A stretch of 64,000 nt of DNA. Source: Coriobacteriales bacterium (GTDB taxonomy: Bacteria > Actinomycetota > Coriobacteriia > Coriobacteriales > UBA8131). Shown here piece after piece: positions 1 to 64,000 of this stretch. The DNA is taken from NCBI GenBank assembly GCA_031263105.1, contig JAISGJ010000173.1, positions 940 to 64,939 of the forward strand. The letters run 5' to 3'. The first letter of the stretch is position 1. Every line of letters starts with the position of its first letter. Below the pieces are notes generated by a model. It saw only the letters and a list, made by a program, of their open reading frames with translations, ran no database searches and was not told the origin of the DNA. The translations under genes and the position numbers were made by a program.

Positions 1-42
1 TGCCATCCGTGGCATTCGGGCGGCTATGATCCCGTGCCCTAG
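1..42 (+). CDS. yidD: 3' end of membrane protein insertion efficiency factor YidD (partial, starts before window)
   Basis: Frame 1 reads CHPWHSGGYDPVP then TAG at 40-42, matching the conserved YidD C-terminus. Lies directly upstream of yidC. Confidence 0.6.
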   Translation, partial: CHPWHSGGYDPVP

Positions 43-63
43 GTGCGACTGAAGGAGGATCTT

Positions 64-840
64 GTGTGGGAGGCGTTTCAACAGGGAATTTTCTATGTGA
101 TTGACTGGTTTTATGGCATCGCCCACGACTGGGGCCTTGCCATCATCTTGATTACTATATTGTTTCGTATATTAATATATCCCATAACCAGAAAACAGTT
201 TAAATCTACCCATGAAATGCAAAAACTACAGCCAAGGCTCGCTGAGATCAAGGAGAAGTATGCCGGCGACCAGGCTCGTATCCAAGAAGAAACGATGAAG
301 ATATATCAGGAGACGAAGTTCAATCCCCTCTCGGGCTGTCTGCCGATGATTCTTCAAATGCCAATTTTTATAGCACTTTATTGGGTGCTCCGTGAGCTTC
401 CTACCTATATTCAAAACTCCACCCATTCTGAAAGTGCCCTCCCTGCGACGTTCTATGGGCTGATCCCCGATCTTTCCGTCTCGCCCGGCAGCGTGTTCTC
501 CTCACAGGGAATCCTTGCCGTTGTTCCTTACGCGATTCTTGTGCTGCTGTTCGGCGTGTCGATGCTCATACCTCTGCTGCTCAACAAGAACAGGGAGCGG
601 CAAACCTTGATAATGACAGGGGTCATGTCGATCGTCATGGTCTGGTTCGGCTGGACCTCCCCTGCCGGCGTGCTTTTGTACTGGGACGCGTCCTCGCTCC
701 TCGGCGCTGCGCAGCAGACGATGTCGCGCAAGCTGATGGAGAAGAAGGATCAGGAGCGGGAAGAGGCTGTCGAGGTCAAGCCGGTCAAAGTCGAAGTCGA
801 GCGAAAGACGAAGAAAGCACGCCCGAAAAAAACGAAGTGA
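64..840 (+). CDS. yidC: membrane protein insertase YidC (short actinobacterial/Gram-positive type)
   Basis: ORF 43..840. Sequence WGLAIILITILFRILIYPITRKQ...MQKLQP...NPLSGCLPMILQMPIFIALY is typical YidC/Oxa1, with a Lys-rich C-tail. GTG at 64 has SD AAGGAGGA 4 nt upstream; the alternative GTG at 43 abuts the yidD stop. Confidence 0.9.
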   Translation: MWEAFQQGIFYVIDWFYGIAHDWGLAIILITILFRILIYPITRKQFKSTHEMQKLQPRLAEIKEKYAGDQARIQEETMKIYQETKFNPLSGCLPMILQMPIFIALYWVLRELPTYIQNSTHSESALPATFYGLIPDLSVSPGSVFSSQGILAVVPYAILVLLFGVSMLIPLLLNKNRERQTLIMTGVMSIVMVWFGWTSPAGVLLYWDASSLLGAAQQTMSRKLMEKKDQEREEAVEVKPVKVEVERKTKKARPKKTK

Positions 841-903
841 CAAGGAACGATGAGAGACGACGCTCCATTGCTCCTTTTCAAACCATAGAACGGAGGAGTC
901 ATT

Positions 904-1749
904 ATGAGGAAAGAGCTTGTTGCCGCAGCTCCCACGGTCGAGGAAGCGATTGAGAGGGCACTCGCAGAGATGGATGTGCAAAGGGAAGACGTCGAGGTCG
1001 AAGTAATAAAGGAACCGACGAAGCGCTTCTTTGGAGAGGCCAGGGACGCCGAAGTAAGGGTGACGCTCCTGTCGTCGGACTTCGAGGATGACGAAGACGG
1101 TGACGAAGACCCTGACGAAGACGGCGCACTGCCGAAAGACCGGGAACAAAGCGACTCTGACGAAGGCCCGGACGAGGAAAGCGAGGACATGGTTGCGGAT
1201 GAGGCAGAGGACGACCTGCCGCCCTCCGAGGATCCCCCCGAGGAGAACGAGAGGAACTTCAACAGGGCGCTTCCCCAACTGAGCGACGAGGAAGTGGACA
1301 CGATAGCGGACACCGCAATCGAGGCCATTCAAAGCATGTTGGGATATTTCGGCATACAGGATGCGACCATTGAGGAGTTCGAAGGAGAAGAGGGGGAACT
1401 TATCCTCGACATCGGCGGCAACAACCTGGCAATACTCATCGGTCGTCACGGAAAGACCTTGGAGTCCCTTCAGTTCATAGTCTCCTCTATTGTGGGAAAG
1501 AAGACAGGGTATCGGTTCCCGGTCATAATCGACATCGAGGGCTACAAGCACCGCAGGAAGCAGAAGCTGGTGAGCATAGCGCGCTCTTCGGCGGCCCGGG
1601 CAATCCGACAAAAACAGCAGGTGGATTTACGGCCGATGTCCCCCTATGAGCGGCGCATCGTCCATGTTGCTCTCAAGGACGACAAAAGAATCACCACTCA
1701 TTCCGAGGGAGCCGAGCCGAACCGCTATGTTGTTATTCGGCTTACATAA
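904..1749 (+). CDS. jag: Jag/KhpB RNA-binding protein (Jag_N, KH and R3H domains) with an acidic insert
   Basis: SD GGAGGAG 4 nt before the ATG. The C-terminal LRPMSPYERRIVHVAL...TTHSEGAEPNRYVVI is an R3H motif. Conserved position after yidC. Confidence 0.85.
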   Translation: MRKELVAAAPTVEEAIERALAEMDVQREDVEVEVIKEPTKRFFGEARDAEVRVTLLSSDFEDDEDGDEDPDEDGALPKDREQSDSDEGPDEESEDMVADEAEDDLPPSEDPPEENERNFNRALPQLSDEEVDTIADTAIEAIQSMLGYFGIQDATIEEFEGEEGELILDIGGNNLAILIGRHGKTLESLQFIVSSIVGKKTGYRFPVIIDIEGYKHRRKQKLVSIARSSAARAIRQKQQVDLRPMSPYERRIVHVALKDDKRITTHSEGAEPNRYVVIRLT

Positions 1750-1880
1750 CGACGCAGCACGTAGCACAGGGGTATGCAGGAACACAGGCAACGCTCCCTT
1801 CGTTTATGGATTGTCTGCCTGTAGGATCCACCAGATGACAAAAACATCTGTCTCTAGGAGTTTTGTCAGACAGTAGGAAC

Positions 1881-2594
1881 ATGAACCCAACGACACTACA
1901 GAGACACATCAAAGAAGCCCTGGGCTGTTCGATATCTAAGGAACAGGCAGGGCTTCTTTTTGCGCACCTTTCTTTTATAGTCAAACAGAACGAGGCCCTG
2001 AATCTTACCAGCATTCGAGACCTAGAGACAGGAGCCGTTCTCCATGTCGAAGACTCCCTTGCCGCCCTTCCCGAAATAGAGGCTGCTCCAGACGGAGGGC
2101 TTGTCGACCTTGGGAGCGGTGCCGGCTTCCCCGGGATCCCTCTGGCGCTCATGACGACAAGGAAGAGCGTGCTTGTTGAGGCAAGGGCAAAGAAGGCACG
2201 AATCCTACAGAGCTTCGTGCAACGCCATGCATTTGACGGGCAAATTGCCGTAGAAGCCCTTAGAATTGAGGACTATGGCGCTGTGGCCCCAGAACAGTTT
2301 GCAGTCGCCACGGCACGGGCTTTGGGTTCGTTACCTGTATTGATGGAGCTGGCGGCTCCTTTGCTCCAAGTGGGAGGCCTGTTGGTGGCCTACAAGGCGC
2401 GACTCAGTGAGGAGGAATGGCAGAGCGCCGTTTCTGTTGAAACCGTCCTTGGCATGAAGACACAGGAGCCGCGCACGTTCCTCCTCTCTGACGGAACCTC
2501 CCAAAGGAGCATCGTTCGTATAGTAAAACAAGCCGAGTCCAAGATTTCGCTTCCCCGCAGGGTCGGAAAGGCGCAAAAGCGCCCCTTGGCCTGA
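1881..2594 (+). CDS. rsmG: 16S rRNA (guanine527-N7)-methyltransferase RsmG (GidB)
   Basis: SAM motif LVDLGSGAGFPGIPLAL and synteny with parAB. The ORF track starts at TTG 1863; the in-frame ATG 1881 (MNPTT) is preferred. Confidence 0.9.
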   Translation: MNPTTLQRHIKEALGCSISKEQAGLLFAHLSFIVKQNEALNLTSIRDLETGAVLHVEDSLAALPEIEAAPDGGLVDLGSGAGFPGIPLALMTTRKSVLVEARAKKARILQSFVQRHAFDGQIAVEALRIEDYGAVAPEQFAVATARALGSLPVLMELAAPLLQVGGLLVAYKARLSEEEWQSAVSVETVLGMKTQEPRTFLLSDGTSQRSIVRIVKQAESKISLPRRVGKAQKRPLA

Positions 2595-2595
2595 T

Positions 2596-2615
2596 TTCTT
2601 TTCACGTGAAAAGAA
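2596..2615. promoter_or_regulatory. parS-like centromere site (perfect 20-bp palindrome TTCTTTTCACGTGAAAAGAA)
   Basis: The central 12 nt TTTCACGTGAAA are identical to the core of the parS consensus tGTTtCACGTGAAACa. Located 77 bp upstream of parA. Confidence 0.5.
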
Positions 2616-2691
2616 GTGGACAAGAGAGGCAAAAGGGCTATACTGATTTTTAAGAAAGGCCGATTAGGCAAACGTCGTTTTCAAAGGCAAG

Positions 2692-3480
2692 GTGATCAAA
2701 ACGGGAACAAAACCAAGGCAGACGATTACCCTGGCAGTCATCAACCAAAAAGGCGGAGTTGGAAAGTCAACAACTGCCGTTAACCTTGCTGCCGCATTAG
2801 GGGAGAAGGGCAAGCGGACGCTCGTCGTTGACCTTGATCCGCAAGGCAATGCGAGCAGCGGGTTCGGGGTTGAAAAGGTTGCCGACATGAAGAGCATCTA
2901 TGACGGCCTTATGAACGATGTTGCCATCGGTGACCTGATTCTTCCAACAGCCGAGAAAAACGTAGACATTGTTCCTGCAACTATCGACCTTGCTGGAGCA
3001 GAGCCGGAACTTGCAGTGGTCATCTCTCGCGAGAACCGCCTTAAGGACAGCTTGGAACCCGCCAAGGGCCTCTATGACTTCATATTGATCGACTGCCCTC
3101 CTTCCTTGGGGTTGCTCACAATCAATTCGTTGGCAGCCGCAGATGAGTTGATAATTCCTATCCAGTGTGAGTTCTATGCGTTGGAAGGGCTGTCAAAACT
3201 TCTCGATACTATAAAGCTTGTCAAAATGCGCCTTAATCGAGACCTTGAGGTACAGGGTGTCCTCCTTACCATGTATGACGGGAGAACCACTTTGGCTCGT
3301 CAGGTTGCTGACGAGGTGCGCGACTTCTTTAAAGAAAAGGTCTATAAGGCAGAGGTTCCTCGGTCGGTGAAGCTTGCGGAAGCCCCTAGTTTTGGACAAT
3401 CGATTCTTGTATACAGTTCCGGCAGCAAGGGAGCGGGTGCCTATCGTGACTTGGCAAAGGAAGTGATCAGACGTGGCTGA
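2692..3480 (+). CDS. parA: chromosome partitioning ATPase ParA/Soj
   Basis: Deviant Walker A motif NQKGGVGKSTTAVNLAAAL and full-length ParA similarity. GTG start. Confidence 0.92.
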   Translation: MIKTGTKPRQTITLAVINQKGGVGKSTTAVNLAAALGEKGKRTLVVDLDPQGNASSGFGVEKVADMKSIYDGLMNDVAIGDLILPTAEKNVDIVPATIDLAGAEPELAVVISRENRLKDSLEPAKGLYDFILIDCPPSLGLLTINSLAAADELIIPIQCEFYALEGLSKLLDTIKLVKMRLNRDLEVQGVLLTMYDGRTTLARQVADEVRDFFKEKVYKAEVPRSVKLAEAPSFGQSILVYSSGSKGAGAYRDLAKEVIRRG

Positions 3481-4351
3481 GAAAAAGAACAGCAAAGGAA
3501 AAAGCGGGCTTGGCAAAGGGCTGGGCTCACTGATTCAAGGTACCGACGCAGAAACCGGTCGCAACACTGACTTCACGGAAATCAAAATAAGCCAGATCAA
3601 ACCGAACCCCGATCAGCCGCGAACGGATTTCTCGGAGGAAAAGCTTGCGGAGCTTATGCAGTCGATTGAAAAGGACGGACTCCTGCAACCTGTCCTTGTG
3701 CGTCCCGATGGAGGCGACTACCAGATTATTGCTGGAGAGCGCAGGTGGCAGGCGTGCAAGAAATTGGGACTCAAGACAATTGCAGCCAAGATTCTTGTTG
3801 CCAACGATGCCGAGGCACAGGAAATCGCTCTCGTCGAAAACCTCCAGCGCGACAACCTTAATGCAATAGAGGAGGCGCGTGGCTATCAGCGTCTGATCGA
3901 GCTAAGGAACTGCAAGCAAAAGGATGTCGCAGAAGCGGTCTCCAAGAACCAGGCAACCATCTCCAATGCCCTGCGTCTTCTCAGTCTGCCTGAGGAGGTG
4001 CAAGACCTTATGTTTGACGGCTTGCTGACCTCGGGCCATGGGCGCGCCATCCTTGCTGTCCCCGACGAAGAGGGTCGCATTCGCTTGGCAAAGAAGATTG
4101 TCGACGAGAGCCTTTCTGTTCGTGAGGCAGAGGCGCTTGCCCGCCTGTACGGGAGCCAAGGCATCGGACATGCGCGACGGATACCCTCGCCGCGCTCTTT
4201 CAAGGTCGTTGCACGCAAGCTTCGGCAACAACTGGCGACGAATGTGCGCGTGAAGAACGTCCGAGGAAAAAATCGCATCGAAATCGAATTCAAGGACGAG
4301 GAAGACCTCGAAAGGATTTATCACGCGCTAAGCGACACGGGAGGCACCTGA
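3473..4351 (+). CDS. parB: chromosome partitioning protein ParB/Spo0J
   Basis: Has the ParB box GERRWQA, the LVENLQRDNLNAIEEARGYQRL segment and an HTH. The GTG start overlaps the parA stop by 8 nt. Confidence 0.92.
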   Translation: MAEKKNSKGKSGLGKGLGSLIQGTDAETGRNTDFTEIKISQIKPNPDQPRTDFSEEKLAELMQSIEKDGLLQPVLVRPDGGDYQIIAGERRWQACKKLGLKTIAAKILVANDAEAQEIALVENLQRDNLNAIEEARGYQRLIELRNCKQKDVAEAVSKNQATISNALRLLSLPEEVQDLMFDGLLTSGHGRAILAVPDEEGRIRLAKKIVDESLSVREAEALARLYGSQGIGHARRIPSPRSFKVVARKLRQQLATNVRVKNVRGKNRIEIEFKDEEDLERIYHALSDTGGT

Positions 4352-4396
4352 TGTCGTTCAACACGAGCGTGCGTTTTCCTGACCAAAAGAGCTCCC

Positions 4397-4723
4397 ATGA
4401 GTGAGAAGAACGCAAAGATGCTGTCCTTTGTCGGAGGGCTGCTCTTCTTTTCTGTTGTTGCCGCCTCCCTTCTCAGGAACGACGACATCTTGCGGGCAAA
4501 CCTTACGGAGCAGGCTCAGGGCTATCTGAGGATAAGCAAAGAGATTCTTCGTCGGGCAAGCCTCGTTCTCTCGAAGGCGGGGGCCGGGGTCTCAGAAAGT
4601 GCTAAAGGGAATAGTAATTTTAAAAAGGGGAGCGTCGTTGCTCCTGCCGACGAATACGACAGGGCATGGGGCCAAGCGGAAGAGCAAGGCGCCGCCCGCC
4701 TCAAAAGGCGCTCCGTGCCCTGA
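4397..4723 (+). CDS. hypothetical small membrane protein (one N-terminal TM helix)
   Basis: 108-aa ORF with the hydrophobic segment LSFVGGLLFFSVVAASLL. No recognisable family and a weak SD. Confidence 0.4.
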   Translation: MSEKNAKMLSFVGGLLFFSVVAASLLRNDDILRANLTEQAQGYLRISKEILRRASLVLSKAGAGVSESAKGNSNFKKGSVVAPADEYDRAWGQAEEQGAARLKRRSVP

Positions 4724-4889
4724 TAGAATAGAAGGGCATCGTATGCGTGGGGAGCCGTGGGGCCTTCTCCCGCTCCTTCTCTGCCGTTCGTCGCGACGAA
4801 ACGCCCCGTTTCGCTATGGATTAAGGCGTTGAATATGCGTATCATCTGATGCGGGGATTAGCAAGGGCCTGTTTCAACGAAGGGGTTCC

Positions 4890-5435
4890 ATGAAAAGGCT
4901 GCCACAACACACAATCGTTCTGCCAGTGCTTTTGCTGCTGGTAGGGCTTGCGTTCGTCACAGGGATGCTCTCTGCATGTGCCGGAGATCCTGCCGGGACA
5001 CCCCCTGCCGAACAGGCCGCACCCGGCTCGGCGACCGAACCGGGCGAGGCGGGCGACCTGGTCGTCCATGGCGTCCCAGGGTCTTGGTCCTATGTGAACG
5101 GCGCGCTCAGCCTTGTCGGCTTCATGGAGGCGCTGCTCGCGTTCATGGGTTTTTTCTTTCGGAGCAAGCGTCCCCCAAATCTGTTCAGCAGGCACTTTCT
5201 TTTGAGGGCGGTGGCGCAGGCCATCGCGTTCGTGGTCCTCGTGGCCACCTGTATCTCGGCAGACTTCTCCGGCATGGCCGTTGCCTTTGACAAGATGAGC
5301 ATTTTCGTCATCGTGCTCTTTGTCTTGCAGCAGGGGGCGCTGTTCGGCGCGAGGCAGAAAAGAAGGAAAAGGCCGAAGCTTGCGGACGATGAGCCCAAGG
5401 AACACTTTCGTGCGAAGACGCGGTTTGACGGATAG
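4890..5435 (+). CDS. putative lipoprotein / polytopic membrane protein
   Basis: Signal peptide with lipobox (LLLLVGLAFVTGMLSAC), SD GAAGGGG, and further TM segments downstream. Confidence 0.55.
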   Translation: MKRLPQHTIVLPVLLLLVGLAFVTGMLSACAGDPAGTPPAEQAAPGSATEPGEAGDLVVHGVPGSWSYVNGALSLVGFMEALLAFMGFFFRSKRPPNLFSRHFLLRAVAQAIAFVVLVATCISADFSGMAVAFDKMSIFVIVLFVLQQGALFGARQKRRKRPKLADDEPKEHFRAKTRFDG

Positions 5436-5594
5436 GGCGTCAGCTTTATCATAAGTGCACGTTTTTGTCAAGCACCTTTTGTCAAGACAGACAGGACTAT
5501 CAAAGCCCACGTCAGGCGAGTATAGTAAAGACTGTAAGCGCAAGGCTCTCGTTAAGAGGGAAGCGGCGATTACACCAAAGGGGCGTCGTCCTTT

Positions 5595-5621
5595 GGGGCG
5601 TCAGGGGCGTCAGGGGCGTCA
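5595..5621. repeat. 3 x 9-bp tandem repeat GGGGCGTCA
   Basis: Read directly in the intergenic region. Confidence 0.8.
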
Positions 5622-5629
5622 GCAGATAG

Positions 5630-5663
5630 CGGGAGCGACCGTTTGGCCGCTCCCGTTTCTGTT
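5630..5663 (+). terminator. intrinsic terminator-like hairpin (CGGGAGCG / CGCTCCCG) followed by TTTCTGTT
   Basis: 8-bp GC stem, 10-nt loop and a T-rich tail. Lies between the convergent lipoprotein gene and rlmN. Confidence 0.5.
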
Positions 5664-5671
5664 ATATGGTC

Positions 5672-6721
5672 TCATGCAGGGGCTTCGGCGAGTCCCTTGA
5701 GCTGTCCGCAGGCTCCGCCGATGTCCATGCCGCGCGAGCGTCGGATGGAACACTCGACGCCGGCGGCCTGTAGTTGGGACGCGATGGCGGCGCAGCGTTC
5801 GGGAGGGCTGGAGGGGCCGATGCCTTCCGACAGGGGAGGACTGGGCGGGTTGAGGGGTATCAAGTTCACGTGACAGAGCATCCCACGCGCAAAACCGATA
5901 AGAGCCTCGACCTCGGCAGGGGTGTCGTTGACTTGGGAGACGAGCGTGACCTCGAGGGAGGGGCGCCGTCGGGTTCGCTCGCCATAGGAGGCCAGAGCCT
6001 CGCGAAGCGCCGCAAGCGGCTGCTGTGCCAAGGCGGGCATGAGGGCGTCACGGGTGGCCTGGACCGCCGAGTGCAGGGATACCGCGAGCGTGAACTGGTC
6101 CGGCTCATGGGAAAAGCGCCCAAGCGGCGTCAGCAGCCCGCAGGTCGAGACCGTGAGGTGCCGTGCACCGATCCCTAGGCCGTCTGGGGAGTTCATGATG
6201 CGCAGTGCGGCGAGGGTTGCATCGTAGTTTGCGAAGGGCTCGCCTTCTCCCATTGCGACCGCGTTCGTGACACGCTGCCCCAGATCCCTGGAGACGGCTA
6301 TGAGCTGGTCGACCATCTCGCCTGGGGCAAGCGAGCGGACCAGGCCGCTCCTTCCCGTCGAGCAGAACGTGCAGCCCATGGCGCAGCCCACCTGCGTCGA
6401 GAAGCAGACGGTGAGACGCTTGGCGTGAGGGATGGCAACGGTCTCTATCCGCGAGCCGTCAGCGAGCCCGAACAGGTATTTCCGCGTGCCGTCGGAGGAC
6501 GTCTGCCGCTTGAGAAGCCCAAGGGGCGCAAGGGGCTCATCAGCCTTCAGCCGTTCCCTCAGCGACGCAGGCAGGCTGCTCATCTCCTCGTAGCTTTGGG
6601 CGCCGTGGGCATACAGCCACTGAAGGAGCTGGGTCGCTCGGAACGAGGGCTCTCCCCACGAGTGCAAAAGGGCTTGCAGCCCTGGTATGTCGTAACGCTT
6701 GATGCCGGATGCAGCAGGCAT
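5672..6721 (-). CDS. rlmN: 23S rRNA/tRNA (adenine-C2)-methyltransferase RlmN (radical SAM)
   Basis: FRATQLLQWLY N-domain, the radical-SAM cluster motif CAMGCTFCSTG and a C-terminal GGACGQL. Start set to ATG 6721 (MPAASGIKRY). The 47 codons upstream in the track ORF are translated repeat element. Confidence 0.9.
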   Translation of the reverse strand: MPAASGIKRYDIPGLQALLHSWGEPSFRATQLLQWLYAHGAQSYEEMSSLPASLRERLKADEPLAPLGLLKRQTSSDGTRKYLFGLADGSRIETVAIPHAKRLTVCFSTQVGCAMGCTFCSTGRSGLVRSLAPGEMVDQLIAVSRDLGQRVTNAVAMGEGEPFANYDATLAALRIMNSPDGLGIGARHLTVSTCGLLTPLGRFSHEPDQFTLAVSLHSAVQATRDALMPALAQQPLAALREALASYGERTRRRPSLEVTLVSQVNDTPAEVEALIGFARGMLCHVNLIPLNPPSPPLSEGIGPSSPPERCAAIASQLQAAGVECSIRRSRGMDIGGACGQLKGLAEAPA

Positions 6722-6749
6722 GCAGGAACTCCTTACGTTCGTCCATTGC

Positions 6750-6840
6750 AGCAGGGCGGGGCGCCTTCCGGCCGAGTCGACCGCTGCGCGGTCGAGGATC
6801 CCTCGGCAGGCTCGGGATGACAGTGGGGGTGTGAACAGCA
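6750..6840. repeat. half copy (right arm only) of the dispersed inverted-repeat element family
   Basis: ...CCGGCCGAGTCGACCGCTGCGCGGTCGAGGATCCCTCGGCAGGCTCGGGATGACAGTGGGGGTGTGAACAGC is near-identical to the right arms at 10000-10143, 35800-35878 and 45820-45893. Ends about 30 bp upstream of the rlmN ATG. Confidence 0.8.
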
Positions 6841-7067
6841 GCCAAGGAAACGCGAAGAACACTGTACCATGCTTCTCGCATCGCTACGGGGAGCAATCAT
6901 CGTTATAATTGTAAGATGCGGAGGCGGCAGGGCGTCCCGCCCTTGGCGCTTTTGCCTGACGGCAGAACAAAGGAAACGGCCGACCGGGCGGCGGAAGCCG
7001 ACCGGGCGGCATGAGGACGGAACGGACGGCCATGGGGTCTCGAAGCGACGTGGAGGAGGCACAGGGT

Positions 7068-8138
7068 ATGGATAATGCTGGTTGCCCAGGAACTGCGGAC
7101 AGGATGACAAGGCTCCGGGACCTGGCCGCCGCCGTCTCGACGCGCGTCGAGACGGTCGCATTGCTGTATGGGGGCACGAGCGGCGAACGCGAGGTCTCCC
7201 TTGCCAGCGGGAGCGGCGTGCGCGAGGTGCTCGAGAAGGAGGGGTTCTCGGTCTTGTCCATAGACACCGGGGAGGCGGGCTTCGTCGACACGCTTCTTGC
7301 GGGCAGGCCTGACGTCGCCTTTGTCGCCCTGCATGGCAAGGGCGGCGAGGACGGCTGCATCCAGGGCCTGTTGGAGACCTTGGGCATCCCCTATACCCAC
7401 AGCGGCGTCGAGGCAAGCGCACTTGCCATGGACAAGCGGGTCAGCAAGCTCCTCTATCAGGCGGGCGGGCTTCTCACTGCCAGGTTCGCCGTGGCAAGCC
7501 GGGACGAGTTCGGCGACGTTGCCGACACGGACGACGGTCGGGCGTTCGTCATGCATGGAAGCGACAAGGTCGCCGCAGGCATCGATGCCCTTGTCGCCTC
7601 GATCGGGCTGCCCTGCGTGGTAAAGCCCCTCAGCGACGGCTCGTCGCTCGGCGTCTCGATACCCAAGACGCGCGACGGCTTCGTCCAGGCCTTGGACACG
7701 GGCTTCAGGGTGGGCGACACCTTGCTGGTGGAGGAGTTCGTCGCGGGCATCGAGGTGACCGTGCCGGTGCTCGGCAACGGGCGACACGACCTGCTTGCGC
7801 TGCCGGTCATCGAGATCGTGCCGAAAAACGAGTTCTATGACTATGAGTCGAAATATGCGGAAGGAGGCTCGGAGCATGTCATCCCCGCGCGTATCGACGA
7901 AAGGGAGACCGCAGCCTGCAAGCAGGCTGCCATAGAGGCACACGCCGCACTGGGCTGTGCAGGGGTCTCTCGGACGGACATGATCGTCACCAAGGCGGGC
8001 GTCCCCTGCCTCATCGAGACGAACACGGTGCCGGGCATGACGCGCACCTCCCTTATTCCCGAGGACGCGAAGAAAGCCGGCATCACGCCGGGCGAGCTCT
8101 ACCGCCTTTTGCTTCACTTTGCCCTTGAGCGGCGCTGA
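7068..8138 (+). CDS. ddl: D-alanine--D-alanine ligase
   Basis: LLYGGTSGEREVSLASG, HGKGGEDGCIQGLLE and EIEVTVPVLGN are ATP-grasp Ddl signatures. ATG 7068 has SD GGAGGAGG 8 nt upstream; alternatives are 7011 and 7104. Confidence 0.9.
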   Translation: MDNAGCPGTADRMTRLRDLAAAVSTRVETVALLYGGTSGEREVSLASGSGVREVLEKEGFSVLSIDTGEAGFVDTLLAGRPDVAFVALHGKGGEDGCIQGLLETLGIPYTHSGVEASALAMDKRVSKLLYQAGGLLTARFAVASRDEFGDVADTDDGRAFVMHGSDKVAAGIDALVASIGLPCVVKPLSDGSSLGVSIPKTRDGFVQALDTGFRVGDTLLVEEFVAGIEVTVPVLGNGRHDLLALPVIEIVPKNEFYDYESKYAEGGSEHVIPARIDERETAACKQAAIEAHAALGCAGVSRTDMIVTKAGVPCLIETNTVPGMTRTSLIPEDAKKAGITPGELYRLLLHFALERR

Positions 8139-8157
8139 GCGGAGGATTGGGGAAACC

Positions 8158-9024
8158 ATGTACGACATCATCGTAATAGGAGGAGGCCCTGCAGGGCTCT
8201 CTGCTGCGATAACGGCCCGGGTGCGCAACAAGAAGGTTCTGGTCATCTCCAACAGGCTTTCGCAAAACCCCCTTGCAAAGACAAAGGTGGTCAACAATTA
8301 TCCAGGGATTCCGCAGGTGAGCGGCTTGCAGTTGCTCAAACAGATGCTTTCCCACGCACGGGGCCTGGGAGCCGATTTCGTGTTCGAACGCGTGGTGTCC
8401 ATACTGCCGACAGAAGGCCGCTTCGCCGTTGCCACCGGCAGCATGAACAGCGAGGGCCAAAGCATCATATTGGCGACGGGCACCCAGCACGCCAAGGCCT
8501 TCGAGGGGGAGAAGGAGTTTCTTGGCCGAGGAGTGAGCTATTGCGCCACCTGCGACGGCATGCTGTACCGTACGCAGTCCGTCTGCGTCGTAGGGCTTGG
8601 TGCGGACGCGGTCGACGAGGCGAACTTCCTTGGAGAGATCGGCGCCACGGTGCTCTTTCTTGGCAAGAAGCCCCCCGTTGGCCTCGACAGTGGAATCCTG
8701 TTCAAGAACGGCGAGGTCGTCAGGATCAGAGGGGACGAGATGGGTGTCACGGGGCTGGAGTTCAAGGAGAGGGCCACGGGAAGCATCGAGACGGCCCCTT
8801 GCAGCGGCGTGTTCGTTCTCAGGCCGTCCATAGCGCCGGACGCACTGATGGACGGCCTGACGATTGCCGACAGCGGCATTGTGGTCGACGACACGATGTG
8901 CGCCGGCGTCGAGGGCGTCTTTGCGGCGGGGGACTGTCTCGGCCAGCCCTTCCAGGTCTCGAAAGCGGCGGGAGAGGGCCAGCGCGCCTGCTTCGGTGCC
9001 GTGCGGTATCTCGACCAGAGATAA
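8158..9024 (+). CDS. thioredoxin-reductase-like FAD-dependent disulfide oxidoreductase
   Basis: FAD motif YDIIVIGGGPAGLSAA and redox-active CATCDG. The second dinucleotide motif is VVGLGADAVDEA, with no HRRxxxR NADPH signature. Confidence 0.85.
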   Translation: MYDIIVIGGGPAGLSAAITARVRNKKVLVISNRLSQNPLAKTKVVNNYPGIPQVSGLQLLKQMLSHARGLGADFVFERVVSILPTEGRFAVATGSMNSEGQSIILATGTQHAKAFEGEKEFLGRGVSYCATCDGMLYRTQSVCVVGLGADAVDEANFLGEIGATVLFLGKKPPVGLDSGILFKNGEVVRIRGDEMGVTGLEFKERATGSIETAPCSGVFVLRPSIAPDALMDGLTIADSGIVVDDTMCAGVEGVFAAGDCLGQPFQVSKAAGEGQRACFGAVRYLDQR

Positions 9025-9102
9025 GACGACAGCTCGGCGGGCCGTTTTCGGGCGAGGCAACGAGGCAGCGAGGAGGCGAATGCGCCTCAGGCCGGTGCCT
9101 CC

Positions 9103-9687
9103 CTACAGCTCCTTGCAGTACAGGATGACCTCGTGGTCGAGGTCGGCTATCTTGAGAGGGTACCGCTCTGTCCTCATCGAGTAGCCCATGTCCTGCCAGA
9201 AGTTCATGCCCTTCCTTTGCAGGGGTATCGCAAAGATGCTCGTCGCCTCCACCTCGGAGCCCAGCGCATACTTCTCCACCTTCTTCACGATGGCGCTGCC
9301 GATGCCCTGTAGGCGGAACTGCGGGTCGATGACGAGGTGCTGGATGACCCAGTCCCCCTTCTTCGGCCAGCCGATGACGACAAGGGCATATCCGACAAGG
9401 GCCTTGTCCCGATAGGCGCGGAACAGCAACTTGTCCGAGGCCTCCCTGCCGGACAGTATGTTCGTCTCCTGTTCAAAGGAGATGAACTCGTTTGTCAGGC
9501 CGACCAACGACCTGATGCCGGAGAACGCCCGCTTGCGCATGGCGTCGATCTCTGCAAGCTCTATTCGTGCAAGTTGGCTGATAAAAGCACAATCTATGCG
9601 GAGGGCGTCGATCGGAGAGCCCTTGCCGAGTATGGACTCATACCCTTTTGGCGGTTCCTCTCCTGTGGGTAGCGGTTTCTTGGGCAT
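9103..9687 (-). CDS. GNAT family N-acetyltransferase
   Basis: Acetyl-CoA motif A: VIDPQFRLQGIGSAIVKKVEKYA. ATG 9687 is preceded by GAAGGG. Confidence 0.8.
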   Translation of the reverse strand: MPKKPLPTGEEPPKGYESILGKGSPIDALRIDCAFISQLARIELAEIDAMRKRAFSGIRSLVGLTNEFISFEQETNILSGREASDKLLFRAYRDKALVGYALVVIGWPKKGDWVIQHLVIDPQFRLQGIGSAIVKKVEKYALGSEVEATSIFAIPLQRKGMNFWQDMGYSMRTERYPLKIADLDHEVILYCKEL

Positions 9688-9828
9688 CGCTGCCACCCTT
9701 CTCTAAAATCTACTCTGGCCCCTCAGTCTATCAGCAGTCTATCAGAGCCACGTCCCCGCTCGCAGTTTGTTCTGGCATCGTTACCATGCGTGTTGCCGTG
9801 ACGTTACTGGCCACACCTTCCACGGACA

Positions 9829-10143
9829 CCCCACTGTCATCCCGAGCCCCCCACTGTCATCCCGAGCCCCCCACTGTCATCCCGAGCGAAGCCGAGGGAT
9901 CCTTGGGTCCGAGCGCCCGGAAAACGCACCGCGTTTTCAGCGAGGACGGGCCGACAGGCCCACGGAACGCAAAGCAGCCGACCGCAGGTCGAGGCACCCT
10001 CTAGCCGCAGTCGACCGCTTACGCGGTCGAGGATCCCTCGGCAGGCTCGGGATGACAGTGGGGGCCGGGATGGCAGTGGGGGCCGGGATGACAGTGGGGG
10101 CTCGGGGCGGCGGCGGGGGGGGCTCGGGATGACAGTGGAGGGG
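9829..10143. repeat. full copy of the dispersed inverted-repeat element, with 3-4 fold reiterated termini and one 60-bp hairpin module
   Basis: Left end has CCCCACTGTCATCCCGAGC three times; right end has GGGATGRCAGTGGGGGC three to four times. The interior matches the other copies. Sits 16 bp downstream of the hisG stop. Confidence 0.85.
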
Positions 10144-10158
10144 TGAACAGCAATCCGG

Positions 10159-10797
10159 TCACTCCAGCTGCTCAAGCCGTGACGCGAGTTCGCGCACACG
10201 GGGGTCGATGCGCACGCTTGCGGGGTTGCCCACGAAGCGGGCGGTGGAGGCAAGCACCTCGTCGACGATGACGAGGTTGTTCTCGCGCAGGGTCGTCCCC
10301 GTCGCGGTGATGTCGACGATGCGCTGCGCCATGCCGCACAGCGGGGCGAGCTCGATGTTGCCGTGCATCTTGACGAGCTCGACCTGCACGCCGAGGGCGC
10401 GATAGTACGCCGCCGTTATGCGGGGGTACTTGGTCGCGACGCGAAGGACGCCGAGCGTCCGGTAGGCCTCCTCCGTCTCCCCTGCCGCCTGCGCCGGCTC
10501 CGCCACGACGAAGCGGCAGGCGCCGAAGCCCAGATCGGACAGCTCGACCACTTCGAGCGCCGCCTCGACGAGGGAGTCCTTGCCGCAGATGGCGCAGTCG
10601 ACGCCCCCGTAGCTGACGAAGATCGGCACGTCGGTGGGGCGCACGATGTAGAACTCGGCCTCCTCGTTGGCAATGACGAGCTGCCTGCCGGGGTCGTCCA
10701 GGCCACGGATGTCGAGTCCCGCCCTGCCCAGCAGCGCGACGCTCTCCTTGTAAAGCGCGCCTTTGGGCACCGCTATCTTGAGGGGAGGGGCGCTCAT
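10159..10797 (-). CDS. hisG: ATP phosphoribosyltransferase, short form (HisG-S)
   Basis: 212 aa: MSAPPLKIAVPKGALY...IVRPTDVPIFVSYGGVDCAICGKD...DITATGTTLRENNL. The ATG overlaps the hisZ stop (ATGA). The upstream part of the track ORF is a shadow frame of hisZ. Confidence 0.9.
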   Translation of the reverse strand: MSAPPLKIAVPKGALYKESVALLGRAGLDIRGLDDPGRQLVIANEEAEFYIVRPTDVPIFVSYGGVDCAICGKDSLVEAALEVVELSDLGFGACRFVVAEPAQAAGETEEAYRTLGVLRVATKYPRITAAYYRALGVQVELVKMHGNIELAPLCGMAQRIVDITATGTTLRENNLVIVDEVLASTARFVGNPASVRIDPRVRELASRLEQLE

Positions 10798-12068
10798 CGC
10801 TTCCTCCTTTCGCCCGGCTGCACGAGCACGGCGCGCATTCCCGCCGCACGCAGGCGGGCGGCTTCGGCGAAGGCGACCGCAGGCGCGTCTGCGTCCACCT
10901 CCACGGCCGCACAGGGAGGGTCGAGGATGTCTGCGGCGGCGGTGACGCCCTGCTCCGCCAGCGCGGTCATCACGCGATCGAGGCCGAAGGCAAAGCCGGC
11001 CGCAGGCGCCTTTGCCCCGTATGCCTCCAGCATGCGGTCGTAGCGCCCCCCTGCCCCCAGGGGCACGCCGAGCTTGGGCGCATAGGCCGCGAACACCAGG
11101 CCGGTGTAGTAGTCGAAGGCGCTCATGACGCTGAAATCGACCGTCACCTGCCCCGCCGCCCCCATCTCCTCGACGATCCCATAGGTCTTGGCGAGAACAT
11201 CGAGCCCGTCGGTGCAGCCGAGCGGCCCTGCGAGCTCCTGGCAGCGCCTGATGGCGTCGCCGCCGCCCCGCAGGCCGGAGAGCTCCTTGAGCGCCTGGCC
11301 GTAGCGCCGCTCGACCCTGGGGTCGTCCGCCAGGGCGGCGAGCTCGACGGCGTTGCTCAGATGGCAGGCGGCCAGCACCTCGTCGCGCCACGAGGGGCCG
11401 ACCTCGGAGTCCCTGACGATGACGTCCAAAAGCTCACGGAGCACGCCGACGGTGCAGATGGCGATCGTGAAGTCCACAAGGCCGCAGGCCTTGAGGGCGT
11501 CCCGCATCAGCAGGACGACCTCGGCGTCCGCCGCAGGGCCCGAAGGCCCTATGGCCTCGATGCCGATCTGGGTGAACTCGCGCGCCTGCCCGCGCAGCGA
11601 CTCCTCCTCACGGAACACCGGCTGGACGTAGCGGAAGCGCAGGGGGGCGTCGGCGCACACGGGGGGCGTGGGAGACGCTTCGGAGGTCGGGCCTGCGGAG
11701 AGCGAGGCGACCGGTTCGGAGGCCAAGCCTGTGGGGGACGAAACGGCCGATCCAGAGGCCAAGCGGGCGGGGGGCCGTCCTGCGGGCCCGCCGGCGAGCG
11801 CGAGGCGCGAGGCGACCAGCCGTGCGACGGGCAGGGTCACATCGGGCCGCAGCACGAGGAGGGCCCCGTCGGAGTCGAAGAGCCGGAAGGGGGGCTCGGC
11901 GAGCCGCCCGCCCTGCTCCAGGACGTCGAGCACCTCGAGCGTGGGGGTCTCGATGGGCGCGTAGCCCCACGACGACAACACGTGCTGCACCTTGGTCGAG
12001 ATGCTCTCGCGCCAACGCGCCTCGTCGGGCAGGACGTCTTTGAACCCTCGCGGGGTGACAGGGAGCAT
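10794..12068 (-). CDS. hisZ: ATP phosphoribosyltransferase regulatory subunit HisZ (HisRS paralogue) with a low-complexity insert
   Basis: Class II aaRS-like motifs (PRGFKDVLP, LRPDVTLPVARL, FRY..PVFREE, GGRYD). Translationally coupled to short-form hisG. ATG 12068 is preceded by AAGGAAGG. Confidence 0.85.
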   Translation of the reverse strand: MLPVTPRGFKDVLPDEARWRESISTKVQHVLSSWGYAPIETPTLEVLDVLEQGGRLAEPPFRLFDSDGALLVLRPDVTLPVARLVASRLALAGGPAGRPPARLASGSAVSSPTGLASEPVASLSAGPTSEASPTPPVCADAPLRFRYVQPVFREEESLRGQAREFTQIGIEAIGPSGPAADAEVVLLMRDALKACGLVDFTIAICTVGVLRELLDVIVRDSEVGPSWRDEVLAACHLSNAVELAALADDPRVERRYGQALKELSGLRGGGDAIRRCQELAGPLGCTDGLDVLAKTYGIVEEMGAAGQVTVDFSVMSAFDYYTGLVFAAYAPKLGVPLGAGGRYDRMLEAYGAKAPAAGFAFGLDRVMTALAEQGVTAAADILDPPCAAVEVDADAPAVAFAEAARLRAAGMRAVLVQPGERRKR

Positions 12069-12194
12069 GGCCTTCCTTTCTGCTGCGGCTGTTGTTGCTG
12101 CCGTCTGCTGCTGCTCCCGATACTTTATCACACTACTGTACTAAAGTGCAAGGGGGGAACAACCGGGTCGTCAGGAGGGGGGCTACTGTTCTCA

Positions 12195-12439
12195 CCCCAC
12201 TGTCATTCCGAGCGCAGCGAAGGACCTTCGCTGCGCTCAGGATAAACTCCGCCGAGGAATCTTCGGGTTCGAGCGCCCGGAAAACAGTCCGGCGGACTGT
12301 TTTCAGCGAGAACGGGCCGACAGGCCCACGGGGCGCGAAGCAGCCGACCGCAGGTCGAAGCGCCTCCCGGCCGCAGTCGGGCGCTTCGCGCCCGAGGATT
12401 CCTCGGCTCCGCTCCGCTGCGCTCGGAATGACAGCGGAG
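12195..12439. repeat. full copy of the dispersed inverted-repeat element (one variant hairpin module)
   Basis: Bounded by CCCCACTGTCATTCCGAGC ... GCTCGGAATGACAGCGGAG. The interior is collinear with the copy at 9829-10143. Confidence 0.85.
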
Positions 12440-12441
12440 CA

Positions 12442-12458
12442 GGGGGGGGGGGGGGGGG
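12442..12458. repeat. G17 homopolymer tract
   Basis: 17 consecutive G, abutting the repeat element and 24 bp downstream of the HD-GYP gene stop. Confidence 0.9.
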
Positions 12459-12481
12459 TGCGACCAGTAACCGGCGCTTCC

Positions 12482-13570
12482 CTACCCCACCGCCTTGAGG
12501 ATGCGGACCCTGCGGTAGGCGGGGTCGGTGCGCGTGTCGACGACGAAGGTCCTGTAGGGCCCATAGACCCGAAGGAGGGGCCGGGCGAGGTTGTCGGGGT
12601 GGTTGCGCAGCACGAGGCAGCGCTCGTCGGTCTTGAGCTGCACGAGCGTGCCGGTGGGGTACGGGGCTATGATGCGCTCGAACACGTCCACGATGTCGGG
12701 GTCGAACTTGCGGTCGGACTGCTGCATCACCATGTCGAGCGCCTGGCTGGGGTAGAGCGCCGTGCGGAACGAGCGCTTGGAGACCAGTGCATCGTAGGCG
12801 TCGGCGATGGCGATGATGCGCGCGTAGAGCGATATCTTCTTGCGCCTCAGGCCGTTGGGATAGCCTGTGCCGTTGTAGTTCTCGTGGTACTGCATCACGC
12901 CCAACGATGCGCTTGCGGAAAGGGCGTAGGCGCGCACCAGATAGTCGTAGCCCTTTTGCATGTACACCCTCATCGCCTCGGACTCCTCGTCTGTGAGGCG
13001 TCCTGGCCTGTTGAAGAGCACTGCGGGCAAAAACGTGCTGCTCTTGTCATGGAGGGGCGGCAGATACGCATTGGCCATATCGTGCAGCAGCGCCGCGACA
13101 CCCAGGTCGAAGAGCTGGCGACTGCCCAAGCCGAGCTCGAGCCCCATCGCAAGCGAGAGCGTCATGACCATCGCTGCGTGATAGCTGCTGTAGCCAGCAT
13201 AGGGCTTGGTGTCGATGGAATCCACGAACCGGTGCTGCCTGGAGGCAAGCGCGGCCAGCGCGGCCTGCACCACGCCCTCCTGTTCCTCGACGGCCAGCGC
13301 CGCATCGCGGGCCTCGCCACGGCTCGCCCTCACGCGACAGTGCTCCACGAACTGCGCAGCGTACAGATAGACCATATCGGGGACGAGCGGGGCGGGCACC
13401 ACCTTGTCGGCCCGTGCGTCGAGCACATAGGCACCCGCATAGCCTGCCCTCTTTATGGCCTCGACCTGCGTGTTGCCGAGATAGGCACCTTCCTTGAAAA
13501 CCGGACGATGGCTCTTGTCGTATAGGCTGCGCGCAAGCAGCATCCCTTTCCCCAGCCTGGCGGCCGACAC
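12482..13570 (-). CDS. stand-alone HD-GYP domain protein (putative c-di-GMP phosphodiesterase)
   Basis: Has LHDMANAY (HD) and YHENYNGTGYPNG (HHE..GYP), plus IIAIADAYDALVSKR. GTG 13570 follows GAGGGAGGAAG; the alternative is ATG 27 nt downstream. Confidence 0.85.
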   Translation of the reverse strand: MSAARLGKGMLLARSLYDKSHRPVFKEGAYLGNTQVEAIKRAGYAGAYVLDARADKVVPAPLVPDMVYLYAAQFVEHCRVRASRGEARDAALAVEEQEGVVQAALAALASRQHRFVDSIDTKPYAGYSSYHAAMVMTLSLAMGLELGLGSRQLFDLGVAALLHDMANAYLPPLHDKSSTFLPAVLFNRPGRLTDEESEAMRVYMQKGYDYLVRAYALSASASLGVMQYHENYNGTGYPNGLRRKKISLYARIIAIADAYDALVSKRSFRTALYPSQALDMVMQQSDRKFDPDIVDVFERIIAPYPTGTLVQLKTDERCLVLRNHPDNLARPLLRVYGPYRTFVVDTRTDPAYRRVRILKAVG

Positions 13571-13727
13571 GTACCTCAGACTTCCTCCCTCGTTTGTCCA
13601 GCAGCCGTTAGCCGCTGCATGCCTCGCGAATGCAACATACTATACCAATATCGGTGTTTAGGAAAGCAGATTCGCATTGAAAACCGAAAACGAAACTGAA
13701 AACCCGCTCCGCTCCTGTTACTCGCAT

Positions 13728-13861
13728 CCTACTGTCATTCCGAGCGAAGCCGAGGAATCTTTGGGCGCACCAGCGCCCAACCGGGCCAGTCGGACACTAC
13801 GTGCCCGAGGATTCTCACGCTGCGCGCCCTTGCGGGCGCTTCGCTCAGAATGACAGTGAGG
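13728..13861. repeat. short copy of the dispersed inverted-repeat element (no 60-bp module)
   Basis: Bounded by CCTACTGTCATTCCGAGCGAAGCCGAGGAATC ... GCTCAGAATGACAGTGAGG. Lies 114 bp downstream of the giant gene stop. Confidence 0.8.
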
Positions 13862-13974
13862 TGTGAGTGACCCGCTCCTTGGCCGTTGCTGACGCTATGG
13901 GCCTTTGCCACATAGGCCAAGGAGCGGTCACCTGTTTGAAGTGCCCTAAAGAGTCCGTTGCGCCGTGGCTGTGG

Positions 13975-16900
13975 TCAAGCACCTTTTTGTACGCACCTCC
14001 GCTTGGAGGGCACCTGTCTGTTTCCCGCAACAACCGTACAGAGGAGAAGGAGCAGCAGCTGGACGGCAAAGGCCGCACCTATAAGAAGCGTCCACTGGTT
14101 GATCCACGACATCGGTTGCGAAAAGTCCTCCAGCCTGAGCTCGGCCACGAGCACGAACACTCCCATGGCAAGAGCGAGGATCCTCAGAGGCGCGCCACGG
14201 CTTTTCGTCCCCGCGTCCCTCTCGCTCCCTTCGTCCGTGTCCGAGGCGGCACCGCGACGGCGAAGGATTCTGAGCAGCGCACGCGCGACGAGCCCTAGGG
14301 AGAGTATGACGGCGACTAGGGTCATGCCAAGATTGAGCAGGCTCCACGTTCCGGTGAGCTGAAGGCTGCCCAGAGGCACGCGGCCCTCAAGGATGTCGAC
14401 GATCGGGTTGCCGGTCGGCGCCTGAAGCGGCACCGGGCCGTCGCTGAGATCAAGTATCTCTGGCAGCGGGGCCAGATCGACCTCCTCCCGCGTCGATGTC
14501 GTCGTGTCCTCGGCGCTGCCCTGTTCAGACAGCGCATCGCGCGACGGGCCCGACGAATCTGTCGATGGGCCCGAGGCCTGGGCAGCGGCAGGCGTCGGGG
14601 CCGTCGGCGTTGCGGAGGCCGGCGACGGCACAGGGCCCGGGCTCACGGGCGTTCCGGGGCCTGCGGGCCCCTCCGGGCCATCCGGCACCTCTGGGCCCGG
14701 CACATCCGGCGTCTCCGGGTCAGGACCTGGCACCTCCGGCGTCTCCGGGTCAGGGTCTGGGCCTTCCGGCACCTCCGGGTCAGGGTCCGGTGTCTCCGGC
14801 ACCTCCGGGTCGGGGTCCGGGCCTTCCGGTGGCTGCGCCGCAGCGCGATGCAGGGTCGCAACACGGCTCGTGGGCACAAAGACAGAGCCCGTCTGGAGGA
14901 CGTGCACCGCCACGATGGCGCCCTCTGTCCAGGTCCCGCTTATCGAGAGGTCGTACACACCGAAGGCGACGTGGGTGAGCGTCCCGCCGTTCACGGCACC
15001 GTCACCGGAGGGGACAAGGGTGGTGTTTCCAGCGGAGAGGCCCATGACATCGCTGTCGAAGGCCAGCCGTATCCGGGTGGAGTCGACGCTTTCCGCCACG
15101 CCGTCGGCGGTTGCGGAGAGAAAGCCCACGCTCGTATCGAGCAGCACATAGAACCCGACGGTCGCAGCCGTCCCTATCCCGACGGAGAAGCCGCCCTGCT
15201 GCCAGAGGAGCCTCTGTGCCTCCCCCTCGCTCAGGACGGCCACGCTCTCCCCTTCTGCTGCAAGCTTCTGCGCCACTGCCGTCCCTGCGACGGCGCCTTC
15301 CTTGCCCGCAAGCACGAGGCAGGCGCCCTCGGCCAGATCGCCCGTTATCGTGACGGTGCGGTCTGCGGCAAGATGGATGCCGTTGTCCGCCGGCCCCACA
15401 CCGACACGGACGGCACCCGAGACGCGCATCTCGCCGGCCGACGACACGCTCACCGCGTGCCCGCCCACGTTTTCTGTGATGTCGCCGCCCGTCATCTCGA
15501 ACAGTCCGTCCATGACGGCCACACCCGCCGCGCTGTCCGCCGCGCCCGCAGAGGTCCGGTTCGCGGCGATCTCGCCGCCCTCCATGCGGAAGGTCGCGCC
15601 GTCCTGTATCTGTACGGCCGCCGTGCCCTCGGCAGACGACAGGTCGAAGAGCCGTCCGCTGTCCATGACGAAGGTCGAGCCTGCGCCGCGCAGGTCGACG
15701 CCCGCAACGCCCGTGGCGTTGTTCGCATGCAGGACGGCATCGTGCAGGACGAGGCTGCCGCCGTTGACGACCACGAGCGGCCGCGTGTTCTGCATCTCGG
15801 CATTGCCGTCGAGGCTCAGGTTGCGCAGCGTGACGGCACCGGCCTCCAGGCGCAACAGCTGGCCCGTGTAGCCTGCAGCACGCGTGAGGGAGACCTCGCC
15901 GACCGCCTCCGGGTACTTGAGGACGTCGACCGCCTTCTCGGAAAGCCCACTGGGAAAGACGATCTCCGCTCCGACCGAAAGCGAGTCCATGACGAAGATG
16001 TTGTAGTAGTCGTAGGAGGAGGTGGCCGCATATTCGAGCGCCCGCTGGATGCTCGCGTAGGGACTCGTGACGATGCCGTTGCCGCTGGAGTTGTCGCCAA
16101 GCTCCAAGGAGACATAGAGGTTGGCCACGGGCACGAGCAGGTAGGACTGCGCCGCAGGGTCGGGGACCACACGGAACTGGCCGGCCTGCCAACGGAAGTA
16201 ATCCGACTCGAGCAACGTGGCCGCAGAGCCCTCCTTGAAGGCGATGAAGGTGTTCTGTGCGGCGCCCGCCTTGCCCTCGAGGTTGATGTTCGAACCGACC
16301 TCGAGGTCGCCCGTCTGCCGAATGGCGGCATCAGGGTCGGCCAGGTACAGGCCGTTGTCGGCATCGTCGGCACCGATGCGCATGCGTCCGGCCAGCTTCA
16401 CGGTGCCGCCCTCGGCATAGATGGCGCTGCCGTAGACGCGCGGCTCGCCCTCGTCGGACGGCGCGGTGTTCCCCACAGAGGTGACATCCGCAAGCTGCAA
16501 GGTCGCATTCCTCTCATAGACGGCCCCGCCGTATGAGGCCGCACCGTTGGCCTCGAGCGTCGTGTCGCTCAGGCTCACCATGGTCGTGTCCACGCCGCCC
16601 GTCGTGTCATTCAGGTACAGGCCGCCGCCACATGCCGCCTCGTTGCCCGCGATACGGACGCCCGCGAGATCAAGCCTCACGTTTGCGCCGGTCGCCGTGT
16701 TGTTCAGATACAGTGCGCCGCCGTCGCCCGTCGCACGGTTGCCCTCCATGCGCCCGCCGTTTACCGAGACCGCCACCAAGGCGTTTGCGGCAGCGGACAC
16801 ACTGAGGGCACCGCCACATGCCGCACGGTTGTTCACGAGGCTGACGTTCGTGAGCCACAGTCGTGCCGTCTGCCAGGCTGCGACGCTTCGGATGGCGATG

Positions 16901-19900
16901 AGAGAGGCGGTGTTCAGGGCATTCTCGCTCCTGTTGCCGTCCAGCGTCAGCCCCTCGACACGCAGGGTGGCGCCCGCCACGCCCGTCTCGACCGTCAAGA
17001 AGGCGCCGTCGAAGGCATCCGTGCGCGTGAGAAGGGGCGTCGGGAAGGCCTCGGCCCAAGGCTTCAGCGCGATGTCGCGGTTCGGGCCGACCGTGGCAGT
17101 GGTCGCGATGGCGAGGTCGTCCATGACGTAGACCGTGACGGGCAGGCCCGCCGGTGCCAGGGCGCATGCGGCCGCGATGGTTCGCAGAGGATGCTCGACC
17201 GTGCCCCGGGCACCGTCGTCTCCCGTTGCAGACACGAAGAAGACGGTACGGCCTGCGAGGACGTACTGATTGTTGGCGGCATCCGCCGTTATGCAAAAGG
17301 AGCTGTTGTTTTGATAGTGGTAGAGGTCCGCCTCTGCGTCGCTCGGCGCATCGCCTGCGGTCTTGGTCGCGACGAGCACTCCGAAGCCCTCGCCTGCCTT
17401 GCTCGCGATGTTCACACGGGCACCGGTGCCCAGGTCGCCGTTTTGGACGATCGCAGAGCTCGCGGGCAGGACGATGCCGTTGTCCGTGTCGCTCGTGCCG
17501 ATGCGCACCGAACCGGACAGGGAAAGCCTTTCGTATTCGGCCTGACCCGAGAACGACACCGCCGTGCCATTGCCGGATATCGTGCCTCCGAGCAGGTTGG
17601 CGGATGCGGTATTGCGGTTGTACGAGTTGCCTTGGAGGTAGATGCCGCCGCCGCTCGTCGCCGTGTTGCCGCGTATCTCGCCGCCCTCCACGGTGATGAG
17701 GGCCTGACCGTTGCTTGAGGTCAAGGCTGTGCCGATGGCACCGCCGTTCAGCCCATGGTTGTCGATGAGCCTGCCGCTTCTCATGGTGAAGGCGGCCTTG
17801 GTGTTGTATGCCGCTCCGACAAGCACCAAGGGTTGATTGTTGGTGTCGTAGACGTCCTTTTTGCCGTCGAGCGTCACGCCGTCGAGCGTGAGGGTCGAAT
17901 TGTGGCTCACGGCGAGCAGGGCGAATCCGCTGCCCGCACGGCGTATCGTTACCTCGCCGTCGGGATCGTCGTCCAAGCCGTCTTCGTCAAGGGCCTCGGG
18001 GTCAGGGGCAAGCGTCACGTTCTTCGCGGGCACCGTCGAGGTCCCCAGCGTCGCCGTGGCGGTGGCATCGAGGTCGTCCATGACGTAGACGGTCACGGGC
18101 GTGGTCGACCAGGCGCGCTCGAAAGCGCACGCTATCGTTGCCAATGGGTTCTCCCGCGAGCCGTCGCCCGCCGTATCGTTGCCTGTACTGCCCGATACAT
18201 AGAAGTCGGTGCGGCCTGTCAGGACGTATTGCCCGCTCTCTTCCGCGCCCGGTGCCACGTACAGGGCGTTGTTGTCCTGATAGTAGTAGTGCGCGGCCTC
18301 TGGGACGTTTATCTCGTTCCCTGCGGTCTTGGTCGCTATGACCGTCCCGAAGTCCGCGCTTGCCTTGCTCGCGATATTCACGCGAGCACTGTCGGCGAGG
18401 TCGCCGTTCTGGGTGACGGTATAGTTCGCAGGAAGGACGATGCCGTTGTCGGCATTGCTCGTGCCCACCTGCACCGAGCCCGAGACGGAGACCTTCTCGT
18501 AATTTGGGCCCATGCCCAAGAAGTCCAGCGCCGTGCCGTTGCCCGTTATCGTGCCGCCCGACAGGTTGACGGAGATCGCGCCGGAATTAATGTAATTGCG
18601 TACATAGATGCCGCCGCCGATGCCGGAAGTTGCGCTATTGTCTGCAATCTCACCGGCAGTGAGATTCAGGGCAGGATTCCCATAATAGTCGTAAAGGTAC
18701 ACGCCGCCGCCGCGCAGTGCAGTGTTTTCCTTGAGCGCGACGCCGGAAAGATTCAGGGCAGGCGCAGAGGATTCGGTGCTGATATAGATGCCGCCGCCGC
18801 CGCTACCGGCGTTAGAGCCGCCTGGGGCCACAAGACCGCCAGCCTTGTTATGCGAGATGTCTCCGCCGGAAAGATTCAACGCCATTGTTCCTCTGGAGCG
18901 TACATACAGGGCACCGCCGCTATCGACTGCGGTATTGTTCTCAATTTCGCCGCCTGTGAGGTTCAGGGTCACCGGTCCCTGATAGTTTTCGAGATAGATG
19001 CCGCCGCCGGCATTCGCGGTATTATCGGAAATCTCACCACCCTCTATAGTGATGACGACCTGGCGGGAGCTGTTGTCGGCATACGTATAGATGGCGCCGC
19101 CGTTTGCACCGTCGTTGCTGACGAGCCGACCGCTTTTCATGATAAAGGTCGTGGTGTTGTTGACCGCAGGGCTGGCGTCGACCAAGGGCTTGTTGTTGTC
19201 GGGGTAGATGTTCCTGGCGCCGTCAAGCGTCACCCCGTCAAGCGTGAGGGTCGCACCGCCCTGAACGGCTATCATGGCAAACCCGTCGGCTGCGCGCGTC
19301 ACGGTGACCTCGCCGTCCGGGTCATCTTCAAAGCCGTCCGCATCCAGCGCCTCGGGGTCGGGGGCGAGCGTCACATTCTTGCCCGCAGTCAGCGTCGCCA
19401 TGGAGCTGATGTCCATGTCGTCCATGACGTAGACGGTCACCGGCGCGGTCGTCCAGGCGCGCGTGAAAGCGTGGGAGAGCGTCTCGAAGGGCTTCGCCCG
19501 AGAGCCGTCGCCCGTCACGTCATTGCCTCCGCTCGATACATAGAAGTCCAGACTGCCCGTCAGGATATAGCGGTCGTTATCCGCGTCGGGAACCACGCGC
19601 AGGGAGTTGTTGGATTGGTAGTGGTAGCAGAGCGCTTCATCGGCATCGGGCTTCTCGCCGTCCACTTTGTTTGCCAGGACGACACCGTAGTCCTCGTCCC
19701 CCTTGCTTTTGATGTTGACGTGCGCGTCTGTGCCCAGATCGCCGTCCTGGGTGACGGTGTAGCCGACGGGCAGGACGATGCCGTTGTCAGTATTGTCTTC
19801 GCCGACGCGCATCGAGTCCGAGATACGGAGTTGGTTGTAGGGTGCGGACGCCGCACCTGAACCGGAGAAGGCCACCGCCTCCCCGTTACCGCCTATCGTA

Positions 19901-22900
19901 CCGCCCATGAGGCGTACGATGTTGAGCGCATATGCGGAACCTCCGGCGATATAGATGCCGCCACCGCTCGCCGCGCTGTTGTCCTCTATCGCAACATCGC
20001 GCTGGCAGAGCTCGGATTTGACAGGATTGGAAGCGTAGTTGCTGCCTACTCCGACGTAGATGCCGCCGCCGTTGCCCGCCGCCGTGTTGTTTGCAATCAG
20101 GCCTTTGTCAAGGTTTATGGCAGCCGTCGACGTGTTGGAGCTATTGACGTATATCCCGCCGCCGCCGTAGGTGGGGCTGCCGGTGCCGGTCGTGGTGTTG
20201 TAGGTTATATCACTGCCATCAAGGGTCAGGATCGCCGTTGCCCGGTCATTGTTGACGCTGACCCCGCCGCCGCTGTTAATGGCCGTATTGCCGGTGATCT
20301 CGCCGCCGTTAAGGTTCAGGCTAAACGTCCCTCCTCCGTAACTATAGTTCGTGCCGTAGCCGATACCACCGCCGTTGGTGGCCGTATTGCCGCTTATCTC
20401 TCCATCGTTTATGGTGACGACGACCGAACTGGAGGAGCCACTGGTCTCCGCAAGGACGGCGCCGCCTGAGTTGCCTCCCTTGTTGTTTGTAAGCTTGCCG
20501 CTTTCCATCGTAAAGGTGGCCGGCGAGCCGTTCGTTGCGATCCATATCAGCGGCTGGTTGTTGTTGGTGTAGGTGTTCTTTTTGCCGTCGAGCGTCACGC
20601 CGTCGAGCGTGAAGGTCGCACCGCTGCCAACCGTGATCATCGCAAAGCCAGTCGCCGCCCGGCTCACGGTCACGCCGTCCGGGTCGTAAGCCGGGTCATC
20701 CACATCCAGGGCCGCAGGGTCGGGAACGAGCCTCACGCTCTTGTTCGCAGCCAGCGTCGCCGTGGAGTCGGCATCGATGTCGTCCATGACATAGACGGTC
20801 ACCGGAGTGACGGCGGAAGCAACCGCAAAGGCCTTCGCAATTGTCAGGAAGGGCTCCTCCCTGCTGCCAAAGCCGGTCTCGTCACTGCCCGTGCTCTTTA
20901 CGTAGAGTTCCGAGACGGCGCTCAAGATATAGGTGTTGTTGTCCATGTCTTCCACTATGTGAACCAGGGGCGATTCGAGCCACAGATAGAGCGCCGCCTC
21001 CCCGGCGCTGACGGGCCCTCCGTCGGACTTCTCTGCGATGACCGTGCCCGCATCCGCGCTCATCTTGCCCTCGACGTTTATGCGCGCGTCGGTGTCAAGG
21101 TCGTCCTTTTGGGCGATGGTCAGGTTTGTGCGCAGGTAGATGCCGTTGTCCGTATCGTCCGCCCCGATATGAGGGCTGCCCTTTACGCGCAGCGTGCCGC
21201 CGTGATGGTCGATGGCTGCGCCGAGGGTGGCGGTGTTTCCCGTGATGAGCCCGCCGCTTATCTCGGCTGTTCCATTAAGGTAGATGGCACCGCCCTCCGT
21301 GGCGTGGTTGTTTGCGAGCACGCCGCTTTCGAGGACGAAGGTCCCGCCGACCCTGACAAGCGATTTGGTGTTCGCCGCAAAGTCCGCATCATCGCCGGCG
21401 CCGTCGAGCGTCACGTCGCGCCAAGTGAGTTTTCCGTCTGCCTGCACCAGGTTGATGTCATTCGCCGTGCGCGTGACGGTGATGTCTGCGGGGTCGCCGC
21501 CCGCATCCGGGTCGGCCTGCACCGTGATGGTCTTGCCGCTTATGACGGTGGCGGGCGCGGGAGCGACCGTGTCGTCCATGACGTAGACGTCCGAGGATGC
21601 GCCCGGCGCGGCTACGTCAAAGGCACGCGCGAGCGTCTTGAAGGGATAGGCCTTCGTGCCGTCGCCGCCTCTGTCGTCGCCGCTGCCGCTCACGTAGAGG
21701 GCGCTCGGGCGCTGCAGGACGTACTGCCTCGTGCTCTGCGGGACGATGCGCAGGTCGCCGGGGCCCTGCCAGTGGTAATGCGCCGCCTCTGGATCGTTGA
21801 CATTCACGCCGTTCGCCGTCTTGCTTGCGATGAGGGAGTTGGTTGCGATGTCTGCCCGGTCCTCGATGACGATGAAGGCGCCGCCGCCCAGGTCGCCGTC
21901 ATGGGAGATGGTCATGCCGGTATTCAGATAGACGCCGTTGTCCGTGGCGCTCGCGCCGATGTGCGGCGAGCCTTTCACGCGCAGGACAGAGGATGTGCCG
22001 CTGTGGTAGATGGCCGCGCCGATCATGGCGGTGTTTCCCGTTATGAGCCCGCCGCTTATCTCGGCTACAGCGTTGTCGCCCAGCGCTATGGCACCGCCGT
22101 TCGTCGCCTTGTTGCCCTCTATCGTCGTGCCGGTGAGGGACAGCGAGGAACTCTGGTAGCGGTTCGAGTAAAGGTAGACGGCACCGCCGTTTGCTGCCTC
22201 GTTGTCGTGTATGCTGCCGCCCCTCAGCTCGATCGTCACAAGGGGAACCGAGCCCCAACTGGTATAGCCGTCCCCCCGGATGGCGCCGCCGTCCTTTCCG
22301 TGGTTGTTTCGTATCTCGCCGTCTTCCAAAATAAAGGCAGCGGTGCCTGTGGCGTTCCCGGCATTGACGTACACCGCCGGAAACTCGTTCTCGGGGCAGG
22401 CTGCCTTTGCGCCGTCGAGGATGAGGCCGTCAAGCGTGAGTACGCCGCCGTTTTGTACTTCGAGCAGCGCAAAGCCCTCCGCCGTGCGCGTGGCGGTGAC
22501 GTCCGCCGGGGCCCCGGGGTCGTCGTCAGGCCTCAAGACGATGTTCTTGCCCGCTGTCACCACGGCGGTCACGGAAACGTCTATATCGTCCATCACATAG
22601 ACCGTGCTGCAATCATCGGGGTTGCCAGGATCGTCTGGAAGCGCCATCCTGAAGGCCTTCGCCAACGTCGCAAAGGGATGGGCGCGGCTTCCGTCGCCGC
22701 TCACGTCGTCGCCGTGTGCACTGACGTAGAGCCCGGCCCCGCCCTGCAGGACGTACTGCTGCGACGTACCGGAGGGCACGATGCCCACGGATGCCGGGCC
22801 CTGCCATACGTAGTGGGCCGCCTCTTCGGGAGAAACGGTTGCGCCGTCGGCCTTGTCCGCGATGACGCTCCCCGCGCTCGAGCCGGGCTTGTCCTCTATG

Positions 22901-25900
22901 ACGACGAGGGCGTCCGCTTCGAGGTCGCCCTGCTGCTTGACCGTGAACGTCTCTGCGGGCAGATAGACGCCGTTGTCCGAAGCGCTCGTGCCGATTTGAA
23001 TGGAGGCGCCCACATACAGCAGCTGCGCAGAGTGGTAAGCGCCCTCCTGGAAACCGACCGCTCCGCCGTGCCCGCCTGCGCCCACGGTATTGCCCGTGAT
23101 CACGCCTCCCGTGAGGACTGCGCGGGCGCCGGCGGCGTTGCTGTAGTTATAGGCGCTTCCCAGGTAGACGCCGCCGCCGTTCGAGGCCGTATTGCCGCTG
23201 ACCGTACCGCCTGTCTGATAGAAGTAGGCCGGGGAACCGGTGTTCACAAAGTAGACCGGCGCTCCATAGGCGTACACGCCGCCGCCGACCCCTGACGCCG
23301 TGTTGTCTCGTATGACGCCGTCCCCCTCCAACCGAACCGCTACCGTCGAGGCACCGGAATACGTGTTGTTGAAAACGTAGGCACCGCCGCCATTGGCCGC
23401 ATCGTTGCCGTATATCTCGCCGCCCTTGATAAGGGCGGTCGCGTTGGCAGGGTCGGGATAGGCTATTGTAGCGATTGCTTCTACCCGTAGCGCGCCGCCG
23501 TTTGTCGCGTGGTTGTTTGTGAGCGCGCCGCCCAACATGGTAAAGAGCGCCGGTTGGCCGTTGGAATTGATGTTGTTCAAACTGCCATTGACGTGTATGA
23601 GAGGCTCGGTATTCGTCGGATAGGCGGTTTTATTCCCATCTATCGTCACGTCGACAAGGGTGAGCGATGCACCCGCCTGTGTGCTCGAATTCACCCGTAT
23701 AAGGGCGGCGTTATCCACGGTGCGGACGAGCCTTACCGTGCCGGGAGCAGCCTGGGGATCTTCGGCGAGCACTATGTTCCTGCCGCCGGCGACCTCCGCC
23801 GTCGCAGGGACCTCGACCTCGTCCATGATGTAGACGGTCGTCTTTTCCGCTGCGGGCGACGCCGCCGCAAACGCGCGGCTTATGGTCTTGAAGGGTCTCG
23901 CGCGATTGCCGAGGCCGTCCGCGTCGTCGCCGACGCTCGATACATAGAACTCCGGCTCGCCGCTGAGGATGTAGGAGGAGGGCGCCAGGGCCTTTACGCT
24001 CAGCCCGTTGCCGGGCTGCCAAAGGTACGCGGCGGCTTCCGTGTCGGAGACCTCCGCATCGCTTTTCGTGACGAGCAGCGTGCCAACGTTCGCGTCCGGC
24101 TTGCCCTCGATGTTCACGCGGGCGCCCTCGTCCGCAAACGAGCCGCTCTGGTTGACCTTGTAGGCGCCCGCAGGCAGGTAGACGCCGTTGTCAGCGCCTG
24201 TCGTGCCGATCGTCACCGAACCGCCTACGTAGAGAAGCTGCTGCGTAGGCAAGGAGCCCGCAAAGCCGACCGCCGTGCCTCTGCCGGCGGGGTCGGTGAC
24301 CGTATTGCCCGTCACGCTCCCGCCTGTGAGGCGGGCGGTGGCGATGGCGTTCGAGCCGCCTGCGGACACATAGAGGCCCCCGCCGTTACGGGCGCTGTTG
24401 CCACAGACCGTGCCTCCCGTCTGAGCGAAGGCGGTCGCACGTTGGGCGCCGGCGTTCAGAAAGACGCCGCCGCCTGCCGCACCCGTGCCTCCGACGACGA
24501 CGTTGCCCTGTATCGCGCCGCCGTCCATGGTGCAGGAGACGTTCCCCGCAAGAGAGACACCGCCGCCGCCAAAGGCCGACGCGCTGGCACTCTCCGCCCT
24601 GTTGCCGCTGATGGCCGTGCCCTCCAGGCTGACATATGACTCATGGCCGGCATAGGAGCCTGTCGCGCTCACGTACATGCCTCCGCCGTTGCCGTTTGCC
24701 GCAACGTTACCGGTGATGCTGCCGCCCCTCAGGGCGATCTGAAGCGAGGTGTTCCCCCAGTCCGCCTCCGCGACGAGGGCGCCGCCGTTGCCGGCGCGAT
24801 TGTTTTTCAGGGTCCCGCTTTCCATCGTGAACCGAGCGGACGCACCGGTGCTGCTGCCGGGAGAGACGGTGACCAATGACGTGGTGTTGCCGGCATAGGT
24901 CTCTTTGGCGCCGTCTATCGTCAGATCCTCGAGCGTAAGCCTGCCGTCGGCACCCACCTGCAAAAGGGTGCTCGATGTGCCGCGCGTGAGCGTCACGGGC
25001 ATGACCGTCTCAGGGTCCGGGTCGGCACGCAGGACGATGTTCCTGTTCGCCAAGACCGCCGCCGTCGCCGCAACCGTGACGTCGTCCATCACGTTGACCG
25101 TCGACTGCGCCGTCAGCGAAGCCGTCTCAAAGGCGCGTCGCAGCGTCGCAAAGGGATGGTCCCGCGAGCCGTCGCCCGCTGTATCGTTGCCGCCGCCGGC
25201 CTCGCTCTTGACATATATCGTCTTCAGGCCGTCGATGACGTAGGTGGTGCCGTCGCCCGCAGGCTGTGCGGCGATGCGCTGTAGGGGGCTTGCCTGCCAA
25301 TGGTAGCGGTCCTCCTCTTCGACCGTGGCGGCTCCGCCGTCCGTCCGGGTGGCAATGACCGTGCCGAGCGCGTTGGGGCTGCCTGTCCTGCCTTCGATGT
25401 TGATCCGCGCCTCTGCCCCGAGGTCGCCGCTCTGAGCGATGCTGCTCGCAGCTCCATACGCGAAGAAGATGCCGTTGTCGGTATCGCTCGTGCCCACCTG
25501 CGGGCTTCCGCTCACCGTGATGAGGTTCACGGCGTTTTGCGCCTGATAGACAGCTGCACCGCGATCGGCGGGGGCCGTATTGTTCGTGATGACGCCGCCC
25601 GTGAGCGTTGCCCGTGCGCCTGCGCCCGTCAGGTAGACGGCACCGCCGTACTGGGTGGCCGTGTTGCCGTCTATCTCGCCGCCCTCCACGTCGACCTGCG
25701 CCCTGCCCGTCGTCGCGCTCACGCTCACGGCACCGCCGTTCACGGCCCTGTTGCCGCGCATCTCGCCGCTGCGCAGGACAAAACGTGCCGTGGCGCTCGG
25801 TATCGAGGCCCGCACCGTGACCGGCGAGGAGGCGTTCGAGACGTTGTTTCTCAAGGATGCGCCGTCAAGAACCACCTCTGCGACAGCGTCTGCCGTGTTG

Positions 25901-28734
25901 CCCTGGACCTCTACAAGGGGGCCGGCGTTCGTTGCCACCGCACCGTTGCCGTCCAGCGCCACGTCGCCGAGCGTCAGCGTCGCCGACCCCGAAACCGAGA
26001 GCATGGTGCCCGTGAAGCCGGCGGCGCGCCGTATCTCGACCTCCTCCTCGTCTGTGGCAAGGCGCATGAGACGTGCCGCCTTTGAGTCCGACAGCACGGC
26101 GGTTTGGGCGTGCGCCAGGTCGTCCATGACCACGACGGCGGCGGGCGTGTCTTCCTCCACCGCAGAGAAGGCCTTGGCTATCGTGGCATAGGGCTTCTCT
26201 TTCGTGCCGAGGCCCGTCGTGTCGTTGCCCCAGGATGCGACATAGATGGTCGCGGCACCGGGCCCGAAGACATAGCTGTTCGCCTCGGTCTCGGGCAGGA
26301 TGGAGAAGTCCTGGTAGAGATAGTAGACGCGCTCTGCCTCCGTCTCGTTCACGGCCGCTCCGCCCTGCTTGGTGGCGACGACCGTGCCGATGCCGGCGTT
26401 CGCCTTGTTCTCCACGCAGAGCATGCCGCCTGTGGGGATGTCGCCTTCAAGGGTGAGGGAGAGGTTCTGCGAGCCGAAGAGGATGCCCTCCGTCCCCGCG
26501 CTGTCCCCAATGACGACCGTGCCCTTCACGACGAGCTCCGGTGCCTGCGCTCCTTCGCCGAAGAGGTACAGGGCCCCGCCCATGCGCTCGGGCGCACGGT
26601 TGCCGCGTATGACGGTGCCCTCGTCGGCAACGAGGCGGCTGCCTCCCACGAGCGACACGCCGCCGCCGGTGAGGCTCGTGACGTTGCGCGTGATCGCCGT
26701 GTGGCGCGTGACGACTTCGGAGCCACCCTCTATCCTCAGCGCGGAGAGGCTGTTGGGAACCTCCTCGCCGTCGATGATGAGCGTGTCGAGCGCGAGCTTT
26801 GCTCCGCCTCGTACCTGGATGATATGCTGCCCGAAGTCCCCACGGCGTATTGTGGCAGGGCCTGCCTCGGCACCTGCCCAGGTGCACACCGTGACGTCGC
26901 CCTCGTTCAGGATGGCGATTGCGCGCTCGGTGACGCTTGACTTCACGTGGACGACACAGGCGACGCCCGCACCGCGCGGCAGTTCCTCGAACACGCGCGT
27001 AAGGGTCGCGAAGGGCCGGTCGAGCGAGCCTTTGCCAACGGCGTCGCTGCCGCCCTCCGCTTCTCCCGCGAGGTAGAAGTCGGTCTCGTGCACCGCAAGG
27101 ACGCAATCGCCCGCACTGCCGCCTGTGCCCGCAACGGCTTTATAGGCGATGGTCTGCCAGAAAAAGGCGGCCACGTCGCCGGCGGTCAGCCCCCCGCCCG
27201 GCTTCGTCGCAATCCGCCGCCCCACCCGTGCATCCTGATGGTTCTCGATATTGACATGCGCAGAGGCGCCGAGCGTCCCGGCGATGGTCAGCAGGGCGTT
27301 TGACGAGAGATAGATGCCGTTGTCGTCGTTTGCCGCGCCGACGCGCACGTCGCCTGAGAGGCTCATGGTGCCGGAGTAGAAGTAGACGCCCGAGCCGCCC
27401 TGCGTGGCGGTGTTGCCGGTGATGGTGCCGCCGGCCATGTCGAAGCGCGCCGCGTCGCCCATCACATAGACGCCGCCGCCCATGCCGGCGACGGTGTTGT
27501 TCCGTATCGTCGTGTCGTTCATGGCGAAGCTGCCATAGACCGCGACGGCGGCGTTCGAGCCGACGACCTGGCTGCCGTCGATGGTGAGGCCTTCGAGGGC
27601 GAGGGCGTTGCCGTTTGCGACATGCAGCAGGAAGCCATGGTAGCTCTGCGCGTCGTTGCCCGCATCCCGGTGGCGCGTGAGCGTGAGGGGGGCCATGCTG
27701 CCGGGAGCCCTCTTGAGGGCGATGCTGCGGGCGGGGATGCCCTTGGCCGGCGAGCCCGCGACGGTCGCCTCGCTCGCCAGCGTGAGGTCGTCCATAACGT
27801 AGACGGTGGCTACGGCGGCAGCCTCCTCGAAGGCCTTTCCCAGCGTGGCATAGGGATTCTGCTTCGTGCCGTTGCCGGCGTCGTCGTCGCCTGCGGAACC
27901 CACGTAGAGCTCCGACGCGTTGCCGGCACTGTCGAGGGGGCTTATGGAGGCAGGAGCGAACCTGTCGAGGGCTTCGGCAGAAGAGAGGGCGCCCCCTGCG
28001 GAACCGGGAGCCGTTTCGATGGGGTTGGAGGACGGCGCGTCTCCTGCCGGGCCGGGGCCGACGGACACGTCGGGCAAGGCGGCGGACTCGACGGGCCGGT
28101 CGGGCCGAGCAGGCTGGTCGGGCCGGTCGCTGCCCCCCTCACGGGAGGGATCGGGGGCCTCGATGCCGCCTGCGGCGCTGTCTGCGTCGGCATCGGCGCC
28201 AGAGCCGCTGGACGGCACGTCGCCGACGATGGGCATGTCGTCGTCTACAGAGACGTCCCCAGCAGCATCGGCGGGGCCGGCGGGGGCGGCGGCATCGGCG
28301 GGGCCGGCGGCCTCCTCCTCGGCGCCTGAAGGCACGGGGGGCTCGGCAGCATCGGCAGGCTCAGGCGAGCCGCCCGCAGGGGAAGAGGAATCGCCCTGCG
28401 TCCCGCTCCCACCGGAATCGCTGCCTGGGACAACAGGGTCAGAGGAGGCGGATCCGTCGTCCGAAGAAGAGGCGGCGACGTCGTCCGCAGGGCTGCCCGA
28501 TGCAGAGGTGCCCGGACCGAACTGCGCCGTCGCCACAAAGAACGCAAGCAGGAGACAGAGGGCGGAGCGGAGCACCCTCTGCGCAGACGCCCTACGCCTT
28601 GCCCGTGGCTTCCCGGGCACCGCACGTGCAGGGCGCACCGCCTGCGTCCCTGGCACCGTATGCGCCTGAGCCGGCCCTTGCCCCTTGGGCGCCGTCCACG
28701 GCTCGCTTGGCTCCAGCATCGTCTCCCTAGTCAT
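13975..28734 (-). CDS. giant (4,919 aa) secreted beta-helix-repeat cell-surface protein, putative adhesin
   Basis: Uninterrupted 14.76-kb ORF with SD AAGGGGG 5 nt before the ATG. The N-terminal basic region plus hydrophobic helix (RSALCLLLAFFVATAQF) looks like a signal peptide. There are 12 tandem modules of about 265-450 aa. Each opens with a P[FY]ATL..AF...VYVMDD segment and then Gly/Asn-rich turns (GGAIY, GNTA, NGGG) typical of right-handed parallel beta-helix / Pmp-type repeats. Each closes with VG..DTDNGIYL...GDL...ARVNIE. A PDPDPE-type proline linker and hydrophobic C-terminal segments follow. Confidence 0.9.
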   Translation of the reverse strand: MTRETMLEPSEPWTAPKGQGPAQAHTVPGTQAVRPARAVPGKPRARRRASAQRVLRSALCLLLAFFVATAQFGPGTSASGSPADDVAASSSDDGSASSDPVVPGSDSGGSGTQGDSSSPAGGSPEPADAAEPPVPSGAEEEAAGPADAAAPAGPADAAGDVSVDDDMPIVGDVPSSGSGADADADSAAGGIEAPDPSREGGSDRPDQPARPDRPVESAALPDVSVGPGPAGDAPSSNPIETAPGSAGGALSSAEALDRFAPASISPLDSAGNASELYVGSAGDDDAGNGTKQNPYATLGKAFEEAAAVATVYVMDDLTLASEATVAGSPAKGIPARSIALKRAPGSMAPLTLTRHRDAGNDAQSYHGFLLHVANGNALALEGLTIDGSQVVGSNAAVAVYGSFAMNDTTIRNNTVAGMGGGVYVMGDAARFDMAGGTITGNTATQGGSGVYFYSGTMSLSGDVRVGAANDDNGIYLSSNALLTIAGTLGASAHVNIENHQDARVGRRIATKPGGGLTAGDVAAFFWQTIAYKAVAGTGGSAGDCVLAVHETDFYLAGEAEGGSDAVGKGSLDRPFATLTRVFEELPRGAGVACVVHVKSSVTERAIAILNEGDVTVCTWAGAEAGPATIRRGDFGQHIIQVRGGAKLALDTLIIDGEEVPNSLSALRIEGGSEVVTRHTAITRNVTSLTGGGVSLVGGSRLVADEGTVIRGNRAPERMGGALYLFGEGAQAPELVVKGTVVIGDSAGTEGILFGSQNLSLTLEGDIPTGGMLCVENKANAGIGTVVATKQGGAAVNETEAERVYYLYQDFSILPETEANSYVFGPGAATIYVASWGNDTTGLGTKEKPYATIAKAFSAVEEDTPAAVVVMDDLAHAQTAVLSDSKAARLMRLATDEEEVEIRRAAGFTGTMLSVSGSATLTLGDVALDGNGAVATNAGPLVEVQGNTADAVAEVVLDGASLRNNVSNASSPVTVRASIPSATARFVLRSGEMRGNRAVNGGAVSVSATTGRAQVDVEGGEIDGNTATQYGGAVYLTGAGARATLTGGVITNNTAPADRGAAVYQAQNAVNLITVSGSPQVGTSDTDNGIFFAYGAASSIAQSGDLGAEARINIEGRTGSPNALGTVIATRTDGGAATVEEEDRYHWQASPLQRIAAQPAGDGTTYVIDGLKTIYVKSEAGGGNDTAGDGSRDHPFATLRRAFETASLTAQSTVNVMDDVTVAATAAVLANRNIVLRADPDPETVMPVTLTRGTSSTLLQVGADGRLTLEDLTIDGAKETYAGNTTSLVTVSPGSSTGASARFTMESGTLKNNRAGNGGALVAEADWGNTSLQIALRGGSITGNVAANGNGGGMYVSATGSYAGHESYVSLEGTAISGNRAESASASAFGGGGVSLAGNVSCTMDGGAIQGNVVVGGTGAAGGGVFLNAGAQRATAFAQTGGTVCGNSARNGGGLYVSAGGSNAIATARLTGGSVTGNTVTDPAGRGTAVGFAGSLPTQQLLYVGGSVTIGTTGADNGVYLPAGAYKVNQSGSFADEGARVNIEGKPDANVGTLLVTKSDAEVSDTEAAAYLWQPGNGLSVKALAPSSYILSGEPEFYVSSVGDDADGLGNRARPFKTISRAFAAASPAAEKTTVYIMDEVEVPATAEVAGGRNIVLAEDPQAAPGTVRLVRTVDNAALIRVNSSTQAGASLTLVDVTIDGNKTAYPTNTEPLIHVNGSLNNINSNGQPALFTMLGGALTNNHATNGGALRVEAIATIAYPDPANATALIKGGEIYGNDAANGGGAYVFNNTYSGASTVAVRLEGDGVIRDNTASGVGGGVYAYGAPVYFVNTGSPAYFYQTGGTVSGNTASNGGGVYLGSAYNYSNAAGARAVLTGGVITGNTVGAGGHGGAVGFQEGAYHSAQLLYVGASIQIGTSASDNGVYLPAETFTVKQQGDLEADALVVIEDKPGSSAGSVIADKADGATVSPEEAAHYVWQGPASVGIVPSGTSQQYVLQGGAGLYVSAHGDDVSGDGSRAHPFATLAKAFRMALPDDPGNPDDCSTVYVMDDIDVSVTAVVTAGKNIVLRPDDDPGAPADVTATRTAEGFALLEVQNGGVLTLDGLILDGAKAACPENEFPAVYVNAGNATGTAAFILEDGEIRNNHGKDGGAIRGDGYTSWGSVPLVTIELRGGSIHDNEAANGGAVYLYSNRYQSSSLSLTGTTIEGNKATNGGAIALGDNAVAEISGGLITGNTAMIGAAIYHSGTSSVLRVKGSPHIGASATDNGVYLNTGMTISHDGDLGGGAFIVIEDRADIATNSLIASKTANGVNVNDPEAAHYHWQGPGDLRIVPQSTRQYVLQRPSALYVSGSGDDRGGDGTKAYPFKTLARAFDVAAPGASSDVYVMDDTVAPAPATVISGKTITVQADPDAGGDPADITVTRTANDINLVQADGKLTWRDVTLDGAGDDADFAANTKSLVRVGGTFVLESGVLANNHATEGGAIYLNGTAEISGGLITGNTATLGAAIDHHGGTLRVKGSPHIGADDTDNGIYLRTNLTIAQKDDLDTDARINVEGKMSADAGTVIAEKSDGGPVSAGEAALYLWLESPLVHIVEDMDNNTYILSAVSELYVKSTGSDETGFGSREEPFLTIAKAFAVASAVTPVTVYVMDDIDADSTATLAANKSVRLVPDPAALDVDDPAYDPDGVTVSRAATGFAMITVGSGATFTLDGVTLDGKKNTYTNNNQPLIWIATNGSPATFTMESGKLTNNKGGNSGGAVLAETSGSSSSVVVTINDGEISGNTATNGGGIGYGTNYSYGGGTFSLNLNGGEITGNTAINSGGGVSVNNDRATAILTLDGSDITYNTTTGTGSPTYGGGGIYVNSSNTSTAAINLDKGLIANNTAAGNGGGIYVGVGSNYASNPVKSELCQRDVAIEDNSAASGGGIYIAGGSAYALNIVRLMGGTIGGNGEAVAFSGSGAASAPYNQLRISDSMRVGEDNTDNGIVLPVGYTVTQDGDLGTDAHVNIKSKGDEDYGVVLANKVDGEKPDADEALCYHYQSNNSLRVVPDADNDRYILTGSLDFYVSSGGNDVTGDGSRAKPFETLSHAFTRAWTTAPVTVYVMDDMDISSMATLTAGKNVTLAPDPEALDADGFEDDPDGEVTVTRAADGFAMIAVQGGATLTLDGVTLDGARNIYPDNNKPLVDASPAVNNTTTFIMKSGRLVSNDGANGGAIYTYADNSSRQVVITIEGGEISDNTANAGGGIYLENYQGPVTLNLTGGEIENNTAVDSGGALYVRSRGTMALNLSGGDISHNKAGGLVAPGGSNAGSGGGGIYISTESSAPALNLSGVALKENTALRGGGVYLYDYYGNPALNLTAGEIADNSATSGIGGGIYVRNYINSGAISVNLSGGTITGNGTALDFLGMGPNYEKVSVSGSVQVGTSNADNGIVLPANYTVTQNGDLADSARVNIASKASADFGTVIATKTAGNEINVPEAAHYYYQDNNALYVAPGAEESGQYVLTGRTDFYVSGSTGNDTAGDGSRENPLATIACAFERAWSTTPVTVYVMDDLDATATATLGTSTVPAKNVTLAPDPEALDEDGLDDDPDGEVTIRRAGSGFALLAVSHNSTLTLDGVTLDGKKDVYDTNNQPLVLVGAAYNTKAAFTMRSGRLIDNHGLNGGAIGTALTSSNGQALITVEGGEIRGNTATSGGGIYLQGNSYNRNTASANLLGGTISGNGTAVSFSGQAEYERLSLSGSVRIGTSDTDNGIVLPASSAIVQNGDLGTGARVNIASKAGEGFGVLVATKTAGDAPSDAEADLYHYQNNSSFCITADAANNQYVLAGRTVFFVSATGDDGARGTVEHPLRTIAAACALAPAGLPVTVYVMDDLAIATTATVGPNRDIALKPWAEAFPTPLLTRTDAFDGAFLTVETGVAGATLRVEGLTLDGNRSENALNTASLIAIRSVAAWQTARLWLTNVSLVNNRAACGGALSVSAAANALVAVSVNGGRMEGNRATGDGGALYLNNTATGANVRLDLAGVRIAGNEAACGGGLYLNDTTGGVDTTMVSLSDTTLEANGAASYGGAVYERNATLQLADVTSVGNTAPSDEGEPRVYGSAIYAEGGTVKLAGRMRIGADDADNGLYLADPDAAIRQTGDLEVGSNINLEGKAGAAQNTFIAFKEGSAATLLESDYFRWQAGQFRVVPDPAAQSYLLVPVANLYVSLELGDNSSGNGIVTSPYASIQRALEYAATSSYDYYNIFVMDSLSVGAEIVFPSGLSEKAVDVLKYPEAVGEVSLTRAAGYTGQLLRLEAGAVTLRNLSLDGNAEMQNTRPLVVVNGGSLVLHDAVLHANNATGVAGVDLRGAGSTFVMDSGRLFDLSSAEGTAAVQIQDGATFRMEGGEIAANRTSAGAADSAAGVAVMDGLFEMTGGDITENVGGHAVSVSSAGEMRVSGAVRVGVGPADNGIHLAADRTVTITGDLAEGACLVLAGKEGAVAGTAVAQKLAAEGESVAVLSEGEAQRLLWQQGGFSVGIGTAATVGFYVLLDTSVGFLSATADGVAESVDSTRIRLAFDSDVMGLSAGNTTLVPSGDGAVNGGTLTHVAFGVYDLSISGTWTEGAIVAVHVLQTGSVFVPTSRVATLHRAAAQPPEGPDPDPEVPETPDPDPEVPEGPDPDPETPEVPGPDPETPDVPGPEVPDGPEGPAGPGTPVSPGPVPSPASATPTAPTPAAAQASGPSTDSSGPSRDALSEQGSAEDTTTSTREEVDLAPLPEILDLSDGPVPLQAPTGNPIVDILEGRVPLGSLQLTGTWSLLNLGMTLVAVILSLGLVARALLRILRRRGAASDTDEGSERDAGTKSRGAPLRILALAMGVFVLVAELRLEDFSQPMSWINQWTLLIGAAFAVQLLLLLLCTVVAGNRQVPSKRRCVQKGA
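14560..14838 (-). repeat. proline-rich PE/PD tandem-repeat linker inside the giant gene
   Basis: Encodes PPEGPDPDPEVPETPDPDPEVPEGPDPDPETPEVPGPDPETPDVPG... The nucleotide sequence is visibly reiterated (CACCTCCGGGTCAGGGTC units). Confidence 0.8.
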
Positions 28735-28787
28735 GGTTGCCCCCTTGTCGCATCGTCACGTCGTCTCTGTTGCCTCGTTGCCGAAGG

Positions 28788-30047
28788 TCAGGCCCGCGTA
28801 TCCAGAAGCGCGGGATCGACCTCGAAATCCCGATAGAGCCTGACGGTGTTGCCGCCGATATCCGTCAAGCTGAAGTGCAGGGTGTAGACACCGCCCGCGC
28901 GTCTCTGGAGCAGTTCCCTGAGCTCGGCGCTCGCATCGTCTCCGACACCTGCGGCAACCGTCTCGCCGTTGGCATCGGTTATCGTCCAGGTCGCATCCCT
29001 GTCGCCGACCGACAGGCGCTCCAGCGCCACACCACGGGGATTGACATGGTTGTCGCCGTTGTCGCCTTCAAGGAACGTGATCTCGCGGCCCTTTATCCAG
29101 TCGCCTTCCACGCTGCTCGGCACCTGCTGCTGGTACGGATAAGGCCCCGGGTCTGCGTCTGGGGCCGCACGCTCTGCCTTGACGAGATCCGGGAGCACGG
29201 CCGCCCCGACGACCACGAGGGCGGCACCGAGGACACCCGCCGCGACCTTGGCCGCAAGCGCCGCATTGAGCATGCTGGCCGCCTTGACGGCGACAGGGAA
29301 CGACATGGTCTCAAAAGCCGCTGTCCATTGCCGCTCGAAATGGGCAAGGCGTTCGGCGGGGACCAGTTTGTCGGCCTGCTGCTGGAACATGCGCCCGAGC
29401 ACTGTTGTGGAAGCAAGGTTGCCGACGGTGCCGCTGCCGAGGACGCCGGTGAGAGCGGCCGGCTTCGTCTGCTCGCCCTCCGCATCGTGTTCCAGGGCGT
29501 CCTTGATCATGTCCCGCGCCCGCGAGATGTTCGAAGCAACCGCCCCCATCGACCGTCCCGTCGCGTCGGCGATCTCCTGATAGCTCATGTCCTCGTAGTA
29601 ATACATCAGTATCGCCTCGCGCCGTTTTGGCGGCAGCGCAAGGACGATCTCGTAGAGCCTGTCGCTCAGGAGCTCGTTTTCCATATACGCCTCAGGGAGG
29701 AATTCCATGTCGAGCTCCACGATCTCGTCGCGGACGGCCTCGTCGTCTATGTTCAACTCACCCCCTTGTCTGCCCCGCTTGCGCAGAAACCGATAGCACG
29801 TGTTCTGGACGATCCTCTGTATCCACGCATGGATCGCCGCCGGTGTCTTGAGTGCCCGGATATTGGTGAACATCGAGAGGATGACTTCCTGCGCGACATC
29901 CTCGGCAGCATGAAAATCCCCGAGGATCGTCAGGGCACTGAAGATGATATCCTTTTGTTTGCACCGGCACAGCTCCTCAAAAGCCTTCTTGTCGCCCCTG
30001 ATGGCTTTCCCGGCCAGCACCTCGATTTCACGTTTACCCATACCCAC
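28788..30047 (-). CDS. ECF (sigma-70 family group IV) sigma factor fused to a transmembrane helix and an extracytoplasmic C-terminal domain
   Basis: Residues 1-190 carry sigma region 2 (DVAQEVILSMF..., HAWIQRIVQN) and region 4 (ILMYYYEDMSYQEIADATGRSMGAVASNISRAR). A linker and one TM helix (AAKVAAGVLGAALVVVGAAVL) follow, then about 135 aa outside. The stop lies 53 nt upstream of the giant gene start. Confidence 0.85.
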   Translation of the reverse strand: MGMGKREIEVLAGKAIRGDKKAFEELCRCKQKDIIFSALTILGDFHAAEDVAQEVILSMFTNIRALKTPAAIHAWIQRIVQNTCYRFLRKRGRQGGELNIDDEAVRDEIVELDMEFLPEAYMENELLSDRLYEIVLALPPKRREAILMYYYEDMSYQEIADATGRSMGAVASNISRARDMIKDALEHDAEGEQTKPAALTGVLGSGTVGNLASTTVLGRMFQQQADKLVPAERLAHFERQWTAAFETMSFPVAVKAASMLNAALAAKVAAGVLGAALVVVGAAVLPDLVKAERAAPDADPGPYPYQQQVPSSVEGDWIKGREITFLEGDNGDNHVNPRGVALERLSVGDRDATWTITDANGETVAAGVGDDASAELRELLQRRAGGVYTLHFSLTDIGGNTVRLYRDFEVDPALLDTRA

Positions 30048-30189
30048 CGTATTCGCTTGTACTCTCTAAGACCCTTTTTCTTTGAAGTTTCTTGCTTCAA
30101 AAACAAAAAACACAGGTTTCTGACGGTTTGCCCCTGCCTGTTGCCATAATCCCACGGTGCCCGGCAAAACGCGAGAGTACGGGAATGGC

Positions 30190-31605
30190 TCACCGCACCT
30201 CGGTGTCGTCGGGAGAAAAGGCAGTCCCGTGGGACTCGAAGAGACGGTCGAGGTGCAGGTCCCTGCCCGTGGAGAGGTAGCGGGCCAAGGCGTGCAGCAG
30301 GAAGGCCACGGCCTCGGTGCCCTCGCGCTCCGTCTGGATGAGGACGGCCTCGCGCCTGCCGAGAATCCTCTTGGCGAGCCCGGTCAGCACGGTGCCGGGA
30401 CCGGCCTCGACGAAGACGCGCGCGCCCTCGTCGTACATCCGCTCCGTCTCCTCGACGAAGCGCACGGGGCCGACCAGATGCTCGGCGAGACGCCTTTTTA
30501 TGGCTTCTGGGTCCTCGGGGTAACGCTCGGCGGTCGTGTTGGACCAGACGGGCAGGCCTGCCTTGGAGAAGGCGACGTCCTTCAGGACCTCTGCGAACAG
30601 CCCTTCCGCCTCACGCAGGAGCGGGCTGTGGAAGGCACAGGCCACGTCCAGCCCGCTCGCGGAGACCCCTGCGGCCTCCAACCTGCCGAGGAAGGCCTCG
30701 ATGCCGGCGCTCGTCCCTGCCACGACGGTCTGTTGGGGGGCGTTGAGGTTGACCGCCCAGACGTCGCCCACCCCTGCGAGCAGGGCCGCGACCGCAGCGC
30801 CGTCCGCACGGACGGCGGCCATGCGCCCGGGGTCCGGCCCGAGGGCGGCCAAGACGGACTGCGCACGCAGGCGGCTCGTCGGCAGCAGGTCCTCGGGCGC
30901 GAGCACGCCCGCAAAGCAGAGGGCGGGCAGCTCTCCGTAGCTGTGGCCCGCGACCATGTCTGCCGCAAGGCCGAGGTCGCGCAGCAGCTCGGCGATCGCG
31001 AGGTCCACAAGGCCCAGGAGCGGCTGCGCGTTGCGCGTGTCGGTGATGGCTGCACGCTGTGCGCGCTCCTCGGCCGGGGTCTGTGCGGCAGGAGGGAAGA
31101 GCACCGGCCCGTACTCGGGAAAGGCATCGAGCAGGCGGCGCATCCGGGGGAAGGCAGCGAACAGGCCTGCGGCCATGTTCACGCGCTGGCTCCCCTGCCC
31201 CGGGAACAGGAAGGCCACCTGGCCCTCCACCGGCATCAGGGGATAGACGCCCTTGTCCTTCCGATCGTGCCGGACGGCATCGAGTGCGGCGGACAGCTCG
31301 TCCGGCCCGCCCGCGACGATGGCGTACTGGACGGGCCCGCCCTCCCCATGACGCGCGAGCCGACGGGCGAGGTCCCACAGGGCCGGATCCAGGGCGTTGT
31401 CCGCAGCCTCGACGGCGGCAGCGTCCGCCCCGGCAGCGGCGGTGCCGCCGACAGCCGCATCACAAAGGCCTCGGGCCTCGCCCATGAGCGCCTTCGCCTC
31501 CGTTGGCGTGTCGCCGCGAAAGACGAAGAGGCCCACCGGCCAAGGGCGCACGCCGTCCTGGGCCAAACGCCCAGAAGAAGCGGTATCCGGGAAATCCATG
31601 GTCAT
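30190..31605 (-). CDS. stand-alone PKS/FabD-type acyltransferase domain protein
   Basis: Has FLFPGQGSQ, the active-site GHSYGE, NAPQQTVVAG, AFHSPLL and GPVRFVE. About 135 aa of non-catalytic N-terminal region. No ACP, KS or other lipid/PKS genes in the window. Confidence 0.85.
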   Translation of the reverse strand: MTMDFPDTASSGRLAQDGVRPWPVGLFVFRGDTPTEAKALMGEARGLCDAAVGGTAAAGADAAAVEAADNALDPALWDLARRLARHGEGGPVQYAIVAGGPDELSAALDAVRHDRKDKGVYPLMPVEGQVAFLFPGQGSQRVNMAAGLFAAFPRMRRLLDAFPEYGPVLFPPAAQTPAEERAQRAAITDTRNAQPLLGLVDLAIAELLRDLGLAADMVAGHSYGELPALCFAGVLAPEDLLPTSRLRAQSVLAALGPDPGRMAAVRADGAAVAALLAGVGDVWAVNLNAPQQTVVAGTSAGIEAFLGRLEAAGVSASGLDVACAFHSPLLREAEGLFAEVLKDVAFSKAGLPVWSNTTAERYPEDPEAIKRRLAEHLVGPVRFVEETERMYDEGARVFVEAGPGTVLTGLAKRILGRREAVLIQTEREGTEAVAFLLHALARYLSTGRDLHLDRLFESHGTAFSPDDTEVR

Positions 31606-31639
31606 GTCGTATGCGTCGTGTGCGATGGGTGCCCGAGGC

Positions 31640-32275
31640 TCAGCCCAGAAGCCCTTGGGCCTTCTCCTCTATCAGGTCGTACCTGAAGTTCGTCAGGTGC
31701 TCCCGGAGAACCTCGACCAGGCGGGGGTCGGAGCGGTAGCGCAGGGCGTCCATCTCCTTGATGATGCGCTCCATCGCCTCCACGTCGAAACGTTGGGTCG
31801 CGTCGAGCAGCTTGCGCAGACGGCCGGGGTCGGGCGCATCCGTCTCCGGTCGCGTGTCGGTACCTGCGGCCTCGTCGGCCTCGACCTTGTCCACCAGGCC
31901 TTGGAGCTTTGCTATCAGCTCACGGACGTGGGCGATGACCGCCGGGTTGCCGCGTTGCACGGCGTCCCAGTCGGATGCCTTCGAGGCGATCTCGAGCTCC
32001 TTCGCCTCGTCGCCGAGGGCAATGGCGCTGATGCCGTAACAGCTTCCCTTCAGACCGTGTATCCGCACCGCATAGGCGTCCAAGGCATCCGGTGTCACGG
32101 CGGCAAGCTCCTCGAGCGACTCGGGCGTGTTCTTGATATAGGACTTCACGATACGGAGATAGATCGAGGGCTGGTTCCCGAAACGGGTAAGCCCGTCGGC
32201 GTAGTCGACGCCTTCTATCGGGTTCTCCTCGAATATCTTGAGTATCTGTTCTTTTGATAAAGCCATAGCGGACAT
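31640..32275 (-). CDS. histidine phosphotransfer (HPt) domain protein
   Basis: The phospho-accepting motif RIHGLKGSCYGISA sits in a four-helix context. 211 aa. Confidence 0.8.
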   Translation of the reverse strand: MSAMALSKEQILKIFEENPIEGVDYADGLTRFGNQPSIYLRIVKSYIKNTPESLEELAAVTPDALDAYAVRIHGLKGSCYGISAIALGDEAKELEIASKASDWDAVQRGNPAVIAHVRELIAKLQGLVDKVEADEAAGTDTRPETDAPDPGRLRKLLDATQRFDVEAMERIIKEMDALRYRSDPRLVEVLREHLTNFRYDLIEEKAQGLLG

Positions 32276-32292
32276 CTCCTGACTGATCCCTG

Positions 32293-33453
32293 CTAATCCT
32301 TGTCAGCAGGCGCGCGTTCTGCCACAGCTCCCATGATAAGGTCAAGTTCCGGTGTTGGCAACTGCTCGATGTCGCGGTTCGCCGTCACGATCTGGGCGAA
32401 CTCCTCCTCATGGCGCTTCACGACCTCCGTGAGGTAGGGGTCGAAATGCTTTCCTGCATCCGAATAGATGAGGTCGAAGGCGTCCCGGGGCTTCCAGGCG
32501 TTCTTGTAGGGCCGCGAGGACGTCAGGGCATCGAAGACGTCCGCCACTGCGGCGATGCGGGCGCTCAGCGGGATCTTGTCGCCCTTGGCCCCGTTGGGAT
32601 AACCCGAGCCGTCCCATTTCTCATGGTGGCCATAGACGATCTCGAAGGCGGTCCAGAGCAGGGAGTCCTCGCCCATCTTCTCGATGGCCTGGCTCAGCAT
32701 CTTCGAACCGTAGATGGGATGGGTCTTGATGATGTCGAACTCCTCCTTCGTGAGCTTCCCGGGCTTGAGGAGGACGTTGTCGGGCATGGCGAGCTTGCCC
32801 AGGTCGTGCAGTTTGACCGCGTCGACGATGTCGCGGCCGTATTGTTCCGAGAGCTCGTATCCCGGCGTGGGGTTGGCCAACAGGTCGCCCACTATCACGT
32901 CGGTGAACAGCACGACGCGCTCGATGTGCGCACCGGTCTCGTGATCGCGCATGTCCGAGGCCTTCGCGAGCAGGTCGAGGGTGACCTTGTCGCGCTGCGC
33001 GAGCTTCTGGTTGGCGGAACGCAGCTCCTCGGTCTGTAGCTCGACAAGCCTCTCAAGGGCGTAGCGGTAGTTGTAGAGCTCGAGCTGGAGACGGACACGG
33101 GTGAGGAGCGATCCGGGCCTGAAGGGCTTGAGCAGGTAGTCCATGGCCCCTATCTGCAACGCACGGACCTCGTCCTCGCTGTCCACCGAGCCGGTCAGGA
33201 AGATGACAGGGATGCTCCGTGTGGCCGGGTCGCTCTGCAACACCTTCAGCACCTCGATGCCGGTCATGCTGGGCATGTTGTGGTCGAGGAGTATGAGGTC
33301 CGCGTGGTTGTCCTTCAAAAAGGAGATCGCCGCCTCGCCTGACGTGAAAGGCCGCACCGTATAGTCGTGCTTGAGGACCTCGAGAACGGCATTGAGGATA
33401 ATCGGATCGTCGTCGACGGTGAGGATAACCGCTTTGTCTTTGCTGCCTGTCAT
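32293..33453 (-). CDS. two-component response regulator, REC + HD-GYP (RpfG-like c-di-GMP phosphodiesterase)
   Basis: Receiver domain (ILTVDDDPIILN, LILLDHNMPSMTG, LLKP) followed by HDLGKLAMP ... HHEKWDGSGYPNG ... VADVFDALTSSRPYK. Confidence 0.9.
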   Translation of the reverse strand: MTGSKDKAVILTVDDDPIILNAVLEVLKHDYTVRPFTSGEAAISFLKDNHADLILLDHNMPSMTGIEVLKVLQSDPATRSIPVIFLTGSVDSEDEVRALQIGAMDYLLKPFRPGSLLTRVRLQLELYNYRYALERLVELQTEELRSANQKLAQRDKVTLDLLAKASDMRDHETGAHIERVVLFTDVIVGDLLANPTPGYELSEQYGRDIVDAVKLHDLGKLAMPDNVLLKPGKLTKEEFDIIKTHPIYGSKMLSQAIEKMGEDSLLWTAFEIVYGHHEKWDGSGYPNGAKGDKIPLSARIAAVADVFDALTSSRPYKNAWKPRDAFDLIYSDAGKHFDPYLTEVVKRHEEEFAQIVTANRDIEQLPTPELDLIMGAVAERAPADKD

Positions 33454-33503
33454 GGAGAATTGCTATCCCTTCGCTTAGACAACCGTCAGACCTCGCACCA
33501 AGG

Positions 33504-33607
33504 CAGGAACGACCCGTCGTCGTTCCCGTCGTCTTACTAAGGGCGACCCGTCGTCGCTCCTATGATCCTGTATAAGGGCGACCCGCCGTCGCTCTTATCG
33601 TCCTGCG
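33504..33607. repeat. three tandem ~34-35-bp repeats (core CGACCCGYCGTCGYTC)
   Basis: Copies at 33504-33537, 33538-33572 and 33573-33607. Copies 2 and 3 are 29/35 identical. They lie between the UPF0104 stop and the REC-HD-GYP start. Confidence 0.75.
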
Positions 33608-33612
33608 GGACA

Positions 33613-34785
33613 TTATACCCTTGTCATAGCCGATTCTGCGCCACAAATCAGTATACGAGGTATTGCACCGATTGAACACCCCACACAAAACGGATGCCGG
33701 AACGGGGGGGGGGGGGGGGGTAACCCCACCGTGGGGCGCTTGCCCTTGGGGGCGGCGGCGCCCCGGCGAGGGCGGCGGCGCGCGAAGCTGCCCGTGCGGT
33801 GGATGAGCACCGCCCCGATGGCAAAGGGCATCCAGAAGACGATGCCCCGGTAGGTCAGGGCGACGGCGGTTGCCACGGTCATGTTCACCCGTGACGCGGC
33901 AAGGGCGACGACGAGCATCGCCTCGACCACGCCGACCCCCTGCGGGGTTATCGCCACCCAGGAGAAGAGCGTGGCCACCACATAGCCGCCGACGAGCACG
34001 GGGGCGGCCGTCAGGCCGAATGCCATCCCCACCAGACAGAAGCATCCAAGCTCGCAGGTGCTCGCAAGGACGGAGAGGGCAAGGACCTTCAGGGCCTGGC
34101 GGGGCGCCTCGCGTATCCTGCCTGCGGCCTCGGAAAAGGAGTCCGTGACCTGTTGCGCCCACGGGCCGGGCGCCTTGCCCTTGCGGATGCGCCGGGAGAT
34201 GCGGCCGACCAGGCGCTCGATGGGGAGAAGGAGGCCGACAAGGGCGTCGGGGTTGCGGTAGCCGATATACATGACGGCGACCATCACGCCCACGAAGAAC
34301 ACTATCACCATGCCGAGCAGGAACCAGACCGGCGAGAGGCGCCCCGCCACCTGCAGGACGGTGAAACCGACGACCATGATGACGATGAAGCCGGATATGA
34401 CCGAGATCTGCATGAGGAGGGCGGCGCTGGTCGCACGGCCGGCAGGGACGCCGCGCTTGCGGGCCGAGTCGATGACGAGCATGACGCCTGCGGTGTTGAA
34501 GGAAGGCGCGATGACGTTCATGAAGTAGGAGCCGAACACGAGCGGGAGCATCTCGCGGGAGCCGGTGCCGCGCTCGCCGACGACCCGGAACGCGGTCGCG
34601 TAGGCGTAGGCCTGGCTGAGGTACTTGCCGAACTGCGCCAGGACGGCGGCCACGAGCGGGAGAAGGCTGCCCCCCTCCATGGTCGCAAGCAGCTCCTTGA
34701 TCTGGTCGCCGCGCAGCCAGATGACCGCCAGGGCGACGACGATCAGCACGCCGACGAGGAGTATGCGGACGCTGCCCCGTTGCAC
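33613..34785 (-). CDS. UPF0104 / lysylphosphatidylglycerol-synthase-TM-region family membrane protein (flippase-like)
   Basis: About 8 TM helices and a family-typical N-terminus (RILLVGVLIVVALAVIWLRGD...LLPLVAAVLAQFGKYLSQAYAY). GTG start 4 nt after the upstream stop. The C-terminal tail crosses a C17 tract. Confidence 0.8.
   Translation of the reverse strand: MQRGSVRILLVGVLIVVALAVIWLRGDQIKELLATMEGGSLLPLVAAVLAQFGKYLSQAYAYATAFRVVGERGTGSREMLPLVFGSYFMNVIAPSFNTAGVMLVIDSARKRGVPAGRATSAALLMQISVISGFIVIMVVGFTVLQVAGRLSPVWFLLGMVIVFFVGVMVAVMYIGYRNPDALVGLLLPIERLVGRISRRIRKGKAPGPWAQQVTDSFSEAAGRIREAPRQALKVLALSVLASTCELGCFCLVGMAFGLTAAPVLVGGYVVATLFSWVAITPQGVGVVEAMLVVALAASRVNMTVATAVALTYRGIVFWMPFAIGAVLIHRTGSFARRRPRRGAAAPKGKRPTVGLPPPPPPFRHPFCVGCSIGAIPRILICGAESAMTRV
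33704..33720. repeat. G17 (coding-strand C17) homopolymer tract inside the 3' end of the UPF0104 gene
   Basis: 17 consecutive G, translated as LPPPPPP. Lies about 30 codons before the stop. Confidence 0.9.
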
Positions 34786-34789
34786 GACG

Positions 34790-35590
34790 CTAGGAGGACG
34801 GGCCGAAGTCGATGACCCCGAGGCCGACGAGCAGGCCGACGAAGACCGCCTGGAGGACGACCAGGGCGACGAGTATCAGGATGAACGCCTGTCTGCTGAT
34901 GCGCTCGCTGCGGGGCGGGGCGCCTTTGGGCCGATCGGCGTCGTCGGAGACGGTGTCGTCGGGGGCAGGGGCGTCGTCGGCGTCGTCCGAAGCGGGAGCG
35001 GCATCGGGAAGCGGGGACGGAGTTTCGTCCTCGTCCTCGTCCTCGTCCCCGTCCTCGTCCTCGTCCTCGTCCTCGTCCCCGTCAGGGGTTTCGTCCTCAT
35101 CAGGGGTTTCATCCGGCATCTCGTCCTCGTCCGGCACCTCGCCTTCGTCCGGCGCCTCGCCTTCGTCCGGCGCCTCGTCCGGCATCTCGTCGGGGGCCTC
35201 GTCGGGAACCTTGTCAGGGGCCTCGTCCGGCACCTCGTCGGAAGGCGGGGGCAAGGCCGTCTTCGGGCTGGCCCCGAGTATGGGCAGGGATGCAGGGACG
35301 GTGATCACCCGAGGGGGCAGAGGCACCACCTCAGGCGCGGGTTCGGGCGCGGGCGCGGACCCGGGAGCTGGAGGGGGAACAGGGGCAGCCTCGGGCTCGG
35401 GCGCAGGTTCGGGGTCGGATGCCGGCCCGGGCGCCGGCTCGAAGGTAAGGCCCGCCAGGAACTCGAAGATGTTGGATTGGGCAGGGACGCCCGTCCCCTC
35501 GGACACACCGGACGGGGAGGCATCCTGCCCGAGCGGGCCGGGGGCGGGACCGTCGCGTCCCGCTTGGTCATCGGCTTTCGGCTTCGCCAT
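34790..35590 (-). CDS. acidic Pro/Asp/Glu low-complexity protein with a single C-terminal TM helix (tail-anchored)
   Basis: SD GAGGGA 4 nt before the ATG. Contains repeats such as DEVPDEAPDKVPDEAPDEMPDEAPDEGEAPDEGEVPDEDE and a (DE)n run, with the C-terminal helix FILILVALVVLQAVFVGLLVGLGV. No recognisable family. Confidence 0.6.
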   Translation of the reverse strand: MAKPKADDQAGRDGPAPGPLGQDASPSGVSEGTGVPAQSNIFEFLAGLTFEPAPGPASDPEPAPEPEAAPVPPPAPGSAPAPEPAPEVVPLPPRVITVPASLPILGASPKTALPPPSDEVPDEAPDKVPDEAPDEMPDEAPDEGEAPDEGEVPDEDEMPDETPDEDETPDGDEDEDEDEDGDEDEDEDETPSPLPDAAPASDDADDAPAPDDTVSDDADRPKGAPPRSERISRQAFILILVALVVLQAVFVGLLVGLGVIDFGPSS

Positions 35591-35711
35591 ACGATCCCTC
35601 TTCTGAAGCGCCGTCGGGGTCTTTCCGTTACTGCAACGGCTTACATTCTACTCTACCTTGCTTCCCAAGGGAGACGATGGGCAGTCATCGTCTCCCGCAG
35701 GAGAAGGAAAG

Positions 35712-35878
35712 CCGTTACTGTTCACTCCCCCTATTGTCATTCCGAGCCTCGCGAGGAATCTTCGGCTGCGAAGCAGCCGAGCGCGGGCCGAAGCGCTTTC
35801 TGGCCGCAGTCGACCGCTTGCGCGGTCGAGGATCCCTCGGCAGGCTCGGGATGACAATAGGGGGAGTGAACAGTAACG
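35712..35878. repeat. copy of the dispersed inverted-repeat element with perfect 36-bp termini and AAAG flanking duplication
   Basis: CCGTTACTGTTCACTCCCCCTATTGTCATTCCGAGC ... GCTCGGGATGACAATAGGGGGAGTGAACAGTAACGG. AAAG is present on both flanks. Lies inside the 3' end of the ribF ORF. Confidence 0.85.
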
Positions 35879-36882
35879 GAAAGCCGGGCCGTCTGCCCGA
35901 TATCGGCCTGCACGGTGCGCTTGAGCTCGTCGATGCCGGAGAACGCCTGCATGGGACGGAGGTACTCGACAAAGGAGACCTTGAGCCTGCGCCCATAGAG
36001 GTCCCCCTCGAAGTCGAGCAGGTGCGCCTCGATGGTCGCGGACGCCCCCGCGAAGGTCGCGGGCACGCCGACGGATATGGCGGCACGGTAGCGCTCGTCG
36101 CCCAGTTCGGCCACGCCGGCGTACACGCCGTCCGCCGGCCGCACAAGCCTCTCCTCGAGCTCGAGGTTCGCCGTGGGGAAGCCGAGACGCCTCCCCATGT
36201 TGCGGCCCGCCGTCACCCGTGCCCACAGGAAGTGCGGACGCGTGAGCAGCTGGTTGGCAAGTGCCAGCTCGCCGGTCTCCAGGGCGTCACGGATGCGCGT
36301 CGAGGTCACCGGCAGCCCCTCGTCGGTAAGCAGCCTGTGGGAGAACACCGCGCAGTCGCGGTCGGCGCCCCAGAGCCTCAGGTCGTCGACCGTGCCCCTC
36401 GCCCGATGGCCGAAGCGGAAGTCCGCCCCCACGTGTATGCCGCGCGGGATGCCGTGGGCGGCGATGACCGCGTTGAGGAAGTCGAGCGGGGCCTTCGACG
36501 CAAGCAGGGCATCGAAGGGGACGACGAGGACGGCGTCCACCCCGCTTTCCGCGAGCATCCCGATGCGGTCCTCGTTGACGAGGAGCTTGCGCTGGGCGGC
36601 CGCATCGAGGAAGAACTCGTCCGGATCCCTGTCGAAGGTGATGGCGACGGCAGCCGCCCCTACACGGCGTGCCTGCGCGACCGCCTCGCCGAGAAGGAAG
36701 CGGTGCCCCTCGTGGACGCCGTCGAAGACGCCTATCGCACAGACGATTGCGCCGAGGGCCGAGTCGGCGGCAAGGGGGATGACCGGTGCGGCCTGCCCTG
36801 GCCCTCGGCCAGCGGCACCCTCGTCGGCGAGCGCCTTGCGGAAAGGGCGGTCGTTGTTATCTGGCACGCTCGTCTTCCTCAT
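35737..36882 (-). CDS. ribF: bifunctional riboflavin kinase / FMN adenylyltransferase RibF (last ~46 codons encoded by the repeat element)
   Basis: GVFDGVHEGHRFLL, the FPTANL kinase motif and a C-terminal FSGIDELKRTVQADI. ATG 36882 overlaps the truB end (alternative GTG 36867). No stop codon until 35737, inside the element. Confidence 0.88.
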   Translation of the reverse strand: MRKTSVPDNNDRPFRKALADEGAAGRGPGQAAPVIPLAADSALGAIVCAIGVFDGVHEGHRFLLGEAVAQARRVGAAAVAITFDRDPDEFFLDAAAQRKLLVNEDRIGMLAESGVDAVLVVPFDALLASKAPLDFLNAVIAAHGIPRGIHVGADFRFGHRARGTVDDLRLWGADRDCAVFSHRLLTDEGLPVTSTRIRDALETGELALANQLLTRPHFLWARVTAGRNMGRRLGFPTANLELEERLVRPADGVYAGVAELGDERYRAAISVGVPATFAGASATIEAHLLDFEGDLYGRRLKVSFVEYLRPMQAFSGIDELKRTVQADIGQTARLSVTVHSPYCHPEPAEGSSTAQAVDCGQKALRPALGCFAAEDSSRGSE

Positions 36883-37735
36883 CTCCTTCAGGGGCTGTCG
36901 GCACCGCATGGCACGGCAGGGGCGGCAAGGACGCAGGGTCGAGGAAGCAGGCGCGTATCGCCTGCTCGCGGGCCGCCCTGGCCCCGCACGGCGCGTCGGG
37001 GCCATCGGACACATCGGCCCTGGCCCCGCCCGGCGCGTCGGCCTGGGCCGCTCCGTCCGCCCGGTGCGCCAGCTCCTCGAGCGTGTGTGCCCGGGCGACG
37101 GACACCGCGCCCACCCGCGTGCGCCTGAGCGCGCCCAGATGCGCCCGCGAGCCGACCGCCTCGCCGAGGTCACGGGCAAGCGCCCGGATGTAGGTGCCCT
37201 TCGAGACCCGCGCCTCGATGTCCCAGTGCGCCGCGCCCGCCCCGACAAGGCGCAGCCGGTGGACGACGACACGGCGCGGCTCAAGCTCGACCGGCCTGCC
37301 CGCGCGCGCCAGCTCATAGGCCTTCCTGCCGTTCTTCTTGATGGCAGAGAAGCGCGGCGGCATCTGGTCCTGCTCCCCTTCGAAGCCCGCGAGCACGGAA
37401 CGGGCGAAGCCCTCGTCGGCCAGCCCCTCCGGCAGCGCCGCAGTGGCGACGACCTCGCCCTCGGCATCGTCCGTGCTCGTGGCGGAGCCGAAGGCGATGT
37501 GCGCCTCGTAGACCTTCTCGCCCTCCATGAGCGCACTGCTCAGCCGCGTGGCGGGGCCTATGCACACGAGCAGCAGGCCCGTCGCGGCGGGGTCGAGGGT
37601 CCCCGCGTGGCCTATGCGGCCCTCGCCGGTGATCCGGCGCAGACGGTCGACGACGTCATGCGAGGTCATGCCCGCAGGCTTGTCCACCGCAATGACGCCG
37701 GAAAGGCCGGTTGCCCCACGCTTCGCCTTAACCAT
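36857..37735 (-). CDS. truB: tRNA pseudouridine(55) synthase TruB
   Basis: GVIAVDKPAGMTSHDVV and the catalytic GHAGTLDPAATGLL. Start set to ATG 37735 (MVKAKRG). Confidence 0.9.
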   Translation of the reverse strand: MVKAKRGATGLSGVIAVDKPAGMTSHDVVDRLRRITGEGRIGHAGTLDPAATGLLLVCIGPATRLSSALMEGEKVYEAHIAFGSATSTDDAEGEVVATAALPEGLADEGFARSVLAGFEGEQDQMPPRFSAIKKNGRKAYELARAGRPVELEPRRVVVHRLRLVGAGAAHWDIEARVSKGTYIRALARDLGEAVGSRAHLGALRRTRVGAVSVARAHTLEELAHRADGAAQADAPGGARADVSDGPDAPCGARAAREQAIRACFLDPASLPPLPCHAVPTAPEGDEEDERAR

Positions 37736-37745
37736 GCTGCCAAGC

Positions 37746-38741
37746 CTAACAGACGAGGGCGTCGGCCTCTTTGAGGATGAGCGCCTTCGCCGCGTCGAGC
37801 GTGGTGGCAAGCGTGAAGCCGGCGGCCGCCCTGTGACCGCCGCCCTCGAAGCGCCGCGCGAACTCCCCTACGTCGCAGCTGCCCTTCGCCCGCAGGTTCA
37901 CGCGGATCCTCCCGCTCTCCTCACGCAACAGGATGGCGACCTCGGTGCCCCTCACGGAGCGCAGGATGGTGGGCAGCCCCTCGGTCTCGTCGCGCGAGAC
38001 GCCAAGCTCCCGGAAGTCTTCCTCGGTGACCCAGGAGTAGACCACGCGCCCGGATGCCGTATGCCCGATGCGCGAGATAAGGCGCGCGTCGAGCTGGAGG
38101 GAGGCGAGCGACTTCGAGTCATAGACCCGCAGGTTGACATCGGCGGGGTCCACGCCGACGGCCATCATCTCGCCCGCCGCCCGGAAGGCCTCTGCCGTGG
38201 TGTTCTGGAACGAGAAGCGCCCCGTGTCGGTCACCAGCGCGATGTAGCAGCACCGCGCCATCTCGGCACTGACCGCAACGCCGCTCGCACGGATGAGGCG
38301 CCAGATGATGAGCCCGGTCGCCGAGGCGCCCACGTCGCCGAGGTAGTGCCGCCCGAAGCCGGAGTAGTCGGGATGATGGTCGATGACGAGGGTGTCCTTG
38401 GCGCGCTCGCAGGCCGCACGGGCCTCGCCGAGCCGGTCGATATGAGGGAGGTCGACGGCGATGAACAGGTCGGGGACCTCCCGGTAACGGGCCGCAGGGA
38501 CGAAGCGGTAGTCCGCAAGGAACTCATAGAGCTCGGGGGCCTTCTTGTCGCTTGCCAACAGGTTCGTGACCGTATGCCCCTTCGCCCGCAGCAGCGCCGC
38601 CAGCGCAAGCGCCGAGCCGAGCGAGTCGCCGTCGGGGTTCACATGCCCACAGATGGCGACCTCGCACGGCTCGACGGAAAGGAACGCGAGCGTCTCGTCT
38701 ACGGTAAATGCCTCCGCGTCCGTCGTGCACGTAGCGCTCAT
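37746..38741 (-). CDS. nrnA: DHH-family phosphoesterase NrnA (oligoribonuclease / pAp phosphatase)
   Basis: GHVNPDGDSLGS, DHHPD and GGGHRAAAGF (DHH plus DHHA1 motifs). Confidence 0.85.
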   Translation of the reverse strand: MSATCTTDAEAFTVDETLAFLSVEPCEVAICGHVNPDGDSLGSALALAALLRAKGHTVTNLLASDKKAPELYEFLADYRFVPAARYREVPDLFIAVDLPHIDRLGEARAACERAKDTLVIDHHPDYSGFGRHYLGDVGASATGLIIWRLIRASGVAVSAEMARCCYIALVTDTGRFSFQNTTAEAFRAAGEMMAVGVDPADVNLRVYDSKSLASLQLDARLISRIGHTASGRVVYSWVTEEDFRELGVSRDETEGLPTILRSVRGTEVAILLREESGRIRVNLRAKGSCDVGEFARRFEGGGHRAAAGFTLATTLDAAKALILKEADALVC

Positions 38742-39115
38742 AGCGGGTAGCCTTCCTCGTCCTTGGGCGTCTGCAGGGTCTCCGGGGCATCCGCGAGCGC
38801 CGAGGCTATCCGCTCCGCCTCGTCGACGCTTGTGTCGATGAAGAAGCGCAGCTCGGGCGTCACGCGCCAGTCGAGCTGCTGCCCCAACAGGCTGCGAATG
38901 CGCCCTTTGGCGCTCTCCAGGCCCGCCTGGACGTCCTCGTAGTGCGCACGTTCGGCCGACACGTAGACATGCGCGACGGCGCGGTCGCGGGAGACTTCGG
39001 CACCCGTGACCGTCACGAGGGCAAGGCGCGGATCGAACACCTGCGTGAGCAGGATGTTCGCGAGCGCCGTGCGGGCCGCCTCGTTGACCTTACGTGACTG
39101 TGGCGTCTGCTTCAT
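38738..39115 (-). CDS. rbfA: ribosome-binding factor A
   Basis: RKVNEAARTALANIL...VTVTGAEVSRDRAVAHVYV. Position after infB. Confidence 0.9.
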   Translation of the reverse strand: MKQTPQSRKVNEAARTALANILLTQVFDPRLALVTVTGAEVSRDRAVAHVYVSAERAHYEDVQAGLESAKGRIRSLLGQQLDWRVTPELRFFIDTSVDEAERIASALADAPETLQTPKDEEGYPL

Positions 39116-39144
39116 TGCCGCCCGCTCCCCTGCTCTCTCTGTCG

Positions 39145-41937
39145 TCAGCCCTCACGGGCGACCTCCTTCACCGTGTAGCCTTCGAGCACGTCGCCCACCT
39201 TCACGTCCTGGAAGCCCTCTATGCCGATGCCGCACTCGAAGCCGCTCTTGACGCTCTTCACGTCCTCCTTGAAGTGGCGCAACGACGAGAGCGCGCCCTC
39301 GTAGACGACGGCGCCGTCACGCACGACGCGCAAGCGGTTGTCGTGGCCGATCTCGCCCTCCTCGACGAAGCAGCCGGCGACCGTGCCCGCCTTGGGCACC
39401 TTGAACAGCTCGCGCACTATGGCGCTCCCGGTATCGACCTCCACTATCTCAGGCTTGAGCAGGCCGACCCGTGCGGCATTGATGTCGTCGATGGCCTGGT
39501 AGATGACACGATAGGTCTTGATCTCGACCTTCTCCTTCTCCGCATGCGCCCGTGCCTTCTGCTGGGGGCGGACGTTGAAGCCCACGATGACGGCATCGGA
39601 TGCGGCCGCCAGCGTGACGTCGGTCTCGGTGATGCCGCCCACCGCAGAGTGGATGACGTTGATGTGGACCTCGGACTGGTCCATCTTGTCGAGGGCGTCC
39701 TGAAGCGCCTCGATGGAGCCCTGCACGTCGGCCTTGACGACGAGGTTGAGCTCGGCGGCCGAGCCCTCCCCGATGCGGGCGAACAGGTCCTCGAGCGACA
39801 TATGGCCCCGCTGGTGCTCGGCCAGGCGCTTGCGCAGGGCGCGGTCCTCCGCAAGGCTGCGCGCTTCGCGCTCCTCGGCGAAGACGCGGAACTCGTCGCC
39901 TGCGTCCGGCACGCTGTTCAGGCCGAGGACCTCGACGGGGTCGGCGGGGCAGGCGGCACCGATGTTCTCGCCCTTGGGGCTCACGAGCGCACGGACGCGC
40001 CCATGGGAGGTGCCGACGACCAATGCGTCCCCGACGTTGAGCGTGCCACGCTGCACGAGGACGGTCGCAACGGGGCCACGCCCCTTGTCGAGCTTCGCCT
40101 CGATGACGAAGCCCGAGGCGAGCGCATGGGGGTTCGCCTTCAGTTCGAGCACGTCGGCCTGCAACAGGATGGTCTCGAGCAGGTCGTCGATGCCGACGCG
40201 CTGCTTGGCGCTCACGTCGACGAACATGTTCTGCCCGCCCCATTCCTCGGGGATGATGTTGTGCTCGGTGAGCTCCTGGCGCACACGCTCGGGGGTGGCG
40301 CCCGCCTTGTCTATCTTGTTGACGGCGACCACGATGGGCACGCCGGCGGCCTCGGCATGGTGGATGGCCTCGACGGTCTGGGGCATGACGCCGTCGTCGG
40401 CCGCAACGACGAGCACCACGACGTCGGTGACCTTCGCGCCGCGCGCGCGCATGGCGGTGAAGGCCTCGTGCCCGGGCGTGTCGATGAAGGTGATGCGGTG
40501 CTCCTTGATCTCGACGACCGAGGCGCCGATATGCTGCGTGATGCCGCCTGCCTCGGTCGCGACGACGCCGGTCGAACGGATGGCGTCGAGCAGCGAGGTC
40601 TTGCCATGGTCCACGTGTCCCATGACGGTGACGACGGGCGGCCTCGGCTCCAGGTCCCCGGGCGCGTCCACGACGGCGACCGCGTACTCCTCCTCCGGGG
40701 AGACCATACGGACCTTGCGCCCGATGTCGTCCGAGATGAGCTCCACCAGCTCGTCGCTCATGGTCTGGGTGACGGTGAGCGGCGTGCCCAGAAGGAACAG
40801 CCGCTTGACGATGTCGCCCGCCGGGACGTGCAGCGCATCCGCGAACTGCTGCACGGTCGTGCCGCTGGTGAGCTGCACCACCGATCCGTCGAGGGCGAGC
40901 TCGGGGTCGATGCCCCGCTCGATGGCCTCGATCTCGGCCTTCTCCTTTGCCTCGGCCACACGTTTCTCCTTGCGTTTCCTGCGACGGCCCTCGCCCTCGC
41001 CCGTGGCGGCCTCGACGGCGGCACGCGCCTCGGCGAGCACGCGGTCGCGTTGGAACTGCTCGGCCTGCACCGCCATCTGACGGTAGCGCTCGTCCTCGCC
41101 CGCGTCCGCGCCGAGGACATAGGCGGTCGGGGCGGCATCGGGCGCACGGCGGCCCTCCTTCGCCTTGCCCCGGCCCTTGCCCTTGCCCTTGAGGTGCCCG
41201 TCCTTGTCGCCCGACACGCCGTCCGCCCCTTGGCGGGCCGCAGCGGGCACGGCGTCGGCGGGAGACGGGGCGGCCGGCTGCTGCGTGCGTCCGGCACCTT
41301 GCGTGCCCCCTGCGCCCTGCGCCGCCCCGGCACGGGCGGCCGCCGCATCCTGCACGTCCGCTGCGGCCTTGGATGCGCCCCGCCCCTTGGCGGCAGCGGC
41401 GCCGCCTGCATCGGCGGCGCCGCTCTCCCGCTGTTGGCTCCTTGCGGCCTTCTCGGCGTCAAGGCGCGCCTTCTCGGCCTCTATCTGCGAGAGCAGCCCG
41501 CTGAAGCGGGGGATGGCCTTCTCCTGACGCCGTCCCGTGCCCGCATCGGCCGCCACGCCGGCCCGTGCATCGGCACCGGCCTCTGCGGCGGCCTCCTGCC
41601 CCTCGTCCCTGAGCTTCGCCTCGCGCTCCAGGCGCTCCTGTTCCCTGAGTGCGCGCTCCTGCTCCACAGCGTTCTTGCGGGCGGCCTCCTCCTCCTCGCG
41701 GCGCCGCTCCTCCTCGGCCGCCTGCCTGGCCTCCTCGGCGACGCGCTCGGCCTCTGCGGCGGCGGCACGCTGGGCCATCTCGGGCGCAAGCCGTTTGCGG
41801 ATACGGTCGACATAGGCGTCGTTGAGTGTCGAGGCATGGTTCTTGACCGGCATCTTCATCTCAAGGAGCCGCTCGAGGAACTCCTTGGAGTTCATCCCGA
41901 ATTCCTTTGCCAACTCATGGACACGCATACTTGCCAT
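39145..41937 (-). CDS. infB: translation initiation factor IF-2
   Basis: G domain ([28 protein letters not shown]), a low-complexity Ala/Glu/Arg N-terminal region, and a conserved C2 domain at the end. Confidence 0.95.
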
Positions 41938-41948
41938 ATTCCCAGCTC

Positions 41949-42248
41949 CTAAACCATGCTCTTGCCGTGGTGCTCGAGCTCCAGCCGCTCGTAGTCACCA
42001 TCGCTCAGTTTCGTCCTCAATGCCCGGTCGAGCAGACGGCCCTTCCGTGCGCGCACGAAGCACCGCTCGTCGTCGCACAGGTATGCCCCCCGTCCGGGCA
42101 GCCTGCCCGTCGGGTCGCAGACCGTCCCTGCGTCCGCCGTGCGCACGAAGCGGACGAGCGTGCGCTTGTCCGCCGTCGTGCGACAGGCGACGCACGAGCG
42201 CAGCGGCTTCTTGCGCGAAGGGCGGGAAGGCTGTGCGGTCATAGGCAC
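41949..42248 (-). CDS. ylxR: YlxR/RnpM family (DUF448) RNA-binding protein
   Basis: PLRSCVACRTTADKRTLVRFVR...GRGAYLC. Lies between nusA and infB. Confidence 0.85.
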   Translation of the reverse strand: MPMTAQPSRPSRKKPLRSCVACRTTADKRTLVRFVRTADAGTVCDPTGRLPGRGAYLCDDERCFVRARKGRLLDRALRTKLSDGDYERLELEHHGKSMV

Positions 42249-42251
42249 GCG

Positions 42252-43598
42252 TCAGGCCCCGCTCTCCTCGGGCGCAGGCGCCTCGGGGGGGACATCGGAG
42301 GGCGCCTCGGAGGCACGCGCCTCCTCGGCCTCCTGAGAGGCACGGACGGCGTCCGAGAGCTCCGTGACGTCGTCGGTCGTCTCCCCCAGCGTGGCGTTCT
42401 CGTGCAGGCGGCAGAAACGTGAGTGGGGCTGCGCATGGTTGCGGCAACGGATGCCGTCGGGCGAGACGTACTCGCAGCGCCCGCCCTCGGGCTCGGACTC
42501 GTGCTCGTCGTCATCGAAGAGCGTCGTCACCGCCGACGGCATATCGCCCATGAGCGACGAGCTCTTGATGTCGATATGCCAGCCGGTCAGGCGGGCTGCC
42601 AGGCGGGCGTTCTGCCCCTCCTTGCCGATGGCAAGCGAGAGCTGGTCGTCCGGCACGATGACGGTGGCATAGTGCGTCCCCTCGTCCACGATGACGTTGT
42701 TCACCTTGGCGGGCGAGAGCGCGTTCGCCACGTACACGCTCGGGTTGTCGTCGAACTGTATGACGTCGACGCGCTCGTTGCGCAGCTCCTCGACCACCAT
42801 GCGCACGCGCGAGCCCTTGGGGCCCACGCAGGCGCCGACAGGGTCGAGGTTGCCCTCGCGGGAGGACACCGCGATCTTGGAGCGCGCCCCCGCCTCGCGG
42901 GCGATGGACTTGATCTCGACGATGCCGTCGTATATCTCCGGCACCTCTATCTCGAAGAGCCGGCGGATGAGGTCGGGATGGGTGCGGCTGACGACGATCG
43001 ACGGACGGGTGTTCTCGTTGCGGCTGCCGGGGTCGACGAAGTTGGGGTCGCGGACCTCGATGATGAGCGACTTGAGGCGCTGGTTGTGACGGTAATGTTC
43101 GTTGGCGGGCTTCTCGTTGCGCTCGCCTCCGTAGCGCTTCACGTCGAAGTGCGGCAGCTCGGCCTCCACGCCGTCGCGTATCTTGATGATGGTGAAGTCC
43201 GGCGTGGACTGCAGGACCGTGCCGGTGACGAGCTCGCCCTTGCGGTCCGAGTACTCGGTGAAGATGGCCTGGCGCCCGGCATCGCGCACGATGGACATGA
43301 TGACGTTCTTGGCGTTCTGCGCGGCGATGCGGCTCACGTCGCGCGGCGTGACGTCGCGCTCCTCGAAGCTCGCGTACTCGCCCGTCTCCTCGTCGGGCTC
43401 CCCGACGGGCACCAGCTCGTAGACGTAGATGCTGCCCGTCTCGCGGTTGATGGTGACGCGCGCGTCCCACTCGAGCTTGAGGATGCCCTCGTAGCTCCTC
43501 GCAAGCGACTGCTCCAGACGTTCGAGCAGATAGATCTCGTCGATGTTCTTCTCCGCTGCCAAAGCCTCCAGGGCTGCCATTAACTCAGACGACATCAT
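42252..43598 (-). CDS. nusA: transcription termination/antitermination factor NusA with a ~100-aa Cys/His-containing acidic C-terminal extension
   Basis: N-domain, S1 and KH1/KH2 ([47 protein letters not shown]). ATG 43598 is preceded by GGAAGGA. Confidence 0.93.
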
Positions 43599-44091
43599 CG
43601 GTTCCTTCCTGTGACCGGCTCTTCCTGTTGTCAGGGCCGACGCGCCCCAACAGGTGCGCCTTCCTGATGCTCTCATACGGTATGGCCCGCTCCTCGCCGT
43701 CGACAAGGAGCAGGACGGCGGCCTCGGTGACGCCGACGAGGGTGCCCGTCCAGCTGCGGCGTCCCTCGAGGGGGCCGGTCGCAAGCCGCGCCTCCTCGCC
43801 GACGAAGCGCGCGAAATGCGCGGGCGTGCGCAACGGGCGGTCGATGCCGGGCGAGGAGACCTCCAAGGTGTAGGCCCCGAAGTACGGCTCGTTGGCCTCG
43901 ACGGCCGCGTCGACCCAAGGGTTCGCCCCGGCAAGCTCGTCGATGCCGCAGCCGCCCTCGCGGTCGAGGAGGACGCGGACGATGCGCGAGGAACCCGCCG
44001 AGGCAAGCTCCACGTCGACCAGCTCGAAGCCGTTGTCGGCCGCCGCCGCATCCAGCGCCGCTATGAGCCTCTGGCGCTTCTCGCCCTTCAC
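43585..44091 (-). CDS. rimP: ribosome maturation factor RimP
   Basis: GFELVDVEL...VRVLLD...YTLEVSSPGIDRPLR. GTG 44091 is preceded by GAAGGAG 4 nt upstream. The longer track ORF is rejected. Confidence 0.85.
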   Translation of the reverse strand: MKGEKRQRLIAALDAAAADNGFELVDVELASAGSSRIVRVLLDREGGCGIDELAGANPWVDAAVEANEPYFGAYTLEVSSPGIDRPLRTPAHFARFVGEEARLATGPLEGRRSWTGTLVGVTEAAVLLLVDGEERAIPYESIRKAHLLGRVGPDNRKSRSQEGTDDVV

Positions 44092-44326
44092 ACCGCTCCT
44101 TCTTCCTCGGGGAGGCACCGGGCCACCTAACAAAAGAAAGCGGGACAAAGCCCACTTCCTCACCGACCCGATCATCGTTGAAAACCGCAAGAAAACCTGC
44201 ACCTGTTCCCATGGAAGAGGCGCAGAGGCATTTATACCATAAAAGCCCTGACCTGAACAGCCCCGCCGTCGACACGGGCGCACAGGGCGCGCGGGGAGCG
44301 CGGCGTGAGGCATTGCCGGCCCCGCA

Positions 44327-44784
44327 CCCCACTGTCATTCCGAGCCCTTCGGCTGCGCTCAGGGCAAACTCCGGGGCGCAAGCCCCGCAGCCGAGGAATC
44401 CTTGGGTCCGAGCGCCCGGAAAACGCACCGCGTTCTCAGCGAGGACGGGCCGACAGGCCCACGGAACACGAGCGCCCGGAAAACGCACCGCGTTCTCAGC
44501 GAGGACGGGCCGACAGGCCCACGGAACCCGAGCGCCCGGAAAACGCACCGCGTTCTCAGCGAGGACGGGCCGACAGGCCCACGGGACCCGAGCGCCCGGA
44601 AAACGCACCGCGTTCTCAGCGAGGACGGGCCGACAGGCCCACGGAACGCGAAGCAGCCAGCCATAGGTTGAGGGATCCTCCAACCTATGGCTGGCTGCTC
44701 TGCAGCCAGAGATTCCTCGGCTGCGGGGCTTGCGCCCCGGAGTTTACCCTGAGCGCAGCCGAAGGGCTCGGAATGACAGTGTGG
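44327..44784. repeat. largest copy (458 bp) of the dispersed inverted-repeat element
   Basis: Bounded by CCCCACTGTCATTCCGAGC ... GCTCGGAATGACAGTGTGG. Contains the 4 x 60-bp array and a near-perfect central palindrome around GGATCC. Lies 27 bp downstream of the focA stop. Confidence 0.85.
44410..44649. repeat. 4 x 60-bp perfect-phase tandem array of the hairpin module
   Basis: Unit GAGCGCCCGGAAAACGCACCGCGTTCTCAGCGAGGACGGGCCGACAGGCCCACGGAACNC starts at 44410, 44470, 44530 and 44590. Units differ only in their last few nt. Confidence 0.95.
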
Positions 44785-44810
44785 ACGGCGGCCCTGTGCG
44801 GCGGGCGCCC

Positions 44811-45677
44811 CTACTTCTCCGCCTTGGGCTTGTGGAAGGCGATCCAGTACAGGACGCCGACGAGGATGATGCCGCCGATCATGTTGCCGACGGTCACCAT
44901 GCCGAGGTTGTAGGCTATGGCGCCGATGTCGATCTTGTCGGCGGCCTCCAAGGCCTTCTCCCCCACCGCGCTGCCCGAGAGCTTGAGCACGTAGCCCATC
45001 GGGAGGAAGAACATGTTGGCCACGCTGTGCTCCGCCCCTGCGGCCACGAACGCGGTGATCGGGAAGAGGATCGCGAAGAACTTGTCTACGAACGTGCGGC
45101 CCGCAAAGGACATCCACACGGCGAGGCAGACGAGGAAGTTGCAGAGGATCGCCTTGAACAGCAGGGTGAGCGGCGGAATGGTCGCCTTCATCGCCGCCAG
45201 GTTTATGAAGGCGTCGCCCACCGCCCCGGGCGTGGGGCCCATGGCGCCGGTGTTCGCCAGGAACACGACCGCGACCGCGATGAGCGAGCCTATCAGGTTG
45301 GTGACCCAGATGATCACCAGGTTCTTGATATAGGAGCCCCACGGGACCTTGCCGCTCAGGACCGCAGCGATTATGAGGTTGTTGCCCGTGAACAGCTCCG
45401 CCCCCGCCAGCAGCACCAGAATGAGGCCGATGCAGAACCCCAGGCCTCCCAGCAGGCGCTGGGCGATAAAGGGCATGTTGGCCGAGTCCCCCAGGACCAG
45501 TCCGAGCATCATCCCGCCCATGCCGATGAATATGCCCGCAAAGATGCCTAAGGGAATGGCCCGTATCATCGGCATGTTCGCCTTGGCGACGCCGATGGCC
45601 TCGAGCTTCTGCTCGGTCTCTGCGGGCACCAGCACGTCCGGCTTGATGCTTGCAACCGTCTTGTCATCCATACTCAT
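44811..45677 (-). CDS. focA: formate/nitrite transporter family channel (FocA-like)
   Basis: Six-TM FNT signature including LLAGAELFTGNNL and GAEHSVANMF. ATG 45677 is preceded by GGAGGA. Adjacent to the hydrogenlyase genes. Confidence 0.88.
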   Translation of the reverse strand: MSMDDKTVASIKPDVLVPAETEQKLEAIGVAKANMPMIRAIPLGIFAGIFIGMGGMMLGLVLGDSANMPFIAQRLLGGLGFCIGLILVLLAGAELFTGNNLIIAAVLSGKVPWGSYIKNLVIIWVTNLIGSLIAVAVVFLANTGAMGPTPGAVGDAFINLAAMKATIPPLTLLFKAILCNFLVCLAVWMSFAGRTFVDKFFAILFPITAFVAAGAEHSVANMFFLPMGYVLKLSGSAVGEKALEAADKIDIGAIAYNLGMVTVGNMIGGIILVGVLYWIAFHKPKAEK

Positions 45678-45757
45678 ATCATCCTCCAAAAACGTAGTCA
45701 TTGATAGTATCCACAATCATTGCACATGCGCCACCCCACAGCCCGTTGCAGCTCACA

Positions 45758-45893
45758 CCCCCACTGTCATTCCGAGCCCTGCCGAGGAATCTTCGACTGC
45801 GGAGCAGCCGACCGCAGGCCGAGGCACCTTCCGGCCGCAGTCGACCGCTGACGCGGTCGAGGATCCCTCGGCAGGCTCGGGATGACAGTGGGG
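45758..45893. repeat. short copy of the dispersed inverted-repeat element
   Basis: Bounded by CCCCCACTGTCATTCCGAGC ... GCTCGGGATGACAGTGGGG. Lies 43 bp downstream of the hycI stop. Confidence 0.85.
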
Positions 45894-45935
45894 CGCGGAC
45901 AGCAACCACAGCCTGCGGCCCCATCGTTCAGGGAC

Positions 45936-46397
45936 TCAGGTGCCATAGGGAGGACAAGCCGGGTCACCGCCTTTCTGCAGCCATGCGTACAACGATTCGA
46001 CCGCCTGACGCACGGGAGGCGTCAAGGGAGCAAAGAACGACGTGTCTCCGGGCTGGATGCCCAAAAAGGTCATCTCCTCGCAGCTTTCCTTCAGGTTGCC
46101 GAGCAGGAAGGTCATGGGGAGCGAGTGGGTGGTCATCAGGAAGCCGGTCGCCACATCCTCCTCGTCGAGCTCCCGGATCGTGCCTGCCGCGTCCCCCATG
46201 TCCGCAGCGTCTACCAGCAGCAGGAAATCCGGCCGCATCCTGCGAACGACCGCCAGTTCGTCCTCAGGCATCTGGCCGCCGTCCACCACCGTCCAGCCGG
46301 GCGCGGGGTCGTGTTCGAGCATCTTTGCAAGCAGGGGGCCGACCGCGTCGTCGCCGCGAAGCACGTTGCCGACCGTGAAGACGACCCTGCCGCTCAT
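45936..46397 (-). CDS. hycI: hydrogenase 3/4 maturation endopeptidase HycI
   Basis: VVFTVGNVLRGDDAVGPLLA...LLLVDAADMG. The ATG overlaps the stop of the upstream gene (ATGA). Confidence 0.85.
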   Translation of the reverse strand: MSGRVVFTVGNVLRGDDAVGPLLAKMLEHDPAPGWTVVDGGQMPEDELAVVRRMRPDFLLLVDAADMGDAAGTIRELDEEDVATGFLMTTHSLPMTFLLGNLKESCEEMTFLGIQPGDTSFFAPLTPPVRQAVESLYAWLQKGGDPACPPYGT

Positions 46398-46819
46398 ACC
46401 TCCTGCATCCTTCCCATGAGGTAGACGCCCGGATGGCACTTCATGTCGTCCAGTGACAGCGAGAAGCCGTCGAGCCAGTCCCGCATCGTCGCATAGGCCT
46501 CGTCATCGACGTCCAAGGACGCGATGGCGTCGTTGACGCTGGTGTCGAAAAGGCCGAGATGGCTTTTGTCTATCTGGATCTCGCCCTTGCGTCCGATGCC
46601 GTCCAGCTTGTAGCGGGCGGCGCTCTCGGGCGGAAACAAATCGACGATCCTCTGGTACACGTCCTTCGGACAGCCGAAGGACTCGCTGAGGCAGTCGATG
46701 ATGCCGGTATGGTGGCCGACGGCAAGCGTGTAGTAGAGGACGTCGCTGGTCTCCTGCGGCACGGACCGCTCGTTATCGACGAACTTCGCACACAACCGGT
46801 AAAAGACGACCCGAGACAT
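46394..46819 (-). CDS. hyfJ: formate hydrogenlyase maturation protein HycH/HyfJ
   Basis: VVFYRLCAKFVDN...VLYYTLAVGHHTGIIDCL aligns by eye with the E. coli HycH N-terminus (VVFSQLSRKFIDEN...VVYYSLAIGHHLGVIDCL). Confidence 0.8.
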   Translation of the reverse strand: MSRVVFYRLCAKFVDNERSVPQETSDVLYYTLAVGHHTGIIDCLSESFGCPKDVYQRIVDLFPPESAARYKLDGIGRKGEIQIDKSHLGLFDTSVNDAIASLDVDDEAYATMRDWLDGFSLSLDDMKCHPGVYLMGRMQEV

Positions 46820-46848
46820 CCCTGTCCTTTCTGCTCGAACCGTTTATG

Positions 46849-47682
46849 CTATGCGCCAGAGGGCGAGGCTGCTTGCAGGAGGGGGCGAGGAGCCACGTCC
46901 GTGCCATCAAGCATCGAGACAAGCTCGGCCTTCAGCTGCGTGAGGACCTCTGCCAGACGGGGGTCGTCCTGCCGTGCGATAAGGGCATCCACCTTCTCCA
47001 AGGGCGCCGGTCCCTCTGCCTGCAGGGCCTCCATGAACTCCTCCGCGAGCGCAAGGCCGGTGCGGTAGCCCGCATACAGGCGCGCCTTGCGTTCGAAGGC
47101 GACGCGCATCTTGTAGGGAATCTCCTCGAACCTGAACGGCACCTGTTCGTCGGCGCCTTCCACCAGTTCGCTGTGATGGAGCTTCTGCCCCAACAGCCCC
47201 AACGCTATGGCAAAGCCGTAGATCGTCTGCGGCGGCGAGGGAGGGCACCCGGGGATGTAGACGTCGACCGGGAACAGCTTGTCGGTGCCTCCCCAGACGC
47301 AGTAGTTGTCGTGGAATATTCCTCCCGTGCAGCCGCAGGCCCCATAGGAGACCACGAGCTTCGGGTCGGGCGCGCCCTGGTAGGCCCTGACGGCCGGCAT
47401 GCGCATGGAGCGGGTCATGGCCCCCGTATAGACGAGGATGTCGGCGTGGCGGGGGCTCGGGGTGTTCTTGATGCCGAAGCGCTCGACGTCGAACACGGGG
47501 GTTATCGACGAGAATATCTCGATCTCGCATCCGTTGCATCCGCCACAGTCGACACGGTAGAGGTAGATCGAGCGTTTGATGTCGTTGAGCAGGGCGGCCT
47601 TCGCCTTGGCAATGCCTTCGTCCAAGACCATCCTGTCGGGCTGGAACTGCAGGTTCAGCGGAACCTCGCGTTCGAGTATCAT
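46849..47682 (-). CDS. hyfI: [NiFe] hydrogenase small subunit of formate hydrogenlyase (HycG/HyfI, NuoB-like)
   Basis: VDCGGCNGCEIE, SPRHADILVYTG, GACGCTGGIF and IPGCPPSP. Confidence 0.92.
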   Translation of the reverse strand: MILEREVPLNLQFQPDRMVLDEGIAKAKAALLNDIKRSIYLYRVDCGGCNGCEIEIFSSITPVFDVERFGIKNTPSPRHADILVYTGAMTRSMRMPAVRAYQGAPDPKLVVSYGACGCTGGIFHDNYCVWGGTDKLFPVDVYIPGCPPSPPQTIYGFAIALGLLGQKLHHSELVEGADEQVPFRFEEIPYKMRVAFERKARLYAGYRTGLALAEEFMEALQAEGPAPLEKVDALIARQDDPRLAEVLTQLKAELVSMLDGTDVAPRPLLQAASPSGA

Positions 47683-48218
47683 GACGCACCCCCTAGGGAG
47701 CCAAAGCCCTGCTTCGCCCTTTGCGAGTCCCGTTTCTGCTTGCAGCGCGGACAGACCTTGACAAGCCCTGCGGCCTCCCGGGCATCCGGGTCATCGATGA
47801 ACTGCGTGAGTATCCGATACGCGTAATCGACCTCCTTTGCCGGGGCAAAGGGGCTGCCGCACTCAGCGCAGGGCTGAAGCGTGTACATGCATATCTCCTC
47901 CAGGTCGTTCTTGTCCATCACCGCAAGCTCGAATTCCGCAGAAAGCCGCAGCGCCTTGGTCGGGCAGACCTCCTCGCAGCGTCCGCAGTACACGCAGCGC
48001 CCATAGTTGATCGACCAGGAGGTGGTCTGGGCCTGGGGATCGACCACCATCTGGATTGCGTTGGGCGGACAGGCGACGGCGCAGGCGCCGCAGGCCATGC
48101 AGTTGACGAGGTCGTGTTCCGGTTTGCCCCGGGCGTCCTTGGGGCGCTCGATCGGCGCGAACGGGTATTTGACCGTTGCGTTGCCCGTGCGTATGATCCC
48201 TTGCAGTGTCTTGAGCAT
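47679..48218 (-). CDS. hyfH: 2x[4Fe-4S] ferredoxin subunit HycF/HyfH (NuoI-like)
   Basis: CMACGACAVACPP and CVYCGRCEEVCP cluster motifs. Confidence 0.9.
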   Translation of the reverse strand: MLKTLQGIIRTGNATVKYPFAPIERPKDARGKPEHDLVNCMACGACAVACPPNAIQMVVDPQAQTTSWSINYGRCVYCGRCEEVCPTKALRLSAEFELAVMDKNDLEEICMYTLQPCAECGSPFAPAKEVDYAYRILTQFIDDPDAREAAGLVKVCPRCKQKRDSQRAKQGFGSLGGAS

Positions 48219-48233
48219 ATCGAGGCCTCCTCT

Positions 48234-49961
48234 CTAGTATTCCAACGGCGTATGCCGACGGTCCCTGCAGTAGTCCTCCAACTGCCGTTGCGTCAGAACC
48301 TGTTGCTTCCTCTTCTTCACGTCGACGACGGTCACGCGCTCCGTGCACGAATAGCAGGGGTCGAGGCTTCCGACTATCATCGCGGCATCGGAGATCGTGT
48401 TGCCTCTGAACATGTACCGCAGCGCCGGCCAGTTGCTGTAGGTGGAGGCCTTGGCCCGCCAACGATAGCACTTCTGGTTGTTGCCGATCATGCTCCAGTG
48501 CACGTCCTCCCCGCGGGGGGCCTCGGTCCAGCCGACGGCGAAACGATGGGGCTCGTAAGTCCAGTTCTCGTTGAGGACCGGCCCTGCAGGGGCGTTCTCC
48601 AGAAGCTCGGATATGATGTCGAGGCTGTCCATGAACTCGCCGATGCGGACGAGGGTCCTGCCCTTGACGTCGCAGCTGCCTGCGGTGACGGCCTCCCGTC
48701 TGAGGCTCTTGTAGCCGTCGAAGGGATGGCACCACCGGGCGTCACGCGCAAAGCCGCTCCCACGGACCGTGGGGCCCACGGGGCTGTAGTCGCGGGCGAC
48801 CTTCCGGTCGAGGATGCCGACGCCTGCGGTACGGTCGATGAAGTTGGGCGTCGAGAGCAGCTCGTCCACCAGGTTCGCCACCTCGGAGCGCATCTCGTCC
48901 AGATACCTGAACGTCGAGACCTTCTGCTCGGCCAGGATGTCGCGCCTGACACCGCCGATAAGGTTCAGCCCATAGGTCTTGCGGGCCCCCGTGAGCATCT
49001 CAGCCAAGTCCATCGATTTCTCGCGCACGCGGAACATATGGTGAAAACCCGTGTCGAAACCCGTGAAGTGGCACACCAGACCCAGGTTGAGCAGATGCGA
49101 GTGCAGCCGCTCGGTCTCAAGTACGATGCTGCGGATGAACTGCGCGCGCAGGGGGATCTCGATGCCCTGGGCGTGCTCGATGGACTCGGCGTAGGCCACG
49201 GAATGCGCAAAGCCGCAGATGCCGCAGATGCGCTCGGCGAGAAAGGGGACCGCATCGTAGTTCATGCGCGACTCGGCGCACTTCTCCATACCGCGATGCA
49301 CGTAGAACATGCGGTAGTCGGCATCTATGATCTGCTCGCCTTCGACGAAGAGGCGAAAATGCCCCGGCTCGTCGGAGGTGATGTGCAAGGGGCCCATGGG
49401 GATGACGGTCGTCTCCCTGTCGCCCGTGTCCTTCAGGAACTCGTAGTTCTCGACGTCGGTCGTCGGCTGGGGCCGGTACCGGTAGTCCATCGTGTCCTTG
49501 CGCAGCGGATACAGGCCCTGTGGCCAGTCGTCGGGCAGGACCAGGTTGCGGTTGTCGACGATGCCGAGGGCGGTAAGGCCGAACAGGTCTTGGACCTCGC
49601 GCTCGCCCCAGACGACCGCAGGCACCCTATGCGATGCCGAGTAGAACTCGCCGGTGTCCTTCGGGACCTCCACGCGAACCATGCAATAACCGGGATCGGC
49701 CTCTTCCATGGAAAGCACGTAATAGACCGCGAACGCGTCGTTGATAGGACGCTCGTCGTTGCCGACGACGACCGACAGCCAGCCGCCCCGCCCGTAGTAG
49801 AGATGCTCGATGACATCGGGGGCCCTCTCGGGCACGACGTCGAGCACGACCTGGTCGTCGCAGAGCCACTTGACCTCACGGACCGCGCCCGGGAAACGGC
49901 TCTTCGCCTCCCGCACGTGCGACTCGCAGATGCGCAGTCCCTCGTCACTGATCATATTCAC
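48234..49961 (-). CDS. hyfG: [NiFe] hydrogenase large subunit HycE/HyfG (fused NuoC-NuoD-like)
   Basis: The N-terminal metal motif RICGICGFAHS and the C-terminal DPCYSCTERV. 575 aa. Confidence 0.93.
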   Translation of the reverse strand: MNMISDEGLRICESHVREAKSRFPGAVREVKWLCDDQVVLDVVPERAPDVIEHLYYGRGGWLSVVVGNDERPINDAFAVYYVLSMEEADPGYCMVRVEVPKDTGEFYSASHRVPAVVWGEREVQDLFGLTALGIVDNRNLVLPDDWPQGLYPLRKDTMDYRYRPQPTTDVENYEFLKDTGDRETTVIPMGPLHITSDEPGHFRLFVEGEQIIDADYRMFYVHRGMEKCAESRMNYDAVPFLAERICGICGFAHSVAYAESIEHAQGIEIPLRAQFIRSIVLETERLHSHLLNLGLVCHFTGFDTGFHHMFRVREKSMDLAEMLTGARKTYGLNLIGGVRRDILAEQKVSTFRYLDEMRSEVANLVDELLSTPNFIDRTAGVGILDRKVARDYSPVGPTVRGSGFARDARWCHPFDGYKSLRREAVTAGSCDVKGRTLVRIGEFMDSLDIISELLENAPAGPVLNENWTYEPHRFAVGWTEAPRGEDVHWSMIGNNQKCYRWRAKASTYSNWPALRYMFRGNTISDAAMIVGSLDPCYSCTERVTVVDVKKRKQQVLTQRQLEDYCRDRRHTPLEY

Positions 49962-49997
49962 AGCACTTCTCCTATCTGATGCGGCTTGCTCGGCGGC

Positions 49998-51542
49998 TTA
50001 TTCGATAGCGGCAAAGATGTCCTTGAACAGGGGCGCCTCGTGCAATATGCCGGCATCCTGTTGCAAGACGACCTGGGTCGCAGACTCCAGCCCGTACAGG
50101 ATCGGCTGCGGCATCGCGACGCCGAACCAGAGTATGGCAAGCGTCAGGGCAAACTGCGGGAGCAGGGCCATCACCCCCACATCGCCCTTCGGGACGTTCT
50201 CGGGCGCCTTGCCGAGGACAGAGCCCGTCACAACATGCACGCAGGCGGCAATGACGACGGTCAATGCGATACCGAAGACGACGATGATGACAAGATGGCC
50301 CGCCTGGATGCCGCTTATGAAGCCCAGGACCTCGGAGAGGAACATGGCGAAGGGCGGAAAGCCGGCAAGCGCGAAGAAGCCGATCGCCATGAGCACCGCC
50401 GTGACGGGGGCGACCTGGAGTATCCCCTTGACCTTCTTCAGGTCGCGGGTCCCGTATTTGATGAGGACGTTGCCGGAGATGCTGAACAGGAGCGCCTTGG
50501 TGACCCCATGGGTGATGCAGTGGAGCAGGGCCGCCGCAACGCCCAGCGGCCCGCCGAAGCCGAGGCAGAGCGCGACGATGCCGATGTTCTCGCAGGAATG
50601 GTAGGCCAGCTTGCGCTTCAGGTCGTCCTGCGAGAACACCGCGAAAGCGGCAACCACGACAGAGAGCAGGCCGACGACGAGCATGATGGTCTGGGGGAAC
50701 TGCGGGCCGATCGCCTGGACGGCAAGGATGTAGAAGCGGATGATGATGAGCATCGCGCACTTGAGCAGGACCCCCGAGAGCAGCGCAGAGACCGGACTGG
50801 GAGCCTCCGAGTGCGCATCGGGAAGCCAGGTGTGCATCGGGAACAGGCCGGCCTTGGTCCCGAAGCCGATGGCCGCGAACAGGAAGGCGATCTGGATGAT
50901 CATGATGTCGAACTGCGACGCATAGGGCAGAAGCGAGGTCCAGAATATCGCCTGCTGGGGATCGGCCATGACGTCGGCTGCGTTCGCATACACCAGGACG
51001 GTGCCATAGAGCCCGAAGGCGACCCCTGCGGTGCAGACGACGATGTACTTCCAAGCGGCCTCCAACGAGAGCTTCGTGTTGTAGGCACCGACCAGAAACG
51101 CGGTCGCCAGGGTCGTCGCCTCGATTGCAGCCCACATCATGATGATGTTGTTCGACAGCACCACCAGCAGCATGGTGAAGACGAACAGGTTGAAGAACAC
51201 ATAGTACTGCTTGACCTGGCGGGGCCCCATGGCCCCCCTCTTGACGTCATGGCGGATATAGGACAGGGAGTAGAAACCCGTCAGGAAGCCGATGCCGCCT
51301 ATCAGGACGACGAACAGCGAGCCGAGCGCGTCGAGGTAGAACCACAGCCCCAAGGCGTGGATCGGCTCCCCGCTCGACATGACGTCGACGACGAGATAGA
51401 TGCCGAGGGCACAGGTCGAAGCCACAGAGACGAGATGGACGCCTTCGTAGACGACGGTCGGCACCGCCTTCGACGGCAGGAGCGCCATGAGGACGGCGGC
51501 GCAGAGCGGCAACACAAAGAGCGTTACGAGCAAGGAATCCAT
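49998..51542 (-). CDS. hyfF: hydrogenase-4 antiporter-like membrane subunit HyfF (NuoN/M-like)
   Basis: 514-aa polytopic protein with the proton-pump signature (WLPDAHSEAPSPVSALLSG). Confidence 0.88.
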   Translation of the reverse strand: MDSLLVTLFVLPLCAAVLMALLPSKAVPTVVYEGVHLVSVASTCALGIYLVVDVMSSGEPIHALGLWFYLDALGSLFVVLIGGIGFLTGFYSLSYIRHDVKRGAMGPRQVKQYYVFFNLFVFTMLLVVLSNNIIMMWAAIEATTLATAFLVGAYNTKLSLEAAWKYIVVCTAGVAFGLYGTVLVYANAADVMADPQQAIFWTSLLPYASQFDIMIIQIAFLFAAIGFGTKAGLFPMHTWLPDAHSEAPSPVSALLSGVLLKCAMLIIIRFYILAVQAIGPQFPQTIMLVVGLLSVVVAAFAVFSQDDLKRKLAYHSCENIGIVALCLGFGGPLGVAAALLHCITHGVTKALLFSISGNVLIKYGTRDLKKVKGILQVAPVTAVLMAIGFFALAGFPPFAMFLSEVLGFISGIQAGHLVIIVVFGIALTVVIAACVHVVTGSVLGKAPENVPKGDVGVMALLPQFALTLAILWFGVAMPQPILYGLESATQVVLQQDAGILHEAPLFKDIFAAIE

Positions 51543-51551
51543 GAGCGTCCC

Positions 51552-52208
51552 CTAGCCTTTCAGTTCCCTGAGATCGTCGGCATCGAGCGACCCTACGACC
51601 TTGTGGATGCGGACGGCGACTATCGCCATGATGACGACGGCGAAGATGGCATCGGTGGCGATGCCGATCTCGACCAGGCCGGGCGCCTCGGGCGCCAGCA
51701 GCGCAAGCGTCACATGCGAGCCGTTTTCCATAAGGCAATACCCGAAGACCTGCTTGAGGATATTGCGTTGCGTGATGATGCAGGTCAGACCGACGAAGAA
51801 GTGCGCAAGCGACACCGCAAGCGCAGGCTTCACCTCCACGGCGGTCGGCAGCCCGATGCCGTTGACGGCAATGAAGCACAGGAACAGCTCGACTGCCACG
51901 AGGATGATAGCGACGACCGGGCTGATTGCCGAAGGCACCGCCTGCTTTGCGTCGGCCCCTATCTTCCTCAAGGCGAAGAGCATGATGCCCGGCACGAGCA
52001 CCGCCTTGGTGATGAAGGCGGTCACGGCCCAGGTGAAGAGCTCACGAGACCCGGTCGTCACCCCCAATGCCACCAACAGCGCGACCAGGATCATCGACTG
52101 GAGGGAATAGAGCAGAGTGGCCCGTTGGGGCGTCTTGGAAAGCACCACAAGAAGCGACGTGACTATCAGGAGCCCTCCGAGGATGTTCACCGCTAGATAA
52201 CTCGTCAT
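51552..52208 (-). CDS. hyfE: hydrogenase-4 membrane subunit HyfE
   Basis: 218-aa, ~7-TM protein. Its position and size match HyfE (NuoK-related). Confidence 0.85.
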   Translation of the reverse strand: MTSYLAVNILGGLLIVTSLLVVLSKTPQRATLLYSLQSMILVALLVALGVTTGSRELFTWAVTAFITKAVLVPGIMLFALRKIGADAKQAVPSAISPVVAIILVAVELFLCFIAVNGIGLPTAVEVKPALAVSLAHFFVGLTCIITQRNILKQVFGYCLMENGSHVTLALLAPEAPGLVEIGIATDAIFAVVIMAIVAVRIHKVVGSLDADDLRELKG

Positions 52209-52229
52209 GATCCCTCTTTCTCCCCTCTC

Positions 52230-53159
52230 CTATATTCCAAGGACCCAGAACACGAAGCCGAAGACGGCGATGCCGAAGACGGCCCAGGTCTGTCGTCCCA
52301 GGAACTTGAAACGGACACGGGACACGGCGTTCTCGAAAACGGAGCAGACGAAGAAGACAAGGGCCAGCTTGAGCAGATAGACGACGAGGCCGACGACGAG
52401 GGCCACTGCCGTGAGCTCGACGGCGCTTCCGAAGGGGAGGAATATCGCCATGAACCAACTGACCACGAGGATCTGCTTCATGGACATGGCCATCTTGACC
52501 ATCGCAAGGGAAGGGCCGGAGTACTCGGCAAGCGGCCCTTCCTGGATCTCCTGCTCGGCCTCCGCCAGGTCGTAGGGCAGCTTTCCCAGCTCGACATAGC
52601 AGGCCAGCGCGAACGCAGCACCGACGATGACCATGGTGATCGGGTGTGCGACGGAGAGTGACCCTATCGCCTCGCCCATGACGCCCACATTGGTGCTCCC
52701 GGTGGAAAGGGCCGCAATGAACAGGGCGAGCATCATCGAGGGCTCGACAAGGACGCCGATCATCAGCTCGCGGATGCCGCCGACGCCCGCATAGGAAGAG
52801 CCCGAGTCGATCGCCGACAACGAAAAGAAGAAGCGCGGCAACGCCAACAGGTAGATGATCAGGATCACGTCGGCAAGGAACGGCAAGGGGCTGAGCCGCG
52901 TGAGCATGGGCATGCCGAGCGCCAGGACCAGCATGGTGCCCAGGAACAGGGGCGGCATCAGACGATGGACGAAGCTCGACTCCTTCGTATGGAGGTCCTG
53001 GCGCTTGAAGAGCTTGGCGATGTCATAGTAGTCCTGCAGGATCGGCGGGCCCTTGCGCGTATGCATCTTCGCGCGCAGCCAGCGGCCGACGCCCGATACC
53101 AGCGGTGCCAGCACGACGAGCAGAAGGACCTGGGCGCAGGCAATCAGTATCTCGATCAT
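52230..53159 (-). CDS. hyfC: formate hydrogenlyase membrane subunit HyfC/HycD (NuoH-like)
   Basis: RWLRAKMHTRKGPPILQDYYDIAKLFKRQ matches the NuoH/HycD N-terminal signature. Confidence 0.9.
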   Translation of the reverse strand: MIEILIACAQVLLLVVLAPLVSGVGRWLRAKMHTRKGPPILQDYYDIAKLFKRQDLHTKESSFVHRLMPPLFLGTMLVLALGMPMLTRLSPLPFLADVILIIYLLALPRFFFSLSAIDSGSSYAGVGGIRELMIGVLVEPSMMLALFIAALSTGSTNVGVMGEAIGSLSVAHPITMVIVGAAFALACYVELGKLPYDLAEAEQEIQEGPLAEYSGPSLAMVKMAMSMKQILVVSWFMAIFLPFGSAVELTAVALVVGLVVYLLKLALVFFVCSVFENAVSRVRFKFLGRQTWAVFGIAVFGFVFWVLGI

Positions 53160-53171
53160 AGGGCACTCCTC

Positions 53172-55220
53172 CTAGTACGCCAGTACCGACATCGACAGGA
53201 AGACCAGGAGCGCAACGACGATATAGACAAGGTAGACCCGGTAGTTGCCTCCCTCGATCCTCTTGGCCAGGTGCCCCAGCCAGTCGACGAATGCGCCCGT
53301 CGAATCGGCAAGGTATCGATCGCCCTGGGCTTCGGCGGCCTGGGCATCGGCGCCCTGGGCCCCCTTGATCGCCCCCTCGAGCAAGTCGACCAGACGGCCG
53401 GCCTTGCGGGACACCGCCGCGCGAAGCCGATAGAGCGGCCTCATGAACATCTGGACGTCCGCCCCGAAACTCGTGGCGATCATGGGCATTCCCGGCTCAT
53501 GCCGATAGCCGCAGGCCCAAGGCTCCTTCGTGGCATCCACGCCGCCTCGGGCGAACACCATGCGAACCAGCAACGGAATCAGGATGAGGCCGACGAGCAG
53601 GACCGCCAACAAGGGAGTGGAGATGATGTTTCCCATCTCGGGATTGGCGATCAGGGTGCCCTGTGCGACCGCGACGGGGCCTGCGGCCAGCGTCGCAGAG
53701 GCCGCCGCCTGCATGACCGGAGCGACCAGAGGGGCGCCCACCCCCAAGAACACGCAGACGGCGGCCAGCACCACCATGCTCAGCCTCATCGGCACCGGGA
53801 CCTCCCGTGCCTTGCCCGCTGCCTCCGAACGGCTCGCGCCGAGGAAGGTCACCCCATAGGCCTTGACGAAGCAGGTCACGGCAAGGGCGCCCGTGATGGC
53901 AAGGGACACCGCACCGAACCCCGCAAAGAGCTGGATGACGGCGTCGCCTCTGAAGGCCACGTCGAACAGGGCCTGATAGGTGAACCACTCGGACACGAAG
54001 CCGTTGAGCGGCGGTATGGCGGAGATCGCGAGCGAGCCGAGCAGGAAGCACATCGCCGTCACGGGCATCGCGCGGACGAGGCCCCCCATCTTCTCCATGT
54101 CCCTCGTGTGCGTGCTGAACAGCACCGAGCCCGCCCCCAGGAAGAGGAGGGCCTTGAACACCGCGTGGTTGAGCAGGTGGTACAGCCCCGCCATGAGCCC
54201 GAGCGCGGCGAGGAGCGGCTGCTCCAAGGCGATGCCGATGAACCCGATGCCGACACCGAGCAGGATGATGCCGATGTTCTCCACCGAGTGGTACGCAAGC
54301 AGCCGCTTGATGTCGTGCTCGGCCAGCGCGTAGGCGACGCCGAGCACGGACGAGACGGCACCGATGCTCAAAACGAGGATCCCCCACCACAGCTCGCAGC
54401 CGGAGGCGGCAAGGATGTCGAGGCCGACCTTCACGATACCGAAGACACCGATCTTGATCATGCCTCCGGACATGAGCGCCGAGACGTGCGAGGGAGCGGC
54501 AGGGTGCGCCTGGGGCAACCAGGAATGGAAGGGGACCATGCCTGCCTTGCAGCCAAAGCCCAGAAAGGTGAGCACGAACACCAACGAGGCGACGGCCGGG
54601 GCGAACTGCGTGCCACGGAACACCGCGAACTCGAAGCTGCCCGTCACGCCTGCCATGACGAAGAAGGCGACCATGATCATCAGGAAGCCGACGTGGGCCA
54701 TGATCAGGTAGAGGAAGCCTCCGTTGGTCGATTTCTCGTCCTGCTCGATGATCACGAGGAAGTAGGAGGAAAGCGACATCAGCTCGAAGAAGACGAGGAA
54801 CCAGAACGCGTTGTCGACCGTGACCACGAAGTTCATGGAAACGACGAACAGGTTCATGAAGAAGCCGATGGCCCCGATCCCCTTGCCCCTGTACTCGGCC
54901 AGATAGGAGGCGCCGTATATCCACGCCAGGACCGCGAGGAGGTTGATGACCACGAGCAAGAGGCCGGCAAGCGGGCTGAACAACAGCGAGAACGACGCGA
55001 AGGCGAAGGGGGTCGGGATGCTGACGGCAGCCGCCGACCCCAACAGGCTGCCTGCGCCGACGCCCAACATGGCAAGCGACGCCAGGACGCCGAAGATGCT
55101 CGCAAGGCCTTTCGACAGGCCCTCCGAGCGTCCCGTCAGCAAGGCGACGAGGGCGCCGACGACGGAGAGGGCCGCCGAGAACGAGAAGACCGAGGGGGCA
55201 TCGAGGCTCAGAATATCCAT
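53172..55220 (-). CDS. hyfB: formate hydrogenlyase antiporter-like membrane subunit HyfB/HycC (NuoL-like)
   Basis: 682-aa polytopic protein with WLPQAHPAAPSHVSALMSG. The ATG overlaps the hyfA stop. Confidence 0.9.
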   Translation of the reverse strand: MDILSLDAPSVFSFSAALSVVGALVALLTGRSEGLSKGLASIFGVLASLAMLGVGAGSLLGSAAAVSIPTPFAFASFSLLFSPLAGLLLVVINLLAVLAWIYGASYLAEYRGKGIGAIGFFMNLFVVSMNFVVTVDNAFWFLVFFELMSLSSYFLVIIEQDEKSTNGGFLYLIMAHVGFLMIMVAFFVMAGVTGSFEFAVFRGTQFAPAVASLVFVLTFLGFGCKAGMVPFHSWLPQAHPAAPSHVSALMSGGMIKIGVFGIVKVGLDILAASGCELWWGILVLSIGAVSSVLGVAYALAEHDIKRLLAYHSVENIGIILLGVGIGFIGIALEQPLLAALGLMAGLYHLLNHAVFKALLFLGAGSVLFSTHTRDMEKMGGLVRAMPVTAMCFLLGSLAISAIPPLNGFVSEWFTYQALFDVAFRGDAVIQLFAGFGAVSLAITGALAVTCFVKAYGVTFLGASRSEAAGKAREVPVPMRLSMVVLAAVCVFLGVGAPLVAPVMQAAASATLAAGPVAVAQGTLIANPEMGNIISTPLLAVLLVGLILIPLLVRMVFARGGVDATKEPWACGYRHEPGMPMIATSFGADVQMFMRPLYRLRAAVSRKAGRLVDLLEGAIKGAQGADAQAAEAQGDRYLADSTGAFVDWLGHLAKRIEGGNYRVYLVYIVVALLVFLSMSVLAY

Positions 55221-55807
55221 TATCTGCTCCTGAGAACGTAAGGGTCAGCGACGAAATCGCCGAGAACAGCAGCTCGTCTGTGCTTCTCGGCGCTGATCCT
55301 CTCCCTGCTCTCCTCGTCGATGAGCCGTATGGACCGCGTCGGACAGACGCTGACACAGGACGGGCCCTCTTCCTTGAACGAGCAGAGGTCGCATTTGACG
55401 GCACAGGCATAGACGCCGATCTCCCACTGGAGGATCGGGCTCGTCGAGGCGACAAAGGTGGGGGTGGGATACTCGATCCCCGCCACGCCGGAGATCGGGG
55501 TGCCGCCCATGTGGACCGCCCCGAAGGGACAGGCGATCGCGCAGAGCTTGCAGCCCACACAGGTCTTCTCGTCGACGGCCACGCAGCCGTCCTCGCACTG
55601 CCGGATGGCATTGACAGGGCAGACCTTAACACAGGGAGCGCCCATGCAGTGGTGGCAGGAGACGGTGGCGGATATGTCGCGGGTCTTGACCAGGCTCAGG
55701 CGCGGATTGCCCTGACGTCCCACCTGCTCATGTGCCGTGCTGCACGCCAAAAGGCAGGTTCCGCACCCGATACAGGTATTGGGGTTAACAACTATGAATT
55801 GGCTCAT
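55220..55807 (-). CDS. hyfA: 4x[4Fe-4S] ferredoxin HyfA/HycB
   Basis: CIGCGTCLLAC, CHHCMGAPCVKVCP, CVGCKLCAIACPFGA and CDLC...CVSVCP. Confidence 0.88.
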   Translation of the reverse strand: MSQFIVVNPNTCIGCGTCLLACSTAHEQVGRQGNPRLSLVKTRDISATVSCHHCMGAPCVKVCPVNAIRQCEDGCVAVDEKTCVGCKLCAIACPFGAVHMGGTPISGVAGIEYPTPTFVASTSPILQWEIGVYACAVKCDLCSFKEEGPSCVSVCPTRSIRLIDEESRERISAEKHRRAAVLGDFVADPYVLRSR

Positions 55808-55893
55808 TCCTCACCTCGTTCGCTTTGATGCGTCAACCTTCGGCTGCGCCCGTGTCGGGGGCGCAGCCCTCCATCGTGCGTCTGGCCTCTGCG

Positions 55894-56424
55894 TCACACG
55901 GCACTGAGCACCATGTCCGCCGCCTGGGCCGCCGCATGCTGCTTCTTGCGTGAAAGCCTCTCCATCTGCTCTCCGTCCACATATGCGAGCGCATCGGTCA
56001 GACAGGCCCGTATGCATGCGGGGCCGTCCTCACGGGTCTCGCACAGGTCGCATTTGATGACGACGGGCTTGCGGGCGGCGCGGTACTCGAACGCACCGCC
56101 GGACACCGTCGTGTTCGAAGGAACGACATCGACCGCCCCGAAGGGACAGGCAAGGATGCAGCTGCTGCAGCCGATGCAGCGGTCCTGGCGTATCTTCACC
56201 ATCTCGTCACTGATATACAGGGCGTTCTGTGGACAGGCTGCGGCACAAGGCGCATCCTGGCAGTGGTGGCAGCCGACCGGTGCCGATATCCTGTAGGTCT
56301 TGACAAGCGTCAGGCGAGGAACAGGGACCCCGTCGATCGGGTCGTGCTCCATCATGCATGCGGCCATGCAGGTCCCACAGCCTATGCAGCGCCTTGAATC
56401 AGCCACGACGAATCTGTTGCTCAT
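55894..56424 (-). CDS. second HycB-like 4x[4Fe-4S] ferredoxin (tandem paralogue)
   Basis: CIGCGTCMAAC, CHHCQDAPCAAACP, CIGCSSCILACPFGA and CDLC...CIRAC. ATG 56424 (MSNRFVV) is preceded by GGTGGAGAG. Confidence 0.8.
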   Translation of the reverse strand: MSNRFVVADSRRCIGCGTCMAACMMEHDPIDGVPVPRLTLVKTYRISAPVGCHHCQDAPCAAACPQNALYISDEMVKIRQDRCIGCSSCILACPFGAVDVVPSNTTVSGGAFEYRAARKPVVIKCDLCETREDGPACIRACLTDALAYVDGEQMERLSRKKQHAAAQAADMVLSAV

Positions 56425-56580
56425 CTTCTCTCCACCTCTTCTTCCTGCCTTCTCTGACATTCTTCTGCTCACGTCCTGCAGCCATAGGGCCTGCAGTGTC
56501 GAGCCGAGCGGCCATTTCTCCGTTCTCTCCACTGTTTCTTGGAAATTACCGCTGGGTGCAATGGTCGCGCGACTTCGGAT

Positions 56581-56604
56581 GCCCCTGTCACCTGATGGGG
56601 GGGC
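56581..56604. promoter_or_regulatory. 24-nt motif GCCCCTGTCACCTGATGGGGGGGC shared with the fdhF upstream region
   Basis: 21/24 identical to 60321-60344. Lies about 160 bp upstream of the first hyf-operon gene. Self-complementary ends. Confidence 0.45.
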
Positions 56605-56808
56605 AAATCAAAAAGAACAGAAAGATACCCTGTTTTTGGGCCGAGGCCGGGAAACGCCGCAGGGACACCCTCTTTGAGGGTACATCCGAGCCGCTGTCGA
56701 ATCGAAATGACCCCGCTTCAGGACTAACCATGTGAGGGATAATGATGTAACCGGCACCTGCCGCAATCGGCACTGCCCACTCTCATGGAAAGCGAGCCAC
56801 ACAGAGAA

Positions 56809-57975
56809 ATGACGGCCTATCTGGACAACGCCTCGACGACGAGACCGTATCCCGAAGTGATCGACGTCGTCCACACGGTGCTGCGGGATCATTTTGGGAA
56901 CCCTTCCTCGCTGCATCGCAAAGGGGTCGAGGCAAAAAGGATACTGGAGCTCAGCCGCACGACCATAGCCCGGGCCCTGGAGGTCGAACCCGAGGAGGTC
57001 TTCTTCACCTCGGGAGGCACGGAATCCAACAACCTGGCAATAGCCGGTGCCAGCCTGGCACGCAGGGACCGCCAAAACCGCATCATAACCACGGAGCTCG
57101 AACATCCCTCGGTGACCAAGCCCGTCCGCAACCTCAGGCGGGAGGGCTGGGACGTCGGATACCTGCATGCGGCGGGTGGCGCACTCGACTTGGAGCAGCT
57201 AACCGAGCTGCTGGATCCTGCCACGGCCCTTGTCTCCGTCATGGGCGTGCAGAACGAGCTGGGCTACCGCTTCCCGCTGGAGCAGGTCTCACGGATACGG
57301 ACGGAGCGTGCCCCGCAGGCCCTTCTGCATACCGACGCGGTGCAGCTGTTCTGCAAGCTCCCGCTGCTGCCTCACAGGGTCGGCATCGACCTCGCAAGCC
57401 TGAGCGCACACAAGATAGGCGGCCCCAAGGGCATCGGCGCCCTTTACGTGCGACGGGGGACCAGACTGTTCACCACGGCCTTTGGCGGAGGGCAGGAGAA
57501 AGGGCTGCGCTCGGGCACCGAGGCGCTCCCTTTGATAGCGGGCTTCGGCAAAGCCGTCGAGATCGCTTCGAGGGAACGGGAGAAGACCGCCTGTCTGGCC
57601 CTTGAGCTGAAGGCCTACCTCATAGGACGTCTGCGGGCGGGCTTCGAGCAGGTCATCGTCAACTCCCGTGAGGACGGCTCGCCCTATATCGTCAACTTCG
57701 CCCTTCCGGGCGTAGACAGCAGCAAGGCCCTCCTCCTTTTGAGCGACAAGGGCGTCTTCCTGTCGACGGCATCTGCCTGCGAGTCGAATCACGCCACGGT
57801 GCCACCGGGCACCTGGCGCAAGAAGCACCCTTTGGCCCTGCAGCTCGCGGGCATCCCCAAGCACATCGGCAAGAGCGTCTTTCGCGTCAGTTTCTTTGCT
57901 GGGAACACCCGGGCGGACATCGACCGCCTCATCGACGCATTGCAGCAGACAACACACGCTGTCACGACGACATGA
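56809..57975 (+). CDS. cysteine desulfurase (NifS/IscS, class V aminotransferase)
   Basis: YLDNASTTRP, GNPSSLH, the PLP-lysine SLSAHKIGGPKGIGALYV, and the active-site Cys in STASACES. The alternative upstream ATG is at 56785. Confidence 0.88.
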   Translation: MTAYLDNASTTRPYPEVIDVVHTVLRDHFGNPSSLHRKGVEAKRILELSRTTIARALEVEPEEVFFTSGGTESNNLAIAGASLARRDRQNRIITTELEHPSVTKPVRNLRREGWDVGYLHAAGGALDLEQLTELLDPATALVSVMGVQNELGYRFPLEQVSRIRTERAPQALLHTDAVQLFCKLPLLPHRVGIDLASLSAHKIGGPKGIGALYVRRGTRLFTTAFGGGQEKGLRSGTEALPLIAGFGKAVEIASREREKTACLALELKAYLIGRLRAGFEQVIVNSREDGSPYIVNFALPGVDSSKALLLLSDKGVFLSTASACESNHATVPPGTWRKKHPLALQLAGIPKHIGKSVFRVSFFAGNTRADIDRLIDALQQTTHAVTTT

Positions 57976-57981
57976 CGCGGA

Positions 57982-58023
57982 CACAGAAGTGGGCGGCGCA
58001 TCGGTGCGCCGCCCACTTCTGTG
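57982..58023. terminator. bidirectional terminator hairpin (19-bp perfect stem, TCGG loop)
   Basis: CACAGAAGTGGGCGGCGCA-TCGG-TGCGCCGCCCACTTCTGTG, between the convergent cysteine desulfurase and fdhF genes. Confidence 0.75.
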
Positions 58024-58047
58024 CCGCTCTATGTGAGAGTCGGGCGC

Positions 58048-60240
58048 TCAGGCCGTGACCAGATCGGCCTGTGGCACCGGGGCCTGCTCCTGGGGCTGCG
58101 CCTCTTGGTACAGACGGCCCCTGAGGTCCAGGTACAGCTCCTGCAGATGGCGCTCGGCCCAAAGCTGGTCCTCGATGCCCTCCACCTGACAGGCGCTGAA
58201 CTTGTCCTCGGGGGTACCCGAGAGCGGATCGGTCTGGTGCATGGTCAGGTCGTTGCACTTCCCTATCCACCACTGGTAGGTCATGTAGACGGTGCCCTTG
58301 TTGCAGCGGTCGGTGACGTCGGCACGGCTCATGACCTTGCCGCGCCGCGAGTACACCCACACGAGCTGCTCCTGCTCGATGCCGCGCGCCTCGGCGTCAT
58401 CGGGATGGATCGTCACATAGCCCGGCTCCTCCGCCAGCGAGCTCAAGGCCTTGCAGTTGCCGGTCATGGAGCGGCAGGAATAGTGCCCCACTTCCCGGAC
58501 GGTGCACAGCACCAGCGGGTAGCCATCGTCCGGCATCTCCGTCGGGGCGATGTGGTCGTGGGCGACCAGCAGCATCCTGCCGTCCGGCTTGTTGAACTTT
58601 CCTCCGAGGTAGAGGTTGGGAGAGCCGGGGTGGTCCTCGGTCGGGATCGGCCACTGTGCGTAGCCGGTGCCCTCCATGCGCTCATAGGTCGCACCCGCGA
58701 AGTTCGGGCACAGCGAGCGGATCTCGTCCCATATCTCCTTCGTGTCGTTGTAGTGCATGGGGTAGCCCATGCGGGTCGAGAGATCCGCGAATATCTCCCA
58801 GTCATGACGGCACTCTTCCTTAGGCGGCACGACGGCGGTGAAGCGCTGGAAGGTGCGGTCGGATGCCGTGAAGACGCCGTCGTGCTCCCCCCAGGACGTG
58901 CCGGGGAACACCACGTCGGCCAGCGCGGTGGTCTGGGTCATGAAGATGTCCTGGCTGATGAAGAACTCGAGGTTCTCCAAGGTCTCCTTCATGTCGCCGG
59001 AGTCGGGCTCGGTCTGCAACGGGTCCTCCCCGAAGTTGTAGAAGGCCTTTATCTTCCCCTCCTTCACCCCGTGCGGCAGGTCGGTGAGCTTGAAGCCGGG
59101 CTCCAGCAGCAGCTGCTCCTCCGGGACGCCCCACGCCTTGGCGAACTTCTCGCGCATGGCGGGGTCCTCCACCTTCTGATACCCGGGATACAGGCTCGGC
59201 CACATGCCCATGTCGCAGCTTCCCTGCACGTTGTTCTGGCCACGGACGGGGGCAAGGCCGCAGTTGGGACGCCCGATCTGGTTGGTGATCGTGGCCAAGG
59301 CCGCTATGGTATGGACGGTCTTGACGCCTTGTTTCTGCTGGGTGACCCCCATGCCCCAGCCGATGATGGCGTTCTCGGCCGTGGCATACATGCGAACGGC
59401 CTCGCGCGCAAGCGCAGGCTCGATTCCGGTGATCTCCTGCGTCGCCTCGGGCGTGTACTTCTTGATCGTCTCCCACCACTCGTCGAAGCCGTTAGAGTGC
59501 GCGTCGACAAAGACGCGGTCTATGAGGCCGTCGTTGACCGCGATGTTGCAGAACGTGTTCATCATGGCGAGGTTGCAGCCGTTTTTGATGGGGAGGTACA
59601 GATCGGCGATCCGGGCCGTCTCGATGACGCGGGGGTCGGCGACGATGATCTTGGCGCCCTTCTCCTTGGCCTTCACGATGCGACGGGAGACGATCGGGTG
59701 CGACGCAGAGGGATTGTAGCCGAAGAGGAAGACGCAGTCCGCGTTCTCCATCTGCGGGATGGAGAGGGTCATGGCGCCGCTGCCGACGGTGTCCATCAGG
59801 CCGATGACCGAAGGGCCGTGACAGGTGCGCGCGCAGTTGTCGATGTTGTTGTTGCCGATACATGCCCGCGTGAACTTCTGCATGACGTAGTTCGCCTCGT
59901 TGCCAGGTCCGCGCGACGAGCCGGTGAGCATGATGGAGCGGGGCCCATACGTCTTCTTGATGCGCACGAGGTTCTCGGCTGTGAAGTCAAGCGCCTCGTC
60001 CCACGAGACACGCTCGAGAGGGGCCCCTTTCTTGCGGCGTATCATAGGATGCAGGATGCGGGGCACGAGTATATTGGTGTCGTTGATAAAGTCGAATCCG
60101 TAATAGCCCTTGAGGCAGAGCTCGCCCTCGTTGGTTATGCCGTCGAGGGGCTCGACCCCCACGACCTTCCCGTTCTCCGCCAGCAAATTGAGTTTGCAGC
60201 CTGCCCCGCAATACGGACAGACTGCCCATGCCTTTTCCAT
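58048..60240 (-). CDS. fdhF: formate dehydrogenase H catalytic subunit (FdhF), cysteine-type
   Basis: Collinear with E. coli FdhF (VCPYCGAGCKLNL, LCLKGYYGFDFINDT, GSSRGPGNEANYVMQKF). The position of E. coli Sec140 is Cys (CARTCHGPSV, codon TGT at 59821-59823). Confidence 0.93.
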   Translation of the reverse strand: MEKAWAVCPYCGAGCKLNLLAENGKVVGVEPLDGITNEGELCLKGYYGFDFINDTNILVPRILHPMIRRKKGAPLERVSWDEALDFTAENLVRIKKTYGPRSIMLTGSSRGPGNEANYVMQKFTRACIGNNNIDNCARTCHGPSVIGLMDTVGSGAMTLSIPQMENADCVFLFGYNPSASHPIVSRRIVKAKEKGAKIIVADPRVIETARIADLYLPIKNGCNLAMMNTFCNIAVNDGLIDRVFVDAHSNGFDEWWETIKKYTPEATQEITGIEPALAREAVRMYATAENAIIGWGMGVTQQKQGVKTVHTIAALATITNQIGRPNCGLAPVRGQNNVQGSCDMGMWPSLYPGYQKVEDPAMREKFAKAWGVPEEQLLLEPGFKLTDLPHGVKEGKIKAFYNFGEDPLQTEPDSGDMKETLENLEFFISQDIFMTQTTALADVVFPGTSWGEHDGVFTASDRTFQRFTAVVPPKEECRHDWEIFADLSTRMGYPMHYNDTKEIWDEIRSLCPNFAGATYERMEGTGYAQWPIPTEDHPGSPNLYLGGKFNKPDGRMLLVAHDHIAPTEMPDDGYPLVLCTVREVGHYSCRSMTGNCKALSSLAEEPGYVTIHPDDAEARGIEQEQLVWVYSRRGKVMSRADVTDRCNKGTVYMTYQWWIGKCNDLTMHQTDPLSGTPEDKFSACQVEGIEDQLWAERHLQELYLDLRGRLYQEAQPQEQAPVPQADLVTA

Positions 60241-60320
60241 CGATGACCTCCTAGTTTAAAACCTACTCCTATTCGAGACCGAACTTCTGACGCTGTGCCA
60301 TGGTAGCCTCATGCCGAAAC

Positions 60321-60344
60321 GCCCCTGTCCCCTGATGCAGGGGC
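60321..60344. promoter_or_regulatory. 24-nt motif GCCCCTGTCCCCTGATGCAGGGGC shared with the hyf upstream region
   Basis: 21/24 identical to 56581-56604. Lies 81 bp upstream of the fdhF ATG. The ends GCCCCTG/CAGGGGC are self-complementary. Confidence 0.45.
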
Positions 60345-60670
60345 ACTTTTGGACAATTTCTATGGTTTCTTGAGAACCAAGCCCTTCCGCACACCTTGCC
60401 GATGTCCCCCCGATAGGGGTATACTGCCCCACAGGCTCTCACGGTTTCGCTGCATCAAAGCAAGGGGCATGGCGTGATTCCTGCAACTTCTCCCCCTTTG
60501 CCGGGCACAACCGCACAAAGCCGCACCTACTCCGACTATTCGAGAAAATACCCTGTTTCAGGGACAGCAGCAGCGTCATAAAAATGAGAGAATCCTCATC
60601 TGGGGATTGCGTGGCCCCATCCGAGGGCCGCGCAGCTGTCTAGTATCTCCTCTCTATTCCCAAAGCAGGG

Positions 60671-62221
60671 TTGGCATCGTCGATTGACACAGAAGTCCGT
60701 TGGCTCAAAGACTGGGAGAATGTGTTGAACAAAGAGATCAAGGACTCCCTGACACCGTACCTTGCCTTGCTTCCCTACGTGATAGGGATGTCGATCCCGC
60801 AATCGGCCGTCTCGTTGGTCGAGTACGAGGCCGTCGGAGGGCTTTCTTCGAACCTCGTGGGCGTCGCGACGTCCTTCGGCACAGCCTTGGTGATGCTGGC
60901 CCTCTTCGTTTGCACCGTGCGCCTGAAGCACTGGAAGAAGAACCTGGAGCAGAGGAGCGTCTACGGGGCGATCATCATCCTGGCCACTGCATCGCTTCTC
61001 CTCGACAAGGACATGGTCACAAACGTGCAGCTCACCCCCCTGCTCCGCTCGCTCTTCTTTTTCGTCTGCCTCACTGCGGCCTGCTGGTGCTCCTTTTGGT
61101 GGCTGCGCCAGCTGGCGCACACCTCACGTGTCGCAGCCGCCTTGTTCGCCTTCGGCTCGATCGTGCTCAGCGAGGCGCTGACCTTCGTCCTCCAGCTGCT
61201 CCCGCCGTCCACCCGTTGCTCGGTCTTCGCCCTCCTTGCCCTTTCGCAGGTCATCCTTATCATGTTCGTCAGAAACCAGGATGCCATATCGGATGTGCTG
61301 CCCTACGCGAGCGACGGGTTCTTTCATTTTGTGAAAGTGAACATATCGAACAGCTCGTTCCTCGTCACCATAGCAATCGGGGTCTATTGCGTCGCCGTCC
61401 CCTTGGGGATGTCGCATGCCTATTACGAGAACCTGGGGTTCCTGTTCATCGTGCCCTTCCATGTCGTCTTCCTCGCGCTGGTGACGGCCCTTTCGATAAC
61501 CTGGATCGTCCTGATCGGCCTGGGGAAGGAATCCGCCTACACCACCCTGTTCTGGATCGCGGCCCAGCTGATCCTTGCGCTGGGCATCGTGTCCTATGCC
61601 CTTTTCCCGGCAGAGCCGCAGGTCGGTGCCCTTCTCACGCGGCTGGTGACGACGTTCGTCTGGGCCTTTATCTGGTTCACGACCATCGCGTTCATCAACC
61701 ACGGCTGGCGCAACCCCTATTACTACGTGGTCTCGGGCTGGTTCGCCTTGGTGATCCCCCAGAACCTCGGCTACCTTATCGCCGACAGCGCACTTCAGGT
61801 CTCGGGCAGCCACCAGGTCATACTGGCGGTCATGAGCCTGCTTATCCTGGTCTCGTCGCAGGTGTTCTTCGTCCGACTGTTCAAGACGTCGAGCAGTCCC
61901 GACCCCGACCATCCCCCTGCGATGCAGGAGCAGAGGCCCCTGCAGAACTTCATGGGCCTGAACGACGAGGCGGACTTCCCCGTCGAGCACAGGAAGAACC
62001 TGATGGAGGTGAAGCTCGCAGCCCTGGGAAAGATGTTCGCACTGACCGAACGCGAGGTCGAGATACTCTCGTTGTTCGCACTCGGCTACACCCAGAAGAA
62101 GGTCGCGAACGAGCTCTGCCTTTCGACGGACACGGTCCACACCTACGTCAAGCGCATCTACAAGAAGACGGACTTCCACTCGCGCAACGACATCCTGGAC
62201 TTCATGCAGGAGCATCTGTAG
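60671..62221 (+). CDS. membrane-anchored LuxR-family transcriptional regulator (about 10 TM helices + C-terminal HTH)
   Basis: The C-terminus LTEREVEILSLFALGYTQKKVANELCLSTDTVHTYVKRIYKK is a LuxR/GerE HTH. The N-terminal 400 aa are polytopic. The start codon is uncertain (the track uses TTG 60671). Confidence 0.8.
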   Translation: MASSIDTEVRWLKDWENVLNKEIKDSLTPYLALLPYVIGMSIPQSAVSLVEYEAVGGLSSNLVGVATSFGTALVMLALFVCTVRLKHWKKNLEQRSVYGAIIILATASLLLDKDMVTNVQLTPLLRSLFFFVCLTAACWCSFWWLRQLAHTSRVAAALFAFGSIVLSEALTFVLQLLPPSTRCSVFALLALSQVILIMFVRNQDAISDVLPYASDGFFHFVKVNISNSSFLVTIAIGVYCVAVPLGMSHAYYENLGFLFIVPFHVVFLALVTALSITWIVLIGLGKESAYTTLFWIAAQLILALGIVSYALFPAEPQVGALLTRLVTTFVWAFIWFTTIAFINHGWRNPYYYVVSGWFALVIPQNLGYLIADSALQVSGSHQVILAVMSLLILVSSQVFFVRLFKTSSSPDPDHPPAMQEQRPLQNFMGLNDEADFPVEHRKNLMEVKLAALGKMFALTEREVEILSLFALGYTQKKVANELCLSTDTVHTYVKRIYKKTDFHSRNDILDFMQEHL

Positions 62222-62280
62222 GCGCTTCCGTGTACTGGGGACGCGCCCCGCGCCGCCCTTGCAGGAAGGCGCGGCCTTCC

Positions 62281-63231
62281 CTATCCGTCCTCCTGGGGGC
62301 TGCGCAGCAGCAGCCGCATGGAGGGGCCGCACAGCACCAGCGCGGTGGCGAGGTTGTACAGCAGCATCGCAACGAGCAGGCCCTGTGGAGGAAGGCCCTC
62401 CAGGCCCAATGCCGCAGCCGCCTGCCCGAGCGAGCCTGCGAAGGCCCATACATCGACGTTGAAGGCTGCGGCCTGCTCGCCGAGACGACCCTTCAGGGCC
62501 TGACGGTCGAGCGTCGTCCCTGGGACGGCATTGATGACGATCAGCTGCTCGGTGTGCCCTCCGCCGAGCGTCACCGAGCTCCCGTGCTCCCCTATCAGGG
62601 AAAGCCGCTGCACGGGGGTGCCCAGCAGGACGCTTCCGCTCACGCTCAGGGCGTCTGCCCGCTTCGAGATGCGCAGGATGCCGGCCTCGCTGACGGGAAC
62701 CCCCATATCCTCGACCAGCGCGACGATACGGTCAAGGGCCGGCCCTGTGCCGACCAGCTCAAGGATGCGCCCCAGCTTGTCGTTGGCACCGCAGCCGGAC
62801 GCCTCGCCGTGCGCATGGTCGTCGGTATGGCCGCCTATGGGGACACCGGCCCTCTGCAGCCCCTTCAGGAAGTCCTCCAGCGGCAGGTCGCAGCCGTTCA
62901 GCACGAACGCGACCCAGAGCGCCAGCGTTCCCCCTGCGGCATCGGGACGGCGCCCCGACGCGTCGGTGGGGCCGAGGGGAGGCTGAGCGGCACCGCCTGC
63001 GGCGCTGCTCGCGGCATCATCGACGCTCCCGCTCGTGGCACCGCCTGCAATGCCGCGCCCGTCGATACAGGAGGCCACCACCGTTGCGGTCGTTGGGACG
63101 TAGGCGGAATCCAAGGTGTCTCGTATCGTCTGCGACAGGCTTCCCTCGCCCTCGCCGTCAGGAACGATGCCGCCTGTGGCAAAGGGGCCGAGGGGGCCGA
63201 GGTCGCTGACGACAGGTGCTTCCTGCTTCAT
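62281..63231 (-). CDS. hypothetical protein (no family recognised)
   Basis: ATG 63231 is preceded by GGAG 5 nt upstream. The codon usage looks coding. Conserved-looking SCIDGR and GGHTDDHAHGEASGCGANDK segments suggest a metal or active site but are not assignable. Confidence 0.55.
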   Translation of the reverse strand: MKQEAPVVSDLGPLGPFATGGIVPDGEGEGSLSQTIRDTLDSAYVPTTATVVASCIDGRGIAGGATSGSVDDAASSAAGGAAQPPLGPTDASGRRPDAAGGTLALWVAFVLNGCDLPLEDFLKGLQRAGVPIGGHTDDHAHGEASGCGANDKLGRILELVGTGPALDRIVALVEDMGVPVSEAGILRISKRADALSVSGSVLLGTPVQRLSLIGEHGSSVTLGGGHTEQLIVINAVPGTTLDRQALKGRLGEQAAAFNVDVWAFAGSLGQAAAALGLEGLPPQGLLVAMLLYNLATALVLCGPSMRLLLRSPQEDG

Positions 63232-63339
63232 GGGTGCTCCGTTCTGCTTCAGGGGATACCGGGAGACTCGGAGCATACTCGTATGGCACGCGACGCTGAC
63301 CCTGTTTGAGGGGATATCGCCCTTCCTTTTACAGGTGAT

Positions 63340-63430
63340 TCATGCCCGACCCGTCGGCCTGTCCGGGAATGTGCCGCATGCATGCCCGACCTATGCCGGA
63401 TGCCGCATGCATGCCCCGGCCTATGCCGGA
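63340..63430. repeat. 2-3 tandem ~30-bp repeats (TGCCGCATGCATGCCCSGMCCTATGCCGGA)
   Basis: Copies at 63372-63400 and 63401-63430, plus a degenerate copy at 63340-63368. They overlap the stop of the rhodanese-like gene. Confidence 0.7.
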
Positions 63431-64000
63431 TGCAGGCGCTCGAAGTCGATCAGGGCATAGTCGGCACGCCAGGTGGCGTAGGTGGCGGGGGCATCGGGGC
63501 CTGCGCCGGGAATCACCAGCTGCTCCTGGTAGGGGCCGGCATAGGTCCAAGCGGCACCGATGTTGTAGAGCCTGCCCTCGTCCCAGCCGAGATGGGCGAG
63601 CAGGGAGCGGGTCGAGGCCGCATAGCCGCCGGCACCGCACATCAGGAAGACGGCCTTGTCGGCAGGGAAGAGGTCGTCGAGCACCAGGCGCGACTCCTGG
63701 TAGTTGGGGACGGCCGCAGCGATGCTGCCGTCCTCGGCCCAGGTCAGGCTGTAGAGCGCGGGGCCTGCATAGGCACCCTCCACCGGCAGTTCGGACACCG
63801 TCGCCAGGTAGGGATAGGGGACGACCTTGAAGCCCGTGAGCGTGAAGCTGAGCTCGGAGTCGCCGCCGATGTCCTCGTAGCGCGCGGGGTCGAAGAGCAT
63901 GCGCACGTCACGGTAGGCGACGTCGGGGCGGCCGAGGTAGTCCTCGATGCTGTCCATGTTGACGGTGAGGTCGATGCCGAACTGGTCGTCAGGGTCGGGC
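63421..64000 (-). CDS. rhodanese-like domain protein (partial; ORF stays open to the window end)
   Basis: AVFLMCGAGGYAASTRSLLAHLGW...LYNIGAAW resembles a rhodanese active-site loop. There is no stop between 63957 and 64000 in this frame. Confidence 0.5.
   Translation of the reverse strand, partial: PDPDDQFGIDLTVNMDSIEDYLGRPDVAYRDVRMLFDPARYEDIGGDSELSFTLTGFKVVPYPYLATVSELPVEGAYAGPALYSLTWAEDGSIAAAVPNYQESRLVLDDLFPADKAVFLMCGAGGYAASTRSLLAHLGWDEGRLYNIGAAWTYAGPYQEQLVIPGAGPDAPATYATWRADYALIDFERLHPA

Follow-up and report, generated by a model that had tools for sequence, protein, structure and literature searches.

MITE-like mosaic repeats carrying TGTC-tagged REP-type hairpins in a Coriobacteriales genome fragment

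The Correia/NEMIS elements of Neisseria are small, non-coding MITEs with terminal inverted repeats and target-site duplications of fixed length that insert close to genes, sometimes altering gene ends, and are co-transcribed as long hairpins. REP sequences are reported (background of PMC6006769) to raise mRNA stability and cause termination, and are described as species-specific. Families of the CGTC-tagged REP superfamily (Di Nocera, De Gregorio and Rocco 2013, BMC Genomics 14:522; PMC3733652) have perfect 8-9 bp stems, 4-5 nt loops and a CCA tail and were listed from 5 phyla; many repeats carry TGTC in place of CGTC as the tag, positions 1 and 2 of the stem are nearly always a complementary A and T, and the authors found no tyrosine transposase gene flanked by CGTC repeats.

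The window analysed here is 64 kb of a Coriobacteriales MAG contig, for which an earlier, sequence-only reading had proposed a dispersed family of seven repeat copies. With up to 2 mismatches allowed, the terminus CCCCACTGTCATYCCGAGC matched 17 times over the two strands, always inside the seven proposed intervals, and in none of 100 shuffles; the 14-mer and the "linker" GCCGAGGRATCY were confined to the same intervals, and a covariance model of the hairpin arm described below detected no further arms anywhere else in the 64 kb. The seven repeats are thus confirmed as a real family, the chance expectation being none. While the intervals located every copy, the real elements are longer than proposed, since an outer terminal inverted repeat that had been overlooked (GTTRCTGTTCAC-N-CCCCCAC) adds approximately 15-25 nt per end (Table 1). 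The copies contain no ORF with a family match, and the scan of window ORFs revealed no transposase.

Table 1. Positions of the repeat copies, their components and flanking duplications in the window
Feature	Position	Strand	Remarks
Internally deleted copy	6746-6842	+	right half intact: core remnant, right arm, outer repeat ending ...GTGAACAGCAGC; left end uncertain
Right arm of 6746-6842 copy	6796-6823	-	covariance-model match
Full copy, 352 nt	9803-10154	+	outer inverted repeat at both ends
Three tandem 20-nt units CCCCACTGTCATCCCGAGCC	9829-9887	+	repeats of arm 5' half
Left arm, CCC/GGG type, GAA loop	9874-9902	+	covariance model 44.6 bits
60-nt double-hairpin module, single	9909-9968	+	repeat families D1 and D5
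Right arm	10031-10058	-	covariance model 34.7 bits
Full copy, 290 nt	12182-12471	+	60-nt module is a variant
Right arm, three-pentamer loop GCAGC-GGAGC-GGAGC	12396-12434	-	covariance-model match
Full copy, 155 nt, unrelated interior	13717-13871	.	orientation not definable
Target-site duplication CCGCTCCT	left 13709-13716, right 13872-13879	.	8/8 identical
Full copy, 164 nt, in ribF end	35714-35877	+	outer repeat perfect for 24 nt past arm
Target-site duplication GGAAAGCC	left 35706-35713, right 35878-35885	.	8/8 identical
Largest copy	44327-44784	+	four tandem 60-nt modules 44408-44647
Full copy, 162 nt, between hycI and focA	45745-45906	+	outer repeat boundaries
Left arm, T-A type	45764-45792		covariance-model match
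Right arm, C-G type	45861-45888		covariance-model match
Target-site duplication	left CACAGCCC 45737-45744, right CACAGCCT 45907-45914	.	7/8 identical

Three layers were recognised in each copy, namely the outer inverted repeat, an inverted pair of arms with TGTC tags facing outward, and a variable mosaic core, built of small hairpin modules and prone to tandem amplification. The proposed assembly of interiors from common modules (with 0, 1 or 4 copies of a 60-nt module) was upheld, this module occurring once within 9829-10143, once as a variant within 12195-12439 and four times in the largest copy. The core AGCAGCCGACCGCAGG...GCAGTCGACCGC was present in the copies at 9829, 12195 and 45758, as a variant in the copy at 35712 and by its right part only in the copy at 6750, while the apex of the 44327 copy and the interior of the 13728 copy differ. 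Whole-element folds were far more stable than those of shuffles (z-scores -7 to -22), with hairpin stabilities of -125 to -370 kcal/mol. From left to right, the 9803-10154 copy has the outer repeat, then three half-arm units and the left arm, followed by one 60-nt module and the core; the right arm, whose half-arm units are mirrored (an imperfect mirror of 9829-9887 at 10045-10140), and the outer repeat complete it. In the 12182-12471 copy, the loop of the left arm is enlarged by a nested palindrome, the right outer repeat contains a 17-G tract, and the right arm is identical at 39/39 nt to an arm of a Verrucomicrobiota MAG. Both arm loops of the 44327-44784 copy are enlarged by nested palindromes, its differing apex palindrome occupies 44647-44705, and weak outer pairing extends to about 44311-44800. 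The 6746-6842 copy could be aligned to the other cores in the same orientation only.

The arm is a 29-nt hairpin (consensus YTGTC-AT-NNN-GA-GC-GNA-GC(Y)-GA-N'N'N'-AT-CT) of 5 Watson-Crick pairs, a conserved tandem G.A/A.G step, 2 G-C pairs and a GNA triloop, with an optional one-base bulge and a 3' tail CT; the TGTC tag and A-T and T-A as first stem pairs are present. Arm loops grow by GNAGC pentamers or nested hairpins, up to about 90 nt. The supposed linker GCCGAGGRATCY is no spacer; it is the 3' half of a hairpin. Among 102 arms left unforced by the search pattern, 86 were fully complementary (permutation mean 17, maximum 30), with ten triplet types represented. Likewise, in metagenome matches for which the 5' half alone was specified, Y=C was accompanied by GGG in 58 cases and Y=T by GGA in 34, with one exception, and 231 of 245 distinct arms were fully Watson-Crick at the variable pairs. 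Triplets frequently differ between the arms of a single element, self-complementarity being kept in each. These findings show strong covariation and a hairpin conserved in its own right.

The arm matches the little-studied CGTC/TGTC-tagged REP superfamily. Common to both are an unpaired 5' tetranucleotide tag, A/T first pairs, shortness of both the loop and the unpaired 3' tail, the predominance of inverted dimers, often heterodimers and some within longer palindromes, and location downstream of ORFs at tandem or convergent intergenic sites with no linked transposase. The arm differs in its imperfect stem (5 pairs, the G.A/A.G step and 2 G-C pairs), GNA triloop, optional bulge, expandable loops, a tail of CT rather than CCA, and occurrence in 16 phyla of our genome scan plus Actinomycetota as opposed to the 5 phyla listed; its exact sequence is absent from the text and supplements of PMC3733652. 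With E. coli REP/BIME elements and REPINs the elements share tagged short hairpins in inverted pairs able to fold as one long hairpin, mosaic combination with other motifs and location at gene 3' ends. In contrast with these, the tag is TGTC rather than GTAG, no RAYT gene was found near arms, and window copies carry the outer inverted repeat and 8-bp duplications; moreover, whereas REPs are described as species-specific in PMC6006769, the arm is almost invariant across phyla. Features shared with bacterial MITEs are small size, lack of coding capacity, terminal inverted repeats, fixed-length duplications, proximity to genes and occasional alteration of gene ends, but MITEs such as Correia/NEMIS differ from the window elements, which have REP-type hairpins just inside their ends and no known parent IS, and whose 8-bp duplications and GTTRC... 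ends led to no IS family. The terminal repeats, the 8-bp duplications and the CGTC/TGTC REP traits of the arms bear out the earlier description as BIME/REP- or MITE-like.

Target-site duplications of 8 bp, located exactly outside the GTTRC... ends, were kept in 3 of 6 full copies (8/8, 8/8 and 7/8 identical), the window-wide null for flanking 8-mers being 6.5e-5 for 8/8 and 1.2e-3 for at least 7/8. No duplication was seen at the flanks of the 44327-44784 copy or was recognisable at those of the 12182-12471 copy (2/8), and the 8-mers flanking the 9803-10154 copy (GCCGTGAC / CCGGTCAC) were just 5/8 identical. The 35714-35877 insertion lies 7 codons ahead of the original ribF stop and takes the place of the six final codons: excision in silico of the element and one duplicate gave a short RibF end (...TARLSFSCGRR*), and with the element in place the tail is 45 residues encoded by the element. 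The contig of a relative stops exactly at the right boundary of this copy, and a Logan contig stops inside the 45745-45906 copy. These results show that the insertion reaction behind the copies duplicates 8 bp of target sequence. The duplications and the rewritten ribF end therefore identify the copies as MITE-like transposition products, and the outer inverted repeat together with the duplications, both overlooked in the earlier reading, is direct evidence of transposition, i.e., of spread as mobile DNA. Our preferred reading, to which we give a probability of about 0.7, is that the seven repeats are copies of a MITE, mobile but not autonomous, whose mosaic build resembles that of BIMEs. Within the 64-kb window we found neither a parent insertion sequence nor a transposase with ends like theirs.

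The sequence-only reading had favoured a function in the transcript as a 3' end stabiliser, terminator or sRNA. Such a selected, orientation-specific RNA element, kept as a working 3'-UTR module that might also be an RNase III processing site, we consider unlikely. All genes neighbouring elements are on the minus strand, and the placement of full copies between them, just 3' of stop codons, was borne out by measured distances past the stop of 4 nt (hisG), 10 nt (HD-GYP), 103 nt (giant gene), approximately 10-26 nt (focA) and 29 nt (hycI), the ribF copy lying within the last 7 codons. Each copy is nearer to the upstream stop than to the next start, and 5 of 6 full copies start at most 30 nt from that stop or overlap it, as such an element would have it; the very stable folds and the REP effects on mRNA stability and termination cited above from part of PMC6006769 are also in its favour. 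Orientation, claimed to be the same in all seven copies, was definable for six (the 13717-13871 copy was not orientable), and these six, all in one array of minus-strand genes and co-oriented with them, agreed (two-sided binomial p~0.03). This uniformity counts against plain DDE insertion, which does not predict it. However, the number is small, arms occur in both orientations within every copy, and single arms in other genomes were 20 sense and 21 antisense to flanking transcription as judged with a crude gene caller, so that the step from strict orientation bias to transcript function lacks support in that form. Nor did a T-rich terminator-type tail follow any copy, and the suggested Rfam search returned no family at or near threshold. 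Interiors vary widely (0-4 modules, differing apices, one unrelated core), unlike a conserved RNA, and the duplications and the damaged ribF end indicate insertion events rather than a designed regulatory site.

Outside the window the arm by itself recurs in near-identical form at more than 118 genome loci, representing 16 phyla other than Actinomycetota, its approximately 29 bases being nearly unchanged across at least 17 phyla, and it was also present in metagenomes, viral contigs and isolate genomes, including Hymenobacter sp. 102 (complete genome), Pontibacter burrus and Methylophaga sp. OBS4. The recurrence of the terminal motif in many phyla, and of spurious peptides from it (HCHPEP..., TVIPS... 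and LGMTVG in translations), had been correctly stated. Inverted dimers and heterodimers were common, and intergenic sites were tandem in 76 cases, convergent in 39 and divergent in 11. Arm dimers in other phyla had no outer repeat, and duplication was not above control; therefore, the arms themselves probably spread by a route different from that of the window elements. This absence of duplications also fits a REPIN-type explanation, in which the mobile unit is the arm pair. At replication forks, its single-stranded DNA hairpin would be cut at the TGTC tag by a HUH/Y1 tyrosine transposase that is present in single copy and belongs to the RAYT type or to an orphan class of it; on this reading, neither the outer repeat nor the 8-bp repeats would be more than incidental. 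The arm is REP-like, with a conserved unpaired tetranucleotide 5' of an irregular hairpin and a conserved non-Watson-Crick G.A/A.G step and GNA triloop; half-arm tandem repeats, also seen in unrelated metagenome loci, end at the loop apex; and uniform orientation in a co-directional gene array fits strand-specific, replication-linked insertion. The GC-GAA-GC of the arm, which is the very stable d(GCGAAGC) DNA mini-hairpin, points the same way. This explanation is nevertheless improbable. HUH transposition is not known to make target-site duplications, whereas three window copies carry them at the ends of the outer repeat. Moreover, a crude motif scan of approximately 0.9 Mb around 118 genome loci revealed no HUH...Y ORF, 150 ORFs next to arms included no Y1_Tnp family, the tag differs from GTAG, and Di Nocera et al. 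(PMC3733652) likewise found no tyrosine transposase gene between CGTC repeats. Assembly artefact or chance similarity, conceivable in a metagenome-assembled contig where repeats are spots for chimeric joins, is negligible given that the seven copies differ in flanks and interiors and have their own duplications, that shuffles yield no matches, that the arm occurs in the above isolate genomes and that assemblies made independently (JGI, Logan) extend to these boundaries too.

As a non-autonomous mobile element, the copies would be acted on in trans by a DDE-type transposase whose gene lies elsewhere in the genome, and they may lie close behind stop codons because insertions disturbing promoters or ribosome-binding sites were lost. 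By analogy with REP elements, a function at the transcript level is plausible. Like E. coli REP/BIME and Neisseria Correia sequences, the elements may be co-transcribed with the upstream minus-strand genes, in which case the stable hairpin could block 3'-to-5' exonucleases or be a site of processing. In our view, any such RNA effect would be a by-product of a selfish element and not the reason for its existence.

Across both strands of the window, 17 matches to the terminus CCCCACTGTCATYCCGAGC were found at two mismatches or fewer, all inside the seven intervals delimited by the sequence-only reading, whereas dinucleotide-preserving shuffles of the window gave none (0/100 shuffles). The shorter core CTGTCATYCYGAGC and the sequence GCCGAGGRATCY, previously described as a linker, were restricted to the same intervals, and a covariance-model scan for the terminal hairpin detected no arms outside them in 64 kb. 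Thus, the seven dispersed copies are real and their sequences had been read as described, as had the occurrence of a 60-nt module 0, 1 or 4 times (one in the copy at 9829, a variant in that at 12195 and a tandem run of four in that at 44327). Terminus and linker, though both real, are together one 29-nt hairpin unit (the arm) rather than separate modules, and the copy limits, while correctly positioned, were too short since the ends are extended by an outer inverted repeat. This repeat, with the consensus GTTRCTGTTCAC-N, lies outside CCCCAC (i.e., GTTRCTGTTCAC-N-CCCCCAC) and is present at both ends. Copies were 155–490 nt long and folded as whole elements into long hairpins of -125.7 to -369 kcal/mol (z = -7 to -22 compared with shuffles); their reading frames gave repeat-derived peptides only, and a tRNA/tmRNA scan found nothing. 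Two copies carry a homopolymer G tract within the right end, each of which may have arisen by slippage or mark a site prone to assembly error.

Coordinates of the elements and associated features (window positions unless another locus is named; 8-mers are those immediately outside the outer-repeat ends)
Feature	Sequence	Position	Left 8-mer	Right 8-mer	Identity	Remark
Copy at 6750	window					internally deleted
Copy at 9829	window	9803-10154	GCCGTGAC	CCGGTCAC	5/8
Copy at 12195	window	12182-12471			none
Copy at 13728	window	13717-13871	CCGCTCCT	CCGCTCCT	8/8
Copy at 35712	window	35714-35877	GGAAAGCC	GGAAAGCC	8/8
Copy at 44327	window				none
Copy at 45758	window	45745-45906	CACAGCCC	CACAGCCT	7/8
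60-nt module, four in tandem	window	44408-44647				repeat-family analysis
Half-arm tandem repeats	window	9829-9887 and 10045-10140				also at L147, L148, L161, L203, L207, L224, L232
G tract	window	10115-10122				8 bases
G tract	window	12443-12459				17 bases
ribF frame within element	window	35737-35885				minus strand
4,919-codon ORF	window	13975-28734				minus strand
12-nt periodic GTCCTC/GTCCGG repeat	window	35006-35234				within next ORF
ORF with Asp/Glu-rich acidic tract	window	34790-35590				minus strand
Formate hydrogenlyase set	window	46394-60240				minus strand
Contig end	L253 (JGI contig, close relative)	6782				exact right boundary of 35714-35877 copy
Contig end	L254 (Logan contig)	1317				within copy downstream of hycI
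Contig end	L132 (close relative)	3484				about 95 nt short of an element boundary (own estimate)
Array of 80-nt units containing arms	L100	4362-4952
Array of 329-nt units containing arms	L014 (Dehalococcoidia chromosome OZ244885.1)	6246-7142
Acido-Lenti-1 RNA (RF01687)	L067	2738-2937				arm-carrying Acidobacteriaceae locus
Acido-Lenti-1 RNA (RF01687)	L020	345-390				arm-carrying Acidobacteriaceae locus

The 29-nt arm consensus was YTGTC-AT-NNN-GA-GC-GNA-GC(Y)-GA-N'N'N'-AT-CT, and covariation among arms showed that NNN pairs with N'N'N'. N'N'N' was fully complementary to NNN in 86 of 102 arms from fetched loci that were unforced by the search pattern, compared with a mean of 17 and a maximum of 30 in a permutation control, and the fully complementary arms were of ten triplet types (TCC, CCC, TTC, CCT, GTT, TCT, GCT, CTC, GCC and GTC). 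In metagenome matches, for which the 5' half alone was specified, GGG accompanied Y=C in 58 cases and GGA accompanied Y=T in 34, with one exception, and the three variable pairs were fully Watson-Crick in 231 of 245 distinct arms. In an alignment of 36 arm sequences, 97% of cells paired and two-sided changes were noted in 44 cells as opposed to 13.9 in shuffles. The A-T and T-A foot pairs were each present in 36/36 sequences, as was the outer G-C pair (inner, 29/36), and the tandem GA...GA step was invariant; the middle base of the triloop was variable (A 47, C 18, T 15, G 10; 7-nt loops). In the 5' tag, GTC was invariant and preceded by T or C; the T is partly forced by the search pattern, but unforced arms still showed both CGTC and TGTC. 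Conservation ended 2 nt 5' of the tag and two bases past the stem on the 3' side.

The two arms within one element often differed in triplet, each remaining self-complementary (e.g., left arm of T-A type and right arm of C-G type in the copy at 45745-45906), which shows that selection or repair works within the arm and not just between arms. With regard to which strand folds, G.T and A.C mismatches numbered 5 and 3, respectively, too few to discriminate. Half-arm units of 19–20 nt, [CCCCAC]TGTCATYCCGAGC[N], were repeated 2–4 times ahead of a complete arm, each unit stopping at the loop apex; as such repeats recur in unrelated lineages, they are a property of the hairpin rather than of one genome.

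What is unusual is that a single covarying hairpin stays nearly invariant from phylum to phylum. A scan of the GTDB species, each represented by one genome, with the pattern TGTCATYCCGAGC-N(0-30)-GCCGAGGRATC, for which about 0.5 chance matches were expected by our own estimate, placed the arm at no fewer than 118 loci, in agreement with the earlier claim that translations of such termini recur in many phyla. Groups were assigned by record title and, among the matches listed, comprised Acidobacteriota (31 loci), Chloroflexota (15), Bacillota (14), Pseudomonadota (13), Verrucomicrobiota/Lentisphaerota (11), Bacteroidota (8), Patescibacteria (6), Planctomycetota (4), Armatimonadota (4), Nitrospirota (2), Bdellovibrionota (2), and Deinococcota, Cyanobacteriota, Hydrogenedentota, Rokubacteria and Dormibacterota (1 each), with 3 unclassified. 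Actinomycetota is added by the window itself; apart from its covarying pairs, the arm hardly varied over 17 or more phyla. By BLAST of the window copies against the listed genome loci, the arm alone was matched, over 27–39 nt (39/39 identical in one match, to a Verrucomicrobiota MAG), and the outer repeat, 60-nt module and core were never matched. A metagenome scan with a 19-mer returned at least 120 loci, all from unrelated lineages with the arm alone in common, and the outer repeat was absent from every locus returned by the genome and metagenome scans. In IMG/VR, one arm pattern matched 23 viral contigs and a second at least 120, which may be phage genomes or else prophage or host flanks; arms were noted on at least 140 IMG/VR contigs (L255-L356), with 2–3 copies on some (L257, L266 and L353). 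No arm match was found among PLSDB plasmids.

In other genomes, arms occurred mainly in inverted pairs of 56–170 nt with tags outward. The full-arm pattern gave 43 such pairs and a looser half-arm pattern 109 distinct pairs, many of mixed triplet types; in the latter the inverted repeat extended 0–4 nt beyond GTCAT, and no target-site duplication above control was found around these 109 pairs of other phyla. When genes were called crudely by longest ORF, the neighbours of intergenic arms were tandem in 76 cases, convergent in 39 and divergent in 11, and single arms were sense to flanking transcription in 20 cases and antisense in 21. The 150 arm-flanking ORFs were distributed over 167 Pfam families, of which the commonest was GNAT (3 members); no transposases were among the 25 commonest families, and no gene-neighbourhood enrichment around arms was found. 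A GIY-YIG nuclease domain was noted in 2/150 of these ORFs (L014-L107), too few for an association. At two loci, L100 and L014, arms lay inside tandem arrays, which indicates that arm-containing modules amplify in tandem, like the 60-nt module of the window; a CRISPR-like array was rejected at both, the units being identical and lacking distinct spacers. Acido-Lenti-1 RNA, matched in arm-carrying Acidobacteriaceae loci, was likewise rejected as the identity of the arm, being a separate, unrelated dispersed hairpin repeat in those genomes.

Immediately outside the ends of the window copies, except those at 12195 and 44327, were 8-bp direct repeats (see table). Between random position pairs in the window, 8-mer identity of 8/8 has a chance frequency of 6.5e-5 and of at least 7/8, 1.2e-3; these flanking repeats are target-site duplications. 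Excision of the copy at 35714-35877 together with one duplicate gave a RibF ending in ...TARLSFSCGRR*; with the copy in place, the ribF frame continues into the element and closes with 45 residues encoded there (VTVHSPYCHPEPAEGSS...) in place of the final six ancestral ones, FSCGRR. The truB-ribF region is also readable as a single 599-codon ORF. Short-read assemblies break at repeats, and three contigs (L253, L254 and L132) ended at or near element boundaries; it seems that, in this lineage, such assemblies are broken up by the element. Empty sites were not found in relatives, the sole relatives on record having contigs that stop at the element, and hycI, focA and the HD-GYP gene had no homologues within 90% clusters. 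No parent insertion sequence with matching ends was found among the scanned ORFs of the window.

Taken in full, the element of the window is a MITE with an arm dimer inside its ends. Like MITEs that depend on DDE transposases, the copies are non-coding with terminal inverted repeats, and a fixed 8-bp target-site duplication was present in 3/6 full copies. The arm itself resembles the CGTC-tagged REP superfamily defined by Di Nocera, De Gregorio and Rocco in 2013 (PMC3733652), members of which carry an unpaired 5' tag, CGTC or the variants TGTC and CCTC, at the foot of a hairpin whose stem opens with complementary A-T and T-A pairs. These REPs, reported in five phyla, are chiefly inverted dimers, often heterodimers, located downstream of ORFs and sometimes within longer palindromes; no transposase gene is flanked by CGTC repeats, and the mobilising enzyme is not known for the superfamily (PMC3733652). 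The arm agrees with all of these structural and positional traits: it shares the YGTC tag and the A-T, T-A foot, and arms are mostly intergenic inverted dimers, often heterodimers, with no linked transposase at the loci scanned. In contrast with the perfect 8–9 bp stems, 4–5 nt loops and approximate CCA tail of the published families (PMC3733652), the stem of the arm combines 5 Watson-Crick pairs with a G.A/A.G step and 2 G-C pairs; its loop is a GNA triloop, a bulge is optional and the tail is CT. Its sequence was absent from the text and supplements of PMC3733652, and a literature search by its exact DNA or RNA sequence returned nothing relevant. Given this geometry and this absence, the arm is placed in the superfamily as a family not listed so far, distinct from CGTC-1 to CGTC-4. 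REPs are described as species-specific in at least one account (PMC6006769). A GTAG REP or REPIN was rejected on the tag, which is YGTC as opposed to the 5' GTAG or GTGG of REPIN/RAYT systems; no cognate Y1 (HUH) transposase was seen in 8-kb pieces around arm matches or in the 64-kb window, and no HUH...Y-motif ORF in the 118 genome loci listed. The initial class of BIME/REP- or MITE-like was thus correct in outline, as judged from the outer inverted repeats, the 8-bp duplications and the superfamily traits.

As previously described, the copies lie between minus-strand genes, all neighbouring genes being on that strand: rlmN, an unknown gene, a GNAT acetyltransferase gene, hisG, hisZ, the HD-GYP gene and the 4,919-codon gene, and then ribF, nrnA, rbfA, infB, nusA, rimP, focA and hycI, followed by the formate hydrogenlyase operon. 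All seven copies are within the loosely packed 6.7–46 kb region. The genes of the formate hydrogenlyase set are close together and element-free; they encode HycI, the small and large subunits of the hydrogenase, antiporter-like subunits and a molybdopterin enzyme of FdhF type. The 4,919-codon ORF contains numerous internal repeats with a period of about 1.0–1.4 kb (families D2 and D4-D19) and probably encodes a giant repetitive surface protein; the protein of the ORF with the acidic tract, which is encoded by the 12-nt periodic repeat, had no Pfam match.

In 5/6 full copies the upstream stop codon was 30 nt or less away or the last codons were overlapped, and in each of these the upstream stop was closer than the next start. 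The claim that all seven copies share one orientation held for the 6/6 that could be oriented (interiors at 6750, 9829, 12195, 35712, 44327 and 45758 aligned mutually in the same orientation only) but not for the copy at 13728, whose interior is unrelated to the others. For 6/6 co-oriented copies the two-sided p is about 0.03, all six being inside one co-directional gene array. Orientation and stop proximity fit purifying selection against promoter-damaging insertions as well as a slightly beneficial 3' hairpin, and do not discriminate between the two; a strand-specific insertion mechanism is also compatible with them. The GC skew, used for replication direction, was flat. The terminator role proposed earlier was not borne out: no terminator-like site coincided with any copy, counts were those expected from shuffles, and an intrinsic (Rho-independent) terminator was ruled out because no T tails follow the copies. 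Nor was the family already catalogued in Rfam, as the window gave 0 matches in gathering mode (Rfam 15), 18 related loci in the same mode gave no family for arm or element, and two copies in E-value mode gave just generic long-hairpin models (miRNA precursors, VA RNA), far below threshold. The favoured interpretation is a selfish MITE, mobilised in trans, which, by analogy with REPs, probably also affects the 3' end of the mRNA upstream as a by-product.

Lineages with a near-unchanged arm include CPR bacteria, gut Firmicutes and Coriobacteriales, and the hairpin is also present on viral contigs. A bolder interpretation, which we regard as unlikely though worth stating, is that the TGTC hairpin with its tandem G.A step is a near-universal bacterial nucleic-acid signal read by trans-acting machinery, that a Coriobacteriales MITE captured it, and that the half-arm repeats are the footprint of that machinery; candidate readers would be an orphan HUH/Y1 class whose genes lack repeats at their flanks, or a conserved enzyme of the host with activity on single-stranded DNA or RNA. 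For annotation, the repeats need masking, given the spurious ORFs, altered RibF C-terminus and broken short-read assemblies with which they are associated. For the superfamily, the arm, 29 nt long and near-invariant except for its 10 covarying types of stem, is a sharply defined substrate for the question of the mobilising enzyme. The clean 8-bp target duplications show movement of such hairpins by an ordinary cut- or copy-and-paste system in at least one lineage and, together with the invariance of the arm, could make the missing-enzyme problem of the superfamily testable.

Follow-up and report, generated by a model that had tools for sequence, protein, structure and literature searches.

The question raised by this locus is whether one polypeptide might both sense the outside of the cell and direct the transcription of the giant surface protein encoded beside it. 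The window, that is, the whole stretch of DNA analysed (64,000 nucleotides), comes from a gut-type Gram-positive bacterium and contains a sigma gene whose neighbours are an acyltransferase gene and the giant gene. With a probability of roughly 0.6, we propose that the sigma gene encodes an ECF sigma factor fused to its anti-sigma factor, which would be released by a cue and would switch on its own promoter and an operon including the adhesin gene. The elements of the locus are the following:

28788..30047, minus strand: gene for the ECF sigma/anti-sigma fusion; product of 419 aa if read from the GTG (30047), or of 417 aa with the annotated ATG start at 30041 (MDR1015072.1)
28735..28787, minus strand: intergenic spacer of 53 nt, with the Shine-Dalgarno sequence AAGGGGG at 28740-28746
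13975..28734, minus strand: gene for the giant surface protein; 4,919 aa, ATG start (MDR1015071.1, annotated "hypothetical protein")
13867..13932, minus strand: G+C-rich hairpin with an 18-bp stem, 43 nt past the stop codon of the giant gene (read from the sequence)

The first-pass annotation had placed the end of the sigma gene 53 nt before the giant gene, with a Shine-Dalgarno sequence between them, and this was found again; the gap 5' of the sigma gene is A+T-rich, as it had stated, but is 142 nt long (30048-30189) rather than 143 bp. The domain order that it gave for the 419-aa protein (ECF regions 2 and 4, a linker and one TM helix) also holds, whereas for the start we favour the ATG at 30041, in line with the family alignment and with the 417-aa public annotation. 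Scans of the 53-nt spacer detected neither a terminator nor a sigma-70-type promoter, and the ECF-type motif described below was absent from it on a matrix scan; a spacer this short, devoid of both ECF motif and terminator, makes the co-transcription of the two genes likely. The hairpin beyond the giant gene was not called by a simple terminator scan and is possibly a terminator lacking a U-tract.

The sigma gene product comprises:

29769..29948, minus strand: sigma region 2, aa 34-93 (Pfam PF04542, Sigma70_r2, 40.7 bits)
29478..29663, minus strand: sigma region 4, aa 129-190 (Pfam PF08281, 62.1 bits; r4_2 domain at aa 129-179)
29310..29402, minus strand: two cytoplasmic linker helices, aa 216-246, conserved across 16 homologues
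29175..29273, minus strand: single Ala/Gly-rich TM segment, aa 259-291 (hydropathy scan; predicted helix)
28803..29114, minus strand: extracytoplasmic Ig-like beta-sandwich, aa 312-415 (pLDDT 79-92)

The analysis confirmed that this protein is an intact ECF (group 4) sigma factor followed by a linker, a TM helix and an outside domain. Indeed, the 419-aa protein scores 81.1 bits against TIGR02937 (ECF superfamily; cut-off 42.9) and has no Pfam match for region 3, and its predicted sigma structure matched SigW, AlgU, CnrH and sigma-E in Foldseek with a probability of 1.0. All 24 specific NCBIfam sigma models among the matches listed fell under their cut-offs, the best being TIGR02985 (93.6 against 126.4).

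Past residue 190 the protein has no Pfam match. The linker helices, which share the family motif AS.TVLGRV..QQADK.VP...FE..W, were modelled with a pLDDT of about 90 between disordered flanks, a disordered stretch of about 20 residues (aa 194-211) separating them from sigma4, and they are a candidate in-cis anti-sigma element. Because the linker holds no zinc finger or other recognised anti-sigma domain (residues 191-258 lack Cys) and its profile did not significantly resemble the N-termini of split anti-sigma proteins, the inhibitory role proposed for it has two sources, its conservation and a 16-sequence AlphaFold2 model. As for the outside domain, the structure prediction and Foldseek search that the first-pass annotation had suggested yielded a confident beta-sandwich with weak matches to CopC, SiiE BIg and GbpA; the extracytoplasmic domain that it had described is thus there, but the folded part spans about 105 aa after a disordered spacer of roughly 20 aa, not about 135 aa. 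This domain is also found in stand-alone anti-sigma-like proteins and, in repeated form, in large adhesins. Both Cys residues of its family motif (I.F.GGDC.CGH.NP) are Asn in the window copy, so that the signal may differ from that of the relatives or be lost.

When residues 195-419 were used as query, 114 representative clusters were matched. Sigma fusions, 345-600 aa long, account for about 65 of them, and at least five are full-length proteins of about 250 aa in which a cytoplasmic N-terminus and a TM helix precede this outside domain. The genomic context was inspected for two such split forms. P0077 shares an overlap with the end of a separate ECF sigma gene, whose 202-aa product reaches 186 bits on the family model, and the ORF overlapped by P0083 is a truncated sigma ORF with a score of 92 bits. 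The split pairs (L102 and L103) belong to the same sigma clade (motifs DFLPE and YYYEDxSYKEI; 186 bits) and carry the same outside domain (GDCDC.H.NP), but they consist of two overlapping genes, and the cytoplasmic part of their anti-sigma proteins is not detectably like the fused linker; their contigs are too short to reach target genes. By sequence comparison, the 417/419-aa protein therefore unites an ECF sigma factor and its own anti-sigma factor, a single-pass one, in one chain, and it is because of this fusion that no separate anti-sigma gene exists, as the first-pass annotation had noticed. The ordinary sigma/anti-sigma layout of the split homologues also implies that the membrane part is inhibitory rather than activating.

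According to the mechanism that we propose, sigma2-sigma4 and the two-helix linker would lie in the cytoplasm and the Ig-like sensor outside, joined by the Ala/Gly-rich TM helix, and in the resting state the sigma domain would be kept at the membrane, closed and inactive. A cue from outside the cell, received by the Ig-like domain, would then lead to proteolytic release of the sigma domain, presumably by site-1 cleavage followed by intramembrane cleavage, as in RsiW, RseA, RsgI and the fused IutY. The modelled conformation is indeed the closed one, typical of inhibited complexes: the sigma2/sigma4 arrangement has TM-scores of 0.77-0.81 to anti-sigma-bound SigW/RsiW, CnrH/CnrY and RpoE/NepR and only 0.35-0.45 to holoenzyme-bound ECF forms, although AlphaFold2 is prone to compact ECF models in any case.

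A different possibility, which we consider unlikely, is that the uncleaved sigma factor stays tethered and recruits RNA polymerase at the membrane, the transcription, translation and export of the adhesin being coupled at one site in a manner likened to ToxR/CadC-type membrane-bound regulators and transertion, with the outside domain acting through conformation or oligomerisation. The disordered residues 194-211 could give some reach, the fusion is strictly conserved in the roughly 65 clusters, and the partner is nearly always a very large exported protein. In addition, no conserved protease gene was found in the neighbourhoods examined, which says little since site-2 proteases are usually encoded elsewhere. 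Against membrane tethering stand the closed model and the inhibitory role implied by the split homologues, as well as the case of IutY (Pseudomonas putida, ECF243), the sole fused sigma/anti-sigma protein with characterised activation, which needs cleavage by Prc and RseP to release its sigma domain, and of the actinobacterial ECF52 member SCO4117, proposed to be activated likewise (PMC8999054).

The comparison with IutY supplies a close architectural parallel, as both are single polypeptides with an N-terminal ECF sigma factor, one TM helix and an extracytoplasmic sensor, with no separate anti-sigma gene. However, IutY is proteobacterial, has a FecR-like outside part and controls siderophore uptake through TonB-dependent receptor signalling, whereas the window protein belongs to a single-membrane organism, has an Ig-like beta-sandwich sensor in which Pfam detected no FecR domain, and has an adhesin as predicted target. 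The actinobacterial groups ECF48, ECF52 and ECF53 (e.g., SCO4117) also bear TM-containing C-terminal extensions, for which proteolytic activation has been proposed (PMC8999054, PMC5826349). They share with the window protein the order of ECF sigma, cytoplasmic linker, one or two TM helices, Pro-rich spacer and extracytoplasmic domain, but they have a zinc-finger (ZAS-like) anti-sigma domain, to which ECF52 adds a carbohydrate-binding domain, while the window linker has no Cys/His zinc-finger motif, its outside domain is another one and its relatives are almost all from Clostridia. We know of no dedicated adhesin partner described for ECF48, ECF52 or ECF53. That membrane-spanning ECF factors are known in Actinobacteria, as the first-pass annotation stated, is correct; they are not confined to that phylum, the window family being mostly clostridial.

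A functional resemblance, and only that, links these proteins to the SigI/RsgI sets of cellulolytic Clostridia, which have autoregulated promoters and signal via regulated proteolysis (PMC10328401, PMC12203970). In both cases a genome has several paralogous sensor-sigma units (at least five fused ones in bin Hs463_bin27) with different outside domains, each lying beside a different large surface component. Yet SigI is not an ECF factor, RsgI is a distinct protein that has an N-terminal anti-sigma domain of its own and the targets are cellulosomal, as opposed to a fused ECF sigma with adhesin targets, and no SigI/RsgI model was among the Pfam or NCBIfam matches of the window protein.

The product of the giant gene is organized as follows:

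28519..28575, minus strand: signal-peptide hydrophobic core, aa 54-72, following an Arg-rich n-region
15145..27909, minus strand: 12 divergent right-handed beta-helix modules, aa 276-4530 (phmmer self-search and alignment)
14455..15144, minus strand: single beta-rich domain, aa 4531-4632, then a Pro/Glu-rich stalk and low-complexity spacer, aa 4633-4760 (read from the translation)
13978..14454, minus strand: C-terminal FILTED membrane anchor (NCBIfam NF052597 matched at aa 4797-4899 with 50.9 bits; cut-off 40)

It would thus be exported via its signal peptide and held in the membrane by the anchor, with the modules displayed on the Pro-rich stalk. The 12 modules counted by the first-pass annotation in this 4,919-aa protein were recovered by the phmmer self-search; they start at residues 276, 561, 830, 1179, 1596, 2002, 2345, 2610, 3064, 3511, 3832 and 4206, are 264-454 aa long and show 29-48% identity to module 7. 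The structural check proposed for a single module was carried out on the latter, and its AlphaFold2 model is a right-handed beta-helix with a regular short-strand pattern (pLDDT 94.6, pTM 0.92), whose best-scoring Foldseek matches, with E-values of 1e-3 or weaker, were nearly all beta-helix proteins. A module profile matched Rhombotarget A and a PL6 lyase weakly, and remote sequence relatives of the modules bear PF02415 or PF13229. In Pfam, no family matched the giant at E <= 0.01, and neither the beta-rich domain nor the stalk (aa 4531-4760) had a family match. The anchor comprises, in order, a conserved pre-anchor motif (G.VPLG..W), TM1 (4797-4825), a charged loop, TM2 (4848-4868), LEDFSQPMSWINQWT and TM3 (4880-4905), as delimited by a TM scan; it had escaped the first-pass annotation, and we found no paper on the FILTED domain in the literature.

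The giant had been called "Pmp-like", a term that is apt as regards the beta-helix but not as regards the family. With chlamydial Pmp and autotransporter passengers it shares a right-handed parallel beta-helix of GGA(I/V/L)-type coils (20 GGA[IVL] and 13 GGG[IVL]Y motifs in the giant), and its fold matches include the pertactin, Hap and EspC passengers. However, it consists of 12 capped modules in series instead of one continuous helix and, in an organism with no outer membrane, has a three-TM FILTED anchor in place of a C-terminal beta-barrel. Family membership was rejected, since Chlam_PMP was unmatched and the C-terminus is formed by three TM helices.

What is conserved beside the sigma genes is a large surface adhesin, usually with a FILTED anchor at its end, and not the beta-helix passenger. 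The anchor is the only region that the giant has in common with the partner proteins of L008, L001 and L007, and partner proteins score 49.6-110.9 bits on NF052597. A large surface adhesin follows the sigma-family gene in the window and in L008, L013, L001, L019, L022, L026, L104, L012, L020 and L024; a large FILTED-anchored protein is encoded directly downstream in the window, L008, L013, L022, L026 and L104, downstream of inserted genes in L001 and L019, and immediately upstream in L007, L018 and L023. The conservation of the gene pair, whose examination had been proposed, is therefore found at the level of the class, FILTED genes flanking 11 of 14 informative family loci and none of 62 control ECF loci (Fisher p = 6e-11), but not for the beta-helix: at L106, which encodes the closest beta-helix homologue, there is a sigma-70-like promoter but no sigma gene and no ECF-type motif. 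Sequence comparisons thus depict the cassette as a conserved multi-copy module of a small group of gut-type Clostridia and a Coriobacteriales-labelled bin, with a variable passenger region.

The target of the free sigma factor is suggested by comparative evidence to be its own promoter:

30067..30098, minus strand: predicted sigma-dependent (autoregulatory) promoter GAAGCAAGAAACTTCAAAGAAAAAGGGTCTTA (Gibbs-sampler motif and matrix score)

The motif GCAGtAAA-N14-GTCTAT was found de novo by a Gibbs sampler in 18 sigma upstream regions; at least 12 of the 18 genes have it upstream at a distance of 16-50 nt. In the window, the -35-like GCAAGAAAC (30087-30095) and the -10-like GTCTTA (30067-30072) are followed after 19 nt by the GTG and after 25 nt by the ATG. 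On a leave-one-out matrix this site reaches 23.0 bits, as compared with 12.3 bits for the runner-up among about 128,000 window positions and with 22.1 bits for the best match in 20 shuffled windows, and it is the sole match of at least 14 bits in the 64 kb. The motif also precedes partner genes lying apart from their sigma gene, with 21.4 bits in L013 and 14.3-15.5 bits in L011, L012 and L019, all but the L013 score being close to the background threshold (24 matches with 14 bits or more in about 2.2 Mb). Its presence before both sigma genes and separated partner genes supports autoregulation and sigma-dependent adhesin expression, in keeping with the first-pass suggestion that the sigma factor drives its own adhesin.

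These data bear on the idea that the two genes are mere neighbours, the giant having its own promoter or regulation (e.g., by the flanking HD-GYP/c-di-GMP genes) and the sigma factor its targets elsewhere, which we regard as quite unlikely. It could be invoked that no adhesin adjoins the sigma gene at L010, at L014 and at the second sigma of L018, that many FILTED genes on other metagenome contigs, like the beta-helix homologue of L106, have no sigma gene nearby, and that HD_5 genes flank the locus both in the window and in L001. Nevertheless, the strong enrichment of adjacency extends over sigma sub-families that diverge and over passenger domains that differ, the sigma-type promoter recurs before separated partner genes, most clearly in L013, and the 53-nt gap is devoid of a detectable promoter or terminator.

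It is hardly credible that faulty metagenome assembly, or a frameshift joining two genes, produced the fusion or the giant ORF. Both genes do lie on one genome-bin contig, the only one on which the giant is recorded, and the JGI start call gives a giant of 4,786 aa. However, the architecture recurs in about 65 independent fused homologues, an identical sigma is present in NCBI, JGI and Logan, codon-position GC is genome-typical throughout the 14.8 kb, the 12 modules all share the reading frame and can be aligned from one end to the other, and internal DNA repeats of the giant gene do not exceed 87% identity over less than 240 nt, so that assembly collapse is unlikely.

Under the preferred reading, cue-released autoregulation by the fused sigma factor, one transcript would carry the sigma gene and, 53 nt on, the adhesin gene, and the signal input would therefore amplify the sensor while also yielding the adhesin. 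A further, highly speculative step would make the cassette an adhesion-sensing feedback unit in which attachment frees the sigma factor and boosts that same adhesin. The outside domain of the sigma protein is itself an adhesin-type Ig repeat, and the sensor might watch its partner via the conserved outside loop of the FILTED anchor (LxDxSQPMxWINQWT) or perceive the load on an adhesin bound to its substrate. If so, paralogous cassettes with different passengers would let a cell pick its adhesins according to the surface met, an adhesin counterpart of the substrate-sensing SigI/RsgI sets.

The recurrence of sigma gene and large adhesin gene in about a dozen other uncultured bacteria indicates that the cassette is real, and it is apparently an undescribed variant of the fused ECF sigma/anti-sigma regulators (IutY, ECF52). 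Such regulators, known mainly from Actinobacteria and from one Pseudomonas case, would thereby be extended to Clostridia and Coriobacteriia and gain a new, Ig-like sensor domain, and the unpublished FILTED anchor would acquire a first functional context. The promoter motif may be used to map regulons in genome bins; experiments are feasible, since cultured Raoultibacter species bear an analogous sigma-adhesin pair, and self-contained sigma switches also hold interest for synthetic biology as orthogonal parts. A very large adhesin is expensive to make and, to our knowledge, little is known of how gut anaerobes time its production; a cassette in which one protein serves as outside sensor and as transcription factor for the neighbouring adhesin would offer a compact and testable answer.

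By sequence and comparison, the ECF identity of the sigma factor, its fusion to an anti-sigma-type transmembrane sensor, its adjacency to large adhesins and a promoter motif common to the family are established. The idea of the first-pass annotation, that is, a one-component transmembrane sigma factor driving the apparently co-transcribed gene of its own giant adhesin, is supported by comparative evidence. The two open reading frames were recovered with the extent and start codons previously assigned to them, together with the 53-nt spacer, which contains an AAGGGGG Shine-Dalgarno sequence; the A+T-rich gap upstream of the sigma gene is also present, its length being 142 nt and not 143 bp.

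28788..30047 (-): fused sigma gene, 419 aa from GTG
13975..28734 (-): giant surface protein gene, 4,919 aa from ATG

Both are coding as judged from codon-position GC (the genome is ~65% GC). In the public records, whose source is a genome bin labelled Coriobacteriales, they appear as an "RNA polymerase sigma factor" (MDR1015072.1, 417 aa from an ATG at 30041) and as a "hypothetical protein" (MDR1015071.1); the family alignment favours this ATG over the GTG as the probable sigma start.

Pfam places sigma region 2 at aa 34-93 and region 4 at aa 129-179, and NCBIfam assigns the protein to the ECF superfamily only, all the specific sigma models scoring below their cut-offs. The AlphaFold2 model, built from 16 homologues, predicts the following succession of elements.

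N-terminal part: sigma helices
aa 194-211: disordered stretch
aa 216-246: two linker helices, confidently predicted
aa 259-291: transmembrane helix (also a hydropathy segment)
aa 312-415: beta-sandwich (pLDDT 79-92), preceded by a disordered spacer

Foldseek pairs the sigma part with ECF sigmas at a probability of 1.0; the structures that superpose best on it are anti-sigma-bound (TM-score 0.77-0.81), and holoenzyme-bound forms fit less well (0.35-0.45). For the C-terminal, extracytoplasmic domain, the matches were Ig-like but weak (CopC, SiiE BIg and GbpA), and a Cys pair kept in this domain in most relatives is Asn/Asn in the window copy.

With aa 195-419 as the query, HMMER was run in full against 1.84 billion representative proteins and matched 114 clusters. 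About 65 of these are fusions, 345-600 aa long, in which the aligned segment lies in the C-terminal half. About 15 others are very large repeat proteins, aligned over the latter half of the outside domain only; their Ig repeats are of adhesin type (LapB and OmpL47, for example), and one has an LPXTG anchor domain. At least five clusters are complete proteins of ~250 aa, in which a cytoplasmic N-terminus and a transmembrane helix precede the outside domain seen in the fusions, with its GDC.C.H.NP motif. The genomic context was looked up for two of these short proteins: the gene of P0077 shares 17 nt with the 3' end of the gene for a separate ECF sigma of 202 aa (186 bits with the family model), and that of P0083 overlaps a truncated sigma ORF (92 bits). 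Hence the same sigma clade and sensor domain occur both split over two genes, as in a classical sigma/anti-sigma pair, and fused, which is the strongest evidence that the C-terminal half is of anti-sigma nature. A 208-aa protein beginning exactly at the linker (P0025) was rejected as a natural split, being a fragment at a contig edge.

The linker helices are kept in all the fused forms of the family alignment. Comparison of the fused linker with the cytoplasmic N-termini of the split anti-sigmas showed no significant similarity (E = 0.7-5), so that an inhibitory role of these helices is something we infer; a "K-x-L/V-P" match seen by eye was dropped. In the proposed mechanism, the linker helices would hold the sigma factor closed, an outside cue would cause it to be set free by proteolysis, in the manner of RsiW, RseA, RsgI and the fused IutY (PMC8999054, PMC10328401), and the released sigma factor would transcribe its own operon. 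Alternatively, the sigma factor might be active while still tethered.

Concerning expression, a Gibbs sampler applied to the upstream regions (220 nt) of 18 sigma genes returned the motif GagGCAGtAAAntT-N10-GnGTCTat, an ECF-like -35/-10 pair; in at least 12 loci it precedes the start codon by 16-50 nt. The window site (30067-30098) scores 23.0 bits with a matrix built without it. The runner-up position in the window reaches 12.3 bits, and the highest score among 20 shuffled windows is 22.1 bits. When all the loci were scanned (background: 24 matches of at least 14 bits in ~2.2 Mb), an upstream motif of their own was found for partner genes separated from the sigma gene, at 21.4 bits in L013 and at 14.3-15.5 bits in L011, L012 and L019. 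As a rival reading, the two genes of the window might be regulated independently; no second sigma-type promoter of 9 bits or more was found in the 53-nt gap or in the 3' end of the sigma gene, and a scan of the gap for a sigma-70-type promoter and a terminator revealed neither. The simplest reading of these sequences is that the sigma and adhesin genes form a putative autoregulated operon.

A sigma-type promoter match (14.8 bits) also lies at 1444-1475 (-) of locus L010/L003, upstream of a divergent 289-aa transglutaminase-core gene; this gene may be an alternative target at L010, the one well-covered family locus without an adhesin. Fused sigma genes number at least five in bin Hs463_bin27 (L011, L017, two genes of L018, and L019); they are paralogous, and since their promoter motifs are very similar, cross-talk between cassettes becomes a question.

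The giant protein does contain the 12 modules formerly proposed, as defined by self-search and alignment, and structure prediction for module 7 gives a right-handed beta-helix (pLDDT 94.6). Its best-scoring Foldseek matches, with weak E-values (1e-3 or worse), are nearly all beta-helix proteins, including rhamnogalacturonan lyase, Rhombotarget A, pectin methylesterases, tailspikes and pertactin. A Pfam search, with the Pmp repeat model included, found no family in the giant protein; PF13229 or PF02415 occurs in a few remote relatives. Beyond the modules lie a single small beta domain and a stalk rich in Pro and Glu, and then the C-terminal anchor with its three TM segments, the FILTED domain (NCBIfam NF052597; 50.9 bits, cut-off 40). 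A literature search on this domain returned no paper describing it, only misspellings of "filtered", and the giant's FILTED domain, used by itself as the query against a word-indexed protein database, gave nothing at E <= 0.001. The start of the gene differs between the NCBI (4,919 aa) and JGI (4,786 aa) annotations, and the former is more plausible, since the latter would delete a signal peptide at aa 54-72. As for an assembly artefact, misassembly of the giant gene is not suggested, its internal DNA repeats being too diverged.

Sixteen full-length homologues of the sigma protein (35-49% identity) were found in metagenomes and in bins labelled Clostridiales or Eubacteriales Family XIII. The neighborhood of the sigma gene was read in 19 family loci.

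Window, L008, L013, L022, L026, L104: large same-strand gene directly downstream, FILTED above the NCBIfam cut-off
L001, L019: FILTED gene 2-2.6 kb downstream, beyond inserted toxin-antitoxin or other genes
L012, L020: downstream gene (>=3,125 aa or >=1,213 aa) running off the contig, C-terminus outside it
L024: 1,834-aa partner protein, sortase-type end
L007, L018, L023: FILTED gene immediately upstream, suggesting tandem cassettes
L010, L014, second L018 sigma: adhesin not found nearby
Five contigs: end <400 nt after the sigma gene, as expected if a repetitive gene follows

Overall, FILTED genes adjoin 11 of the 14 informative family loci versus none of 62 loci of other ECF sigmas (Fisher p = 6e-11). 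The passenger regions of the partners are mutually unrelated (DUF11 with a thioester domain (TED), BspA-type LRR, Flg_new repeats, pAdhesive_6, or beta-helix modules). Conservation of the pair holds for a large adhesin class with its anchor next to the sigma gene and not for the beta-helix, which was rejected as the conserved partner also on the ground that the L012 giant is unrelated. The locus of the closest beta-helix homologue (L106) lacks the sigma gene. The reverse association, FILTED implying a sigma gene, was rejected too: a metagenome scan with a four-sequence alignment returned mainly giant or tandem FILTED genes with their upstream ends cut off, and no sigma gene lies near the FILTED genes of 12 other metagenome contigs, many of which are cut at the 5' end.

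Three further arrangements of such genes were observed. In L096, L097, L098, L099 and L100 (contigs Ga0123353 and Ga0123356), very large FILTED-anchored genes (>=1,100 to >3,000 aa) stand in tandem, several of them with apparent frameshifts just before the anchor, and no sigma gene lies between the array genes. At L104 (5004-11346), a 584-aa fused sigma is followed by an 875-aa pAdhesive_6 ORF overlapping by 20 nt a 1,244-aa Flg_new/FILTED ORF; the two may represent a single ~2,100-aa adhesin, either frameshifted or produced via programmed frameshifting. Lastly, the FILTED partner gene of L019 (~13247-13420) has an apparent ATG and signal peptide, its frame being broken shortly after by a run of about ten G, which might serve phase variation or reflect an error in sequencing.

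In the window, HD-GYP-type (HD_5) genes and an Hpt gene lie on both sides of the pair, and an inverted repeat lies on its 3' side.

12482-13570 (-), 31640-32275 (-), 32293-33453 (-): HD_5 genes and Hpt gene
13741-13858 (-): inverted repeat with arms TGTCATTCTGAGCGAAGC ... GCTTCGCTCGGAATGACAG, ~100 nt apart

In L001, a receiver-HD_5 gene and a hybrid kinase are also found 3' of the adhesin, which suggests that c-di-GMP signalling genes might travel with the cassette, the HD_5 proteins sharing only domain-level similarity (34%). A close synteny between the two loci was discarded on the same ground; the likeness is a loose one, with his and HD_5 genes near both. The inverted repeat, which looks like a small repeat element, is the second and longer one, located between the giant and the HD_5 genes beyond a hairpin with an 18-bp stem 3' of the giant's stop codon. 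An Rfam search of 12-32 kb of the window gave no matches. Positions 1-4000 have a G+C content of ~53%, versus 62-72% elsewhere in the window, and may be foreign or otherwise distinct DNA.

The known fused transmembrane sigma/anti-sigma ECFs are IutY (ECF243) and those of the actinobacterial groups ECF48, ECF52 and ECF53 (PMC8999054, PMC7826278). Unlike these, the family described here has no zinc-finger or FecR-type anti-sigma domain, has another sensor domain, is mainly clostridial and has a dedicated adhesin partner. The SigI/RsgI systems of cellulolytic Clostridia offer a functional likeness, with their multi-paralogue sets. In agreement with the first-pass annotation, our literature searches found no description of a fused sigma paired with such an adhesin. 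With respect to the known fused ECFs, it is a variant whose conserved partner is an adhesin class with its anchor, and not the beta-helix.

An analogous cassette is present in two cultured Eggerthellaceae, Raoultibacter timonensis (L032, 10001-16212) and R. massiliensis (L031, 10001-16088), both of which encode an ECF sigma of 425/424 aa with a transmembrane helix and an outside domain unrelated to that of the window. The sigma gene shares 4 nt with the start of the next gene, whose product is an LRR_5/SdrD_B/Big_6 adhesin of 1,645 aa; in R. massiliensis this adhesin gene is split (937 + 668 aa). The adhesin ends with LVRTG, a TM segment and the basic tail RSRRKKR. This analogous pair indicates that the general sigma-adhesin design is broader than the FILTED-linked family and, as the Raoultibacter strains are cultivable, the design is experimentally accessible.

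What the first reader, a model, noticed from the sequence alone, without database searches (positions are those of the whole stretch)
44410..44649. 60-bp hairpin module amplified 4x in perfect phase, with compensatory stem variation in another copy
The module GAGCGCCCGGAAAACGCACCGCGTTYTCAGCGAGGACGGGCCGACAGGCCCACGG occurs once at 9911-9970 and four times head-to-tail at 44410-44649. It contains two hairpins: GAAAACGC/GCGTTTTC and GGGCC/GGCCC. The copy at 12271-12334 keeps the flanks but replaces the first hairpin by a longer, different one (GAAAACAGTCC-GGC-GGACTGTTTTC). Pairing is therefore conserved while the sequence changes, which argues for selection on structure. The four units differ only in their last few nt, which implies very recent amplification or ongoing gene conversion.
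Basis: seen in the sequence. Interest (0 to 1): 0.6.

Follow-up and report, generated by a model that had tools for sequence, protein, structure and literature searches.

The report
Tiny GG-flanked hairpin module, amplified fourfold
The 60-base repeat is one copy, amplified to four, of a roughly 65-base non-coding DNA module with three conserved helices that sits as an optional insert inside larger palindromic repeats and recurs in unrelated gut, rumen and even marine bacteria, so it looks like an undescribed very small mobile element, not a feature peculiar to this genome.

Summary
TRF finds 4.1 units of 60 bp at 44408-44651, a single copy lies at 9911-9965, and a long-hairpin copy lies at 12271-12334. 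The array sits inside a 476-nt palindrome (88-nt arms) between focA and rimP-nusA.

The unit is a discrete module: GG | GTYC-GAGCGCCCGG-hairpin 1-CAGCGA-GRAC-hairpin 2 (GGG..CCC)-NNGG |.

- **Distribution.** A pattern scan and a covariance model found it in about 20 rumen and gut Clostridia MAGs and in several Coriobacteriia. More distant copies lie inside an IS5 transposase gene of Rhodobacterales.
- **Covariation.** It is strong: 98% of cells paired, 12 of 19 pairs changed on both sides, 0 of 500 shuffles as high. A third helix (GUYC/GRAC) covaries too.
- **Insertion.** Filled and empty sites with identical flanks differ by exactly the module. It always follows GG and ends in GG, has no terminal inverted repeats, and also nests inside itself.
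- **Strand.** I saw no orientation bias towards genes, and G-U pairs are almost absent. Rfam gives no match.

Best reading (0.55): a BOX-boxB-like or REPIN-like miniature mobile DNA hairpin module, amplified here by tandem duplication. RNA function and pure recombination remain as rivals.

The parts
44318..44405 (.). Left arm of the host palindrome. It starts with the family terminus CCCCACTGTCATTCCGAGC.
   Evidence: 88-nt inverted repeat, 91% complementary to 44706-44793. The same termini occur in six other elements of the window.
44402..44464 (+). Module unit 1, with an intact outer helix P1 (GUCC/GGAC)
   Evidence: Covariance model R1, 70.3 bits. The minimum-free-energy fold gives P1, an inner CGC/GCG helix, hairpin 1 and hairpin 2.
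44410..44649 (+). Four head-to-tail 60-bp units. Units 2-4 lack a proper P1 5' strand (ACAC, ACCC, ACCC).
   Evidence: R1 scores fall to 46, 43 and 57 bits for the inner units.
44652..44699 (.). Inner host hairpin with 24-nt arms
   Evidence: repeat I2, 92% complementary
44706..44793 (.). Right arm of the host palindrome
   Evidence: The whole 44311-44800 stretch folds as single-stranded DNA at -197.5 kcal/mol, z = -18.
9903..9965 (+). Single module with a short, perfect hairpin 1, inside host element 9829-10143
   Evidence: R1 75.2 bits; sequence
12263..12331 (+). Single module with the long hairpin 1 (canonical form), inside host element 12195-12439
   Evidence: R1 91.4 bits, the best hit in the window; sequence
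35712..35878 (+). Host element without the module (empty site: GAATCTTCGG|CTGCGAAGCAGCC)
   Evidence: Sequence; aligned with filled copies
45758..45893 (+). Host element without the module (empty site)
   Evidence: Sequence; alignment
44811..45677 (-). focA (formate/nitrite transporter). Its stop codon lies 18 nt from the right arm.
   Evidence: PF01226, E = 6.8e-67; homologues
43585..44130 (-). rimP, followed by nusA (42252-43640, -). These are the next genes downstream on the minus strand.
   Evidence: RimP_N and DUF150_C; NusA_N and KH_5

Best explanation
**What it is.** The 60-bp unit is a copy of a discrete non-coding module of about 63-69 nt. After a GG it reads GTYC, GAGCGCCCGG, hairpin 1 (G-AAAAC-variable 2-5 bp-triloop), CAGCGA, GRAC, hairpin 2 (GGG...CCC), NNGG. 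GTYC pairs with GRAC, forming helix P1.

**How it behaves (shown).**
- It is an optional passenger inside larger palindromic intergenic repeats, much as boxB sits between boxA and boxC in pneumococcal BOX elements.
- It occurs in at least ten unrelated sequence contexts in different phyla.
- It has sharp ends, always after GG and ending in GG.
- It has no terminal inverted repeats.
- It nests inside itself.

**Mechanism (inferred).** It behaves as a very small non-autonomous mobile DNA element. It probably moves as folded single-stranded DNA recognised by a trans-acting enzyme that I could not identify. Candidates are an IS607-type serine transposase (GG target, no inverted repeats, no duplication), a Y1/RAYT-type enzyme, or a DUF559/Vsr-like nuclease.

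**The array (inferred).** At 44410-44649 one inserted copy was amplified to four. The first tandem duplication probably joined the host's 3' flank (AACG|CGAAGC) to the module's start (GTC|CGAGCG) through CGA microhomology. Unequal exchange or slippage then extended it.

**Possible side effect (inferred).** When transcribed on the minus strand between focA and rimP-nusA, the whole 476-nt palindrome would fold. It may protect or insulate RNA ends.
For: - **Discrete unit.**
  - In L083 two adjacent host copies have identical flanks and differ by exactly 65 nt.
  - Filled and empty pairs also exist in a second host family (L049).
  - They exist in the window's own host family: el9 and el12 against el35 and el45.
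  - They exist in an IS5 transposase ORF, where the intact Celeribacter gene compares with four interrupted Rhodobacterales copies.
- **GG at both junctions.** Read.
- **Self-nesting** at CAG|CGA, with complementary outer P1 strands: CAUC/GAUG in L052 and CAGC/GCUG in L022.
- **Wide spread.** About 20 Clostridia or Christensenellales MAGs, Eggerthellaceae, Coriobacteriaceae, and termite and rumen metagenomes. Alphaproteobacterial copies score 46-48 bits.
- **Multicopy.** Many hits lie at contig ends. The module's k-mer depth is about 7,000, against about 25 for the flanks in the termite run.
- **Structure kept by compensatory change**.
- **No orientation bias to genes** and almost no wobble pairs.
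- **Precedents.**
  - REPINs show common compensatory changes and tandem clusters that include flanks (PMC3116915).
  - BOX elements have a variable number of tandem boxB modules that fold independently and are shared between different terminal modules (PMC3049150).
  - IS607 inserts at GG without inverted repeats or target duplication (PMC6188088).
Against: - No transposase was found next to any copy. Motif scans for serine recombinase and Y1 in all module loci gave only wrong-frame noise.
- At 63-69 nt the module is far shorter than the roughly 40-60 bp per end that IS1535 needs.
- No orthologous site could be compared between strains, because synteny downstream of focA is not conserved. Insertion rather than precise deletion is therefore inferred from the sharp common ends, not observed.
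- The invariance of GAGCGCCCGG and CAGCGAG among most copies is partly imposed by my search pattern.
- Rumen metatranscriptome assemblies contain the module, so an RNA role is not excluded.
- The MAG taxonomy labels were taken from the record titles and not re-tested.
Confidence: 0.55

Rival explanations
1. The module is a functional structured RNA: a cis-acting stabiliser or processing signal, a protein-binding motif, or a small ribozyme. Its helices are kept by selection on the transcript.
For: - Three helices covary while the junction sequences stay nearly invariant, which is the usual signature of a functional RNA.
- Hairpin 2 loops are mostly GNNA on the strand as written.
- The module is present in contigs of many rumen metatranscriptome runs.
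- The minimum-free-energy fold reproduces the model.
Against: - There is no orientation bias relative to flanking genes: 13 opposite/opposite against 12 same/same. In the window the copies are antisense to all neighbouring genes, while the L096 copy is sense to focA.
- There are 4 wobble cells against 94 double changes. A-C and G-T mismatches are about equally frequent, by inspection.
- Single-unit fold z-scores are only -1.1 to -3.0.
- No Rfam family matches, even at E <= 10.
- It inserts inside a transposase ORF and inside itself.
- RNA depth is modest, and the contigs carry no strand information.
Confidence: 0.17
2. Nothing is mobile. The module is a building block shuffled among repeats by homologous or illegitimate recombination and gene conversion (BIME-like mosaicism). 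Its perfect stems result from quasi-palindrome correction by intramolecular template switching, not from selection.
For: - Sub-parts occur in other combinations. Hairpin 1 occurs alone in L092 and in Phyllobacterium. A hairpin-1-type stem occupies the hairpin 2 position in L001. A further insert sits in the hairpin 2 loop.
- Wobble intermediates are nearly absent.
- Template-switch correction of imperfect inverted repeats is an established mutational mechanism (own knowledge).
Against: - The same sharp ends and GG junctions recur in at least ten unrelated contexts, including a protein-coding gene with no repeat nearby to recombine with.
- P1 strands stay complementary even when separated by more than 100 nt in nested copies.
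- The junction sequences are conserved across phyla, which needs either transfer or selection.
Confidence: 0.18
3. The fourfold array is an assembly artefact, that is, a mis-joined or expanded repeat in a short-read metagenome assembly.
For: - The window comes from a termite-gut metagenome, and the module is extremely abundant there.
- The junction unitigs have 5-7 times the local depth, so they also occur elsewhere.
- A metagenome scan for tandem junctions found no other array.
Against: - The three internal junctions are all different (AACAC, AACCC, GACCC), and each is backed by exact unitigs. If all three belong to this locus, at least four units are needed.
- Reads of 150 nt would span two junctions and so fix the order.
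- Tandem clusters are normal for BOX and REPIN families.
Confidence: 0.1

Closest known systems
BOX elements of Streptococcus pneumoniae and S. suis (boxA-boxB(n)-boxC; PMC3049150)
   Same: - A composite intergenic repeat with mutually complementary terminal modules.
- An internal module that folds on its own and is present 0, 1 or several times in tandem (0, 1 and 4 in this window).
- The same internal module is found between different terminal modules, as in S. suis.
- It creates spurious open reading frames (period 60 = 20 codons).
   Different: - I saw no sequence similarity by eye, and did not test it formally.
- The module here crosses phyla.
- It has three covarying helices with near-invariant junctions.
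- It nests inside itself and inserts into coding sequence.
- BOX has terminal inverted repeats resembling those of ISSpn2.
REP/REPIN elements with RAYT transposases (PMC3116915)
   Same: - Miniature hairpin-forming mobile DNA.
- Compensatory changes in the stem are common.
- Tandem clusters of near-identical units include flanking sequence.
- Elements insert into or next to one another.
   Different: - There is no GTAG-type REP head.
- The module is not a symmetric doublet.
- No RAYT gene was seen in any locus. The own genome could not be searched.
Small dispersed repeats SDR1-8 of Nostocaceae (Elhai et al. 2008, Genome Res 18:1484). It is cited in PMC3116915; the paper is not held, so its features are from my own knowledge.
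   Same: - Very small elements without inverted repeats or coding capacity.
- They insert into other repeats and into each other.
- They lie near tandem heptamer arrays. Heptamer arrays also flank module sites in L052 and L068.
   Different: - SDRs are 21-27 nt and cyanobacterial. This module is 63-69 nt with a branched three-helix fold.
- Only its 24-nt hairpin 1 is of SDR size, and that hairpin does occur alone.
IS607-family serine transposons (PMC6188088)
   Same: GG at both element junctions and at the target; no terminal inverted repeats; no target duplication.
   Different: - IS607 ends need several direct-repeat motifs over about 40-60 bp each, and the element encodes TnpA.
- The module is shorter than one such end.
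- No TnpA was found nearby.
- The link is a lead only.

Membership tests
BOX-type composite repeat | Terminal modules complementary to each other, forming a long stem | tested here: met
   88-nt arms, 91% complementary; whole-element fold z = -18
BOX-type composite repeat | Internal module in a variable tandem copy number that folds independently | tested here: met
   0 copies (35712, 45758), 1 copy (9903, 12263), 4 copies (44410); independent fold
BOX-type composite repeat | Sequence homology to pneumococcal boxA, boxB or boxC | not tested
   No BOX reference sequence was compared, so I claim likeness of architecture, not membership.
REP/REPIN-RAYT | REP head with a conserved tetranucleotide, and symmetric REP doublets | tested here: not met
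   The module is asymmetric and its two hairpins are unrelated in sequence.
REP/REPIN-RAYT | A cognate RAYT (Y1) gene flanked by the repeats in the same genome | not testable with these tools
The motif scan of the fetched loci found none.
Classical MITE (DDE transposase-derived) | Terminal inverted repeats and a target-site duplication of fixed length | tested here: not met
   The 5' end GTTCGAGCGCCCGG and the reverse complement of the 3' end share no inverted repeat. Only GG recurs at both junctions.
IS607-family derivative | GG at the element termini and at the target, with no inverted repeats and no duplication | tested here: met
   Junctions; the definition is from PMC6188088.
IS607-family derivative | Subterminal direct-repeat TnpA binding motifs, and a TnpA gene in the genome | tested here: inconclusive
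   Only a weak AGCG..CGG direct repeat precedes each hairpin. No serine recombinase was found in the loci, and the genome could not be searched.
Known structured RNA families (Rfam 15, including small ribozymes) | A match to a curated covariance model | tested here: not met
   No hit in the window at gathering score. None covers the module in 18 loci. None at E <= 10 on 9780-10170.
Integron attC site | Order RYYYAAC ... GTTRRRY with recombination at G|TT | tested here: not met
   The module reads GTTC ... GAAC on either strand, which is the opposite order. GTTCGAG also breaks the RRR rule (by inspection).

The most novel reading that the evidence does not exclude
The module, together with its 24-nt hairpin 1 and the insert found in the hairpin 2 loop, belongs to a pan-bacterial class of ultra-small (about 25-90 nt) structured mobile units. 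These units insert at GG within or beside hairpins, nest recursively, and cross phyla: Clostridia, Coriobacteriia and Alphaproteobacteria. They would be moved by a still unidentified mechanism: a widespread host-encoded or cassette-encoded nuclease such as DUF559, or an RNA-level activity of the three-helix fold itself. The multi-copy IS5 elements of Rhodobacter that carry the insert inside their transposase ORF would then hint that the insert is tolerated or removed.
Probability: 0.15. Interest if true: 0.9.

Novelty: new variant of a known kind. Interest (0 to 1): 0.58.

Why it matters
- **Annotation.** Small interspersed repeats are among the least understood parts of bacterial genomes. They break metagenome assemblies and create false ORFs; this array alone yields several ORFs of 160-330 aa.
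- **Mechanism.** This module has sharply defined ends, a three-helix fold kept by compensatory change, and near-invariant junctions. It is present in distant phyla and in at least four unrelated host repeats. That gives a tractable handle on how such mini-elements move. A covariance model now exists to census it, and candidate enzymes can be tested by co-occurrence.
- **Scale.** If it is mobile, it is among the smallest branched mobile elements described.
- **Practical value.** If it is not mobile, it is still a useful marker and a warning for annotating gut, rumen and termite MAGs.

Tried and rejected
- **Exact-protein look-ups of FocA.** They failed for three start choices.
- **Orthologous locus comparison.** The closest FocA relatives (93-88% identity) have different downstream genes, so unit number cannot be compared between strains.
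- **Rfam.** Nothing at gathering score or at E <= 10.
- **Viral contigs.** Only two chance hits in coding sequence. The phage collection gave no match.
- **Metagenome scan for tandem junctions** (GGCCCN{4,14}GAGCGCCCGGAAAAC). Of 53 loci nearly all were chance hits, there were no arrays, and only 4 true single copies turned up.
- **Search for a parent IS with separated module halves.** None found.
- **Motif scans for serine recombinase and Y1 transposase.** Only wrong-frame noise.
- **Simple promoter and terminator scan of 43900-45000.** None found, so the element is not a canonical intrinsic terminator.
- **Literature search by sequence strings.** Nothing relevant.
- **Ideas rejected on inspection:**
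  - Kink-turn or tandem G-A register of the junction: the minimum-free-energy fold and the Rhodobacter variant favour a CGC/GCG inner helix.
  - tRNA T-arm: the TTC is paired in P1.
  - attC: wrong order of core sites.
  - IS200/IS605 ends: the two hairpins are unrelated.
  - Miniature group II intron or translational bypass in the IS5 gene: no matching take-off and landing codons, and the size is implausible.

Full report
**Observation**

No shuffle gave a match.
- TRF gives period 60, 4.1 copies and 97% matches at 44408-44651.
- The four units differ in two columns only, positions 56 and 59 of the unit.
- The copy at 12271 keeps the flanks and has a longer first hairpin.
- The array lies in the centre of a larger palindrome. 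It has 88-nt arms at 44318-44405 and 44706-44793, and a hairpin with 24-nt arms at 44652-44699. The whole folds at -197.5 kcal/mol as single-stranded DNA, z = -18.
- Similar mosaic elements lie at about 6750, 9829, 12195, 13728, 35712 and 45758. Those at 35712 and 45758 lack the module.

**Setting**

- The element lies between focA (44811-45677, minus strand) and rimP-nusA (minus strand), downstream of hycI.
- The closest FocA proteins come from uncultured Coriobacteriales.
- The only sequencing runs holding the stretch are termite-gut metagenomes.
- Nearly all genes from 9 kb to 56 kb are on the minus strand, while all six module copies are on the plus strand.

**The module elsewhere**

- I scanned one genome per species with GAGCGCCCGGN{10,40}CAGCGAGRACGG.
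- About 50 of these are true copies. Most are in rumen and gut Clostridia or Christensenellales MAGs. Others are in Eggerthellaceae (RGIG2436, UBA3686) and Coriobacteriaceae SIG39.
- The rest are chance matches inside genes.
- The common form has the long hairpin, like the 12271 copy.
- Many hits lie at contig ends, as expected for a multicopy repeat.

**Structure**

- By inspection the module reads: GG, GTYC, GAGCGCCCGG, hairpin 1, CAGCGA, GRAC, hairpin 2 (GGG..CCC), NNGG.
- GTYC pairs with GRAC to form helix P1. This helix covaries:
  - GUUC/GAAC and GUCC/GGAC in the common forms;
  - CACC/GGUG in L042;
  - CAUC/GAUG in L052;
  - CAGC/GCUG in L022;
  - AUUC/GAAU in L103;
  - AUUCU/AGAAU in L117.
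- On 27 sequences, 98.0% of cells pair, 8 pairs change on both sides, and 0 of 500 shuffles reach this.
- On 54 distinct copies aligned by model R1, 98.2% of cells pair, 12 of 19 pairs change on both sides, and there are 94 double-change cells against 4 wobble cells. Slid controls give 38-57% paired. This alignment is fitted to the model, and the junction strings are partly fixed by my pattern.
- Free-energy folding of single units gives the same helices plus an inner CGC/GCG helix. In the Rhodobacter copies that inner helix reads AGGGC/GCCCU (by inspection).

**A discrete insert**

- In L083 two adjacent host repeats have identical flanks and differ by exactly 65 nt.
- A second, unrelated host palindrome (L049, L086) occurs filled and empty side by side.
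- The window's own host family occurs filled (el9, el12, el44) and empty (el35, el45).
- In all cases the insert follows GG and ends in GG, and it has no terminal inverted repeats.
- The module also nests in itself at CAG|CGA. It nests up to three deep in L042, and the outer P1 strands remain complementary.
- The loop of hairpin 2 can carry yet another insert.
- Hairpin 1 occurs alone in L092 and in a Phyllobacterium plasmid.

**Alphaproteobacteria**

- A plasmid search found more distant copies, which score 46-48 bits with R1.
- In Rhodobacter sp. CZR27, R. capsulatus, Sagittula and Roseivivax, a 61-63-nt copy lies after GG inside an IS5-family transposase ORF. The Celeribacter homologue is intact at that point.
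- The first hairpin covaries among these copies too.
- The CZR27 copy carries a second, larger insert further on, again after GG.

**DNA or RNA?**

- Orientation relative to flanking genes is random in the Clostridia loci, by my crude gene calls: 13 opposite/opposite, 12 same/same, 13 mixed.
- A relative of the window carries a solo copy downstream of focA in the sense orientation. The window's copies are antisense.
- Wobble pairs are almost absent.
- Rfam has no match.
- Rumen metatranscriptome assemblies do contain the module, at modest depth and without strand information.
- I therefore favour a DNA-level element but cannot exclude an RNA role.

**The array**

- The inter-unit junctions read AAC-N-CGAGCG, and the 3' host flank reads AACG-CGAAGC. 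The first duplication therefore probably used CGA microhomology (inference).
- Units 2-4 lack the P1 5' strand. Two of the three junctions carry a C that restores one P1 pair, which is weak evidence of anything.
- The units share C at 44435, a minority variant in the metagenome (about 17% of depth).
- Exact unitigs support each junction, but at 5-7 times single-copy depth. The junctions thus exist elsewhere, and the count of four remains unverified.
- No other array was found in the metagenome collection.

**Comparison with known elements**

- The architecture matches BOX elements: variable tandem boxB, independent folding, and shared internal modules.
- The compensatory changes and tandem clusters match REPINs.
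- The GG junctions without inverted repeats match IS607. However, the module is too short for IS607 ends, and no transposase was found.
- DUF559 genes flanked by the Clostridial host palindromes (L053, L084) link that host repeat, not necessarily the module, to a nuclease.

Noticed in passing
L053 6036-6800 and L084 3744-4272: A DUF559 (Vsr-like) gene (PF04480, E about 1e-29) is bracketed by full palindromic repeats of the Clostridial 'type A' host family (GACCTCATCCGTC...GGGGAAGGC). The downstream repeat and a half-repeat further upstream (5870-5990) carry the module. In L084 the module lies 26 nt after the DUF559 stop codon.
   Followed up: partly
L155 1490-1557 and 1751-1841 (Rhodobacter sp. 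CZR27 plasmid); L153, L157, L158: An IS5-family transposase ORF is interrupted after GG by a 61-63-nt module, a length of 3n+1 in Sagittula and Roseivivax. In CZR27 it is interrupted again by an insert of about 91 nt. The interrupted region occurs at 8 places in that plasmid, and an inverted second copy lies in L155. It is unclear whether these IS copies are dead or tolerate the insert.
   Followed up: partly
L065, L079, L078, L038, L075 (loop of hairpin 2): A further conserved insert (CGTCCGTGCGCGATGGGACCCAATGCG.CAGCATTGGGCGCGCGCGTTTG) sits in the loop of hairpin 2, which makes a third level of nesting.
   Followed up: no
L052 4871-5034; L068 7151-7183 and 7588-7659; also seen by eye in L039, L063, L065, L070: Tandem heptamer arrays (GTTCCTA, TTCCCCA, TAGGGAG) lie directly beside module-bearing repeats. 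This recalls the heptamer arrays that host small dispersed repeats in Nostoc.
   Followed up: partly
window 9829-9887 and 10044-10142: The 20-nt terminal motif CCCCACTGTCATCCCGAGCC of the host element is triplicated in tandem at the left end, and repeated three to four times in inverted orientation at the right end.
   Followed up: no
window 12434-12459 and 10107-10121: Long G runs (about 19 G at 12440-12458) directly abut the right ends of two host elements.
   Followed up: no
L096 4993-5070: A relative with 88% identical FocA carries a solo module (GGGCGCCCGG variant) downstream of focA. It has no palindromic host and lies on the sense strand.
   Followed up: partly
L001 6440-6570: Downstream of focA in the 93% relative lies a different palindrome with termini GTCATTGCGAGCG...CGCTCGCAATGAC. 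These resemble the window family's GTCATTCCGAGC...GCTCGGAATGAC, which suggests a wider superfamily of such termini.
   Followed up: no
window 44178-44666 (+), 43673-44683 (-), 44305-44913 (+), 44359-45342 (-): Because 60 is 20 codons, the array is open in several frames and produces spurious ORFs of 160-330 aa with 20-residue repeats. This is an annotation hazard.
   Followed up: no
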